From Octopus sinensis (taxonomy: Eukaryota), in contig NC_043002.1 of assembly GCF_006345805.1 (NCBI RefSeq), positions 9,300,001 to 9,364,000 on the forward strand: a stretch of DNA of 64,000 nucleotides. Direction: 5' to 3'. Below are positions 1 through 64,000 of the stretch, piece after piece. Position 1 is the first letter of the stretch. Each line of letters begins with the position of its first letter. A program made the position numbers and the translations under genes. Under the pieces are notes generated by a model. That model did no database searches and was not told the DNA's origin. It saw only the letters and a list, made by a program, of their open reading frames with translations.

Positions 1-59
1 CGCACTGTATTACACATCCAACAGAGCATATTGCCTTCATTCCTATTTAATCTTCGTTA

Positions 60-517
60 GCGCCGCCTTGACTGGCTTCCGTGCTGGTGGCACATAAAAA
101 GCACCATCTGTACGTGGCTGATGCCAGCGCCACCTTGACTGGCTTCCATGTCGGTGGAACGTAAAAAGTACCAACCGATTGTGGCCGTTGCCAGCCTCCC
201 CTGGCACCTGTGCCAGTGGCACGTAAAAAGCAACATCCATACGTGGCCGATTCCAGTGCCACCTTGACTGGCTTCCATGTCGGTGGCACGTAAAAAGTAC
301 CAACCGATCGTGGCCGTTGCCAGCCTCCCCTGGCACATAAAAAGCACCCACTACACTCACAGAGTGGTTGGCATTAGGAAGGGCATCCAGCTGTAGAAAC
401 ACTGCCAGATCAAGACTGGAGCCTGGTGCAGCCGCCTGGCTTCTCAGACCCCAGTCAAAATCGTCCAACCCATGCTAGCATGGAAAATGGACGTTAAACG
501 CTGATGATGCTGATGAT
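60..517 (+). mobile_element. RTE LINE 3' UTR fragment with tandem hairpin array and (ATG)n tail
   Basis: Repeated GTGCC-NNT-GGCACRTAAAAAG units, then TAGGAAGGGCATCCAGCTGTAGAAAC...CCATGCTAGCATGG...GATGATG, the same end as the LINE at 22720-26420. Confidence 0.88.
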
Positions 518-539
518 GTTTTCTGCATTCACAGCCTAA

Positions 540-960
540 GTTTCACAACTGTGTAGCATTGCTGTTCATATGCAAGCATCATTACAATCTGCTTTTCACT
601 CGCAGAGAGAAAGACCTTTTTGTTAGTAACTGAACTTTCTCCATCCTATTCTTATTCTAGCATCTACACTTTCAGAACATCCTTCTCCACTACTAATTAG
701 GTCACCTTAGTAACAGGATCCGTCTCCTACCTCTAGGGAGCCTCAATGGCATTCAAGCAAATCTATTTCTCCTGTGTTCATAATGTTTATTGCATCTGTC
801 ACAGACAAAGTCTACTTTCTCTGTTGATTCTCCTGCGATTCCACTGCATGTCTTGTGTGTCCATTGCTTGCACTGAGTACACCATATCGAATTTCCAACA
901 TTCTTTTCCTACATATCAAGTGATGCCATTTTCCTGTCGAGACTGCAGTCCTGTCTGTTT
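540..960 (-). mobile_element. Degraded RTE ORF C-terminal fragment
   Basis: Decayed similarity to the YLGD...RIRxGWxKFRELLPLL region of the RTE at 25147-25800. Confidence 0.55.
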
Positions 961-1289
961 TTCGGCTTACTAGAATTTAGCTCTTTGTTAACTATAAAAC
1001 TCTTTGATTCCAGGTTTTACTTTTATGCTTGAAATTACACACACAGACACACACACATCGTCGTTTAATGTCTGCCTTCAATGCTGGCATGGGTAGGACA
1101 CACACACACATGCACATATATACATACATAATAAAAATAGAAATAATAATGAAATTATTGTATACAGTGCTCAGGTGCACCACAACTTGTCAAAAGTGCG
1201 TTTAAGGTATATGCAGTAATGTACAAATGTCTGGAAAGTGAACAGTGTATGAGTCAGATACATGCTTGCATGTGTATGGAGGGGAGAAA

Positions 1290-1660
1290 ATCAGGTGTAG
1301 TGTTGGCCAATCGCAGGAAGCATGGAAGTTTTGAAGGATGCAGTGCTCCGACAACTAACAACTGATGCCGGCAGTCTGTTCCATGCTTCAGCAACTCTTA
1401 GCGTGAAAAAATGTTTCCTAAAGTCATGGAAGGAGCTGTGCTGTTTTCTGACTTTGTAAACATGTCCACGGGTGGTAGACAGGTGGAGTTTGAAAAGGTG
1501 CTCTGAGTTATAGTTTGTAAGATGGTTAATAATTTTATGGGTGTCTGCCAAGTCAGCTGCCAGACGTTGGAGTTTCAATGTGTCCATGCCCAGGGAAGTA
1601 AGGCGTTCAGAATATGGCAAATGCCTGATGGAGGGTATTCTCTTGGTTGCACGTCGCATA
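1290..1660 (-). mobile_element. CR1-like LINE 3' fragment
   Basis: RRATKRIPSIRHLPYSERLTSLGMDTL...TRGHVYK...RKHFFTLRVAEAWNRLP is the typical CR1-group ORF2 C-terminus. Confidence 0.8.
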
Positions 1661-1692
1661 CATATATAGACATCCCAATCTTTGTCACTACC

Positions 1693-3140
1693 ATCATTCA
1701 TCATCATTTATTCATCAACGTTTAACGTCCGCTTTCCATGCTAGCATGGGTTGGACGGTTCAACTGGGGTCTGGAAAGCCCGAAGGCTGCATCAGGCTCC
1801 AGTCAGATCTGGCAGTGTTTCTACAGCTGGATGCCCTTCCTAACGCCAACCACTCCGTGAGTGTAGTGGGTGCTTTTTATGTGCCACCAACACAGGTGCC
1901 AGACGAGGCTGGCGAACAGCCACGCTTGGATGGTGTTTTTTACGTGCCACCAGCACGGAGGCCAGGCGAGGCTGGCATGGCCATGATCGGATGGTGTTTG
2001 TTACGTGCCACCAGCATGGAGGCCAGTCGATGCGGTATTCCCTCACAGGTAATCAGATCTTCTGCAGTACCCCCCCCCCCCCCCAGTCAGTACAGTCCTT
2101 GTTATCTCCTCCATGAGATGCACCATTTTTAGGTCAGTCTTCACAATTTTGCTCCATGTCTTTCCTAGTTTCCCTCTTCCATGGATTCCACTAACCTGGA
2201 GCTCATAACGCTTCCTTATGCAGCTGCCATCCTTCCTATACATCACATACTCAGACCAATACCAGCCTCTCTCTCTTGCACACTACATCTGATTCCTCTT
2301 AAGCTCAATTTTTCTCTCACCTCATTCGTACACTGATGTTCGTGGACACTGGCATTGCACATCCATCAGAGCATGTTTATTTCATTTTTTCTTTTAGCCT
2401 TTACATGTTTTCTGCAACTTCTTGTGACCCAGTTGGGCATTTAAGAGAGTCCATTTATGGCATGGTCTGTGTGCCTCTGGCCTCAGTGTATCTGTCACAT
2501 ACCTGTGTGGTAAGTAGCTTGCTAACCAACCACATGGTTTCGGGTTCAGTCCCACTGCGTGGCATCTTGGGCAAGTGTCTTCTGCTATAGCCCCGGGCCG
2601 ACCAATGCCTTGTGAGTGGATTTGGTAGACGGAAACTGAAAGAAGCCTGTCATATATATGTGTGTGTTTGTGTGTGTGTGTTTGTCCCCCTAGCATTGCT
2701 TGACAACCAATGCTGGTGTGTTTACATCCCTGTCACTTAGCAGTTCGGCAAAAGAGACCGATAGAATAAGTACTGGGCTTACAAAAAATAAGTCCCGGGG
2801 TCGATTTGCTCGACCAAAGGTGGTGCTCCAGCATGGCTGCAGTCAAATGACTGAAACTAGTAAAAGAGTAAAAGAGAGTAAAAAGAGTATACAAAGCTTG
2901 CTTTCTCTGTTAGTCTGCCTGTGATTCTATTACGTCTCTTGCGCCTTCAAAGCTTACACTGAGTACAGCATATTGAGTTCCTACCTACTTCTTTTCAACT
3001 TACCAAATCAGGTTGTTTCCCTGATGGTACCAGGATCATATTTTCTTCTTTGCTTACTAGCACATTAATCTTAGTTAAATTTACCTTGAGGCATCACACC
3101 TGGTATTTCTTCTTTGCTTCTACTACAGATTCAGAGTTAG
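1693..3140 (-). mobile_element. Decayed RTE LINE (3' UTR plus RT fragments) interrupted by a SINE
   Basis: (CAT)n tail and 3' UTR at 1693-2040; GRGKLGKTWSKIVKTDLK at 2100-2250; RT remnants at 2900-3140. Confidence 0.65.
2503..2889 (+). mobile_element. tRNA-derived CORE-like SINE (family A), 5'-clipped
   Basis: B box GGTTCAGTCCC, CORE-like CTTGGGCAAGTG, internal TA/TG microsatellite, AGTAAAAG tail; near-identical copies at 33593, 46388, 48222 and 56463. Confidence 0.88.
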
Positions 3141-3490
3141 ATAATCAACATTTCGGAGCTCCTATGCACACTTGATCTTGAACTCCTATGGGATGTTCTG
3201 CAGCACAATGATGAAGAGAAGGAAATTGAAGACTGAACTTTGAGGACACCTGCATTTATGCTAAATTTATTGCTGATCTCTTCAATGACACAGTTTCATA
3301 ACTGCACCATTGTGGAGCCCTCACAAGTCATTTATCTCTACATAGTTCCCTTAGTGACAATCAAATTACTGAGTGTGTGTTTCAGTTCTAGTTTTACTTC
3401 TAACCAGATGGTTCTAACAAACCTATATGTGTATGTGTGTGTATATAATTATATATGTGTGTGTGTATATATATATATGTGTGTGTATGC

Positions 3491-4170
3491 ATCTTGATCT
3501 CCAACTTAACATGGAGGTTGTGTTAGAACAGAGAATACTGTATTATTTACCTTCAGAGAATATCCCATAAGGACTCGTGCATAAAAAGCACTCACCATTA
3601 TACCTATTTCTTTACTACCCACAAGGGGCTAAACACAGAGAGGATAAACAAGGACAGACAAACGGATTAAGTTGATTATATCGACCCCAGTGCGTAACTG
3701 GTACTTATTTAATCGACCCCGAAAGAATGAAAGGCAAAGTCGACCTTGGCAGAATTTGAACTCAGAACGTGGCGGCAGACAAAATACTGCTAAGCATCTC
3801 GGCCCGGCATGCTAACGTTTCTGCCAGCCCACAGCCTTTACTCACCATTATATCATTGACAAATGAAAATCCTCTTGTACAGTCACTAGAACTGCCAGAT
3901 CACATGATTTCACCCTGCTATAGATTCCTCAGATACAGAAATCCAGTTGCAACATAACAGCTGAATTTCCCATCAACAATATATTCATGCACTGGTGTTG
4001 CAAATGACCAGTGGGCTTATTAAAAAGTAAGGAATAGCAACAGTAGTATTAAATCCATAAGATAATCCACTTAACATGGAGCCTGTGTTAGAAAATTGAA
4101 TATTATCTTATTTACCTTGAGAGGATCTTATGCTCTAATGCAACTTCCATGTTAAGTTGGTGATTAAGAT
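3491..4170. mobile_element. MITE-like element with about 37 bp imperfect TIRs, containing a SINE
   Basis: ATCTTGATCTCCAACTTAACATGGAGGTTG at 3491 is inverted relative to CAACTTCCATGTTAAGTTGGTGATTAAGAT ending at 4170; partial direct copy at about 4062. Confidence 0.6.
3601..3837 (-). mobile_element. tRNA-derived SINE (family B)
   Basis: A box TGGCAGAAACG, B box GAGTTCAAATTC, central GTCGACTTTGCCTTTCAT...GGGGTCGAT, tail GCCCCTTGTGGGTAGTAAAGAAAT. Confidence 0.88.
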
Positions 4171-4404
4171 TACCTTTTGGTATTAATATACTGCTTCTGT
4201 CGCTATTATTTTTTTAATAAACTCATTGGCTATTTACAACAGCAGTGCATGAATAGACATATATTGCCAATATATATGCATACATATATTTCTATAATGT
4301 CATTGCTGTTATGTAATGGTGTAATAAAGTATTGATTGGGTATTATCTGATGGTTGATGATTGATTGATTTAAGTATGTTTCTCCATTTTCTCATTTTGT
4401 ATAT

Positions 4405-4442
4405 GGATATATATATATATTTCTCTCTCTATATATATATGC

Positions 4443-4473
<31 letters not shown>

Positions 4474-4497
4474 CATACATATATATATTATATATAT

Positions 4498-4548
<51 letters not shown>
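4405..4548. repeat. (TA)n microsatellite
   Basis: Direct reading. Confidence 0.95.
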
Positions 4549-4549
<1 letters not shown>

Positions 4550-5638
4550 ATTATCAATTACACCAAGTAGATTTCGAGGAAAATTTAAGTAATACTAAGT
4601 AATTAAGGGTTTAGCAACGAATTGCCTCACCAACACACCGAATATAGAAATAGCAGTCAAAGAGATATAGCTATTCCTTCTACTAAAAGGGGGATCTCAG
4701 TAAAAACACAGCACCTGAAAGGCAAACACAGACAGGTAAGAAGAAAGAATGAATGACGGCAATCTATCATACAATTTTAAGTTACCTACGGACGTACGTT
4801 TCGAAATCAAGTTTTAGGAAAGCATAAGAATTAGAAAATTCTACCTTACCCAAACTTCTTTTCTCATCGGCGCAGGATACTACAATTATGAATAATTGTA
4901 TATTAAATTTTGAGATACTAGAAGGCATTATCTCAACTCAGTGTCAGAGCGAGCCAAAGCATGACCAGTACCACGAAATTCAAAGTGTGAATGAAAGTTT
5001 GGTCACCAGCCCCCTTCCACCCGCGTGTAGCCAAGACAAAATGCTGTGGTCATTTACTGGGATAAAATATGGTTATCAGTAACAATAAAGGGTGAAATTA
5101 ATTAATTTGGAATAATTATCAATTACACCAAGTAGATTTCGGCATGTAAAAGCCCCATTCGAGGAAAATTTAAGTAATACTAAGTAATTAAGGGTTTAGC
5201 AACGAATTGCCTCACCAACACACGAATATAGAAATAGCAGTCAAAGAGATATAGCTATTCCTTCTACTAAAAGGGGGATCTCAGTAAAAACACAGCACCT
5301 GAAAGGCAAACACAGACAGGTAAGAAAGAAAGAATGAAATGACGGCAATCTATCATACAATTTTAAGTTACCTACGGACGTACGTTTCGAAATCAAGTTT
5401 TAGGAAAGCATAAGAATTAGAAAATTCTACCTTACCCAAACTTCTTTTCTCATTTTGTGGTACTGGTCATGCTTTGGCTCGCTCTGACACTGAGTTGAGA
5501 TAATGCCTTCTAGTATCTCAAAATTTAATATACAATTATTCATAATTGTAGTATCCTGCGCCGATGAGAAAAGAAGTTTGGGTAAGGTAGAATTTTCTAA
5601 TTCTTATGCTTTCCTAAAACTTGATTTCGAAACGTACG

Positions 5639-5639
<1 letters not shown>
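4549..5639 (-). mobile_element. Non-coding tandem plus inverted repeat module (Penelope pLTR or retrozyme-like) embedded in (TA)n
   Basis: Direct repeat starting AATTATCAATTACACCAAGTAGATTTCG at 4549 and 5114; 5457-5639 is the reverse complement of 4792-4974; TA repeats on both sides. Confidence 0.8.
4785..4876 (-). ncRNA. Minimal type I hammerhead ribozyme (candidate)
   Basis: Minus strand: CCUGCG-CCGAUGA-G[long stem II]C-GAAA-C-GUAC-G-UC-CGUAGG; 6 bp stem I, palindromic stem III loop, GUC cleavage triplet; U4-to-C deviation from the consensus core. Confidence 0.75.
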
Positions 5640-5672
<33 letters not shown>

Positions 5673-5700
5673 TGCATATATATATACATATATCTATATA

Positions 5701-6455
5701 TGCCCTAGGGGTGGAGTGAAAATACTTTTGAATTGCTCATTTAGTATTTCACTTATCCTCATTGGATTTCCTGTGAGTGTACCATCTTTTTCGAGGAGTG
5801 GCCCTATCCTACAGTGCACCGAAGCTGTTTCTTTGGCAAACTTGTAGAAAGCTCTAGGGTTTGATTTTATGTTGTCTATAGCCCAGGCTTCTTTGTCTGC
5901 TCTTTCATTTTCATGGGAGAGTTGCAGACTTTTTTCAATTTCCAGTAGATTTATTTTCAGGCGGGACTTTTCACTTTCAATTTGTTTGTTTAGGCGATTT
6001 GAAACTTTTGTACGCCGTCTCATAAGAATTTTCCTCTCCCTGGGGATTTTGTTCTTGTGTACAGTGGCCTTTCTCTCTGGGACACATTTTTAGCATAAAA
6101 TATGGCTTGCATTACAGACATGAATTGTTGAAGTTTCATGTCGATGTCTGGTGAGGAGAGACATTCAGGCCAGTTTTGTTTGAGGATCTCTTTCTCAATT
6201 TGTTTCCAGTTTGCCTTATGGAAGTTCAAGCTGGAAAGATTCTGAGAGTTTCTTGTAGGCTGTATGTCCATGCTTTCCTTTGGCCCATACATGGTCAGCT
6301 CTACCATATTGTGATCCGAGAGTAGCGTTGGTGTCACTTTCACATTATGGATGAGATCCATATTATTTGTGAAGCAGAGATCCGGCATGTTACCTGCCCT
6401 GGTTGGTTGGAGTACTATTTGCTCCATGTACAAAGTGTTGATGAGGTTCAGGAGG
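5701..6455 (-). mobile_element. CR1/L2-group LINE fragment (endonuclease C-terminus and linker)
   Basis: QIVLQPTRAGNMPDLCFTNN...LSDHNMV...NFHKANW...IKSNPRAFYKF...ILNEQFKSIFT; frameshifted. Confidence 0.8.
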
Positions 6456-8420
6456 TGCCGCTCTATCCAAAGTACTCCATGACACGTTGAAAGGTCGGGT
6501 TTCTTTTTCTTTTAACTCCCAGACATATTTCACCAGGCTGGTCTTCGTGCTATTTTTGGGGTATCTAAAGGAATTTTTATGCGAATAAAATCGGGTTTTA
6601 AAAGAATTTTCAGAAGCCCCTGTATAAGTCCTATATTCGCATGAGCCTTTTATCTGCACCTTGGCTCTATATATGATTCCTTTCTCCAGACATTTTCCTT
6701 CCAACGGACAGGAGGATCCATCTTTGCAATTACATTTTTTAAGAGGATCGGCACTATGCTTATTAGCAATTATCCTACTGTTCTGTTGGTTAACGAAAGA
6801 GGTAAAGTTTCTGCAGCAAGAATAGCTGATCTTAAGCGTTCTTCTATTAAATATTCTATAAAATTTATGATCCGGTTGAAAATGCCTAGAGACTAATTTC
6901 AAGAATTCTCTACCTATATTTGTTTTTACAGCCAAATTGAAAGCTGGGTTGAACCACAAAACTTTCCTGGTCCTAGTTCTACGCGTAGCATTACTACTAG
7001 CATTAAGTTGGTTATACTGGATCTTCTCAGAGAATCCACTATTCCTTAATGCACTATAGTAATAAGGTGTGGCATTTTGGAATGCTGCTTCATCTGAAGA
7101 AATTGACGATATTCGTCTACCTACATTACTGACTAAGTTCCTAAGAATAACTGGCAGATGATTTGATTCTTTGCTAATATAAGATAGCTTATCATTAGGC
7201 TTATGGTAAGGTTTAAATTTATCCGACCTTAAATCCAAATTTACATCTAAAATATCTACACTTTTCAGGTTAGCATCTATCGTAACCCATAATCCCATCC
7301 TTTGGAAGAAAGCAATAAGGTCCTTCCTAAGTTTATCTGATTCATGGCTGTTTAAATTATGGGTGACTATAAGGCCATCATCCCTATATAAACCTGCATC
7401 TATAAATGAGAATTCTATTTTTAGATTATGTAGAATATAGGCTCCTATGAGCATACATAACTCAGCCCCGTCGGTACATCGAAAAGAGAATCCTCGAAAA
7501 AAAGAAGTGATTTCCTTGCATGTATGATATCAATTTCCGAGTTATCGATGTTGAGATACTGCTTGGCGAAGTCTAATGCACTTAGGAGTAAAGTCCTAGA
7601 TATTGATGGGTAAAAGTCAATAAAATCAAACTGCATAAAATTGCAGTTACGCTTATAGTTAATCCCTTTGAACCACTCTATAACTGACTTATTATTCTTC
7701 CAAATTCTCAAGTCTAATTCACTATCTAACTTAGTTAAAATATAGTCCAAAATATATTTCAGTTTTAGCCGGATTGATCAATCTACATTTGGGGTTTCTA
7801 TTAAAATTGGCTTTATGGTCTTTTAGGGTAATAATAGCGGGTCGCAGGGGAAAGATATTCTATCCTATCACTATTCTTAAAATTGTTAGCTATTCTTCTT
7901 GCTTCCAAATTCACCTCTTTGTATATATTTGTGTTATCTTTTTTGTATGTATCTGTGACGCTATTCGAAATTAGACGCTTGCAAACGTCCTTATCAAGTG
8001 CATATAAGTTTCTTGTCTTATCAGACTTAACGAAGATCTTATTCCAGTTGTTAATTTCCTTAATATTTTTCTTTCATATTTCTCTGTAATTGGTTGCTAT
8101 ATTTATGGAATTTAATTTTTCTAATAAGTTTGAAAAGGTCTTTCTCGAAGGCTTCTAATTCCGCAATAGGTGGTGGAAGATTTAAGTCCGTATTTGCTTC
8201 CATTGGTTTTCTGTTTAGTATCAAAGAAGAAGGCTTTCCATCTCAATCTTCGAACAAACTCTTCCGTTTTCTCTATAAGACTTTTGAGATATTGTTTTTG
8301 TGTAGGGATAGGTATATTTTTCTGAGAAAAATCCAGTGGGTAAAGTTCCATCATTTTCAGCTGTTTCTTCTCCCTACTTGTGTAGAGTCATTCAAACTTT
8401 TCTAAAAAAAGAGCAGGTTT
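6453..8420 (-). mobile_element. Penelope-like element (RT plus GIY-YIG endonuclease), degenerate
   Basis: RRLRWKAFFF N-terminus, QFDFIDFYPSI, GLYRDDGL, DILDVNLDL, CNC...CPLEGKC, GIIYRAKV...TYTGASENSFKTRFYSH; several frameshifts. Confidence 0.92.
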
Positions 8421-8677
8421 ATATTCATATCATCATCATCATCATAATTTAATAATTGCCTTCCATACATACATATCTTCAAAGTGAGATGGCCGACATT
8501 CAATTAGTCACACTTTGAAGATAATAGAATATTTTAGTGCTTGTCATTAATTGCCCATCGAATATAAAGTATTAATTATAAAATGGTGAAAAAAAAAAAG
8601 AAATTCCATTTTATTCGTAATATCTGTTCCAAAAGTTTGCCTAGGATATGGTTGCTTGATGCTCCTTATATATGAGA

Positions 8678-10135
8678 CATCATCATCATCATCATTTAAT
8701 GTCCATTGTCCATGCTGGCATGGGTTGGACAGTTTTACTGGGCTGGCATGCTGGAAGGCTGTGCCAGGCTCCAGTCTGATTTGGAATGGTTTTCTACAGC
8801 TTGATGCCCTTCCTAATGCCAACCCTTCCAAGAGTGTAATGGGTGCTTTTATGTGCCACCAGTACAGGTGTCATTTGCATGACACTGGTATCTGCCACAA
8901 CTGCAATTTTGCTCAGCTTGATGGGTCTTCTCAAGCATGACATAATGCCAAAGGTGAGGCCCAACACTCAAAAGGAACTCAGCCACTTTGCTTCCATGAG
9001 GCCCAATGCTCAAAGGTTGATTTTTTTTTAATGCCTCCAGCACGTGTCCCCTTAAGTAGAGCACATCACCATCGGTCTCAGTTACTAGTCATTGCCTTCA
9101 TGAGGCTCAAAGTTTGAAGATCATGTTTCACCACCATCTCCCATGTCTTCCTGGGTCTACCTCTACCGCAGGTTCCCTCCACAGTTAGAGATCGGCACTT
9201 CTTTACACAGCCACCCTCCTCTATATGCTTCACATGACCATACCAGCACAGTTGTCTCTCTTGCACACCATCTTTGATTCCTCCTGTGCCTAACTTTTCT
9301 CTCAAGATGCTTAGACTCTGTCAAACATGCACACTGGCATTGCACATCCAACGAAACATACTGGCTTCTTTTCTCTCTAGCCTACACATGGGCTGTTATA
9401 ACCCATGTTTCACTGCTATGCAGCATAGCATCAAACAATCTGCCTTTCACTCTGAGAGAGTGGCCCTTTGTTGCCAGCAGGGGTAGGAGCTCCCTGAACT
9501 TTTCCCAGCCTAATCTTATTCTCACAGCTACGCTCTTGGAGCATCCATCTCCACTACTAACCTGGTCACCTAGATACCGGAAGCTATCCACTACCTCTAG
9601 TTTACCCTACTGGCTGTTGATGGAGTCTATTTTCTGTACATGTTCAGCATTTATGATGCCTGTGCACCTTCCACATACAAAAGTTAGTTTCTCTGCTAAC
9701 CTTCCTTTGATGTTGCTGCACCTTTTGTGCATCCAAAGCTTTCTCTGAGTGCATCTTATGGAGTTTCTACCTGAGGAGATTTCTGATTTGTCTGCCTTCT
9801 TACTTAATATGACTTTGGTTTTTGCTAGGTTAACTCTAAGGCTCTTTGATTCTAGACCTTGATTCCATACCTGGAACTTTTTCTCTAGTTCTGGTAGTGA
9901 TTCAGCTATATGAATAAGGTTATCAGCTTAGAGGAGCTCCCAGGGGCAGCCTGTCTTAAATTCCTCTGTTATGGCCTGGAGGACTATGATGAAAACCAAT
10001 CCTTGGTGAATCCCTACTTGTACCCTAAACTCTCCGCTGTACTCATTTCCCACCCTCACCTTACTGGTAGTGTCCCTGTACAAGGCTTGTACAGCTCTCA
10101 CCAAACACTTGTCTATCCCTAGCTTCCAGATTGAC
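8678..10135 (-). mobile_element. 5'-truncated RTE LINE (RT, PHD-like finger, 3' UTR, ATG tail)
   Basis: KLGIDKCLVRAVQALY...GCPWELL, DSFRYLGDQVSS, GRGRPRKTW; same family as 22720-26420. Confidence 0.9.
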
Positions 10136-10142
10136 CACCAGA

Positions 10143-10500
10143 TAGTGTTTCTACAGCTGGATGCCCTTCCTAATGCCAACCACTCTGTGAGTATAGTGGG
10201 TGCTTTTTACATGTCACTGTCACAGGTGCCAGGCGAAGCTGGCAACAGCCACGATCGGTTGGTGCTTTTTACATGCCACCGGCACAGGGATCACAACTAC
10301 AATTTCCATTGATTTTTGATGTTGATGTACTTGACTCAATAGGTCTCCTCAAGCACAGGGTCGAAACGGGGTTTCTTTACTTGCCACCTGCACAGGAGTC
10401 AGTCCAGCGGCACTGGCAACTGCCGGGTGCCAGTCATAGGATTGGTTCAATTTTGATTCTGATTTTCACTTGCCCCGACAGGTCTTTGCAAGCCTAGGTT
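10143..10500 (-). mobile_element. RTE 3' UTR internal fragment
   Basis: GTGTTTCTACAGCTGGATGCCCTTCCTAATGCCAACC plus array units. Confidence 0.75.
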
Positions 10501-10504
10501 CAAT

Positions 10505-11110
10505 TTTGATGTGTTGAAAATTTTGATAACTTTACATGGATGTCATTAGACACAGTTCTAACATGGGAACATGTAGAATCATCTTGTCCAGTGATAAAAA
10601 AACAAAGATATAAAAATTGACAACATTATTTTCTGTCAGTGGTCAACATTAAAAAAATTCCTTGCTAAAGAGATGCAGATCAAACCCGATGAATGGAAGC
10701 CCAAACTGTGCCATGGAAGATGGTTTTCTATCTTTCAGGAGATTGAATTTCAAGAACAATACTCAGAGTTGTTAATTTTGAGCCAATTTCTATTTAGCAT
10801 ACCAGCTTTTTCACTTTTTTTTAGAAATTTTTTCTTTTGTGGTAATCCGTATTTAGAGAGCTGATCTTCAGTTTGGCTGTTGTAATATTTTGAAAATGTG
10901 ATTCGTCGTTTAGCTGCTGTTTCTAGCATATCATTCTCAATGATGAATGTTCAGTGGACCGAGGAAGGAAATGAATTGGACGTAGCTACTGTAGAAGCTT
11001 TCTTACAATGCACATGGAACCTTAACTGTTAATGTAAAGAATTTTATAGGCATGTGTTAGCAAACAAGGACCTGTTAACAAAAGCTATATCATTAGTGAA
11101 ATATAATTAA
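10505..11110 (+). pseudogene. hAT transposase C-terminal (dimerisation domain) relic
   Basis: WFSIF...YSELLILSQFLFSIPA-[125 bp insert]-FSMMNVQWTEEGNELDVATVEAFLQCTWN...CKEFY...VKY resembles the hAT C-terminus; a hAT-type right end ATCTGGCAACCCTG lies at 13459-13472. Confidence 0.7.
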
Positions 11111-11300
11111 AGGTAATGGTTCGAGTTTAATTCTCTTGTGGTCTGTTAAAAAAAATTCTGCATACAAGTTTATTAGTTCAGTTTCTTTTCAAGTTCTCCA
11201 TATGAAACAACTTGTTCATCTATTTTATGTACTGCTTGCATTAAATAGTAATTTTCTAAATTATTTCCTTTGCATTTTTTTATTGTCTTGTAACGACAAT

Positions 11301-12203
11301 GGGGCGAAGGTAAAGGACATGGGCCGGATCTTTTCGGTTTGAACGGCAGTTTTTTCTAGTGGTGTCATATGAAATTGTCACCCATAATTATGACCCTAGT
11401 ATCGATCTATTGCATTTCAATCTCTTTTAGGGGTAGGGGTGGGGGGAAGGGTATCTTTTTTTCTTCACAAATGTAAATAAACCCAATGTGTTTCTTAAAC
11501 GAGGGACATATTCATGCGTTTTTACCTCAATAGACGTCAGTGATTGGTTGAAATAGCAGAAATTGAAGAAAAAAAACAACAAATATCTTACAAACTATAG
11601 AATTTTCTCAATAAAGCCAAAAGAAAAAGATGTTCTACCAGTATACGAAGTTTAAATTTTTTAGTTACCTAACAATTATGTTAAAAACTGCCGTTCAAAC
11701 CGAAAAGATCCCATGGGCCGCACCCCTTGTCGATTATTCTTTTTTTTTTTGTATTTTTTAAACTGAAACCCACCTTTTCGACTGCGGAGATTCCGAATCT
11801 GCAAAAAAAAATTTAAATCGGCATTTCAAAATTTGAATTCACCCCACTTTTTCACTTTTTGTTTAGAAATTTTTTCTTTTGCGGTAATCAGTATTTAGAG
11901 AGTGGATCTTCGATTTTGCTGTTGTATAATTTTGAAAACGTGATTCGTCGTTTAGCTGCTGTTTCTAGCATATCGAGTTTTCTGTTTAGATACTTTTTAC
12001 GTTTGCTATTTTAGTTGGAGGAGAGGGATGTTTATTTTTTCTTTTGAAAAATCGAAATTTTAAAATGCCGAGGTTTTTTTTTTTTTTTTTTTTTTTTGCA
12101 GATTCGGAATCTCCGCAGTCAAAAAGATGGGTTTCTGAAGGGAAAACCCCACCCAAAAAAATAACCGAAAGGGGGTGCGGTCGATGTCCTTTACCCCTGC
12201 CCC
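11301..12203. mobile_element. Foldback non-autonomous DNA transposon with long TIRs and 5 bp TSD (ACAAT)
   Basis: GGGGCGAAGGTAAAGGACAT versus ATGTCCTTTACCCCTGCCCC; subterminal inverted GACTGCGGAGATTCCGAATCTGCAAAA; ACAAT on both flanks. Confidence 0.75.
11326..11711. mobile_element. MITE with 29 bp TIR and 8 bp TSD (Merlin-like)
   Basis: TIR GGATCTTTTCGGTTTGAACGGCAGTTTTT; perfect TSD CATGGGCC; second copy at 52270-52648. Confidence 0.9.
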
Positions 12204-12585
12204 ACAATGGCATTCGTTGTTTGCCATTTGGAAGATGAAAGAAAAACAGTGATCGAAGTTGTAAAGAAATATTTATTTACCGTTACTTTGTATATATCCA
12301 AAACCACGATGGGTTGGTACGTTTTAGTAAATGGAAAAGCATGCGAGCTAATGAGTTAATTTCGGCCGATATGTGTGTGTACAGGTTCCCGTAGTAGTAA
12401 ACCATAGTGATAGAATGATGTTGTAAGAGAAAAGAAATTGAGCTTGTGAAAGTTATAAGAGTCGATGGACGTTGTGTGTCATCGTTGGCTGATTGTAACC
12501 TGTCTTCCTTCTGACCGTTTGGCTTTAGTGGTTGCCTGCTTGTGTCCGTGACCAGTTGGTCTCTGTTCACTAACTGTTGCTCTCA

Positions 12586-13061
12586 CTAATTCCTTTATTA
12601 CCAATACATGGCTCACAAAGAGGAGACAGCACAAGGACAAAACGAAAACATTTATGGACTGGGGTTATACATTAGTTAATTCGCATAAAAATCGGATTTA
12701 ATGAAAATCGAATGAATTTACACAGTACAATGAAATCGAAATCAATTAAAAATTATATGATAATATTTTTCCGGACAGGGACGATCCAAAACCAGCTAGA
12801 AGGATAGGCATAATTGTTGAAAACAATAGATTTCGATGGGGGTCTGTTATCTATATTCTAGCTTTTGGTGAAATAGAAGAGATTAGAAGGGTCAGTGGCA
12901 AAGGCATAATTCTGCTTAGCGAAGGTGTCTGGTAAATGTAACTGCTGCCACTCACAGAAAAACGATTGTGAAATTTGGCAATCGAGGATCGAATCCACAC
13001 CATGCCTGCATGAAAGATTGCCTATACTAGAACCGTAAGATTGCCAAATAAATGCTTTCAC
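12586..13061 (-). mobile_element. Probable L1/Tx1-group LINE 3' end
   Basis: Cys/His-containing ORF remnant followed by pyrimidine-rich UTR ending GAGCCATGTATTGGTAATAAAGGAATT, similar to the L1 tail at 31560-31625. Confidence 0.45.
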
Positions 13062-14350
13062 ACTAAAATATTTTTTCTATATTGTCTCTATTTGTCATTA
13101 AATAAAAAAAATTACAATGATTTCGATCCAACAGATTTTTTTTGCTTATTTTGCTGTTGTCTGTATTAAAGAAATTTTTTCAAATTATTTCACTTGAACA
13201 GAATCTGGTTAATGATTTTATTATTTTTTTTTAGCTTGCATTCAATAATTTTGAAATGATTTTACTTTTGTTTTTCTCACAACCCATTAAAATAAGTGCT
13301 TTATGTTTGTAACTTATGTCTACTTTTATATAATATATTGTTCTAGGTGTGTAGTTATGGCGAAGTTTCGCATGTCGAAACTATGCCAAATTTATATATA
13401 TACAGAGATTTTAAGAGTGTCCCGTATGCGAAATTTCTTTTGTATATCTAATTTTCTAATCTGGCAACCCTGGCCTAGGACAATATGTAACTATGCGCAT
13501 GTAGTGCAGTGAGTTATTGATATAATGCAGAACTGATAAGATATATAAAGTACTGGACGATCATGTTGAAGTTTTGCAATTTATCGTTACATGTCGGTAT
13601 TTGGTTGGCATAACGGAGGTTCTAATCATGACTTTTTCGTCTTTTTCCAAGGTGCTGTTAATCCAGGATCATACTCAAAGCTCGAGCAATTACGTTAGTG
13701 ATTATTTTATTGGTTCGAATGCTCCTCCATGTTCCAAGTTCAAATCATTCCAGAGACAACTTTATCATTTGGGTCGATAAACAAGATCTTTCATTATCAT
13801 GAATACAGTCAGAACTGAGCACTAATATCACACACGTTAAGGCGGCGAGCTGGTGGAATCGTTAGCATGCTGGGTGAAATAGTATTTTGGTGTCGATAAA
13901 ATAAGTAGCAGTTGAAAATCGCTGGCATTTTGCCAAAATTCGAACCCAACAGCATCATCACACACACACACAAAAAGCCATTTCGCCCGAATCACTGCTT
14001 TTTAGAACGAGAAATTGTAAAAAGACGTTGGAAATGTAAAAGACGAGAAATGTAAAAAGACGTGGGAACGTCTTTCGTGATTATTCTATTGAATTGTGGC
14101 CGAATCGCCAGACTATGCCTGGAAAAAGCACGAGATTGTCACGGCTGGAATGTTGCTTGGGATGGAGGGGGGGGCTATATAATTAACACGCACTGTCGCA
14201 ATTATAAAATCATTTGACTGCTACTGCTGGGTTTGTTTTTACCACTCTCTCTACTCTTCTTAGCTTACCACTGATTTAGTTAATGTTCTCGGCAGTTTCT
14301 TTTTAACATAAACTCTATTCATAGCACTGGAGACCTACCATCTAGGTACT

Positions 14351-14578
14351 TACTACTTGAGAACAGCGGTCCCGGTGCGCGCACTCGCGTAGTCGCGCAT
14401 CCGCGCTAGCTAGTCGTGACTAGTCGATCCTACAACGACTACCTAGTAAAGTAAATAAAACACAAAAAAATTTTTTTTTTTAAACAAAGTAAATAACACA
14501 CAAAAACACAAAGTAAGGATCGACTAGCTAGTGCGGATGCGCGAGTGCGCGCACCGGGACCACTGTTCTCAAGTGGTA
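14351..14578. mobile_element. CpG-rich foldback element or MITE
   Basis: TACTACTTGAGAACAGCGGTCCCGGTGCGCGCACTCGCG... is inverted to ...CGCGAGTGCGCGCACCGGGACCACTGTTCTCAAGTGGTA, with an A-rich spacer. Confidence 0.8.
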
Positions 14579-15126
14579 CCGACCATCTAGTGGTTTGTTT
14601 GTTTGTTTTTTTCCTTGAAGCAAGGCCTGAAAAATTTGAGGAAAGGCGAAGCTTCTTATAAGGTTAAAAGTATTACGTGACAGTTCGTTGGGGGAGGTGT
14701 CGGGTTGTCGATGTTGTAAATAGTACAGGATTTTGTGATTAGTCTATAACTGCTAAGAAACAAGTCTAAACCACTTCATAGTATTTGGTTTTACATGTCC
14801 GTTGCTCTCGTATAAATAAGTGGAATGAATTCATTACTCTGACAGAGCAATCGTAAACTGATGACACTGGTGAATAAATAATGTGCACTGATTTATTTTG
14901 TCTGAACTCAAAAGAGTCAAAAGTGTATGATGCAACCTTGTTGCTGTTGAGAATCGAAGTATTTATAGATGAACAGCGGGATGAAGGAACGTCTATGTAT
15001 ATTTCATTCGAGCACCAGTAGCATAAATTACATAAATTGGCTTCTATCGACACGTAAACCAAATTACCAGCGCTACAGTACTTGTTCGACGACACTTTAT
15101 TGACGATCCTTCATATTACAACCGTA

Positions 15127-15159
<33 letters not shown>

Positions 15160-15215
15160 ATATATATAATATATATATATATATCTATATATATATATAT
15201 ATTATATATATATAA
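15127..15215. repeat. (TA)n microsatellite
   Basis: Direct reading. Confidence 0.9.
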
Positions 15216-15699
15216 TATTATGAACATGGATGTCATTAAATTTTCTAAAGCAAACAATAAATACTTCAGATATATATATATAGCAACAAACGAGTCTTGT
15301 GGATTTATATTTGGTTCAACAACTATCTTTGTTAGATATATATTTATAAAATTACGTTTTATACTTAAAAACATAAATATATTTGAAGTTTTACTATTAA
15401 TTTCTTTAGAAATTTTGATTTGTGTTCGTATCTATTTTATTATTTTTTAATTTTATCTTGAGTTTGTGGTCTAAATGTGATGGATAGCTCCCTTATAATT
15501 GGTATTTTCCCATAAAGTACACGGCCTAAGATTTTATGAGGAAGGCCTTCGTGTGTATGCGTGGGAGAGGTTACCATAATAAAATTTAAATTTTAATAAT
15601 TTTATGACAGTTTAATTTAAATGTAATTGTCGTAGTTTCCAATTAATGTGAGAGTATTTGTTTGAGCAATTGTCTTATCGCCAAGAGTTATTTATATAT

Positions 15700-15812
15700 A
15701 TTTCTTTACTACCCACAAGGAGCTAAACATAGAGGGGACAAACAAGGTAGACAAAGGGATTAAGTCAATTACATCGACCCAGTGCGAAACTAGTACTTTA
15801 TTTATCGACCCG
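15700..15812 (-). mobile_element. SINE family B 3' fragment
   Basis: TTTCTTTACTACCCACAAGG...ATCGACCC matches the family B tail. Confidence 0.75.
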
Positions 15813-16130
15813 AGAGAAGAGTTATTTATATAGATTAACTAAAGGGATTTCGTTGTGTTATCAATATAATTCTGTCTTTACAATATAAATTTGTTGCAGT
15901 TGGGAATTAAAATTGGATTGCTATTTCAGTCTACAAAGAACTTAAGTACCTTGCATATTCTGGATCAGTGATTCTCAGTCTTTATGATTTTGTGATGCAC
16001 TGGAGATCAAAGAAATCTGTTGTACCACTGAAGACTACATTTCTAAAATTACTTGAGCTACATTCCTGATATGTAAACTCTTATAAAGGAATTGAAGGTT
16101 TAGATACCTGTGGAGTATCCCCTTCTCCCG

Positions 16131-17985
16131 TTATAATTTTGTAGTTTCAAGGAGCTGGAATGGGTCACCGATTTGTGACGTACGTGTGAAAAGGTGCCTG
16201 TCGCAAAGTGTGTTCGGAAAAAGATGGATGTCTGTAGTAAGGAAGCTGAGGATGAATGGGGCCGTTCTAGCATAGCTGGTCAAGGTAAAAAGAAGGAAAA
16301 AAAAAAAACGGCGGGTTAACCATAAAAAATAACCCAGAACAGGTGGAAGTTGAACTAACTTACCAACCCGTGTCCAGAGATCTGTCCCAATCCCTTTTGC
16401 TCGTGTCGCCCACACCGTTTCTGTCAGTATGGCTACTACGCAGAAAAAAGATGCCTTCTTTTCCTTGTTGAAGGAAGAAGGCAGTACAATCATAATCATG
16501 GACTCAGTCGGAAGCCATACTCTCTCTGCATCCAACATCAGTTGTTCGACATAGGTTATCAACTCCCTCAACTCCTCACAGTGTACGAAGACGTGTGTGA
16601 TAGTTTCACTGACGTGTCTGCACCTCGGGCATGTGGGGGAGGTGTCCTAAACCGTGTCTAGATAACCTCTCTCGAACCGGTAAGGCCGATCGGTAGCACA
16701 ACCAAGCCAAGGATTTCTGGAAGTTATCCAGATACCTCAGTCCAAATGTCCTTCTGAACAGGTTGGTCAGTTGCTCCTCATCGAAACCCAGAGTCTCCCC
16801 CAGGGCATCGTTGGACTTATGCTCTACCAACCCTCTATAAAAATCCGCAGTGGTAACCTTGCTGCCAGCATTGCTTGCACGAGAGAACAGAGTGAGTGCT
16901 TGTCTGCATTCCCTCTGCCATACTCCCATCCTAGATCTCCACTTGATCCATGTACCTAAGTCCCTGAGGGACTTCAGTTGTGGAAAGAGTTGCTTGGCAT
17001 TCATAGTCCACCCTTTAATGGTTTTTGGCAGCAGATGGAGCGCCTCACAAGTGACATTTTCCCTTTCCACAAAAAGTGGAAAAGGATCCGTTCCAACTTG
17101 GTCAGCCACAAACTGGGGCAAGGCACAACAGTTAGGCGGTGGATTATCACCGATGCTTACAAACACCTGTGCAACCTCGGCCCTTCCTAGCAAAGATAAC
17201 GTCCTCCTAGACCAGGTCTGGGTTATGGCCGTCATCTTGCTCCCCACCTCACTCCAGTTTTTCTCTACCTGGAGATCTGGTCCAAACCAGATTCCGAGCA
17301 ATTTAACTAGGTCTCCGTCCAGCGTCCGATGATGCTGTTGGGAGGCAGTGACTTGCCACGCCAGGTGCCAAGTTGCAAGCTGACTGATTTCTCCTGGTTA
17401 ATTTTTGCCACTGCTTCATATCCTTTGATGGTGTCTTCTACACGAGGTAGCTGCCCTTCATTAGACACAATGATGGTAACATCATCTGCATATGCTGTTG
17501 GTCCAGGGCCGATCTCGCTGCCAACACTTGGGGTGCAGTGCCCATCCTCAGCGCCTCTTCTAAAGCTTTAACTAATTTCCTTTCTTCTCTAGTCTGCTCC
17601 AGACTTAACTGCTTGCTAAATCTAATCGACTCAAGTTGAATGGCTCTTTTGAGGGCACTTCACCACCAGTTGTTAATCACAGAGTCGGTTAGTGCCCTCA
17701 TTACTAACACCTTAATCTGGCTATGGTAAGTTTTGCAATCCAATAGGGACTTGTTCAACTTCCAGTAGCCAGATCCCTGTCTATGAACCTTGTCTATATG
17801 CAACCTACACGTCACTAATTTGTGTTCTGTGTAGGGTAAATAGGTAAACTGTGAACAGCTTAAACTAGACTTATCTCTAGCATTAACTATTATCCTGTCT
17901 ATATAAGACCTGATAGATCCATCGTTATTAGACCAAGTCCTTATTGGAACGCTCGGATTATCAAGTCTGTATCAATCTGCCAACC
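16131..17985 (-). mobile_element. L1/Tx1-clade LINE relic with internal deletion (endonuclease end fused to RT end and C-terminal zinc knuckle)
   Basis: TWSNNDGSIRSYIDRI, GSGYWKLNKSLL, AYADDVT, LLGIWFGPDLQVEKNW, TLSLLGRAEV, CPRC...ETITHVF on the minus strand. Confidence 0.88.
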
Positions 17986-18845
17986 AAGTTGGGTATAAGA
18001 GGAGGAGACTGCACTGGTTTGGTCATGTGATGTGTATGGATGAGGGTGGTCGCATAAAGAAGTGCTGATCTTATCACTTAAAGTGGAGAGAATTGCGGAA
18101 GAGGAAGACATGGGATGAAGTACTGAAAGCTAATCTCAAAGGAGATGACAGAGGACTGAGATATGTGACACACTGCTGGACTTGAGAAGACCTGCCCACC
18201 ACAACAGAATTGAGATCCTAAAACCAAAGTGCCACATAAAAGGCACTGGTGTGGGTACTGGTACCACATAAAAAGCACTGATGATGGTGCCACATAAAAA
18301 GCATCCAGTACACTCTTTAGAGTGCTTGGTGTTAGGAAGGGCATCCAGACATTGAAACTGAGCCAAAACACACCATGGAATCTTGTGCAGCCCCTGGCTT
18401 TGCCAGCTCTGGTCAAGCTGTGTCCAATCCAGGCCAACATGGAAAATCTCTCTATATATAAACGGCAGAGTGTCTGTCTGTGTGTGTGTCCTTTATACAA
18501 ATCCACAAATTTTCAGTTAGAGGGCTCGCACTTTCCATGGTCATTCAAAACCGTCCAAGGGTGGTCGTGTACATCTTTACATTTCCCCAGTCACCCCGCA
18601 AAGCCATTAAAAAATCAATAGAAGTGACTTTTTTGTGAATTTTCCAAACCCAAAACCCAATCAAAATGCTCGAAACTTGATACGCCAGTTGAATGCCAGC
18701 TAGCTGTATGTGATTGGTCAGAGATTTGGACGGTACTCACGTGTATGTGCGCATGCACGCAGCTGTATATGCATGCACTAGCACTATGACCCAGCGTTGC
18801 TGGGTCATAGAGCTAGTGGGTATTAAATGTTGATGATAATGACAG
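17985..18845 (+). mobile_element. RTE 3' fragment interrupted by a Helitron
   Basis: RRLHWFGHV...GRGR, 3' UTR motif and degenerate ATG tail after 18816. Confidence 0.75.
18447..18816 (+). mobile_element. Non-autonomous Helitron
   Basis: 5' TC, 3' hairpin GACCCAGC-GTT-GCTGGGTC then CTAG; inserted between A and T with no TSD; removal restores CATGGAAAA|TGG of the RTE tail; sister copy at 37366. Confidence 0.88.
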
Positions 18846-18931
18846 AAAGTATCCAGTTGGAAATTACTGGGAATCACTCAAGACATTTTAAACAACTCAA
18901 ACAAATTTGTGAGATACAGGTATAAGAAAAA

Positions 18932-19167
18932 GGCGGCGAACTGGCAGAACCATTAGCATGCCAGGCGAAATGCGTAGCCGTATTTCGTCTGCCGTTACGT
19001 TCTGAGTTCAAATTCCGCCAAGGTCGACTTTGCCTTTTATCCTTTCGGGGTCGATAAATTAAGTACCAGTTACGCACTGGAGTCGATATAATTGACTTAA
19101 TCTGTCTGTCTGTCCTTGTTTGTCCCCTCTGTGTTTAAGCTCCTTGTGGGTAGTAAAGAAATAAGTA
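18932..19167 (+). mobile_element. SINE family B, full length
   Basis: GGCGGCGAACTGGCAGAA head, B box, central domain, tail; GTATAAGA repeated on both sides as a possible TSD. Confidence 0.9.
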
Positions 19168-19964
19168 TAAGAGAATAGCTTTAGAAAACACCATGTTTAA
19201 TGGATTATGTTAAAAATTTATTTATATATATATATATATATATTTTTTAAAAATCTAAAATGTGGACCTGACTTTGGGCTACCGAGTATAAGTAAATTTA
19301 TTTGAATCAAATGCCATTATATTTATAGTTTTAAAGCCATGTTAAGTGCATTTAGTGAAACAAAACTTCAGGAGTAAGAGTTTTTTAAGCATTAAATTGT
19401 CTGAGCATAAATTCAGCCATAAGATCAATATTGCTACAACAACATTCTGAAAATAGGTCAAGCAGTAATATGAATAGTTTCCCTCTCTTCCTGCTTATCT
19501 ACTCACTCTTTTCACAATTTCTTTTCCTCTCTCTCTTTTCACACACACACACCACACACACACACGTAGGCACACACAAGAGTTGTATTGAAACTAATAC
19601 AAAAAATACGTATAACTTTTCTAATTTGTTTATGAATTGATACAAGTCATTCTAAGGGAACGTGGTAGAGTAACTTTTCCTCTCTAGTAACTCTTCTTCT
19701 TGTTTTTCTTTCCAGGAACATAAGGGGTTTCTAAGCAGAAACATACTGTCATTGAGTTCTCCCTAATGAAGGGTACAAACTGTCTGATATTTACAGAATG
19801 CTACAAGTAGTTTTACAGAGATGACACCATTGACAAGGGGAAATGTGCACGTATGGATAAAGAAAGTTTAAAAAGGTGGAAAACCATCAACTATAACCAT
19901 TAGCATGAATCACAAACCACTGGACAAATTCATTCGCACAACTAAAATGTATTCTGGAAAACCC

Positions 19965-20337
19965 TCGTAGCCAGAGCGGCTATCGCGTGATCGTTGCCAG
20001 AGTGGCTATCTGGCCTCCGTGCAAGTGGCACATAAAAAACACCATTCGAGCATGATCTTTACCAGCATCACCTTACTGGCACTCACGCCAGTGGCATGTG
20101 TAAAAGATTTGAGCGAGGTTGTTGCTAGTGCCGCCTGACTGACCCCATGCCAGTGGCACGTAAAAGCACCCACTACACTCTCGGAGTTGTTGGCGTTAGG
20201 AAGGGCATCCAGCTGTAGAAACTCTGCCAGATGAAGACTGGAGCCTGGTGCAGCCATCTGGTTCGCCAGCCCTCAGTCATACGTCCAACCCATGCTAGCA
20301 TGGAAAGCGAACGTTAAATGATGATGATGATGATGAT
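19965..20337 (+). mobile_element. RTE 3' UTR fragment
   Basis: Hairpin array units, conserved 3' end, (ATG)n tail. Confidence 0.85.
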
Positions 20338-20359
20338 CAAATAGTGTATGTGCAAAGTG

Positions 20360-20975
20360 GGTATTTCAGCAGTTGGAATATTTGAAGACAACGCAGACAT
20401 GGTCTTTTTCTAATCTGGTGATGGCATGAAACATGGATGTATTTTTTATGATTTTGAAACAAAAGCTCAGTTTATGAAAAGGCATCATACCATTTTTTTT
20501 TTTGCCTAAGATGGTCAAGAGTGAGCAATGAGCAAAGAAAGTCGTGGTGGCTATTTTTTGGATTGACATGGACATTATTGCTTTTGATTTTCTAGAATAA
20601 GGCTGTACCAAGAACAGCAAGTAGTAGTACACAGAGAAACCCAAAAAGATGATGAACCCCTTGGGAGGAAAATGGTCTATATCCTGAAAATGCATGGCTA
20701 CAAACATCTTTGGGCAACAAATTAGGCAATAGACAAAGTGATTTGGTCTGTGGTGCTTCATCCACTGTTTGGCCTGGATCTGTGCTGACTTGTACCTTTT
20801 CTGCAATGAAGAACAGTCTTCAGGGACAAAGATTTGAAGACACAGACAAGGCAAACATGGTAGTGAAGAAGTGGGTACTATTTTACACACCTGAATTTTT
20901 TTCAAAGAAGATTTAAGAGTTGAGTTCAGTGATGGCGTAAATGCATTGCTTCTGATGGAGACTGTTGAACAGGAC
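20360..20975 (+). pseudogene. Mariner-like transposase relic
   Basis: Decayed GD..ETWMYFYDFETKAQ, HGxIAFDFLE, HPLFGLDL..DLYLFSAMKNSLQGQRFED...FF, resembling the HPPYSPDLAPSDxxLF motif. Confidence 0.65.
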
Positions 20976-22153
20976 TTTAGTATAAGAGAAAAACTCAGCC
21001 TATCCACATGTAAAAAGCACCCTTCAAACTTAATACTACTAATTATAACTACAGCAAATTAGTAACAAAAATAGGGTTTAAATATACTTGCTACTTATCT
21101 AAAAATTTATTATATAAGTAAAGTAATTTATGTCCAAATTTAATTTTATGCTCATCCAATGATTTAATCAATTTATGATTATTAAATATTATTTCCTTAA
21201 ATTCATTAGTACATAATAAACAAGAATTACTACCTATACTAAAAGATTTTGCCTTAGAAACTGTCTCCCACATTAAATTATACTTAATTCATTTAGATTT
21301 AAGTTCCCGTATATATTTACTAAGCCCAGTAGAATTAATTAAATTTCTATTCTTAAAGGAATTCATATGTTGAGCCACCCTTCATTTAATTTTATTATAA
21401 GTCGACCCTATATAGATTGCTTTAAGTTATAATCATTCCTATTATTATCATCAATTAAAGTAACTATATATTTATAAACAACATCATGAAAATTACATTT
21501 ATCATTAAATATACATTTATTTTTATCTCTACATGTACAATTAATTACAATGTTATCTTTATTACTATTATTGGAATCATTATTTAATTTGCTTTTGTAA
21601 AATTTATTCAACTTAAATTTATTAAAAGAAGAAATAATGTTACTTACATTATTAGTGGTAGAATAACCAACTCCAAAATTATTACTAGAAAAAATTTTAT
21701 TATATTTTCTATTATCCCGAATGAATTGTTCAATTATATTTAAAATCTCTTTAATAATATTAGTTTTTATTTGAGCTCCATAACGAACAATTAAACAAAT
21801 TTTATTCCTATTATTTATATCATCATCATTATTATTATTATTATTATTATGTTTCTTTTTAATATTATTAAAATTATTATTATCATTCATTGAATTAAAA
21901 TTAGTCTTATTTTAATTTTTGTTTTTTCTTTGATTATTATTCTTATGATTTGTATTATCGTAATATCTATTTTTAAGGCCATAATTATCTAAATAAAACT
22001 TATCATAATTTTTAATTTTATTATTATGTAAATCATTAAAATTATAATCTTTTATATTATAATTATAATTAGTATTATTAAAGAATTTAATATTATTATT
22101 ATATCCTGCCTCTAACAGACCTTCATTATAATAAGGTGCATGTTTATTGAAAA

Positions 22154-22556
22154 CTAGCAGCATAGCCCGGCGTTGCCCGGGTATGTAAGAGCCCCTAGTA
22201 GGCAACGACTAATCCCAATCTAGTCCTTTCCCTCAAGGGAACGAAGGCGCATGTGTAGGTTGCAATGTCTTCTCTTCACTCGAATACTTCTGTGTATACG
22301 ATGTTCCTAGCTGTCGAGTTGTGTCCCCTCGACAGAAAATGTGTTGCATATAAAAAGCTTAGATTCTCGACCCCATGTCAAATTTATCGATTTTTTTCAG
22401 AACTGGGGGAACTTTTCAAAATTTTCGCTGCGTTAGTTTTGAATTATGACATTGGGCTATGTGTGTGTCAAGTTTCATCAGAATCGGTTGAAAGCCGTGG
22501 TCAGGGTGAGGGTACAACCTGACAGACAGACAAACTGCCGTTTATATAGAGAGAGA
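22154..22556 (-). mobile_element. Non-autonomous Helitron (second subfamily)
   Basis: Minus strand TCTCTCTCTATATAAACGGCAG...CCCGGGCAACGCCGGG...CTAG; A|T target without TSD; removal restores the PLE reading frame. Confidence 0.88.
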
Positions 22557-22719
22557 TCTCTAAATCATAAGAAAGTAATGATATTCTTTTACCAATATTA
22601 TTTATCAACAAATTTTTTAATTGAGGGTGGGTGATTACTATTAGCATTTATATATCTAAGGTTTTCATTAAATTTGTGATATGGTTGGGTTTTACCCATA
22701 ATTAAATTAAAATTAACAT

Positions 22720-25700
22720 GCGAGCTTTCTTTTCAGGTACACGAAGCTACTGTCCACCGTCCCAGGGTCTCTAGAGCCCATGCCTCCCACACCCTCAGGG
22801 TTGGCACCCTCAACGTTGGCACTCTGAAAGGTAGGTCTGGTGAGATAGTCGAGATGCTTGAACGGAGATGTGTGGATATATGTTGCATGCAAGAAATAAG
22901 GTGGAGAGGAGGATCAGCTAGGTTCCTCACAGGCAAGGAACGCAGGTACAAGATTTTCTGGGCAGGGACACTGAGGGGTTGGTGGCGTGGGTATACTTAT
23001 CGCTGAGAAATGGGTAGATAAAGTAATTGAGGTAATCAGAGTATGTGACAGAATACTTAAGATTAGATTAGTGCTTAATCATAGTTTAGCAACCATTATA
23101 TCAGCCTATGCTCCTCAGTCGGGGCTACCCGATGGACAGAAAGACCGATTCTATGACACTCTACTGCAGACTACCTCGTTGACGAACGACAGAGACCTTA
23201 TCTTTGTGGCTGGTGACTTCAATGGTCACGTTGGACGACATGCTGGGGGCTTCCATGGCGTACATGGAGGCTATGGCTATGGCTCCCGCAACGAGGAGGG
23301 AACCAGGCTGCTGGAGTTCTGCGATGCAAATAATCTTATGATTTGCAACACTAACTTCAGGAAACCTACCAGCCACCTAGTCACTTACCAATCGGGCCAA
23401 CATACCAGCCAAATTGACTACATCCTTACAAGGCAAAGGGAGAGATGGCTGCTTATAAATGCCAAAACCTTCCCAGGTGAAGAATGTACCCCACAACATA
23501 GACTGGTAGTTAGTGACTTTAGGATCAGGACTAGGAGGACAACCAGAAGACGACAAATATGGAGAAGAAGGATCTGGAAGCTTAAAGATCCTGCAAATGG
23601 ACAGAGATTTAGGGACATATTACTTGAAGCCTCTGACGAAGTAGAGGGGATAGAGCATCACAGGGGGTAGTAGAAGACTGGACGTTTCTAAGGGACAACC
23701 TGCTGAGAGCCACTGACCAGATCTGTGGCTGGTGCAAAGTCCCCTCTCGACCTAGAATAACGTGGTGGTGGAACAATATTGTAGACAGGGCTATTAGAGA
23801 AAAGAGACAGGCTTGGAAGGTCTGGAAAAATGGGGGTAGCAGGGGATTGTATCAGACTGCCAAAAGAGAAGCTAGGAGACAGGTTTATTAGCCAGAGGGG
23901 AAGCAGATAAGAAAAAATTTGCCAATGTTCTGCGCCGTGAGGACCAAAGACTGGAGGTGTTTCGTGTTGCAAGACAGTGTGTGAGAGAGAATCGTGATGT
24001 GGTAGGAGAGAAGTGTGTTCGCATGGAAGATGGTTCACTTGCGCTAAATGAGGATGCAAAGAGAGAGGTTTGGAGATGCCACTATGAAAGGTTGCTGAAT
24101 GAAAGAAAATGAATGGGATAAAGAGAGTCTGCCGAATGTTGACCCAACAGAGGGACCAGCTATCCAAGTTGATAGTTCCGTGGTAGCTAAGGCAATTAGA
24201 AGCATGAAGACAGGGAAAGCCCCAGGCCCATCAGGAATCACTGCAGAGATGCTCAAAATGTCTGGTAGTGTCGGCTATAGCCTAGTCACCCGTATAGTTA
24301 ATCAGGTGATACACAAAGGGGTCATACCCAATGACTGGTGTAGCAGTATAATAGTCAACTGCTACAAAGGTAAAGGTGATGCCCTAGATACAAATAACTA
24401 CAGAGGTATCAAGCTGTTGGACCAGGTGATGAAGGTTACGGAGAGGGTCATAGCCCAACTAATTAGAGAGAGAGTTAGTTTAGATGAGATGCATTGGGTT
24501 TGTTTGTGCCAGGGAAAAGTACTACTGATGCTATATTCCTGGTAAGGCAGCTGCAGGAGAAATACCTAGCCAAAGATAAGCCCCTGTACCTGGCTTTTGT
24601 TGACATGGAGAAAGCCTTCGACAGGGTCCCCCGATCCCTTATCTGGTGGGCAATGAGGAAACTAGGGATAGATGAATGGTTAGTGAGAGCTGTGCGGGCC
24701 ATGTACAGGGACGCCGCTAGTAGGGTGAGGGTTGCAAATGTGTACAGTGAAGAATTCCGGGTAGAGGTAGGAGTCCACCAAGGCTCAGTACTCAGCCCCC
24801 TCCTATTTATCATAGTCCTCCAGGCAATAACGGAGGAATTCAAGACAGGATGCCCTTGGGAGCTCCTCTATGCTGATGACCTTGCTCTAATTGCTGAGTC
24901 GCTATCAGAACTGGAGGAGAAGTTTCAGGTGTGGAAACAAGGATTAGAATCGAAGGGCCTCAGAGTCAATCTAGCTAAAACCAAAGTCGTAATCAGTAGG
25001 AAGGTAGACAAATCACAAACACCTTCAGGTAGATGGCCCTGCTCGATCTGTAGAAAAGGTGTAGGTAGAAACTCTATAAGATGCACCAAGTGTAAGCTAT
25101 GGACACATAAGAGATGCAGCAATGTCAAAGGAAGGCTAACTAGGAGATGGTTTTTGTATGTGGCAGATGCTCAGGAACAATAAACACTGAAAATGCTCTG
25201 AGACCAACTTCCGTCACTTTCCAGGGAGAAAAACTAGAAATAGTTGATAGTTTCCGTTACCTAGGTGACCAAGTCAGCAGCGGGGGCGGGTGTGCTGAAA
25301 GTGTAACTGCTAGAGTAAGAATAGCTTGGGCAAAGTTCAGAGAGCTCTTACCTCTACTGGTGACAAAAGACCTCTCGCACAGAGTGAAAGGCAGACTGTA
25401 TGATGCGTGTGTACGAACAGCCATGCTGCATGGCAGTGAAACATGGGCCGTGACTGCTGAGGATATACGTAAGCTCGCTAGAAATGAAGCCAGTATGCTC
25501 CGATGGATGTGTAATGCCAGTACTCACACTCGGCAGAGTGTAAGTACCTTGAGAGAAAAGCTGGACCTAAGAAGCATCAGTTGTGGTGTGCAAGAGAGAC
25601 GTTTGCGCTGGTATGGTCATGTGGCGAGAATGGATGAAGATAGTTGTGTGAAAAAGTGCCACACCCTAGCGGTTGAGGGAACCTGTGGAAGAGGCAGACC

Positions 25701-26420
25701 CAGGAAAACCTGGGACGAGGTGGTGAAGCACGACCTTCGAACTTTAGGTCTCACTGAGGAAATGACTAGAGACCGAGACCTCTGGAAGTGTGCTGTGCGC
25801 GAGAAGACCGGCAGGACAAGTGAGTCCATAACCCGTGGCCTTCTACATGGGATGGAGCCAGCCTACGTATGCATACCTTCCCTTCTTGGGACACAAAACT
25901 CTACTTGTGAAGACGTGATGAGGCAAGTGAGGATCAGAATCGAAATCGATCAATGGAAATTGCGGATGTGCTACCAGTGCCGGTGGCATGTCAAAACTCT
26001 GCTTGTGAAGACCCGTTGAGGCAAGTGACGATCAGAATCGAAATCGATCAATGGAAATTGCAGATGTGTTACCAGTGCCGGTGGCATGTAAGAGAACTTT
26101 CCGTTTCGCGACCGTTGCCAGCACCGCCCCGTTTCGTGTCCGTTGCCAGCCTCACCTGGCCCTCGTGCCGGTGGCACATAAAAAGCACCATCCGTTCGTG
26201 GCCGTTTGCCAGCTCTGTCTGGCACCAGTGCGGGTGGCACGTAAAAAGCACCCACTACACTCACGGAGTGGTTGGCGTTAGGAAGGGCATCCAGCCGTAG
26301 AAACACTGCCAGATTTGACTGGGCCTGATGAAGCCTTCTGGCTTCACAGACCCCAGTAGAACCGTCCAACCCATGCTAGCATGGAAAACGGACGCTAAAC
26401 GATGATGATGATGATGATGA
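22720..26420 (+). mobile_element. Near full-length RTE-clade LINE (AP endonuclease, RT, PHD-like finger, repeat-array 3' UTR, (ATG)n tail)
   Basis: VGTLNVGTL, CMQEIRW, AGDFNGHVG, SQIDYIL, PQHRLV, KAPGPSGI, NYRGIKLL, FVDMEKAFDRV, GVHQGSVLSPLLF, LLYADDL, FRYLG, RRLRWYGHV; about six small indels break the single ORF. Confidence 0.95.
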
Positions 26421-26879
26421 TTTAAATAATTAACATAGCTCTCCTTTTATATAGTAATACTTCAACCATATCTTTTAAAGAAATCATAAAGTTTCTTTTA
26501 ATATAATTCTAATTTTCTATTTGTACAATCCCTAGTAAGTAATAAATGGTCATCCCTATATAAACCACCCTCCAACTTTAAATTTTCTAATTGAAGTTCA
26601 GATAATAAATAAATACCTACTAAATCTGTAGCTTGTGCAGAATTGTTGATGAAAATTGTGAAAGAGAAAGACATAGTATGAAGAACTGAAGCCGATCTCA
26701 AAATGCTGAACCTTATGAAGGAGATAACAAAGGGTTGAGACGTCTGGCACCTTTTTGTACTCAAGACTCACCCACCACAGAATTCATAGCCTAAAACCAC
26801 CTTGGTAATGGTTGTCTATGAGGGGCTCTGGCCTGTCAACCTTCTCTCTCCCACCTACGTTTCATCCCCTAACACCCAA

Positions 26880-27300
26880 AAAGTACTGGTTATGGTACCA
26901 CATAAAAAACACTGGTGCTGGTGCCATGAAAAAAGCACCGAGTACACTCTGTAAAGTGTTTAGCATTAGGAAGGGCATCCAGTAGTAGAAACCAAGCCAA
27001 AACAGACCATGGAACCTGGTGGAGCCCCTGGCCTTGTTAGCTCCTTTCAAACTATCCAACCCATGCCAGTATGGAAAATAGACATTAAATGATGATGGTG
27101 ATGATAATATCATCATCATCATATAACGTCCGTTTTTTATGCTAGCATGGGTTGGACGGTTCGACCGGGGTCTGGTAACCATGAAGGCTGCACCAGGCTC
27201 CAGTCTGGTTTGGCAGTGTTTCTACACCTGGATGCCCTTCCTAACACCAACCACTCCGTGAGTGTAGTGGGTGCTTTTTACATGCCACCAGCACAGGGGC
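26880..27300. mobile_element. Two RTE 3' ends arranged tail-to-tail (+ 26880-27105, - 27110-27300)
   Basis: GATGATGGTGATGAT abuts CATCATCATC; both carry the AGGAAGGGCATCCAG motif in opposite orientation. Confidence 0.8.
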
Positions 27301-27713
27301 CAAGGTTAGCATAGTAGGCTGTCCTGCGAGCCATGAGGCTGTCCTGCGAGGAAGCTACCCAAAGTAATTTCATAGCATAAAAATGTTATAAAAATAGATA
27401 TCACACGTACTCACGCATCATGGATAGTAGAACAAACAAGTGTATATGACTGCGAGCTAAAGAATTGGAAATTCATATCCTATTGCCAGCATTATAAGTC
27501 TGTAACCAAGGAACTAGCTTATAATAACCCCGAATAAATACAATTATAATATAGTTAACTGAAGGGAGGTGGGGTGGGTTACTTGAAAAATTATCAAGTG
27601 TGTTAATTTGTATCACTGAATTCAACTCCACTTATGAATATAGCTTGGAGAAAAATGAATGGGTTTTACCAAGGTGATGCACCCCAAATATATTGTTTAA
27701 TTGTCTTCTGTAA

Positions 27714-27965
27714 TCATCATCATCATCATCATTTAACGTCCACTTTCCATGCTAGCATGGGTTGGACGATTTTGACTGAGGGCTGGCGAGCCAGATGGCT
27801 GCACCAGGTTCCAATCTTGATTTGGCAGAGTTTCTACAGCTGGATGCCCTTCCTAATGCCAACCACTCCGAGAGTGTAGTGGGTGCTTTTACATGCCACC
27901 GGCACAGGGGCTAGTCAGACGGTACTAGCAACAACCTCACTCGAATCCTTTTACACATGCCACAA
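27714..27965 (-). mobile_element. RTE 3' UTR fragment
   Basis: (CAT)n plus conserved end. Confidence 0.85.
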
Positions 27966-28589
27966 AATTCAGCAAACATTCATTGTGCTTACATATATAT
28001 TCACATGCACATATATATACTCTCACAAGATGAAGACATCTTATTTTTATTCTAATAATAAAACAAAATCTCCAGTTTGACACTCTTTAGTGTCAGAGCA
28101 CAGTTTAGTTTGTTAAATGCATTTATTTGACTATGTATGTGTTTTTAAATGCAACTACACAAAGGAAAGTGTAGAAAGTTGTTTCCCCTTTTATAGATTT
28201 GCATCTTCTTGTAACCCACCCCCAAAAGATTCATAAAGTAGTAATTGTTTAAATTGTTGATATATAAACATTTTGTTTATTTGTCTATTTATTTCCCCCA
28301 CAACACCACTGCTACCAACTCCTTATCTCCATAATATTTCTCTACCAAATCAATCCAGTAAATGAAAGACTGGGATGTCTGAAACGATGTAGTTTTTGGT
28401 GTTCATGAAACAGAAATAGGAATAGTTTTCAATTGGGAAAAAAAATAGGGTTAATTTTTGATGCCTGTTTTATATTTTAAGAGTTAATTTTAGGAATGGA
28501 ATATCGTAAGACTGGATGAGTCGTGTCCATTATTTCAGTAACAAGTCATTAGAAAGGATGGAATGCCCTTCCTAACGCCAACCACCCCT

Positions 28590-28846
28590 GTGTCATCTCT
28601 TGTGAAAGGTAAGAGAGTCCAGTTTGCTGGACATTGTTGTAGAGCTGAAAAAGAGGTAATTTCTACTCTTCTCCCCTGGAAGCCATCTGCTTGCAATACC
28701 AGAGGGCGCACACTCTCCTACCCTGATGTAATCTCCAGGGATACAGGCATCCAGCAACAGGACCTCCGTAATGCCATGATGGACTGTGAAGTTTGGCGTA
28801 GCATGGTAAATTCCATTGTCTCGACCAAGGTCAAACAATGATGATG
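28590..28846 (+). mobile_element. 3' end of a second RTE-type LINE family
   Basis: KRVQFAGHCCRA...LLPWKP...RGRTLSYPDVISRD...AMMDCEVWR, ending GTCTCGACCAAGGTCAAACAATGATGATG. Confidence 0.75.
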
Positions 28847-29599
28847 AATGATGTAGTGGGTGCATTTTACGTGCCACCGGCACATGGGCCAGGGGAGGCT
28901 GGCAACAGCCACGATTGGTTGGTGGTTTTTATGCCTTTCATCCTTTTAAGTTTGATAAAACAAAGTACCAACTAAATAGTGGAGTTGATGTAATCAACTT
29001 TCCCCTTCTCAAAATTTGCTGGCCTTGTGCTAAAATTTGAAACAATTATCAAAAGGCAACAGACTGGCAGAACTGCTAGAATATTGGGCAAAATGCATTT
29101 CTTTTAACTTTGTTCTGAGTTCAAGTACCACCAAGGTCAACTTTGCTCTTCGTCCCTCTGCGGTCAATTTAATCAACTAACACTCCTTCCTCTAAAATTG
29201 CTGACAGAATTGTTAGTACGCTGGCCAAAATGCTTAGAGGCATTTCTTCCATTTTTGTTCTGAGTTCAAATTTCACTGAGATTGATTTTGCCTTTCATCC
29301 TTTCAGGGTTGATAAAATCAGTACCAGGTGAGCACCGGGGGTCGATGTAACCAACTTACCCCCTGCTTCCCACCCAACTTGCAGACCTTATGCCAAAATT
29401 TGAAACCATTGCTATTATAATAAAAAAAATGCTTTGCAGTATTTCTTCTCAGTTCAAATCCCAGTGAGGTCAACTTTGCTTTTCCTCCTCCAGGAGTCGA
29501 TAAGATAAAGTACCATTATTGGCTTCAGTGGTCTCAACAGAATTTCTCTTAAAATTCTTGATCTTGTGTCTAAATGAAAAGCCATTAACGTTATTATTA

Positions 29600-29850
29600 C
29601 TGTGAAGATTATCTTGCTGCCTTCCTTTGGCCAGGAACAGCAGGCAGCATTTCTTTGCCTGGTAACCTTAGCGAAAGAGGTTGTGTGGTGGACCAGATTG
29701 AAAGGGCTGAAGACAGATGCTTTCCTCTTTGGCCAAACCCCCATTAACTTTTTCAAGTTTCACTTGAAAAGGAAAGTGCTGCCTCCTGGAAATTTTGTTA
29801 TAAGGTGGGTGAATGTTGCAAGATGGGCCTAATCTGAACATACGTTGAAG
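29600..29850 (+). mobile_element. L1/Tx1 C-terminal fragment
   Basis: AAFLCLVTLAKEVVWWTRLKG...FFKFHLKRK, homologous to 31095-31356 and 16131-16571. Confidence 0.75.
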
Positions 29851-29969
29851 AAGGATGATGTGAAGAGAATATCTGCCCTTATGATCAGGGAGAGTGTGTT
29901 TTTGTGGTGCCTCCATAAACAGCCTGAGGAAATCTCCCACTTTTGGAAAATCATTCGCTGTGCTGCAGA

Positions 29970-30567
29970 AGACTTGGCAAGCGCAAGTGTGACCATAACC
30001 TTGTGGCCTATGCTAGGGGTGTAACCAGTCCACTTATGCGTGCCTTTTCTTCATTGGACACTAAACTCTGCTTGTGAAGACCAGTTGAGCCAAATGAAAT
30101 CGAAGTCGAAATCAAACTTGGTGACTGGCATCCGTTGCTAGTGGAGTGCCAAGAGTACCATACGAGTGAGATCGTTGCCAGAGCAACAAGCTGGCCTTCG
30201 TGCTGATGGCACGTTTAAGCACACCATTCGAGCGTGATCATTACTGCGTTGCCTTACTAGCACTTGTGCTGGTGGCACATGAAACAATTGAGCGAGATCG
30301 TTGCCAGTGCTGCTGGACTGCCTCCTGTGCAGGTGGCACATAAAAAGCACCATTTGGACGTGGTCGTTGCCAGTTCCACCAAACTGGCCCTTGTGCTGGT
30401 GGCACGTAAAAGCACCCACTACACTCTCGGAGTGGTTGGCATTAGGAAGGGCATTCAGCTGTAGAAACTCTGCCAGATCAGATTGGAGTCTGGTTCACCA
30501 GCCCTCAGTCAAAATCATCCAACCCATGCTAGCATGGAAAGCGGATGTTAAACGAATGATGAACGAT
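29970..30567 (+). mobile_element. RTE 3' UTR (almost complete)
   Basis: AAGTGTGACCATAACC start of UTR, multiple array units, conserved end. Confidence 0.85.
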
Positions 30568-31094
30568 ATAATCTAGTGAGCTGGCAGAATTGTTAGGGAT
30601 GAAAGTGTCTTGCAACATTTGTTCCAATTCATTACATTTTGAGTTCAAATTTTGCTGAAGTTTACCTTTGCCTTTCGTCCTTTTGGAGTTGATGTAATCA
30701 ACTCAAGATAGCTGGCCTTGTATTAAAATGAGAAAGAATCATTAAGTCAGCAAGCAATCAGAATGGTTAGCATGCTGTGCAAAAGACTCAGCAGCATTTT
30801 CTCCATCTTCATGGTCTATTTCCAAATTTCATCAAATTCCGACTGTTCCTTTCATACTTCTGGGACCAATCTAATCAACTACTGCCCACCCCCACCAAAA
30901 TTTCAGGCCTTATGCCTATAGTAGAAAAGCTTATTTTTTATTATTATTATTGCTGCAAAATACTTGGTGACATTTCATTCATCTTTGCATTCCGAGTTCA
31001 AATTCTGCTGAGATCAACTTTGCCTTTCATCATTTCGGGGTTGATAAAATGAGTACCAGTTAAGCCCCTCCCACCAAATTTCAGGTTTTGTGCT

Positions 31095-31625
31095 TATGAT
31101 TAACAAGGAGGGCAAGGCCGTTTTCCTGTGCCTAGTGGCTGTGGCGAAAGAGGTTATATGGTGGACCCGTTTGAAAGGGCTAAAGTCAGACACTTTCCTC
31201 TTTGGTCAAGGCCTCATCAACTTTTTCAAGTTTCACTTGAAAAGGAAAATGAGGTTAGAGAGGAGAGTGCTGTCTGATAGCAAGTTTTCTGAAAGGTGGG
31301 TGAATTGTGCAAGAATGGCCAGTATAAATGGACCAATTCTGAGGTTTCGCCTGTAATTGAAAAAAGTATTATAAAAGGAGAAAGGGGCTCTCTACCCTCC
31401 CTTTTGACCAGGCTCCTGTTGGCTTTTATGGGTTTTTCCACCAGGAACCTTTCGCAACGCCTCCCCCTATTGGGAGTTTTTCGTTGTTATATTATTTGAT
31501 TGTTACACTGTTTTTACACGATTTTTTCACAAATGGACAAAAGCCTTTGTAACCTTTCGTCCTGTTTTGTCCCTTTATGTTTTCCAATCATGTTTGTCAG
31601 CCCTTGTGGCCAATAAAAAGAATTA
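31095..31625 (+). mobile_element. L1/Tx1 3' end with UTR and tail
   Basis: KAVFLCLVAVAKEVIWWTRLKG...FSERW; UTR ends GCCCTTGTGGCCAATAAAAAGAATT followed by (ATT)n. Confidence 0.8.
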
Positions 31626-31993
31626 ATTATTATTATCATTAGGGTAATGGTTGGCAGAATCATTAGAGCATCCCACTAAATTCCTTGCAGTACTTCTGTT
31701 GCCGAAGCCAAATTAGCTTCTCATCCTTCCGGAGTCAATCAAATGAAATACCAAACGCGAGTGTCAATTTCGTTAACGAACCCTCTTCCTATAAAATTGC
31801 TACCATGTAATTAAATTAGAGACCATTATTATCATTAAGGCATCAATATTTATTCTGGTTCTTTATGTTCTAATCTTACAAAGGTCGACTTTGCCTTTCA
31901 TCCTTCTGGGTTAATAAAATGAAGTACCAATCGAGTATAAGTTTTGGTTATAATCAACTGTTTTTTCTCCACATGCTACCTTGTAGGATTTAC

Positions 31994-32232
31994 ATCATCA
32001 TCGTTTAACGTCCGTTTTCCATGCTGGCATGGGTTGGATGGTTCGACCAGGGTCTGGGAAGCCAGGAGGCTGCACCAGGCTCCAGTCTGATCTGGCAGTG
32101 TTTCTACAGCTGGATGCCCTTCCTAACGCCAACCACTCCGTGAGTGTAGTGGGTGCTTTTTATGTGCCACTGGCACAGGTGCCAGGGAAGGCTGGCAATG
32201 GCCACAATTGGTTGGTGGTTTTTACGTGCCAC
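31994..32232 (-). mobile_element. RTE 3' UTR fragment
   Basis: (CAT)n plus conserved end. Confidence 0.85.
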
Positions 32233-32256
32233 TAAATATTTTAAAAAATGATAGAA

Positions 32257-32617
32257 GCATGGCTATATGGCTAAAAAGTTCCTTCTGCATCTGTGTAGTT
32301 TTGGGTTCAGTCTCACTACACGGTACCTAGGGCAACTGTCTTTTGTTACAGACCTATACCAACCAATGCCTTAACAGTGAACTTTTGAATGGAAACTGTG
32401 TATATCTGTCCTTTTTGTTAGCCCCCCCCATCGCCTGACAACCAGTGCTGGTTTGTTTATGTTCTTGTGACATAGCAGTTCAGCAAAACAGACTGATACA
32501 ATAAGTACCAGACTTAAACTAAAAAAGTACTGGAGTCAATTTGTTTGACTAACACCTTCAAGGCAATGCTCCAGGATGGCCGTAGTCCACTGACTGAAAC
32601 AAGTAAACAATAAAAGT
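32257..32617 (+). mobile_element. Old diverged SINE family A copy
   Basis: TGGCTATATGG, GGTTCAGTCTC, ...TGACTGAAACAAGTAA. Confidence 0.7.
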
Positions 32618-32924
32618 TATTGTCAATCCATTTCCTTTTTATTTTATTCGGGAAATAGCTTATTTTCAAAATTTTATTTATTTTATTTATTTATCTAATT
32701 TTGCTAATTTTAATTTTTTAATCCGTTGCCATTTAATCAATACCGAGAGTTGCAATATAGTATAGTAATAAAAAAAATATAGATGCTCAGATTGGATTTT
32801 CATGATAAAATACTGAAGAGGTTAACATATCAGTAGCTATATTGTAGCTGTTTTGCCTCTCATCAGCCCTAACGAAGCAGGTCTATGATCAATGGTGTTA
32901 GTTATGATACCCTGACCTTTTCTT

Positions 32925-33403
32925 CATCATCATCATCATCATCGTTTAATGTCCGCTTTCCATGCTAGCATGGGTTGGACGGTTCGACCAGGGTCTGGGA
33001 AGCCAGGAGGCTGCACCAGGCTCCAGTCTGATCTGGCAGTGTTTCTACAGCTGGATGCTCTTCCTAACGCCAAACACTCTGAGAGTGTAGTGGGTCCTTT
33101 TACGTGCCACCAGCACGGGGCCAGTCAGGTGGTACTGGCAACGATCTCACTCGAATCTTTTATACATGCCACCGGCACAGGTGCCAGTGGGCGATGCTGG
33201 TAACGATCACGCTCGAATGGTGTCTTTTATGTGCCACCAGCACGGAGGCCAGATAGTCGCTCTGGCAACGATCACGCTCAGATGGTGCTCTTAATACCCT
33301 ACTAGCACGGGGCTCGAGTGCCAGTAAGGTGACGCTGGTAACGATCACGCTCGAATGGTGCCCTTTAAGTGCCACTGGCACGGAAGCCGGTTAGCCGCTC
33401 TGT
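32925..33403 (-). mobile_element. RTE 3' UTR fragment with extended array
   Basis: (CAT)n, conserved end, repeated ACGATCACGCTCGAATGGTG units. Confidence 0.85.
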
Positions 33404-33592
33404 CTAGTTATTGCATATCTAGAATTACATCATCCAATGTCCTTCTTGCTCCAAAATCATATGGCATCATTTAAGGGAGATTTGGTTGCTATTTTTAGCT
33501 CCTTAGATTTGACAGCATGTATTTTAAATGGTGATTTTAGGATTGAGTAGGCTGTTGATGCTTCAGGCTTCAAATAAATATATTTTTATACA

Positions 33593-33977
33593 GGTGCAGG
33601 AGTGGCTATGTGATAAGTAGCTTGTTTACCAACCACATGGTTCCGGGTTCAGTCCCACTGTGTGGCATCTTGGGCAAGTGTCTTCTACTATAGCCTCGGG
33701 CCGACCAAATCCTTATGAGTGGATTTGGTAGACGGAAACTGAAAGAAGCCCGTCGTATATATGTATATATATATATATGCGTGTGTGTTTGTCCCCCTAG
33801 CATTGCTTGACAACCGATGCTGGTGTGTTTACGTCCCCGTTACTTAGCGGTTCGGCAAAAGAGACCGATAGAATAAGTACTGGGCTTACAAAAGAATAAG
33901 TCCCGGGGTCGAGTTGCTCGATTAAAGGCGGTGCTCCAGCATGGCCGCAGTCAAATGACTGAAACAAGTAAAAGAGT
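33593..33977 (+). mobile_element. SINE family A, full length
   Basis: GGTGCAGGAGTGGCT head with A and B boxes, CORE-like segment, microsatellite, tail. Confidence 0.9.
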
Positions 33978-34712
33978 TGTTACAATGATTGTGCCTTTCC
34001 CAACAAAGAATACGAGGAAAATGAAAGCTATTAACGGGAATCGCTAAATACTTGTCTGTTATATTATGCTCACTTTATAAGATATAGATATGATGAACAA
34101 TGTCAGATATCTAGGGTATGACCTCATATTTATAAGGGGGTTGGTACTGAGGCAGTAATGGCATTTATATCTGTCTCTATAAGTGAAATAGCTACAAACA
34201 GCAAGTATTGACAATTAGGTCACGGTTTTGCTAATAGATTAGCTATGCTCTTCACAAACCTTACCTTCTAATTTAGGTAGAAGTTTTTAGAGCGATAAAG
34301 CACCACACCAATGTTGTAGAAAGAAATTAAATGAGCTGGGTTGATTTTTTTTTCTCTCAAATGTTTTTTCTAATGATTCAAGTAATGAGCTTCTATTTAC
34401 ATCCAGGAAAATATGAATTTGTTGCTGCAGATACTAATTGTAAAGGTAACAGAGAGGTAAGTCAACACAAATATTTATCTGATTACTGCTTCCTTGAAAT
34501 ATGGACTCAGCACTGCAAGATAATGATACTCACTGCACAGGTTGTAACAAATAATGCAATAATTTATAAATTAATTTTGGCTAGCTACAACTGTTACCTA
34601 ACTGGTCAGAACAAAGGAGAATGGATTGAAAGTGATAATATGTGTTGCTCAAATATAAATGCCTTCAAGGTGAGATTAAGGACAAAGACAGTTGCAAAAA
34701 CTGACTTGGAAA

Positions 34713-35180
34713 TCATCATCATCATCGTTTAACGTCCGTTTTCTAGCTGGTATGGGTTGGATGGTTTGAATGGGGACTGGCAAGCCAGGAGGCCGCATCA
34801 GGCTCCAATCTGATCTGGCTGTGTTTCTACAGCTGGATGCCTTTCCTAATGCCAACCACTCTGAGAGTATAGTAGATGCTTTTTACGTGCCACCAGCATG
34901 GGAGCCAGTCTGATGGCATTGGCATCAGCCATGTTCGGATGGTGCTTTTTAGGTGCTATCAGTACAGGAGCCAGTCGGGGCAGGAGGGCTGGCATTGACC
35001 ATGTTCGGATGGTGCTTTTTATGTGCCACCAGTACGGGGAGCCAGTCGGAGAAGGAGGGCTGGCATTGACCATGTTCAGATGGTGCTTTTTATGTGCCAC
35101 CAGTACGGGGAGCCAGTCAGGCGGCACTGGCAACGGCCACAAGTACAATTTTCACTTTTGCTTGTGATTTGACTTTTGAT
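34713..35180 (-). mobile_element. RTE 3' UTR fragment with local 65 bp tandem duplication
   Basis: GGAGGGCTGGCATTGACCATGTTC twice; conserved end. Confidence 0.85.
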
Positions 35181-35446
35181 TTTACTTATAACCAAATAAA
35201 TGTTGGTGTGCTGTTAAAAGTAGTAAAGACAATTTCAAATGAAAACTTTTTTATTGGAAACAGAACGTCCAAAACAATGAAGGTTTAAAATATCAGCCTT
35301 CTCACCTCAAAACAATATTTGTTAACATGTTAATTTAAATAGTTAATAGAATAGAGATGTGAACAAGAAGACTGTAGAAATTATCAAATAGACAAGAGAA
35401 GATAGTTTTACAATGTATTAAAAGAGAAATAAAGTGCATGTTGACT

Positions 35447-35668
35447 ATCACCATCATTGTTTAATGTCCGCTTTCCATGCTAGCATGGGTTGGACGATTT
35501 TGACAGAGGTCTGGCGAAGCAGATGGCTGCACCAGGCTTCAATCTTGATTTGGCAGAGTTTCTACAGCTGGATGCCCTTTCTAAAGCCAACCACTCCGAG
35601 AGTGTAGTGGGTGCTTTTTACGTGACACCGACACGGGGGCCAGTCAGGCGGTACTGACAATGACCGCA
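35447..35668 (-). mobile_element. RTE 3' UTR fragment
   Basis: Conserved end motif. Confidence 0.85.
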
Positions 35669-36112
35669 TAGTAAAAGATCTTGTGTGAATGTATTACTTT
35701 TGACTAGAAGTGTAAGGTATTTGTGTAAGTTTTGCGATTAGGAGAGTGAGTTATTGAACTACTTCTCATTGGTCATGTGCTTAAATATTTGTTGCTAAAA
35801 GAAATAAAAAAGCACAGCTGTCACTCACAAGTAACTGCGACTTGATAGCAAGTAATGTGCTTTCACTAATTGTTTTATGTAGTTGTGAGTAAACCTAGAC
35901 ATTCTCTCAGCCCAGCAGAACATTGAGGACATGGTACCTTAAAGGAAGAGAGGACTGCTCCAAGATTGGCTGGTACTCGCTTTCAACTGTGTAGATTGGC
36001 GCAACATGAAATGAAGTTTCTTGCTCAAGGATAACATGTTGCCTGGCCTCAGAGTTGAACTCATGACCTTAGGATCATGAGGTCAACACCATAACCATCA
36101 GGTGACATATCT

Positions 36113-36310
36113 GTTTCTTTATTACCCACAAGAGGACAAACAAACGGATTAAGTCGATTATATCGACCTCAGTGCGTAACTGGTACTTAATTTCTCGACC
36201 CCGAAAGGCAAAGCAGACCTCGGCGGAATTTGAACTCAGAACGTAACGGCAGACGAAATACAGCTACGCATTTCACCCGGCATGCTAACGGTTCTGCCAG
36301 CTCACCGCCT
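36113..36310 (-). mobile_element. SINE family B
   Basis: Reverse complement of the family B head, central domain and tail. Confidence 0.85.
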
Positions 36311-36690
36311 TCCCATCAGGTGATGCATCATGAAGTTAAAGTACTAGATTACCAGATTAACAGAGACAGTTACCTGTGAATGACCTTTCTTTTTTGAATT
36401 CTCTTCAATACTTGGAACTCTGGTGTTGCCATTGGTCATGCAAAATGGTTTCAATTCCCAGTTGAAGCTATTTTATTTGGTGGAGGTAGTCTTAGTAGTA
36501 TTGTCTCAAATTGAATATATTACATTTAGTTTTTTTATCTTATTTTACATTCTGAGTTAAAACCCCAAGTTCAGCTATTCCTTTCATTTCCTTTGGGTCA
36601 ACAGCAAGCACTGGATCAATTCAACTGACACTATGCCTCCTCTACTAAAATTCACTGATTTTACAGAAGATAGTGATGAATAGTGCACAA

Positions 36691-36985
36691 CATCATCATC
36701 ATCATCGTTTAACGTCTATTCTCTGTGCTAGCATGGGCTGGACGGTTTGACTGGGGGCTGGGAAGCCAGGAGGCTGCACCAGGCCCAGTCTGATCAGGCA
36801 GAGTTTATACAGCTGGATGCCCTTCCTAACGCCAACCACTCCATGAGTGTAGTGGGTGCTTTTACGTGCCACCGGCACAGGTGCCAGGGGAGACAGGCAG
36901 TGGCTACAATCGGTTGGTGCTTTTTACATGCCACCGGCACGGAGGCCAGCCGAGGCGGCACTGGCAACGGACACGTTCATTTTCA
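36691..36985 (-). mobile_element. RTE 3' UTR fragment
   Basis: (CAT)n plus conserved end. Confidence 0.85.
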
Positions 36986-37365
36986 GTTGAAGCTATTTTG
37001 CTTTACATATACTCCAATAAACTATAGAACAAGACATGAATGCTACAAATTTCCATTTCCCTAGACTATAGGTCTTTTATACAGAGAAATATGTAAGCTA
37101 TTTGTGAGTACAGTGGTAAAGTTTGTCGTTAAGTCCTTTTCATATCATTTATGCAACAAAATCAATGTTCTTGGGAAAGGTGTCCTTTTAAATTGGTTTA
37201 GTCTATGCCCACGCTTCAGCGGACACTCTGAAACTGGTGAGGACAATGAGATTAACGGCTTCTTGAATAACTGCAAGTCAACAGTTGTGTAAAAAATAAA
37301 TAAATTTTAAAAAATGGGAAAGAAGCCATAGAGCTGACTTTCTAGGAAAGAAGGATCAGGTATAA

Positions 37366-37723
37366 TCTCTCTCTATATATATATAAATGACAAAATATCT
37401 GTCTGTGAGTTTATCCTTTATACAAATCCACAATTTTTCAGTTAAAGGGCTCGCACTTTCTATGGTCATTGAAAACCGTCCAAGGGTGGTCGTGCACATC
37501 TTTACATTTCCCCAGTCACCTCGCAAAGCCATTAAAAAATCAATAGAAGTGACTTTTTTGTGAATTTTCTATCCAAAACCCAATGAAAATGCCTGAAACT
37601 TGATACGCCAATTGAATGCCAGCTAGCTTTATGTGATTGGTCGGAGATTTGGACAGTACTCGCGTGTATGTGTGCATGCATGCACTAGCACTATGACCCG
37701 GTGTTGCCAGGTCATAGTGCTAG
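37366..37723 (+). mobile_element. Non-autonomous Helitron
   Basis: Near-identical to 18447-18816; 5' TC, 3' hairpin and CTAG, A|T target. Confidence 0.88.
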
Positions 37724-38202
37724 TTAGTATATAAATTGTGAGCAGGAGACAAATTATTTCAGCCAAGGACAGCAAGTTTTCAGAAATATTAGTTTCGTCC
37801 CAACATTTTCTGAGCTTCAACAGTCGCACACCATTCCACTACTGCCATTACTTGGTTTCCATTTCGATTCATTTTTCACGCTCATAAAATAAATACCAAC
37901 AATATAATGACTATTCATAACTACTCTCTCTCTGTAAATATTTGCCTTGAGGCATTTAATTTTATTTTCATTTCTTCATAAAATTATCCCAAGAAAGTCC
38001 AATACACAGGACAAGAACATGAAATATCTGTCCAACAGATATGTTGTCTTGACCTATCTGTCTCTCGCAAGATGATTACTGTTCTGAAGTGATGAGATCC
38101 AACTGAAATATCATTTTCCAATTTATTTAAATGCTGGAAATGTTGATTTGTTAATCTGTCATAGTGAGCATTATAGAAGCCTCTAGCTGAAACAATGTAA
38201 AG

Positions 38203-38552
38203 ATCATCATCATCATCGTTTAACATCCACTTTCCATGCTAGCATGGGTTGGACGATTTTGACTGAGGGCTGGCGAACCAGATGGCTGCACCAAACTCCA
38301 GTCTTGATCTGGCAGAGTTTCTACAGCTGGATGCCCTTCTTAACACCAACCACTCCGCGAGTGTAGTGGGTGCTTTTTACGTGCCACCACCACAGGGTCC
38401 ATTCAGGCAATACTGGCAACAACCTCGCTCGAATCCATTTACACATACCACTGGCACAGGTAAGGTGATGTTGGTAACGATCACGCTCGAATGGTGCCCT
38501 TTAAGTGCCACTGGCATGGAAGCCGGTTAGCCGCTGGTAATGATCACGCTTG
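38203..38552 (-). mobile_element. RTE 3' UTR fragment
   Basis: (CAT)n plus conserved end. Confidence 0.85.
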
Positions 38553-38931
38553 ATAATGCAGGAAGAATGAAAAAGCTAACAAGAAAAAATTATGAAGAAA
38601 AAGCAATATTAATAAATTACCAATATTTTCTTTAACTGGCTGTACACTTGTTCCAAGAAAATTGGAAGAATTTTTCAGGGCTGCTGGGCTATGAGGCATG
38701 TAACATGTTGCAACATTATGACAAAGAAAGAATTATATGGAAAGGAACTTTTTTCTAGTTGCTAAAGAGAACGGGGGTTGGTATTTATCAGTGTGAAAAC
38801 CTGATTTGACATAAGCTGTTTTCCATTCCATAACTTTCAGTTCAAGTCTATCCACCAGGTCTACTGGCCTCACAACTTCCCTACCAGTTGAGTTACAAAG
38901 GATAAAGAAAGAAAAGTAATTGCAATAATTC

Positions 38932-39201
38932 TGTTGTGCCTGGGGAGAGTCGTTTTCTTTTTGTGCCTTATAATATAACATACTCACCGGTAAAATTTCA
39001 TTTTTATTCTCCTAAAATTTTCGTTGCGTCTTGCAACCTTTTCAATAGTTTTGACTCTGAAAAAAGTCAAAACTATTGAAAAGGTTGCAAGACGCAATGA
39101 AAATTTTAGGAAAATAAAAATAAGAATAAAGTGGAAATTTTACTGGTGAGTGTGTTATATTATAAGGCACAAAAAGAAAATGACTCTCCCCAGACACAAC
39201 A
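38932..39201. repeat. Long hairpin (about 125-137 bp arms, 8 nt loop) with a hammerhead-like motif in each arm
   Basis: 38932-39056 is the reverse complement of 39065-39201 apart from a few substitutions and one indel. Confidence 0.9.
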
Positions 39202-39285
39202 AAATATGTTTCAACACACGAACTCATGTAAAGAATCTTGCAAACCAAATCCAAAAATGAAATAATTACAATAAAGTTACATTAT

Positions 39286-39479
39286 TCATCATCATCATCA
39301 TCATCATCGTTTAACGTCCGCTTTCTATGCTAGCATGGGTTGGACAGTTCAACTGGGGTCTGGGGAGCCCGAAGGCTGCACCAGGCCAGTCAGATCTGGC
39401 AGTGTTTCTACAGCTGGATGCCCTTCCTAACGCCAACCACTCCGAGAGTGTAGTGGGTGCTTTTATGTGCCACCGACAC
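39286..39479 (-). mobile_element. RTE 3' UTR fragment
   Basis: (CAT)7 plus conserved end. Confidence 0.85.
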
Positions 39480-40068
39480 ATAAATGTGATAAAACCAAAG
39501 ACAAAATAAGTGAACAGGTTAAGAATAAAAAACACTAAATAACAGATGAATATGACCATAGTATTTATTTTAAATAATAAACCCATATGGAAGTTATGAA
39601 GAAACTACCATACAGTAATGTAGGTTGTTATGCCACAGTTGATGGTCAGAATGAGACATTGGACTGTGTCAGAAACAATTCAACTTCAGCAGCTGTTCTA
39701 GCTGTTTCACTTGGAGATTAAGAAAGAGTGTGTGCATGTAGGTGTGTGTGTGCGCATGTGAGTGTATGATGTATGTATATGTGCATGTGTGTGTGTGTGA
39801 ATGTGTGTGTGTATGTCTTATACACACATACACACAAACACACTCATACATATATGTGAACTGATTAATGTTTTGTTTTTTTTATGTAAAATTTATCAAA
39901 ACAGTTGAACATTAATTGAAGGATCACTCAATAATTTTCAGTAGAGTATCATATATATATTTTACAAAGACAAAATTGACAGTGACTTCAAAAGTTTTGG
40001 CTTTACTTGCCACCTATCAACAGTCTGACGATGGCTGGTAAGGCAAAACCTTGAAATCACTGTCAAAC

Positions 40069-40074
40069 TTTATT
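40069..40074 (-). terminator. Candidate polyadenylation signal (AATAAA) for the RSBN1-like transcript
   Basis: AATAAA on the minus strand about 720 nt after the stop codon; such hexamers are common in AT-rich DNA, so support is weak. Confidence 0.3.
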
Positions 40075-40795
40075 TTATAAAATACATATGAATACACACA
40101 CACACATACATGCACACACACATAGATGAAAGCTATATATATATTATTATATACACAACAATTGATTTTAGCAAACTTTTTATAGTCACCCATATGAAGA
40201 TAAAATAAGATAGGGAAATAAAACAAAATTGAATAAAAATCAACAATTTTTGTCCTGAATTCATCAGGCCCATCTAATTTTCTTTTCCTTTTGCTCAAAG
40301 ATAACAATCTAATTTAAAAGATAAACAAGTGTTATAAAAACTGGGAATAGGGGAGCATCATATATATTAATAAGATTGAAATGAATCAAATGAAATAGCA
40401 GCAGCAGCTTAGTGGAAAAGGTAAAATATATTGAAAGAATGTATATGCAGAATAAGTTTGGGCATTGCAAATGTGAAAGTAAAGAATGAGAGAGAGAGAG
40501 AGAAAGAGAAAGTGTGATAGAGAGATAGATGGAGAGAGGGGAAATAAGGAAAAAGTAGAGGAATAGATAAGCTAAATAAAATGAAAAAAATTAAATAAAA
40601 GAACAAAAAAAAACACTGTTCATTAAAATAGGGAGTTTGGGATATTTTTACTGTTGAGTTGGGACTGTATCATAGTTGTGGTTAGAAGAGCAGCCACTAA
40701 AATCCAAACAGTAAAGTTTGAAATTTACATAATTTAGCGAAAATTAGCCCCACTTGTTCCTGGAATATTAGTAAGTGGGATCATTAATTAAAATG

Positions 40796-43228
40796 TCAAG
40801 TATCAGTATCCATTGGAGACTCTTCACAATGTTGATGTGTCTCAGGAACATATCTGGTTGTGGATTGTTCAGGCTTGGAAGGGAGATACTGGTGTTCAAT
40901 GAGAGTGTCTTCAGGTTTGATGCTGGCATCGTACATCTTTCTAAGAAACTGCTGTGTAGTTGATGCTGGCTGTGCTTTGGAGATATCTTGGTCAACACTA
41001 ACACTTTCATGAACATCAACAAAGTGCGATGGGGGCATTTCAATCACAGGCAACTGTTGAGATGAGGCAGGGTTATTGTTTCCAGTAGAAGTGAGATCAA
41101 CACCAGCTGACTGAAAAGCTGATTGGTGTACTGTAATAAGCTTTTCTGGACTAGTTGATTCTTGTATGACCATTTCTTGAACTGTTTCTTCAGAAATAAC
41201 TTCACAAGATTCTAATGATGTAGGCTTAGATTTACAAATGATTGTGCAAGATTCAATAGTAGTTGGCTGAGGAGTACTTGGAGATGGCAATGAGCTTGGA
41301 GTATCAACTAGAGTTTGATTTTTAGATGGCTCTGAGGGAAAATAACTGCTGATGGGATTGATGATGGCTAAGTTTTCTGGGGTGGGCAATTCTAATCTTT
41401 TTTTTGTGTTGTGTTCAACTGGAAATATTTCAGTTGAGCTTTGGTGAGGTTTTGCATCCTTCTGACTGTTATTTTCTACTGAAACAATGGGTTGAGATTT
41501 TATACTAGATGATTCCTTTTTAGGGGTAGAAATTTCAACAGAGGTTAAATCCTTGTTCACATCTGAAGGAAAACTAGGAGTTTTCTCAGTTTTCAGTGAA
41601 CATGACAAGCTAGTTGTTGGTTTGGGTTCTGCTATAACTGATTGTGCTTTGGGGTGATCAATACGTGATACATCTAAGGACCTGGGTTGAGTAACAGTAT
41701 GGTGTTCAGACTCTTTGTTAATAGTAGGGCTTGGTATTAAACTAGTTTCCCTTTCAGTCACATTTGATGTTGGCACTGAAACAGATATCTCTTTATGGGC
41801 CAGATTTGGTGATGGCACACATGAAGGCATCTCTTTCTGAGCAACTACACACAGCTCTGCTTTTGGTTCAATATTAGCCTCTGACACTGTTGGAAATTGT
41901 TTTTTAGGAATTGCAACAGGAGCAGTTTCTTTTTGAAATTCTTTCACTGATGAAGATTTGTTTGCTTCAGACACATTTGCTGACAACACAGCATGGGGAT
42001 CTTGTGGAGGAGTAGCTTCAGTAACTGATGTTGGCATTAAACTCTCTTTTTTGTGATCATGAGCTGTGGCTACTGAACTAGAAGATTCTGTGGCAGCAAG
42101 ACATTGAGGGGAAGATTTTTCACAAACATTTAAATCCCAAGAAGAGGTAACTGTTTCGCTCTTGCTATGTTTTGAACTTGTTGACACTTGTTTATGTTTA
42201 GACATTGAAGAGAAATCTTTATGACTGAAATTAGAATGAGAATCTGATTTTGAAACTTTGGGGACAAAACTGGACCCAAGCCCTGATTTTGATGATTCAT
42301 GTTTAGTAACAGAAGGTTTTGTAGCTATTTTAAATGCTTCGTGTTTAGTGTGTGGTTTGGATTCTGAAGATAAAAATTCAGGTTTGGTCACAGAAAATGT
42401 AGATTTTGATAATGATTCTTGCTTTTTAAAAGGATTTTGTGTGCATGACAGAGATTTTTGTTTAACAGTGTGGGAATAATCTTGTGTAACTATAGTTGGA
42501 ATTTGTGCTTTGCTAGAATGCTCAGATTTAACAAAAGAATATTTTGAAACTGAAGGACTCTTATGTTTGTGTGCTGGATTTTGTGTTACTGAAGAACTGT
42601 CTCGTTTCATAGAAGGATGATCATGTCCTGAAATCTTTCTTTCAGATTTGCTCACAGAAGAACTTGGCTCCTTATGTGTGAATGAAGGCTCCTTTTTGGT
42701 AACAGAATGCTCTTTTTTCCCTGACAATTCCAGTTTACAACCAGATGCTTTCTTGTGGTGTTTGCCACTGGAATCGGGAATCACAGACTGGGAATCATGA
42801 TGGCTTTTAGAAATTGATTCTGACTTGGTATGACAGACTATGGTTTGTGGAGCTAATGGTACAGATTCATGTGGCTGCTTTTGTGGATGTGATGAATGTG
42901 TATGATTATCAGGAGTTAGCTGCTTGGCTTCAGGGTCTTCTGACTTTACATTGTGAACTGAAGGTTCTTGCTTAACAGAGCTTTCTTGTTCCATAGGTTC
43001 TTCTTTGTTTTTATCTGCTTCGTCCTCATCATCAGTTTGAAGATCAGGATAGTAGCTGCGTAATCTCACATGCCAAGCAATGCTTGTAACTGCTGACACA
43101 GTTTTGAACTGGTGTACAACATTCCTTGGGATAAAATAGATATCATTATGTCGGAGTTGAATACGTGCATAACGGATACCTTCTCTATGCAACTGGTTCA
43201 ATTTTGCATCCTCCACCCAGGTAACACA
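40796..43228 (-). CDS. RSBN1: Terminal coding exon of RSBN1/RSBN1L-like lysine demethylase (KDM9 family): end of the conserved domain plus a long low-complexity tail
   Basis: Acceptor ttttctAG|TGT; translates [56 protein letters not shown], matching the RSBN1 conserved block as I recall it; open to TGA at 40798-40796; phase 0 agrees with the preceding exon. Confidence 0.92.
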
Positions 43229-43335
43229 CTAGAAAACAGAACAATAGAATTTTGATTTATATGATAGTTTTACAAGAATGAAAATTTAGGAAAAAACAAA
43301 TGTCATACTTCATATAATGTTTTAATATCATGGTA

Positions 43336-43576
43336 TACCTATTTCTTTACTACCAATAAGGGGCTAAACACAGAGTGGACAAACAAGGACAGACAAACGG
43401 ATTAAGTCGATTATATCGACCCCAGTGCGTAACTGGTACTTAATTTATCGACTCCGAAAGGATGAAAGGCAAAGTTGACCTCAGCGGAATTTGAACTCAC
43501 AACCTAACAGCAGACGAAATTACGGCTACGCATTTCGCCCGGCATGCTAACGTTTCTGCCAGCTCGCCGCCGCCTT
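43336..43576 (-). mobile_element. SINE family B in the last RSBN1 intron
   Basis: Full head-to-tail match to 18932-19167. Confidence 0.88.
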
Positions 43577-44075
43577 AGTATAGATTTTTAGATCTTGCAT
43601 TATAGATTTCTGAAGTTGGACTAAAGTGTATGAATTAATGTATGTTTCTTGAGATTTTTATATTTTTCTTTCTTTTGCTGCCGTTACAGATTTAGTAGGT
43701 TTGTTGTATCCCTTCAATTTAGTTGCCTTCATCTCTTTGGCTCATATTACCTGCACCTGTCTATGTGATTAGTCTCAACTACAAAGGCAGATTAAACATG
43801 AAGCAGCAATAATTTCATTCAAGATTTAATTCCAGCAAAATAAAGATAAAATTGCGAAGGATTAAAGACCAAAACAGTAGCTTGACAAAAGGTCACTAAA
43901 GACACAACCTATATTTTTCCTGCCAACAGACTTCTTGTTAGAAATAATGTTTGTATTACTGGAATCGAAGGCTCTACTCTTAGAATTTATATCAACTGTA
44001 ATCAAGCATAAATGTTTAACCTTCTTCCCTACTAGAACAGCAAATGTACAATTTGAATAAGTTTATGATACCTAC

Positions 44076-44187
44076 TTGTGATACAGGGGGTTCATGTAAA
44101 TCAAGTTGCATCTTATTAACTAATTCAAGGAAATCTCCTGGGTGGAAACAGATCACATCTTTAACAATTCTGTTCTGCTTTGGAATT
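44076..44187 (-). CDS. RSBN1: RSBN1-like penultimate exon (112 nt)
   Basis: ttttacAG|A ATT CCA...TCA CAA|GTaggt; encodes [37 protein letters not shown]; phase 2 in, phase 0 out, consistent with both neighbours. Absent from the ORF track. Confidence 0.92.
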
Positions 44188-44312
44188 CTGTAAAATTAGA
44201 ACATTGGATGTGTTATTCCAGCAAGAATAATTTTTGAAAAGAAAGATCAAAAGAAAATCAACAGTAATGAATTGAAAATTCTAATTTGGCAAAACAATGA
44301 AAGAAACCATAC

Positions 44313-44480
44313 TCTTTTGGTTTATTGACAGCTTTCAGTACCCCTACAGCTGCAGTTGTGCGCCTATCAAATCCATGTCCCACATGGTCAGCATGGCAAC
44401 GAGTTCTGTCCTCCACTAAAATTTCCCGTGGTTCTGATGCACGAGGTAAATACTGTAAATTTTTCAACTCATTCATCCCT
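44313..44480 (-). CDS. RSBN1: RSBN1-like internal exon (168 nt)
   Basis: Long polypyrimidine tract and ccAG|A GGG ATG; encodes GMNELKNLQYLPRASEPREILVEDRTRCHADHVGHGFDRRTTAAVGVLKAVNKPK; donor AAA GA|GTatgg (phase 2, completes GAA with next exon). An alternative AG 2 nt downstream cannot be excluded. Confidence 0.9.
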
Positions 44481-44809
44481 CTGGAAAAAAAAGAAAAGAA
44501 AAAAAAAAGACTCAATTCATTGCAACACAACCTTTTCAGAAAGTTTTAAAGAATACTCTAAGATAATGAATAAATATCATATGCAACTGAGAGGCTGAAT
44601 TTTCTAAGTGGGTAATGCTCCAGGCACTGATACTGGTGTTCTATGACTAAATACTGCCTGTTCAACTGAGAGAGATAATTATAAAGTATAGAATGCTTTC
44701 AGATGGTAAGAGTAACAATATTGATCTTTATAGTGCATGGTACTTTTGTATTCAGCAAGAAGCAGAAAATTTTAAATTTCAATACAAAAAAAAGAGTTCC
44801 AAATTCATA

Positions 44810-46373
44810 CAATAAAAACCCATGTAATAGGGTTTTACCCTATACAGTGTAATTTACGCAGGTGATCTTCAGGATAAAAATTGTTAAAAAAAAAAAGCTT
44901 CTACCCGGGTAATTCGCACCCAAAAGTTTTCAGAATTGCAGATATGGCCAGGGGGAAAAGGTTTTCAATTTAGTTGTATTTAGCATAATTTCACTTATGA
45001 TTAGATTTTACTAAATATTCATTAAACAAAATTAATTTGTTTAACAAGTATCACATTGAAAGTTATTTAATTACAAAGTTTTTTGTGTTGTTTATAATAA
45101 ACTTTATTTTACATTTCTTGCCCACAAGAGATTATGTCTGATCTTTAGCATACTTCTGTATGTCTTCTCAAATCACGATCACAGGAAAAGTTGTTGATAA
45201 TTCTTATCAACAAAAATAAAGCTGATAAATACGCACAAGTGTTGCAAAATAAGTCTAATTACCAACCAACATCAGCTTGGATGACACTTTACTCAACCGA
45301 CAGAGGAAGGTGACCGATCAAACTGATTATGTAAACAGAATTCTGATTGGTTGAAAGCGTCTTCTTTTCTCAAGCTCTGATTTTCTGCCTATTCTTGTCG
45401 GAACCTTTGATACGAAGCATCAAATTTTAATCCCTTTCACACTTATAAAATGTCAAGCAAACTTTAAAATTTATCATTACTGTTTTAGCCAGGAGACCAA
45501 ACTGACAGTTTGGTAACCTGCTAAAATAAACATTAAAAATCGAAAGGAGAAAATAAACAGCTTTGCAAGTTTAACTCAGTGTTTACTGAACAAGAGAGGT
45601 GTGAAATTTAAGAAGCGACCTGTTAGAATATACACGTCTGTGAGGAGACATAGACAAGAATAGCAAAAATCTACTACACCAAAAGAACTGGCAATACATA
45701 CAAGTGTTCTATGAAGAGAACATAAGATTGCTGCATAATTCAACCTGAATGTGAAATGACATTAAATACTGTATAAGGTAAATGAAGGTTTCTATAGGAA
45801 TGCTAAGTCATATTCACTTAGTGAGTTTACATGCGCAAGGATGAATTATGATGTTGTGATTGGCATTAGGTGCAGAAAGAGCTGATAGTGGCGATGTTGG
45901 CGGTGATAAATTTCATTGTCCTAATTGTGTAGAAAGCGAGCAACAGCTTCCTGGAGGTGAACCAAGCTAGACTTCTTAAGTGGAGAAAACCGGATCTATT
46001 TAAGGAAATTGCTGGACTCCATTGCAATAGGTAGAAACTCCAAGAAAATGTAAAATATGGCGTGGACTGTGATTACCAGCATGAACGTCAAACTTCAAAA
46101 AGAAGTTAACCATTAATGGTTTTAGTAAATTTATACAGAAAAAGTAAGCGTTATACCGTCCAGCATAAATAAAAGTCAACTTCATTATATTTTTTTCTGG
46201 GAAAACCTATTCTAACATTAAATGAGTCAACTTCCTGTATGAATGTTTACATTTGTGTCATTTTCCAACAAAAAAATTTCTGTAAACAATCTACTCATGT
46301 AATTTACGCACCCACCAAAGTTTATTTTTTGTTTTTGCCAAAAAAAGTGCATAAATTACATGGGTTTTTACAG
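44810..46373. mobile_element. Old Tc1/pogo-like DNA transposon relic
   Basis: AAAAACCCATGTAAT at about 44815 is inverted to ATTACATGGGTTTTT at about 46356; subterminal GTAATTTACGCA copies at about 44848 and 46299. Confidence 0.5.
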
Positions 46374-46387
46374 CGGGTTTTTTTATA

Positions 46388-46808
46388 GGTGCAGGAGTGG
46401 CTGTGTGGTAAGTAGCTTGCTTACCAACCACATGGTTCCGGGTTCAGTCGCACTGCGTGGCACCTTGGGCAAGTGTCTTCTGCTATAGCCTCGGGCCGAC
46501 CAATGTCTTGTGAGTGGATTTGGGAGACGGAAACTGAAAGAAGCCTGTCGTATATATGTATATATATATATATGTATGTATGTGTGTGTATGTTTGTGTG
46601 TCTGTATTTGTCCCCCTAGCATTGCTTGACAACCGATGCTGGTGTGTTTATGTCCCTGTCACTTAGCGGTTCGGCAAAAGAGACCGATAGAATAAGTACT
46701 TGGCTTACAAAGAATAAGTCCCGGGGTCGATTTGCTCGACTAAAGGCGGTGCTTCAGCATGGCCGCAGTCTAATGACTGAAACAAGTAAAAAGAGTAAAA
46801 AGAGAGTA
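46388..46808 (+). mobile_element. SINE family A, full length
   Basis: A box TGGCTGTGTGG, B box, CORE-like segment, tail AGTAAAAAGAGTAAAAAG. Confidence 0.9.
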
Positions 46809-47115
46809 ACCTGATTATGGCATTAGTTTAGAAATTAAACAAATGCAACAATACCAGACCTACTTGTGATGCGTCTTCTATAAACCAGACATATTTGAGA
46901 GTTGGCACTTGAAAATACGAGAGTTTAACATGTAAAATTTGAAGTATAAACACAGGTTTGCCTGCAACATTGAACAAGAAGTATATACTTTTATTGAAGA
47001 TACATACAAAAGCTATGTAAGAGAATAATAAATAATCATATATTCTCCATGAATTATTAATTTAAAAAAGATAATAAAGATTTGATTAACACTCTGCTGC
47101 AACAGTTATATAAAT

Positions 47116-47375
47116 GGGGTAGAAAGGGCTCCTTAGCCGTAGTGAAGGCAATCTATCTAGGGAGATAACCTTACAATAAATCACTCGGTCTGTAGCTTAG
47201 AAATACTGGGTTGACGTCCAGCGGGAACAGCTTTGTTTCGTGGAGGAGGAAAGATCTTCTTTAGTACTTGGTTGTACAATGCTTTCCAACGTGTGTAGTA
47301 GTGGCGTGCGCACACATTATTAGCCATTTGAAAAGACCATGAAAGTCTCGACCACGGTCGAACAATGATGATGAT
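47116..47375 (+). mobile_element. Short non-autonomous retroelement with RTE-derived tail and 11 bp TSD
   Basis: TSD GTTATATAAAT at 47105-47115 and 47376-47386; ends GTCTCGACCACGGTCGAACAATGATGATGAT, as does the LINE fragment ending at 28846. Confidence 0.8.
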
Positions 47376-47889
47376 GTTATATAAATATCATAATCAAAAA
47401 TAATATAATATTAAACAGAATGTTCCGAAATCACTAATGCCTAAACTGTAACGCTTTATGAGAAGCTTCAAAACAAAGACACATAAAATAAACTCTAAAA
47501 TAACAAATTAGATTGAGCAAAGAGAGAATATTTGGTCTGTTAGAAATAGCAACCAAATCTTTAAATCACACTTCACCATCTTAAATACAGGAAGGGCACA
47601 TTAGATAATATTATCCCGATACCTTTAAAAAATAGGACGATCATGCTGGAATTCCTATGATTACAGGTATACTTAATCAGAGCTAGCCTGTGGGCTAATG
47701 TTAGTAATACATAAGCCATTGCTATTGAACAAAGTAGCTTGACATATTTGGTAGTTGTACAGATTAAACAGTTTGTAAGATCGTTAACTAAGAATTACAA
47801 AACAGAAATGGACAATATTAACAAGGCGACAGATTTTTCTGCTTCAAGACTACATCATATGTGCATACTTTTATCAATTATTCAGGCTG

Positions 47890-48193
47890 TTTGGCTGTCT
47901 GGCCTCCGTGCCGGTGGCACGTAAAAGACACCATTCAAGCGTGATCGTTACCAGCATCACCTTACTGGCACCTGTGTAAAAGATTCAAGTGAAGTTGTTG
48001 CCATTACTGCCCCCATGCCAGTGGTACGTAAAAGCATCCACTACACTCACGGAGTGGTTGGCGTTAGGAAGGGCATCCAGCTGCAGAAACTCTGCCAAAT
48101 CAGACTGGGCCAGGTGCAGCCATCTGGTTCGCCAGCCCTCAGTCAAACTGTCCAACCCATGCTAGCATAGAAAGCGGACGTTAAACGGTGATG
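47890..48193 (+). mobile_element. RTE 3' UTR fragment
   Basis: Array units plus conserved end. Confidence 0.85.
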
Positions 48194-48440
48194 TTTGCAT
48201 TCAATTTGCAGTTCAGGCATATACTCTTTTACTCGTTTCAGTCATTTGACTGCGGCCATGCTGGAGCACCGCCTTTAGTCGAGCAAATCGACCCCGGGAC
48301 TTATTCTTTGTAAGCCCAGTACTTATTCTATCGGTCTCCTTTGCCGAACCGCTAAGTGACGGGGACGTAAACACACCAGCATCGGTTGTCAAGCAATGCT
48401 AGGGGGACAAACAGACACACAAACACAGACACACACACAC

Positions 48441-48461
48441 ATATATATATATATATATGTA

Positions 48462-48537
<76 letters not shown>

Positions 48538-48549
48538 ATATATATATAT

Positions 48550-48591
<42 letters not shown>

Positions 48592-48612
48592 TATATATGT
48601 ATATATATATAC

Positions 48613-48674
<62 letters not shown>

Positions 48675-48682
48675 TATATATG

Positions 48683-48724
<42 letters not shown>

Positions 48725-48767
48725 TATTATATATAGATATATGTATATATATATATGTATATATATG

Positions 48768-48799
<32 letters not shown>

Positions 48800-48969
48800 A
48801 TTATATATATATATATAATATAGATATATATATATATATGTATATAGATATATATATAATATATATATATGTATATATATATATATTATATATATATTAT
48901 ATATATAATATATATATGTATATATATATATATAATATATATGTATATATTATATATATATATATAATG

Positions 48970-49001
<32 letters not shown>

Positions 49002-49037
49002 ATATATGTATATATATATATAATATATATATATATG

Positions 49038-49072
<35 letters not shown>

Positions 49073-49131
49073 ATGTATATATATGTATATATATATGTAT
49101 TATATATATATGTATTATATATATATATATA

Positions 49132-49172
<41 letters not shown>

Positions 49173-49246
49173 ATATATATATATTATGTATATATATATA
49201 TTATATATTATATAATATATATATATATGTATATATATATAGATAT

Positions 49247-49281
<35 letters not shown>

Positions 49282-49398
49282 TGTATATATATATATAATA
49301 TATTATATATATATATAATATATATATATATGTATATATATATATGTATATATATATATAATATATATAATATATATATATTATATATATATATATAA

Positions 49399-49448
<50 letters not shown>

Positions 49449-49523
49449 TATATATATATATATAATATATATGTATATATATATGTATATATATTATATA
49501 TTATATATATATATATATATATG

Positions 49524-49558
<35 letters not shown>

Positions 49559-49609
49559 ATATATATATATATATTATATATATGTATATATATGTATATA
49601 TATAATATG

Positions 49610-49643
<34 letters not shown>

Positions 49644-49812
49644 ATATGTATATATATATATATGTTATATATATATATATGTATATATATATTATGTATA
49701 TATGTATATATATATATATAGATAATATATATATATATAGATATATATATATATATATAGATATATTATATATAGATATATATATATATATAGATATATA
49801 TATATTATATAT

Positions 49813-49845
<33 letters not shown>

Positions 49846-49952
49846 TATATATAGATATATATATATATATAGATATAATATATATATAGATATATATATA
49901 ATATATAGATATATATATATATATATATATATAAGATATATATATATTATAT

Positions 49953-49985
<33 letters not shown>

Positions 49986-50321
49986 TATATATATATATAT
50001 ATAGTATATATATATATATAAGATATATATATATATAGATAATATATATATAGATATATATAATATATATAGATATATATATATAATATAGATATATATA
50101 TATATATATAGATTATATATATATATAATATATAATATATATATATTATATAGATATATAGATATATATATATATATATATGATATATATATATATATAG
50201 ATTATATATATATATAGATATATTATATATATAGATATATATATATATATATTAGATATATATTATATATAGATATATTATATATATATATTATTATATA
50301 TATATATATATATATTATAGA

Positions 50322-50354
<33 letters not shown>

Positions 50355-50542
50355 TATATATATATAGATATATATTATATATATAATATAGATATATATA
50401 TATATATAATATATATAGATATATATATATATATATATACATATATAGATATATATATATATATATATAGATATTATATAGATATATATATATATTATAT
50501 ATACATATATAGATATATATATATATATATATAGATATATAT

Positions 50543-50579
<37 letters not shown>

Positions 50580-50598
50580 TATATATATACATATATAT

Positions 50599-50640
<42 letters not shown>
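48441..50640. repeat. About 2.2 kb imperfect (TA)n tract (TATG-interrupted, then TAGA-interrupted)
   Basis: Direct reading; a second tract lies at 51254-51655. Confidence 0.97.
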
Positions 50641-50642
<2 letters not shown>

Positions 50643-51252
50643 TGTTGTCCACTGTGGTCTCCTACTGTTGTCCACTGTGGTCTCCCCACACAATACAAGG
50701 TATCATAAAAGTCGAAGCACCTCAAAGGGCAATCACAAAAAAGATAGATGGCATGACAGGCCTCGACTATTGGGGTCGACTAGAAAGCTAAAACTCTATT
50801 CTCTCCAACGTCGTCGTGAGCGCTACATCATCTGCATGATGTGGAAAATATTCCATCAGCATTGCCCAAATGATGTTGGCATCACCTTAAGGTACATCCA
50901 AGGCTTGGGCCCCGTGCCATCCGCCCAAAACAAAAATCGCACTCTCATCTCATAACAACAATACGGCACAATTATTTCACCTCAATTGGCCCCGCTCTCT
51001 TTAACATTACACCAAAACACATTAAAACAGAACTGACCCTATAGGGTTCAAGAAGTCCTTGGACAGATTCCTTCAAGAAATCCCGGATAAACCCCCTACA
51101 CCCGGATATGTCTCTGTAAACAATAACTCTCTACTTGAGTGGGCCATAGTGCCCAAATTCTGACTTGAAAGACTTCACCAGGTGGTGCTATTAAGTTAGA
51201 CATGGCCTGGGCCAATAATGGCCGAAACCTATCAAAGTATCAAAGTATCAAA

Positions 51253-51253
<1 letters not shown>
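50641..51253 (+). mobile_element. CR1-like LINE 3' end with (AAGTATCA)n tail
   Basis: [54 protein letters not shown]; tail ATCAAAGTATCAAAGTATCAAAGTA. Confidence 0.85.
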
Positions 51254-51306
<53 letters not shown>

Positions 51307-51331
51307 TACATATATATATATATATATATCA

Positions 51332-51371
<40 letters not shown>

Positions 51372-51543
51372 CATGTATATATATATATAATGTATATATA
51401 TATATACATGTATATATATATATACATGTATATATATATATATAATATGTATATATATATATATATATATATATTGTATATATATATATACATATACATA
51501 TATATATATATATATATTATATATGTATATATATATATTACAT

Positions 51544-51615
<72 letters not shown>

Positions 51616-52269
51616 CATATATATATACATATATATATACATATATACATATATACGACAGGCTTCTTTCAGTTTCCGTCTACCAAATCCACTCACAAGG
51701 CATTGGTCGGCCCGGGGCCATAGCAGAAGACACTTGCCCAAGATGCCACGCAGTGGGACTGAACCCGGAACCATGTGGTTGGTTAGCAAGCTACTTACCA
51801 CACAGCCACTCGCACATACTCCTAATATTATTATTACTCATAAAGATTAGGTCTGTAGATTCATTTAATGCCATACTCCTTACAATATCATGCTTAACTT
51901 AACAAGCCTGCCTTTAACTGTAGTTAGACCTATAATTGTAAAGAGACTCTTTGCTTTTAATATCAGAATACGAACGCATTCACGGTGCAATGTGTCAACT
52001 ACATAACTGAGGAGAGGGAGACTGCTGCCATTGATAAAGAGAAAATAAGAGAATTCACTTAACCAGAGAGACAGGTAAAGTTCCGTCAAATAAATAAGCA
52101 AATGAAAAATGGTAGACAAGAGGAAAAAATATGATTATGAATTTCTTAAAAAGATGAGATGGCTAAACCTATGTGATAAAGTCATCACTTCATTTTGATA
52201 TTGTTTATTATCACCATTGATCATGTACACTTTTCTATACTGGCATAGACTTTCTAGAACAGTGTTTTG

Positions 52270-52648
52270 GGATCTTTTCGGTTTGAACGGCAGTTTTTAA
52301 CATAATTTCTAGGTAACTAAAAAATTTTAAACTTTGTATACTGGTAGAATGTGTTTATAAAACATCTTTTTCTCTTGGCTTTATTGAGAAAATTCTATAG
52401 TTTGTAAGATATTTGTTGTTGTTTTTCTTCAATTTCTGCAATTTCAACCAATCAATAACGTCTATTGAGGTAAAAAAACATTCTGTGCCGTATGAATATG
52501 TCCCTCGTTTAAGAAACAGATTGGGTTTATTTACATTTGTGAAGAAAAAAAGATTGAAATGCAATAGATCGATACTAGGGTCATAATTATGGGTGACAAC
52601 TTCATATGACACTGCTAGAAAAAACTGCCGTTCAAACTGAAAAGATCC
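52270..52648. mobile_element. Merlin-like MITE (copy 2, opposite orientation)
   Basis: Same TIR as 11326-11711; TSD GTGTTTTG / GTGTCTTG. Confidence 0.88.
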
Positions 52649-53140
52649 GTGTCTTGTGGTTGGATGCTCTTCCTGTCATCAACATAGTGTTCATCTATTG
52701 CCGGTTGGGGTGTGTGGTTGTATGTGCATGCCCATCCCTACCAAAGTTGGATTTGATTAAAGCCAAACATTCCATTATAGCTACTAATAAAGCTTCAATT
52801 TTCCTTTATACTATTAATGCTTACCTGTGAATCACTACAGGTAAAATATTTGTAGCAGACAAAGAATTAGACAATATGATCTAAAAGTTATTAGAAGTAT
52901 ATACGCTGAGCTACTTTGTCTCATAAATTAACTCATTTCTTAAGCAATTATTGGTAAGAGTTGCAGACTAATCAAGGTGATGATTATTCTTGGTGCAGCT
53001 AAGCACCTACAAACAACAGAAATGCATATTCTGGAAATCTATTTTCATATTTACTATATTATTATCAGCGTGGAAGGTGTTTGTAAGCCATTTAAGAAAC
53101 ACACAAAAGCCGTTCGATTCACTTCAACGTTTAAGTTTAA

Positions 53141-53191
53141 TTTGTCAAAATATTTTCGTCGCTATAAGACCGCGACCTGTTCACTGACAAA
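53141..53191 (-). ncRNA. Variant minimal hammerhead-like motif (G3-C8 core), candidate
   Basis: UUUGUCA-GUGAACA-G-GUCGC(9 nt loop)GCGAC-GAAA-AUAU-UU-UGACAAA: 7 bp stem I, 5 bp stem II, palindromic AAUAUU stem III. Confidence 0.55.
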
Positions 53192-53242
53192 GATCCGTGC
53201 TGCATCCGAGATGCAGCATGGATTTTTGTCAGTGAACAGGTC
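53174..53242. repeat. About 33 bp-arm hairpin overlapping the hammerhead-like motif
   Basis: GACCTGTTCACTGACAAAGATCCGTGCTGCATC versus GATGCAGCATGGATTTTTGTCAGTGAACAGGTC. Confidence 0.85.
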
Positions 53243-53861
53243 CAGCACACGATCTCAGATCAAATCACTTGCTATGCAAGTACATCTCCCTATATTATTA
53301 TCGCCCCACTAAGAAAATCTGAAAAAAGTGTTCATTCACAAGCAAATAGATGAATACGTGACAAAAAAGGTTAACTGATTATTGTATTAATTGTAAACAA
53401 CAGTAATTTGTTTTAAACAAAATGAGACACTGCAAAAAGAAATGATTTTATGAGGGATAGAAAAAATGGATTTAGATTAGATACATTAAAAAATTTTTCT
53501 TTTTATAAACCAATCAGGTTTGGAGCTCGGAAGATTCTTTCAAACTGAGCTTGATGCAGCTATAATTGGCTAAAATATTTGTAGATCAATGTCTAAGAAA
53601 AATCATGAATGGGAGAGTTCCATTTGTAAAAGTTGGAATTCTAGGAAGGAAGGATTAGGAAAAGTATTTAATGTGGCATCTTAGGATCTAATACATATTA
53701 AGACCTGTTGATGATTGAATTGTTGCCATTTAGTCAACAGGCCGTCTTTTGAATTCAGTCCAGAATGTCAGTAGATGTTTACCAACAGTACCGTCCTATA
53801 GAGGTGAGCAGTAATATTCCAGTGTGGATCTTACTATTAATACACTAATAATAATCAGCTT

Positions 53862-54405
53862 CATCATCATCATCGTTTAACGTCCGCTTTCCATGCTAGC
53901 ATGGGTTGGACGATTTTGACTGAGGGCTGGCAAACCAGATGGCTGCACCAGGCTTCAATCTTGATCTGGCAGAGTTTCTACAGCTGGATGCCTTTCCTAA
54001 TGTTAACCACTCCGAGAGTATAGTGGGTGCTTTTATGTGCCAGTCAGGCGGTACTGGCAACGACCTCACTCGAATCTTTTACACATGCCACCGATGCGGG
54101 TGCCAGTAAGGCAATGCTGGTAATGATCACACTCGAATGGTGTCTTTCACGTGCCACTGGTGTGGAGGCCAGATATCCACTCTGGCAGCAATCAGGCTCG
54201 GATGGTGCTCTTAATACTCTACTAGCACGGGGCTCGATTGCCAGTAATGTGACGCTGGTAACAATCACGCTCGAATGGTGCCTTTTAAGTGCCACTTGCA
54301 CGGAAGCCGGTTAGCCGCTCTGTCAATGATTACACTCGTATAGTGCTCTTTGCACCCCGCTAGCATGGACACCAGTCATCGAATTTTATTTTGATTTTTG
54401 ATTTC
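53862..54405 (-). mobile_element. RTE 3' UTR fragment with extended array
   Basis: (CAT)n, conserved end, several array units. Confidence 0.85.
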
Positions 54406-55483
54406 AAATTTAAATAATGCCTTTAAAATACTTTCTTGCAATAAACCCTAACTTTTAGATGTTTTAGTTACCTAATTCATTGCCAAGATAATTGAAATTC
54501 AAGCATTTTTGAAATTAGTTAAAGAGAACAAGATAAATGAAAACTGTAAATCACAAATGATGACATTTGTTCTGCCGCTCAATTTTCAACTTTTACACAC
54601 AGAATATTTTAGAATCAGTTTAGTTAAAACATGAATAGTTGTTTCATTCCTTGTTGTATGTAGTCTTAGGTGTTGTCAAGAAGCAGATGCGTAGGTGGTA
54701 TGTGTAGGAGATACACAAGTACTGGTACGGATATGAAGCAAATGAAAAATGAATAAGTTCTGTTGCACGAAATGCAAACATTGTAATATCAAGTTATCAT
54801 GACTGGTTGTTTATCTTTTCCACCAGCAATAGACAATGTTAAAGTGTCAAAAATAAATTACAGACTGTGCACAAAATAAAGATAACCCACCAGAAACTGA
54901 GATATAACTGAAGTGAATGTATACTATACAAAAGTTACCCTTTATAAATGCCCTCTTGAAAAAAAGCGATTCCAGACAATAATTTCAGAAAAATCAGTGT
55001 TTAAATGTACACTATATTTATATGAATAATATATAGTCTACTGACTACTTTTCTACATGCTAGGCCACTGGTAGTAAAAAATTTCTAAAATTTTTTCTTA
55101 CCCTGATATTTATTAATTATTGATAATTTTTGGCAAATTTCCGAAGAAATGCTGGCATTAATTTTATTTGCTGCTGACAAAAAACTGCGCTTGTGTGGTG
55201 GATTTGAAAAATTATAATACGTAAGCAGAAATCATATGCTGTATTGCCTTGTATCTATATGTTAATCTTGGCGTGCCTGCTGAAGAAAGCTCCACCTAAC
55301 AAATTATTTTATTTGCTAATTTAGAGCTCGAAACCATGGTCCAGAAGATAGATGGTAAATGTTTTTATTTTTCATTCCCTTCGATTTTTATCTCTAATAG
55401 TGGTTTAGATTTTGGCTACTCCTTCCAGCATGCTAGGTGTCCTATGATGGTCACCTCTTATGTGTTTAAATGTACACTGTATG

Positions 55484-55527
<44 letters not shown>

Positions 55528-55725
55528 AATGGATGAATGAATTATCCTTTGTTTACCGTTAACATGGAAAATTCAATAAACAGTTACCATGGTAGCAAAA
55601 TTCACGCAAGTAACACGGATGAAGGCGATCTATTCAAAGGTAGAAACTCTGGGTTAATGTGCAGTAATTTGTGTATTATAAGTAAATAAAGGCAGTTGAA
55701 CAAAGATGCTATTAAAATTCTTTTA

Positions 55726-55805
55726 CTTTTGACATGTTTCGAAGACAACATGGTTTTATTCCAAAGGAATAAACGGTGTAAAATGCAATCTTCTCATCAG
55801 GAAAG
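55726..55805 (-). ncRNA. Minimal hammerhead ribozyme-like motif, candidate
   Basis: CUUUC-CUGAUGA-GAAGA[long loop]UCUUC-GAAA-CAUG-UC-AAAAG: canonical core, 5 bp stem II base, palindromic ACAUGU, GUC site; first stem I pair mismatched. Confidence 0.6.
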
Positions 55806-56462
55806 AAAGAGAGCCTATCTCAACAACAAGACATTATAACAATTACGATGACTGCCTAAATAATAAACAGAACGTTATTAAGTATTTTAAAAAAACCGTT
55901 AGTAAATTCGACATCAAAGGTAGATAGTAGGAAGAGAAGGGTTAAAGGAATAATAAGTAGAGAACAAATAAAGAAGGATACGTTGGTTGAAAAAATGTTC
56001 AAAGACTTAGAAGTAGATTTCTCTATTGTAGTAACGTGCAAGTTAAACTAACTGTTCAAACTATAAAGACTGGCGAAATCACTTGCATGAGTTAAAGGTA
56101 TGTTGAAGTATTTAAAAAATTATTTGGAAATTATAAAAAGAAACAAATATTAGATTCAGACTGTCCATATTTTAAAACCATGAATTAAAAAAAAAAATTT
56201 GTACCAAATTTTTTCTCCAGAAGTTTGTGGCTTCAAGATAACCAGTTTTCATCCTTTTAAAAAATGCAGATTTTGTGAATGAAACAAACAAGATCCTGAA
56301 TAAGAAATGAATGTTTAATATGACAAATTTTTCAGAATTTTTTACGTCATTTTAAAAGGGGGGCTGGTTTTGTGACTCAAACTAGATCCAAGTACATTCT
56401 CCACAATTTGCTACTCATATGAAGTACATATGTATTTCAACAATTTCTATCAAATACACTCT

Positions 56463-56842
56463 TATTCTTTTACATGTTTCAGTCATTTGACTGTGGCCAT
56501 GCAGGAGCACCGCCTTTAGTCGAGCAAATTGACCCCAGGACTTATTCTTTGTAAGCCTAGAACTTATTCTATCGGTCTCATTTGCCGAACCACTAAGTTA
56601 TGGGGACGTAAACACAACAGCATTGGTTGTCAAGCGATATTGTGGGGACAAATACAGACACACAAACATACACACATTACGATGGGCTTCTTTCAGTTTC
56701 CGTCTACCAAATCCACTCACAAGGCTTTGGTCGACCCGAGACTATAGTAGAAGACACTTGCCCAAGGTGCCACGCAGTGGGACTGAATCCGGAGCCATGT
56801 GGTTTGTAAGCCAGCTACTTACCACACAGCCACACCTATGCC
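56463..56842 (-). mobile_element. SINE family A
   Basis: Full reverse-complement match to 46388-46808. Confidence 0.88.
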
Positions 56843-58453
56843 TCTTGAACATAAAAAATCCTCTTCCCAGGTGACAATAATTATGTGAGATTGTTGTACA
56901 AGTTCTAGTTGTTTTGTTAAGAGAAATCGGAAAGGTCTGAAATGATTTCATCCGCATTTACCTATATCAAAGAGCACTCTTTCGATACGGCAACACATTG
57001 ATCTCAAAAGTGTCACATGGTGGAAATAAACGCAATTACCAAACTTTCAATTCATTATTTTGTTTCGTTTTTTTTTTTTGCATTTCAATTTGTACATCTG
57101 TACTCCTGATTGTGTACAAGTGCATATGTAAAACGTCCTTTATTTTTAATAATTTTTCCTAGCCCTCATAGTTACTGAGAAAATCGATCAAAACTTTTCT
57201 AATGGGATTCCCCCGCCAACATACATAACCTCTCTCTCCTTTTCTCTGTTACTCACTCACACATTCTCTCATTACAAGTGAATAACAAAACTTCAGCTAA
57301 CTCTCTCACCCATATCACACACCCCATCAAACACACACACACGCACATCAATTCTTCCGCTTCATGCCAACTTCAAAGGAACTTCACTCATACTATTTAT
57401 CTCTTTCACTTTCACGACAACTTCAAAGGATCCCCTTTCCACCCCTCCAGAGATAAATACAAACCACCTCATGCTGACTGCAAAAATCCCGCACATACAC
57501 ACACACGTCCATTTCATATATCTTCTTTCAATACAATACAATAGCTCTCACCTACATTTTCTTCTCTAAAAAGGTAAATGTCTATTTTTTCTATAAGCGT
57601 ATAACAATGACTTCTTCCATACTTCTCCACTTTACCTTTTATCTTCACTTTTCTTAAATTGGATACGTCTGCTCTATTAAGTTGCAGAACTTTGACAGTA
57701 CAGTTAAAAATCATTCCTGCTTTACTTCTTACAATTTCCCTGTAAATTCTTACAGCTTCATTTTTTGGTGATGATTGAAATGTCAAACATTTTCTAACTG
57801 TTAAAGTAATTCTTAACGTCAACTTCTTAATGCCTCTTCTGTTTTTTTCCTAGCCCCCATACTTACCGATAAAATTGATTAAAACTTCTTCCCCTCTTTC
57901 TTCCCACATTAAAACAACCAGTTGCTCACACAGCTGCCATATACCATTCCACTAGCAACAAGGGGACTCCAGGATGACAGCCAGCAAAAACTTTCTCTAT
58001 GCTGTCTCGCTTCTTTCACCTCTTTGTGGGGTTAATTATCTTCATCTTTAGTTACAGTTTCTCATTCAAACTACATATTACGCAAATTGTCGGATTAATA
58101 CAGTAAGGTGTTTTGAGGGAGATTTAGCTGCTATTTCTATCAGGTCTACCTACCATGTGGATGTCTGAAATTCATTTTCATTTCAAAAATTTCACATAAT
58201 CTTTTCCATAAATCAACTATCGTAAAAATTTTCTACTATGACCTCACATTTTCTATGTATATGTGTGTACCTTAAAAGATGTCATTTGACAGAGGTCCAA
58301 TAGAATAGTTCTCAGAAACAGACAACGTACAAATTCTTTCTTCACAACTCCGGAAGCTGTTTTCTTAGGGGGGGGGGGGAATTTTCATACAGCTGGAGAC
58401 TCCAATCGAAACGGGACCCGAAATGATAAGGTTGAGAAACGCTGTTATAGATT

Positions 58454-60102
58454 ATGCCTAAACGAAAATGATCACAGCCACATCATCCAAACAGACCGGG
58501 TGAAACCGGGCTTAACTGCTAGTGAAAATATAAACGAAAACAAAAGTATTTTGTCTTCGGATGAATCTGATATCGATATTAGTGATTATTCATCAAATGA
58601 GGACGATTTTGAGAACGAAAGCGATAAAAATGAAAGTGATGAAAATGATATTGTAAACATGGCAACATGGTCAAAGCAACACCAATCACTATTCCTGATT
58701 TCACAGAAAACACTGGTCCAGAACACAATTTACCTCCTGATGCTCAACCATTGGACTATGTTTTTATTTTTACCAGAAAGTTTTTTGAAAATATTGTGGA
58801 GGAAACAAACAAATATGTGCAACGTTTAATTTCTATTTGCGGAAGAAACGATCCACTATGGCAGCCAACTAATACTGCGGAAATGAGAGCGTCTTTTACA
58901 ATTAATATTGTTTGGTGTTAAACAGCTTCCTCGACTGTGGAAACTATTGGAGTCCTGATGTAAGGTATGGCGATTCATATATTTCAAGTATAATGTCGAA
59001 GACGAGGTATTCGAAAATATCTCAGTATTTACATTTAACTGATTCTTCCAATGCCCCCAACAAAAACGACCCAAACTACGATCCCCTGTACAAAGTACGT
59101 CCTGTAATCGATTTACTTGTTAATAATTATAAAACTGTGTATCTACCTGGGAAAAATCTCAGTGTAGATGAAGCCATGATAGGCTATAAGGGTAGAGTAC
59201 ATTTTCGGCAGTACATGTCTGCCAAACCTACTAAATGGGTGATCAAGGTATGGGAAGTTTGTGAATCAGAGACGGGATACTGTGTAAACTTTTGATGTTT
59301 ACACAGGTAAAAAATATAATGGAAACAGACCGCATGGATTGGGACATGATGTTGTATGGTCTCCTACACAACCTTTTCACCATCAGCACCGACACCTCTA
59401 TTTTGACTTTTTTTTTCCTTCAGTGGCTTTGGCGGAAAATCTTGCCCGTGTAAGTACTTAGATGTGCAGTACTGTTATGGGAAACCGTAAAGGTTTACCC
59501 CATGAAATAAAAACAAAATTAAAAAGAGGGGACATTTTACAAATGCAAAAAGAAAATTTATTGGTTACTGCTTTTAAAGACAAAAGACAGATTTTATTTC
59601 TGTCTTCTTATGGACAACCTGGTGTTGGCGCTGAGGAGAAACCCCTCTTAAATATATGGGTGGGGTTGATAAATCTGACCAATATCAGGCATATTACCCA
59701 GCTGGTCTACCTGGGAAGAAATGGTGGAGGTACATTTTGTGGTTTATAGTTAATTTAACTATAGTAAATGCACACATTGTATACGTAAAAAGCCATCAAA
59801 AGACTACGATCACCTGAAATTTCGGGTTGACATCGCACCTCAGTTACGTGAGGGCTTTTCTTCTAGAAAGCACACAACTGGGAGAAAAGCAAAATTAACT
59901 GAGGTGGATGTCAACAGAGAAAATATTGACTTTCATCAAGTTGAAAAGATAAATGGAAGGAAAAAAGTTTGCAGACTGTTCGCTGCAAAAAAGAAAAACT
60001 GCAAAAGGATATCAGGTCAAGACCTCATATATGTGTTCATTTTGCCAAGTGCCCTTGTATAAAGGGTGCTTTGGACAGTTTCACAACAGAAATATGGCAT
60101 AA
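58454..60102 (+). pseudogene. piggyBac (PGBD4-like) transposase pseudogene
   Basis: Acidic N-terminus, DPLYKVRPVID, LSVDEAMIGYKGRVHFRQYMSAKPTKW, HLYFD, MGGVDKSDQ, KKWWRYI, C-terminal Cys-rich domain; many frameshifts and stops. Confidence 0.9.
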
Positions 60103-60759
60103 GTGCATATAATTTTGTATATTCCTTTTCATTTTATTATATAATACGTGAAAATGAGAACTACATATTAATTTTCAGTATGTTACACACCTGTATTCAC
60201 CTTTGTCTTACCTGTTAATGAGATTTTTTTTATTAGATGCATTCTGTTACATAAATGAATTCGTTAAATTGTATAAGAGTGCATAGCCAATGGTATATTG
60301 ACTAGTAAAAGAGTTTTGTACTTTATTTTCAATGATGACGTTTGAATGAAATATAGAAAAAGAGTAAAATCTTCTACCGATTACACCTGTATTTTAATTA
60401 ATTCAAATTAATGTACCTCATCTTGAAAAATGTAAAATTGTGGGCGGTTGACGTCTGGGATAATTTTAGCAGCAAACCAAACAGGTAAGATGTATTAAGA
60501 ATATGAATTTTAGTGTTTATTCATAATGTTATTGTTTTAACACCTGTTAATTAAATTTACCAGCCCATAAAAGTCAAATTTAGTCAGAAAGATCAGCTAA
60601 AATTACGTAATTATAAACCACTGGCATATAAGCACCCAATTACAAAGTTTCAAAGCTGTATGTAGAAAATTAACAAAGTTACAAGCAAATATTGTGGACA
60701 CCCCACTTGAACCTGAATAAATAAAAATTATTGTGAACAGATAAGCATTACATTTAACA

Positions 60760-60785
60760 AATTAATCTGAACACTAAAGGGTTAA
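60760..60785 (+). repeat. piggyBac-type right terminus followed by TTAA
   Basis: TTAATCTGAACACTAAAGGG|TTAA; no matching left TIR found in the window. Confidence 0.6.
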
Positions 60786-63077
60786 AACAGTATAACTACC
60801 CATTATGTAGTCCAGAGGAAATCTTGAAACTAAATGGTGGTAAATTGTTCTCAAGATTAAATCTGTCTGATGTCTACTTGCAGATACAAGTGGAAGACAA
60901 ATGTTCTAAGCTACTAACAATCAATACACATAAAGGTTTGTGCAAGTTTAACTGACTTCCATTTGGCATATAAGTTGCTCTGGCTAGATTTCAACAAGTG
61001 ATGGATACGATGCTTGCAGAGTGTGACTTTGTAATGGCCTCAGCATGCCGAGCACGTAAAATGTGTTTGAAAAAATAAGGGATTATGGCTTCACTTTGAG
61101 TAAGGAGAGTGTGATTTTTTCTTACCTCAAATTAAATATTTAGGATAAATTATTGATAAAAATGGTTGTTGACCAGATCCGTTGAGGGCAGATGCTATTA
61201 GAAAAAAAATGCTCCCTCAAACAAATATATCTACCTTGCAAGCTTTTCTGGGACTCGCAAACTATTACTTATATATCAATTATGCGTAAAGTAAGAGCTC
61301 CACTAAATAATCTACTAAAAAAGAGGAATTGGTCTGAAAATGGTCAGAAGTCATTCAACAAAATTAAAAAGGTATTAACATCTGATTTGTCTTTAGTACA
61401 TTTTGATCTTGCAGTGGAGATTGTAGTAGCTTCAGGTGCCTCTGAATACGGTACCGGAGCAGTAATGCGACTTAAATATAAAGATGGTAACACAAAGGCT
61501 GTGGTTTATGCCTCACATTCACAACTACCTGCAGAAAAAAATTACAACCACATTGAAAAAGAGGCTCTAGCAATTATTTTTGCAATTAAAAAAATTTCAT
61601 AGATTTTTACATGGTAGAAATTTTTGACTACAGACTGTCCATTATCATCTATATGTGGGTCGAAGAAAGGAATCCTTACCCATACTGCTAATAGGTTGCA
61701 ACACTGGGGTGCTATATTACTAAACTATGACTTGGAGTTTATACCATTTCCCATTGGTCACCCAGGGATTTTGCGAATGAAATCTTTAATGAGAAGTTAT
61801 GTGTATTAGCCAAGAATGGACTGTAAAATTGAACTAGTGAAAGCATGCAGAGGTTGTACCCAAGCTGCAAAAGTACCTACCACTAAATGGCAACCATGGC
61901 CAAAAACAGACATTCCATGGTCCACTGCATGTTGATAATGCAGGTCCACTTAAGAGTTCATATTACCTTGTGGTAGATAGTTTTTCAAAGTGGCCAGAAG
62001 TATGGAAGTGCAAAAAGCTGACATCTACAGTAAGTCTTTTTTATACAAATTGTTCACCAGATATGGTATTACTGATACCGTTGTGTCTGATAATGGAACT
62101 CAGTTTACTTCAAATGAGTTCAAAAATCTTTGTAAAACGTTCCTTATGTCATCACATATCATGCTGGGTCAAATGGACAAGCAGAGCCTTTTGTTGATAT
62201 TTTAAAGAGGGCTTTAAAAAAAAGGCGAACAATGACATAATGGATGATTTAGCATTTCAACAATTTCTATGAGTGTACCTATGAATAACACCTAATCTGA
62301 ATACCCCCATCTGGAATGTCACCTGTGGAATTAACCCTTTCGTTACCAACCCGGCTGAAACCGGCTTTGGCTCTGGGTACAAATGTCTTGTTTTCATAAG
62401 TTTTAAATTAAAGTCTTCCACCAAACCTTAGTCACAATTTATGTTCCTAACACCAGCTGAATGATAACTAAGTTATTTTACTAAATTCTTTGTTATATTT
62501 TAAATTAATTGAAAGAAACACAGAACATCTCAAAATAAATACAGTAACGAAAGGGTTAATGTTTGCTAGAAAGATTAGATCTGTCTTTAACAAGTTGATA
62601 CCGAGTAAAAACAGAAAAATGGTGAACAACAAATATACTCCAAAACAGTTCAAGTAGCATGGCAAAGGTTTTTTTAAAATTGTACAGATATGATAAAGAA
62701 AGCTGGGGGGGGGGGGGGACGTTGTAATTATTAAACAAATTGAAAAAATGTTATTCCTGGTAAAAGGAAAAAAATTTTGAACATTTTTGAACAGCAGTGC
62801 ACCAGCATGGCCACAGCTCTGAGCTGAAACTACAGAAAAAAAAATAATAAAAGACATAAACCAACTAAAAAAAAAGATGTATGGAAGAAACAGTCACAAG
62901 AGATGAAATCACCATAGAAGTATTGTATGATGTGTTTGAGGCAGCAACACTCAAACAAATTGAAACTACAGGTTCAAGTAACAGAAAAAGGAAAGGAATG
63001 AAAATACTGGAATTCAATCCTAAGCATAAGAGATATTAAAACTCTGGACAGAGTTTGATTTTCAAAAAGGAAAGAAG
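60786..63077 (+). mobile_element. Ty3/Gypsy LTR retrotransposon pol relic (RT, RNase H, integrase)
   Basis: LLTINTHKGL..FN.LPFGI, IKYLG, ASEYGTGAV, EKNYNHIEKEALAIIFA, HPGILRMKSLMRSYV, VDSFSKWPEV, VVSDNGTQFTS, SPVELMFARKIRS; purine tract at about 63065-63077. Confidence 0.9.
62335..62555. mobile_element. piggyBac-type MITE with TTAA TSD in the Gypsy integrase
   Basis: TTAA|CCCTTTCGTTAC...GTAACGAAAGGG|TTAA; excision restores GAA TTA ATG TTT (ELMF). Confidence 0.92.
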
Positions 63078-63139
63078 TTATGGAAGGCTCATTCTCAAAT
63101 GTAGAAGGATCCTGATCACCAACACTGAAAGTGGACTAA

Positions 63140-63480
63140 TATCATCATCATTTAATGTCGGTTTTCCATGCTAGCATGGGTTGGACGGTTCGACCGGGGT
63201 CTGGGAAGCCAGGAGGCTGCACCAGGCTCCAGTCTGATCTGGCAGTGTTTCTACAGCTGGATGCCCTTCCTAACGCCAACCACTCTGTGAGTGTAGTGGC
63301 TGCTTTTTACATGCCAGGGGAGGCTGGCAGCGGCCACGATCGGTTGGTGCTTTTTACGTGCCACCGGCACAGAAGCCAGTCAAAGTGGCGCTGGCATCGA
63401 CCACGTACGGATGGTGCTTTTTACGTGCCACCGGCACAGGTATCACAACTACAATTTCCATTTGATATTTATTTTGATAA
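63140..63480 (-). mobile_element. RTE 3' UTR fragment
   Basis: (CAT)n, conserved end, three array units. Confidence 0.85.
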
Positions 63481-64000
63481 GAAGTGTCGAGTTGATAGTT
63501 GGCAGTCAACAGCATTGATCGTTGGTATTAGATTACTGTGTTCGTTTAAATTCACACCTACATTTGGCATAGTATGTGGTACGTTCTGCATGAACATATT
63601 AACTCTGTGAAAGGTTATCCTAGATAACCATATCCAAATATTTATTTAGGTAATACTGTTCCTACACCCTTGTGCACACCCCAACGTTGTCATAACATTA
63701 ATGGCGATGAGATATTCAAACCCTGTGACATACACTACAACACCAGTCATTGGGTTTGACACCCTTTTATATGCCTTGTTGACACCATTTCTTTAAAAAT
63801 TAAGGTACAAACTTCTTTTCAAACGTTGAAAAAAACCATGTGGTCTAAACAATTTAACAGTGTTTATACTTGAATAAAGGCGGGAAAGGCTTTATCTCAC
63901 ATTATCTCAAAGTTATGAGAATTCGATAATGTAATTTGTTTATTTTTTAGCGATTTCATAGAGCAGTTGGATACAGCCGGAGTTATTCTGAGCATCTCTG

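Follow-up and report, generated by a model that had tools for sequence, protein, structure and literature searches.

Type I hammerhead motifs with three different 3-8 core pairs in repeats of Penelope-like retroelements of Octopus sinensis

Hammerheads of Penelope-like elements (PLEs) and retrozymes are already well known as systems. The closest relatives of the motifs described here are the minimal PLE hammerheads of PMC4209133, which, in the accessible parts of that paper, have a type I fold, a short stem I, an extra core base between positions 9 and 10.1, a G10.1-C11.1 pair and a palindromic stem III, cleave weakly as dimers, include a U3-A8 variant and occur mostly as solo copies or opposite-strand pairs. 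The small dimeric PLE variants of Lünse et al. 2017, as far as they are covered in PMC6765202, share the short stem III, the PLE association and cleavage as dimers. In Poseidon PAc of the green anole (Frangieh et al. 2024, PMC11167929), the accessible text describes a hammerhead close to where the ORF begins, a tail produced by two internal starts of reverse transcription, AT-rich targets and uncut RNA as the main template, all of which resemble what we observe or infer here. According to the portions available of PMC4209133 and PMC11167929, cleavage by PLE hammerheads is poor, and insertion in vitro still took place with mutants. Non-LTR retrozymes, in the available portions of PMC7229834 and bioRxiv 10.64898/2026.07.22.740005, are non-coding tandem units with one type I hammerhead per unit, found as monomers, dimers and multimers. 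Outside the PLEs, Perreault et al. 2011 (PMC3088659, accessible part) report natural U3-A8 covariation and a viable U4C in a viroid.

The window, a stretch of 64,000 nt of Octopus sinensis, contains four dissimilar motifs of this kind, on the minus strand, and a mirror copy of one of them on the plus strand. We interpret the four motifs as type I hammerhead folds located in PLE repeats, likely acting as weak, dimer-dependent ribozymes, in which the 3-8 pair has likely been under selection while changing identity (probability roughly 0.8). The four loci and the mirror were first proposed, with no strands given, by a sequence-only reading, and all five were recovered at their coordinates, above the level expected by chance from a descriptor run on the window and its shuffles; inspection of the sequence also bore out the proposed cores and palindromes and the complementarity of positions 3 and 8 at every locus. 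The features, named after repeat families F1 to F4, are as follows.

4547-5639, no single strand: F1 insertion, about 1.5 head-to-tail 587-bp non-coding units (4547-5453, minus) and an inverted 188-bp arm (5452-5639), with (TA)n on both sides
4785-4876, minus: F1 type I hammerhead motif with a 6-bp stem I, core CCGAUGA (C3-G8, U4C), long stem II and the 8-nt palindrome ACGUACGU; predicted cut after GUC (4791)
5371-5453, minus: second F1 motif, 5'-truncated at the inversion junction, without the 5' strand of stem I and C3-G5
5555-5639, plus: third F1 motif, in the inverted arm, ending at the palindrome and followed by (TA)n, without the 3' strand of stem I
38928-39264, no single strand: F4 insertion, two solo pLTR copies in inverted orientation, of which the minus one terminates at the short 3' end, whereas the plus one extends to the long 3' end and includes the beginning of the PLE ORF
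39012-39048, minus: F4 minimal hammerhead with a 3-bp stem I, core UUGAAAA (U3-A8) plus an extra G, 5-bp stem II, palindrome AAUU and U17
39073-39109, plus: F4 mirror copy, in which C11.1 is replaced by U, giving a G-U pair
53066-53298, no single strand: F3 insertion, an inverted pair; the minus arm has the intact motif and the short 3' end, the plus arm is internally deleted after the core and has a long tail
53141-53191, minus: F3 minimal hammerhead with a 7-bp stem I, core GUGAACA (G3-C8) plus an extra G, 5-bp stem II, palindrome AAUAUU and U17
55491-56104, minus: F2 insertion, the 5'-truncated 3' end (3' UTR/pLTR) of a Hydra-like PLE, with (TA)n at its end
55726-55805, minus: F2 hammerhead motif with the canonical CUGAUGA core, decayed in stem I and palindrome

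Two of the F1 copies, at 5555-5639 (plus) and the 5'-truncated one at 5371-5453 (minus), had escaped the sequence-only reading. All four families follow the type I layout (N3-U4-G5-A6-N7-N8-A9, G12-A13-A14, A15.1-U16.1, H17), from which they depart by U4C in F1, G3-C8 in F3, U3-A8 in F4 and the extra G in F3 and F4. The family consensus sequences (top 30 loci per family) keep both stem I and stem II, the loss of which had been named beforehand as one part of what would speak against the proposal. The window copy of F2 has a C-A mismatch at the first pair of stem I, which the family consensus restores, and G is present at position 1.1 in 32 of 37 rows of the F2 alignment (top 30 loci plus the window query). 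The palindrome ACAUGU proposed for this motif is correct for the window copy but not for the family, whose palindrome has eight nucleotides, ACAUAUGU, two of which have been lost in the copy.

Most of these non-canonical features already appear in print, namely U3-A8, the extra core base, the palindromic stem III, cleavage as dimers and U4C. The row Schistosoma mansoni(4) of PMC4209133, with its UUGAAAA core, 4-nt palindrome and U17, is almost exactly F4. Within the accessible content of the same paper, the extra base is H in the consensus, whereas it is G in F3, F4 and a fifth family, F5; F1 and F2 differ from the PLE hammerheads presented there by having no extra base, a stem II of 50-60 nt and an 8-nt palindrome; and G3-C8, the pair of F3, is not found. 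Natural G3-C8 is likewise absent from the available part of Perreault et al. 2011, whose motifs, unlike ours, are not PLE-associated. In the literature available to us, which comprises partial texts, G3-C8 was found only as a laboratory mutant, and natural cases may be listed in Lünse 2017, Przybilski 2007 and their supplements, which were outside our reach. That mutant is the engineered rescue of Poseidon PAc (PMC11167929, accessible text), an element of another PLE lineage; in F3, by contrast, G3-C8 is the consensus in a family of thousands. Two points are possibly new: the natural G3-C8 family with its high copy number and a series of three pairs within one lineage.

Each of the four motifs belongs to a dispersed repeat family in the 2.72 Gb of genome searched. 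For one of the elements, the nearest match among named proteins comes from an octopus. Exact-pattern counts, which cover F1, F3 and the W3 class (nearly all F4), gave 197 matches for F1 (0 in the reversed control), 6,651 for F3 (0) and 4,435 for W3 (1); preliminary candidate numbers of 1,139-1,827 do not represent copy numbers and were left unused. The four families have in common 5' truncation, inverted pairs and (TA)n flanks, and the repeats show the hallmarks of PLE pLTRs: 5' truncation, inverted or tandem pairs, a tail at one end and microsatellite targets. In F3 and F4, moreover, two 3' ends occur at a distance of about 55-60 nt from each other, in line with published descriptions of PLE tails; the long end was seen in 13 and the short end in 15 of 31 F3 arms, and for F4 14 of 39 contain both motifs and 18 are short only.

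The proposed link to PLEs is supported by GIY-YIG ORFs that, at other genomic loci, immediately precede copies of F2, F3 and F4, together with the inverted 5'-truncated pairs, the (TA)n targets and the two 3' ends. For F2, the C-terminus of a GIY-YIG protein (the endonuclease end only) lies directly upstream in loci L083 and L227, and this partner resembles, when compared by eye, the Hydra rows of Fig. S2 of Craig 2021. F3 is located about 1 kb behind RT/GIY-YIG ORFs of 793 and 722 aa (L221 and L225). F4 follows the end of an ORF (220 aa on the endonuclease side) which is 48% identical to the F3 partner over 176 aa. The short linker in the F3 and F4 partners looks Nematis-like, again by eye, against Figs S1-S2 of Craig 2021. 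F5, which has a C3-G8 core, accounts for 5 of the first 100 C3 matches and has a homologous ORF upstream; its five copies do not show clean stems I and III. In a tree of 10 rows, computed without reference PLE proteins and without two metagenome rows that had no aligned segment, the partner proteins of F3, F4 and F5 form one clade with support 98/99. Their tails align as well, and translate to homologous peptides weakly matching the N-terminus of the homologue P0038 (E 0.4-2.6). The four modules had been described as unrelated, but the motifs at 53141 (F3) and 39012 (F4) represent sister families with homologous ORFs and tails, because they form one clade with the C3-G8 family F5. Nor is the suggested picture of several small, independent RNA families supported: F2, F3 and F4 represent the truncated pLTR ends of PLEs that encode proteins, and only F1 is stand-alone and non-coding.

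F1 has a non-coding unit of 587 bp, without any ORF of 130 aa, arranged in tandem and inverted arrays with a spacing of 584-596 bp, and carries a type I hammerhead in each unit, as non-LTR retrozymes do. It differs from the retrozymes in the available text of PMC7229834 and bioRxiv 10.64898/2026.07.22.740005 by the U4C core of its youngest subfamily, its long stem II and its PLE-like inversions. Among the first 100 F1 matches, 43 have the core CCGAUGA, 16 CUGAUGA and 41 CUGAAGA, with one compensatory C-G/U-A change in stem I between subfamilies. U4C marks a near-identical subfamily and is likely a derived state. No autonomous partner of F1 was found in the loci examined. A PLE ORF at 6390-7900 of the window, for which a Pfam search returned no family, is set apart from F1 by a LINE fragment. 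Contigs from four sequencing runs aligned to the F1 array showed no splice or back joint; contigs cannot reveal ends. The end of the F1 arm at 5639 was considered as the mark of an RNA cut and dropped, as it is a single case with no pile-up of ends.

Published PLE work (PMC4209133, PMC11167929 and PMC8557442, in their accessible parts) suggests how such copies may arise. The element protein would nick AT-rich DNA, reverse transcription would begin internally in the RNA, from either of two sites located downstream of the hammerhead, and copying would run back to the RNA 5' end, with mostly uncut RNA as the template. In F3 and F4, this 5' end would be situated about 13-30 nt above the core, which would give the thousands of solo pLTR copies, often in inverted pairs. 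Transcripts that are tandem or full-length would let two motifs pair by way of the palindrome, so that stem III forms and cleavage follows, possibly with assistance from the element protein. RNA of F1 would be cut into 587-nt monomers, like that of a non-LTR retrozyme borrowing a PLE protein.

The ends of the copies were compared with the predicted cut sites. Most loci had been fetched with core-containing queries, which biases the sample against ends at the cut site, and in this sample 5' ends no more than 4 nt away from the predicted cut were seen in 2 of about 120 usable alignments for F3, 4 of 129 for F4, 1 of 43 for F2 and 1 of 84 for F1, without pile-up. The 5' ends cluster instead above the predicted cut, at 50-70 nt in F3 and 40-50 nt in F4, with the same core bias; F3 starts beyond +70 were dropped as noise because the F3 reference ran into (TA)n. 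These clusters fit reverse transcription of uncut RNA from internal starts, as reported for the anole element (PMC11167929, available part), and may mark a transcript start just above the motif. Palindromes are present in all four families, and cofolding of two copies predicts the active dimer as the lowest-energy form only for F1 and F2, where the double-hammerhead forms at -6.8 and -7.4 kcal/mol, respectively. For F3 and F4, the active dimer is not the lowest-energy form and the palindrome duplex is marginal (-0.2 and +2.2 kcal/mol); both have the UUU triplet, and stem I of F4 has only 3 bp. We expect with good confidence that dimers of the F1 or F2 type would cleave, and lean only slightly towards cleavage by F3 or F4. 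Since the two members of a mirror pair such as 39012/39073 occupy opposite strands, a single transcript would fold into a hairpin and not a dimer; consequently, the window copies of F2, F3 and F4 are probably inert, as are probably most solo or inverted genomic copies, those of the window included.

An alternative reading is that the F3 and F4 motifs descend from hammerheads and have been kept as a folded, non-cutting RNA signal, which either is bound by the PLE protein or indicates where the transcript begins, and that only canonical or tandem families such as F1 and F2 still cut. The ends located 40-70 nt above the cut with no pile-up at it, the marginal stem III and the inactive lowest-energy dimers would all agree with such a role, as would the anole element, for which the accessible text of PMC11167929 reports no effect of ribozyme mutants on insertion in vitro and no RNA ends at the cut. 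Nevertheless, a non-catalytic role leaves unexplained the retention of Watson-Crick pairing in a tertiary core pair that takes three identities within one clade, together with that of G5, A6, A9 and GAAA; moreover, according to the same accessible text, cleavage of a PLE hammerhead is regained in part by engineering the double mutant C3G/G8C. We consider this alternative improbable compared to weak, dimer-dependent ribozymes.

The 3-8 pair is Watson-Crick in the consensus of all four families. We scanned 1.44 Mb of partly overlapping genome loci blindly, leaving positions 3 and 8 free, and obtained 13 clusters beyond F1-F4, of which 10 have C-G, two U-A and one A-G; 12 of the 13 are thus Watson-Crick, compared to 20 of 49 matches in 60 shuffling rounds of a 400-kb random sample (binomial P=1.7e-4). 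The scan included a G10.1-Y11.1 rule, added after a looser scan that had given 9 matches, 6 of them Watson-Crick. Since 10 of the 12 Watson-Crick clusters are plain C-G, the test mostly shows conservation. One cluster mixes C-G and U-A members, with a U-G relative. In metagenome contigs, the motif was found in 5 of 20 related loci, three with C-G, one with U-A (two pLTR copies; L312) and one with A-G.

The covariation of the 3-8 pair claimed by the sequence-only reading therefore holds between families, with 12 of 13 blind clusters paired and three pair types in one clade, but not among copies. Within families, the two positions change independently of each other: among the first 100 C3 matches, 92 are C3-A8 mismatches, and F4-like C3-G8 doubles number 3 of the first 100, which extrapolates to about 7 genome-wide, against roughly 10 by chance. 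Such differences between copies reflect neutral decay. A C3-G8 subfamily within F4 (L267) was dropped, its count fitting independent double mutation. Two further candidates were rejected: an ATGAATA family that might have provided A3-U8 as a fourth pair has neither stem I nor palindrome in the two loci inspected, and a CTGAGTA family has no stem II in register.

The differences between families could also have been inherited from a few founders and have spread, unselected, by hitch-hiking in successful elements. Copies are indeed not independent, and there are about four independent departures from C-G (F3, F4 and the L223 and L206 clusters) plus one A-G cluster; among the five metagenome motifs, one is A-G. 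Every departure from C-G, however, takes two changes, perfect pairing is seen in four of the five genomic clusters lacking C3, and U3-A8 turns up again both in another sample (L312) and in Schistosoma (PMC4209133, accessible part). Unselected inheritance seems to us quite improbable, and selection on the 3-8 pair is the reading that we retain.

Chance matches of a permissive pattern in AT-rich repeat DNA are by far the least probable explanation and are largely refuted already: although a loose descriptor gives about 2.4 matches per 400 kb (19 in 8 shuffles) and Rfam, against which the earlier reading had proposed a comparison, yields no curated hammerhead covariance model among 71 window matches up to E=5, only hairpin- and miRNA-type chance matches, the 30 shuffles of the window give 0 matches, all stems are kept in the consensus sequences, and the motifs follow PLE ORFs at the place known from published hammerheads, and do so in related elements of other samples too. 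The descriptor used on the window, composed of stem I, core, stem II, GAAA, palindrome and UH, matches F1, F3 and F4 and fails on the decayed F2 copy; the absence of matches in shuffles applies with a Watson-Crick 3-8 pair required, and 2 matches appear in 30 shuffles when this pairing is dropped.

A further-reaching proposal, which we put forward tentatively and rate below even odds, is that F3 is a natural, catalytically active and unpublished G3-C8 hammerhead with more than 6,600 copies. With F4 (U3-A8) and F5 (C3-G8), it would constitute a natural mutate-and-rescue series in one PLE lineage. Such a series would argue for selection of weak cleavage in PLEs, and for thousands of ribozymes per genome being overlooked by surveys based on CUGANGA. 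About 11,000 motifs here, belonging to the G3-C8 and U3-A8 families, would escape a CUGANGA descriptor, and the sister families offer constructs ready for use as wild type, mismatch and rescue. Their three different 3-8 pairs constitute evolutionary evidence for a selected active-site geometry.

The window holds the following features beside the four repeat families with type I hammerhead motifs (F1-F4):
40796-43228 (-), open frame of 810 aa
6390-7900 (-), broken RT/GIY-YIG ORF of a Penelope-like element (PLE), open stretch 379 aa, truncated at its 3' end and then followed by a LINE fragment (5700-6400)
~21200-22800 (-), further PLE fragment, more decayed than the preceding ORF
4785-4700 (-), GT...polypyrimidine...CAG stretch of ~75 nt, immediately after the F1 motif
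22975-26019, several LINE fragments, RTE-like and CR1-like
48400-50650, TA-rich microsatellite of 2 kb
1696, 27097, 32920, 39285 and 63126, examples of a (CAT)n-headed repeat that is present in a dozen copies and represents an abundant SINE/LINE-tail family

The 810-aa frame probably represents the final exon of a host gene; its first 70 aa show likeness to JmjC domains, and it may be RSBN1-like. F2 and F3, which share its strand, lie upstream of this frame and may sit in introns; F4 lies 1.7 kb downstream of it.

Judged by eye, the broken PLE ORF appears to be Hydra-like. The short stretch behind the F1 motif resembles a spliceosomal intron, a known feature of the PLE terminal repeat (pLTR) that carries the hammerhead; no spliced, joined form of it was seen in the contigs. 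Elsewhere, at L229 (2748-806, -), a PLE ORF of a different lineage, Penelope/Poseidon- or Neptune-like by eye, is joined directly to the F3 3' UTR and motif, and this is a chimeric or nested insertion.

Further hammerhead motifs occur elsewhere in the genome and on a metagenome contig. A 352-bp tandem repeat (loci L066:86-880, +, L206, L081, L223 and L230 for the repeat and its relatives) carries a canonical-looking type I motif with C3-G8, and its relatives show U3-A8 and U3-G8 with an altered stem I. In a PLE relative on a metagenome contig (L310:4970-5030, +), the core reads by eye as CUGAAGA, and GAAU stands where GAAA is expected, which suggests a U15.1-A16.1 variant. A separate family (L055:1171, +; L105, -) has C at core position 4 (U4C) together with one additional A, and its palindrome is 4 nt long; because this family also has U4C, the substitution is found in more than one family of this genome.
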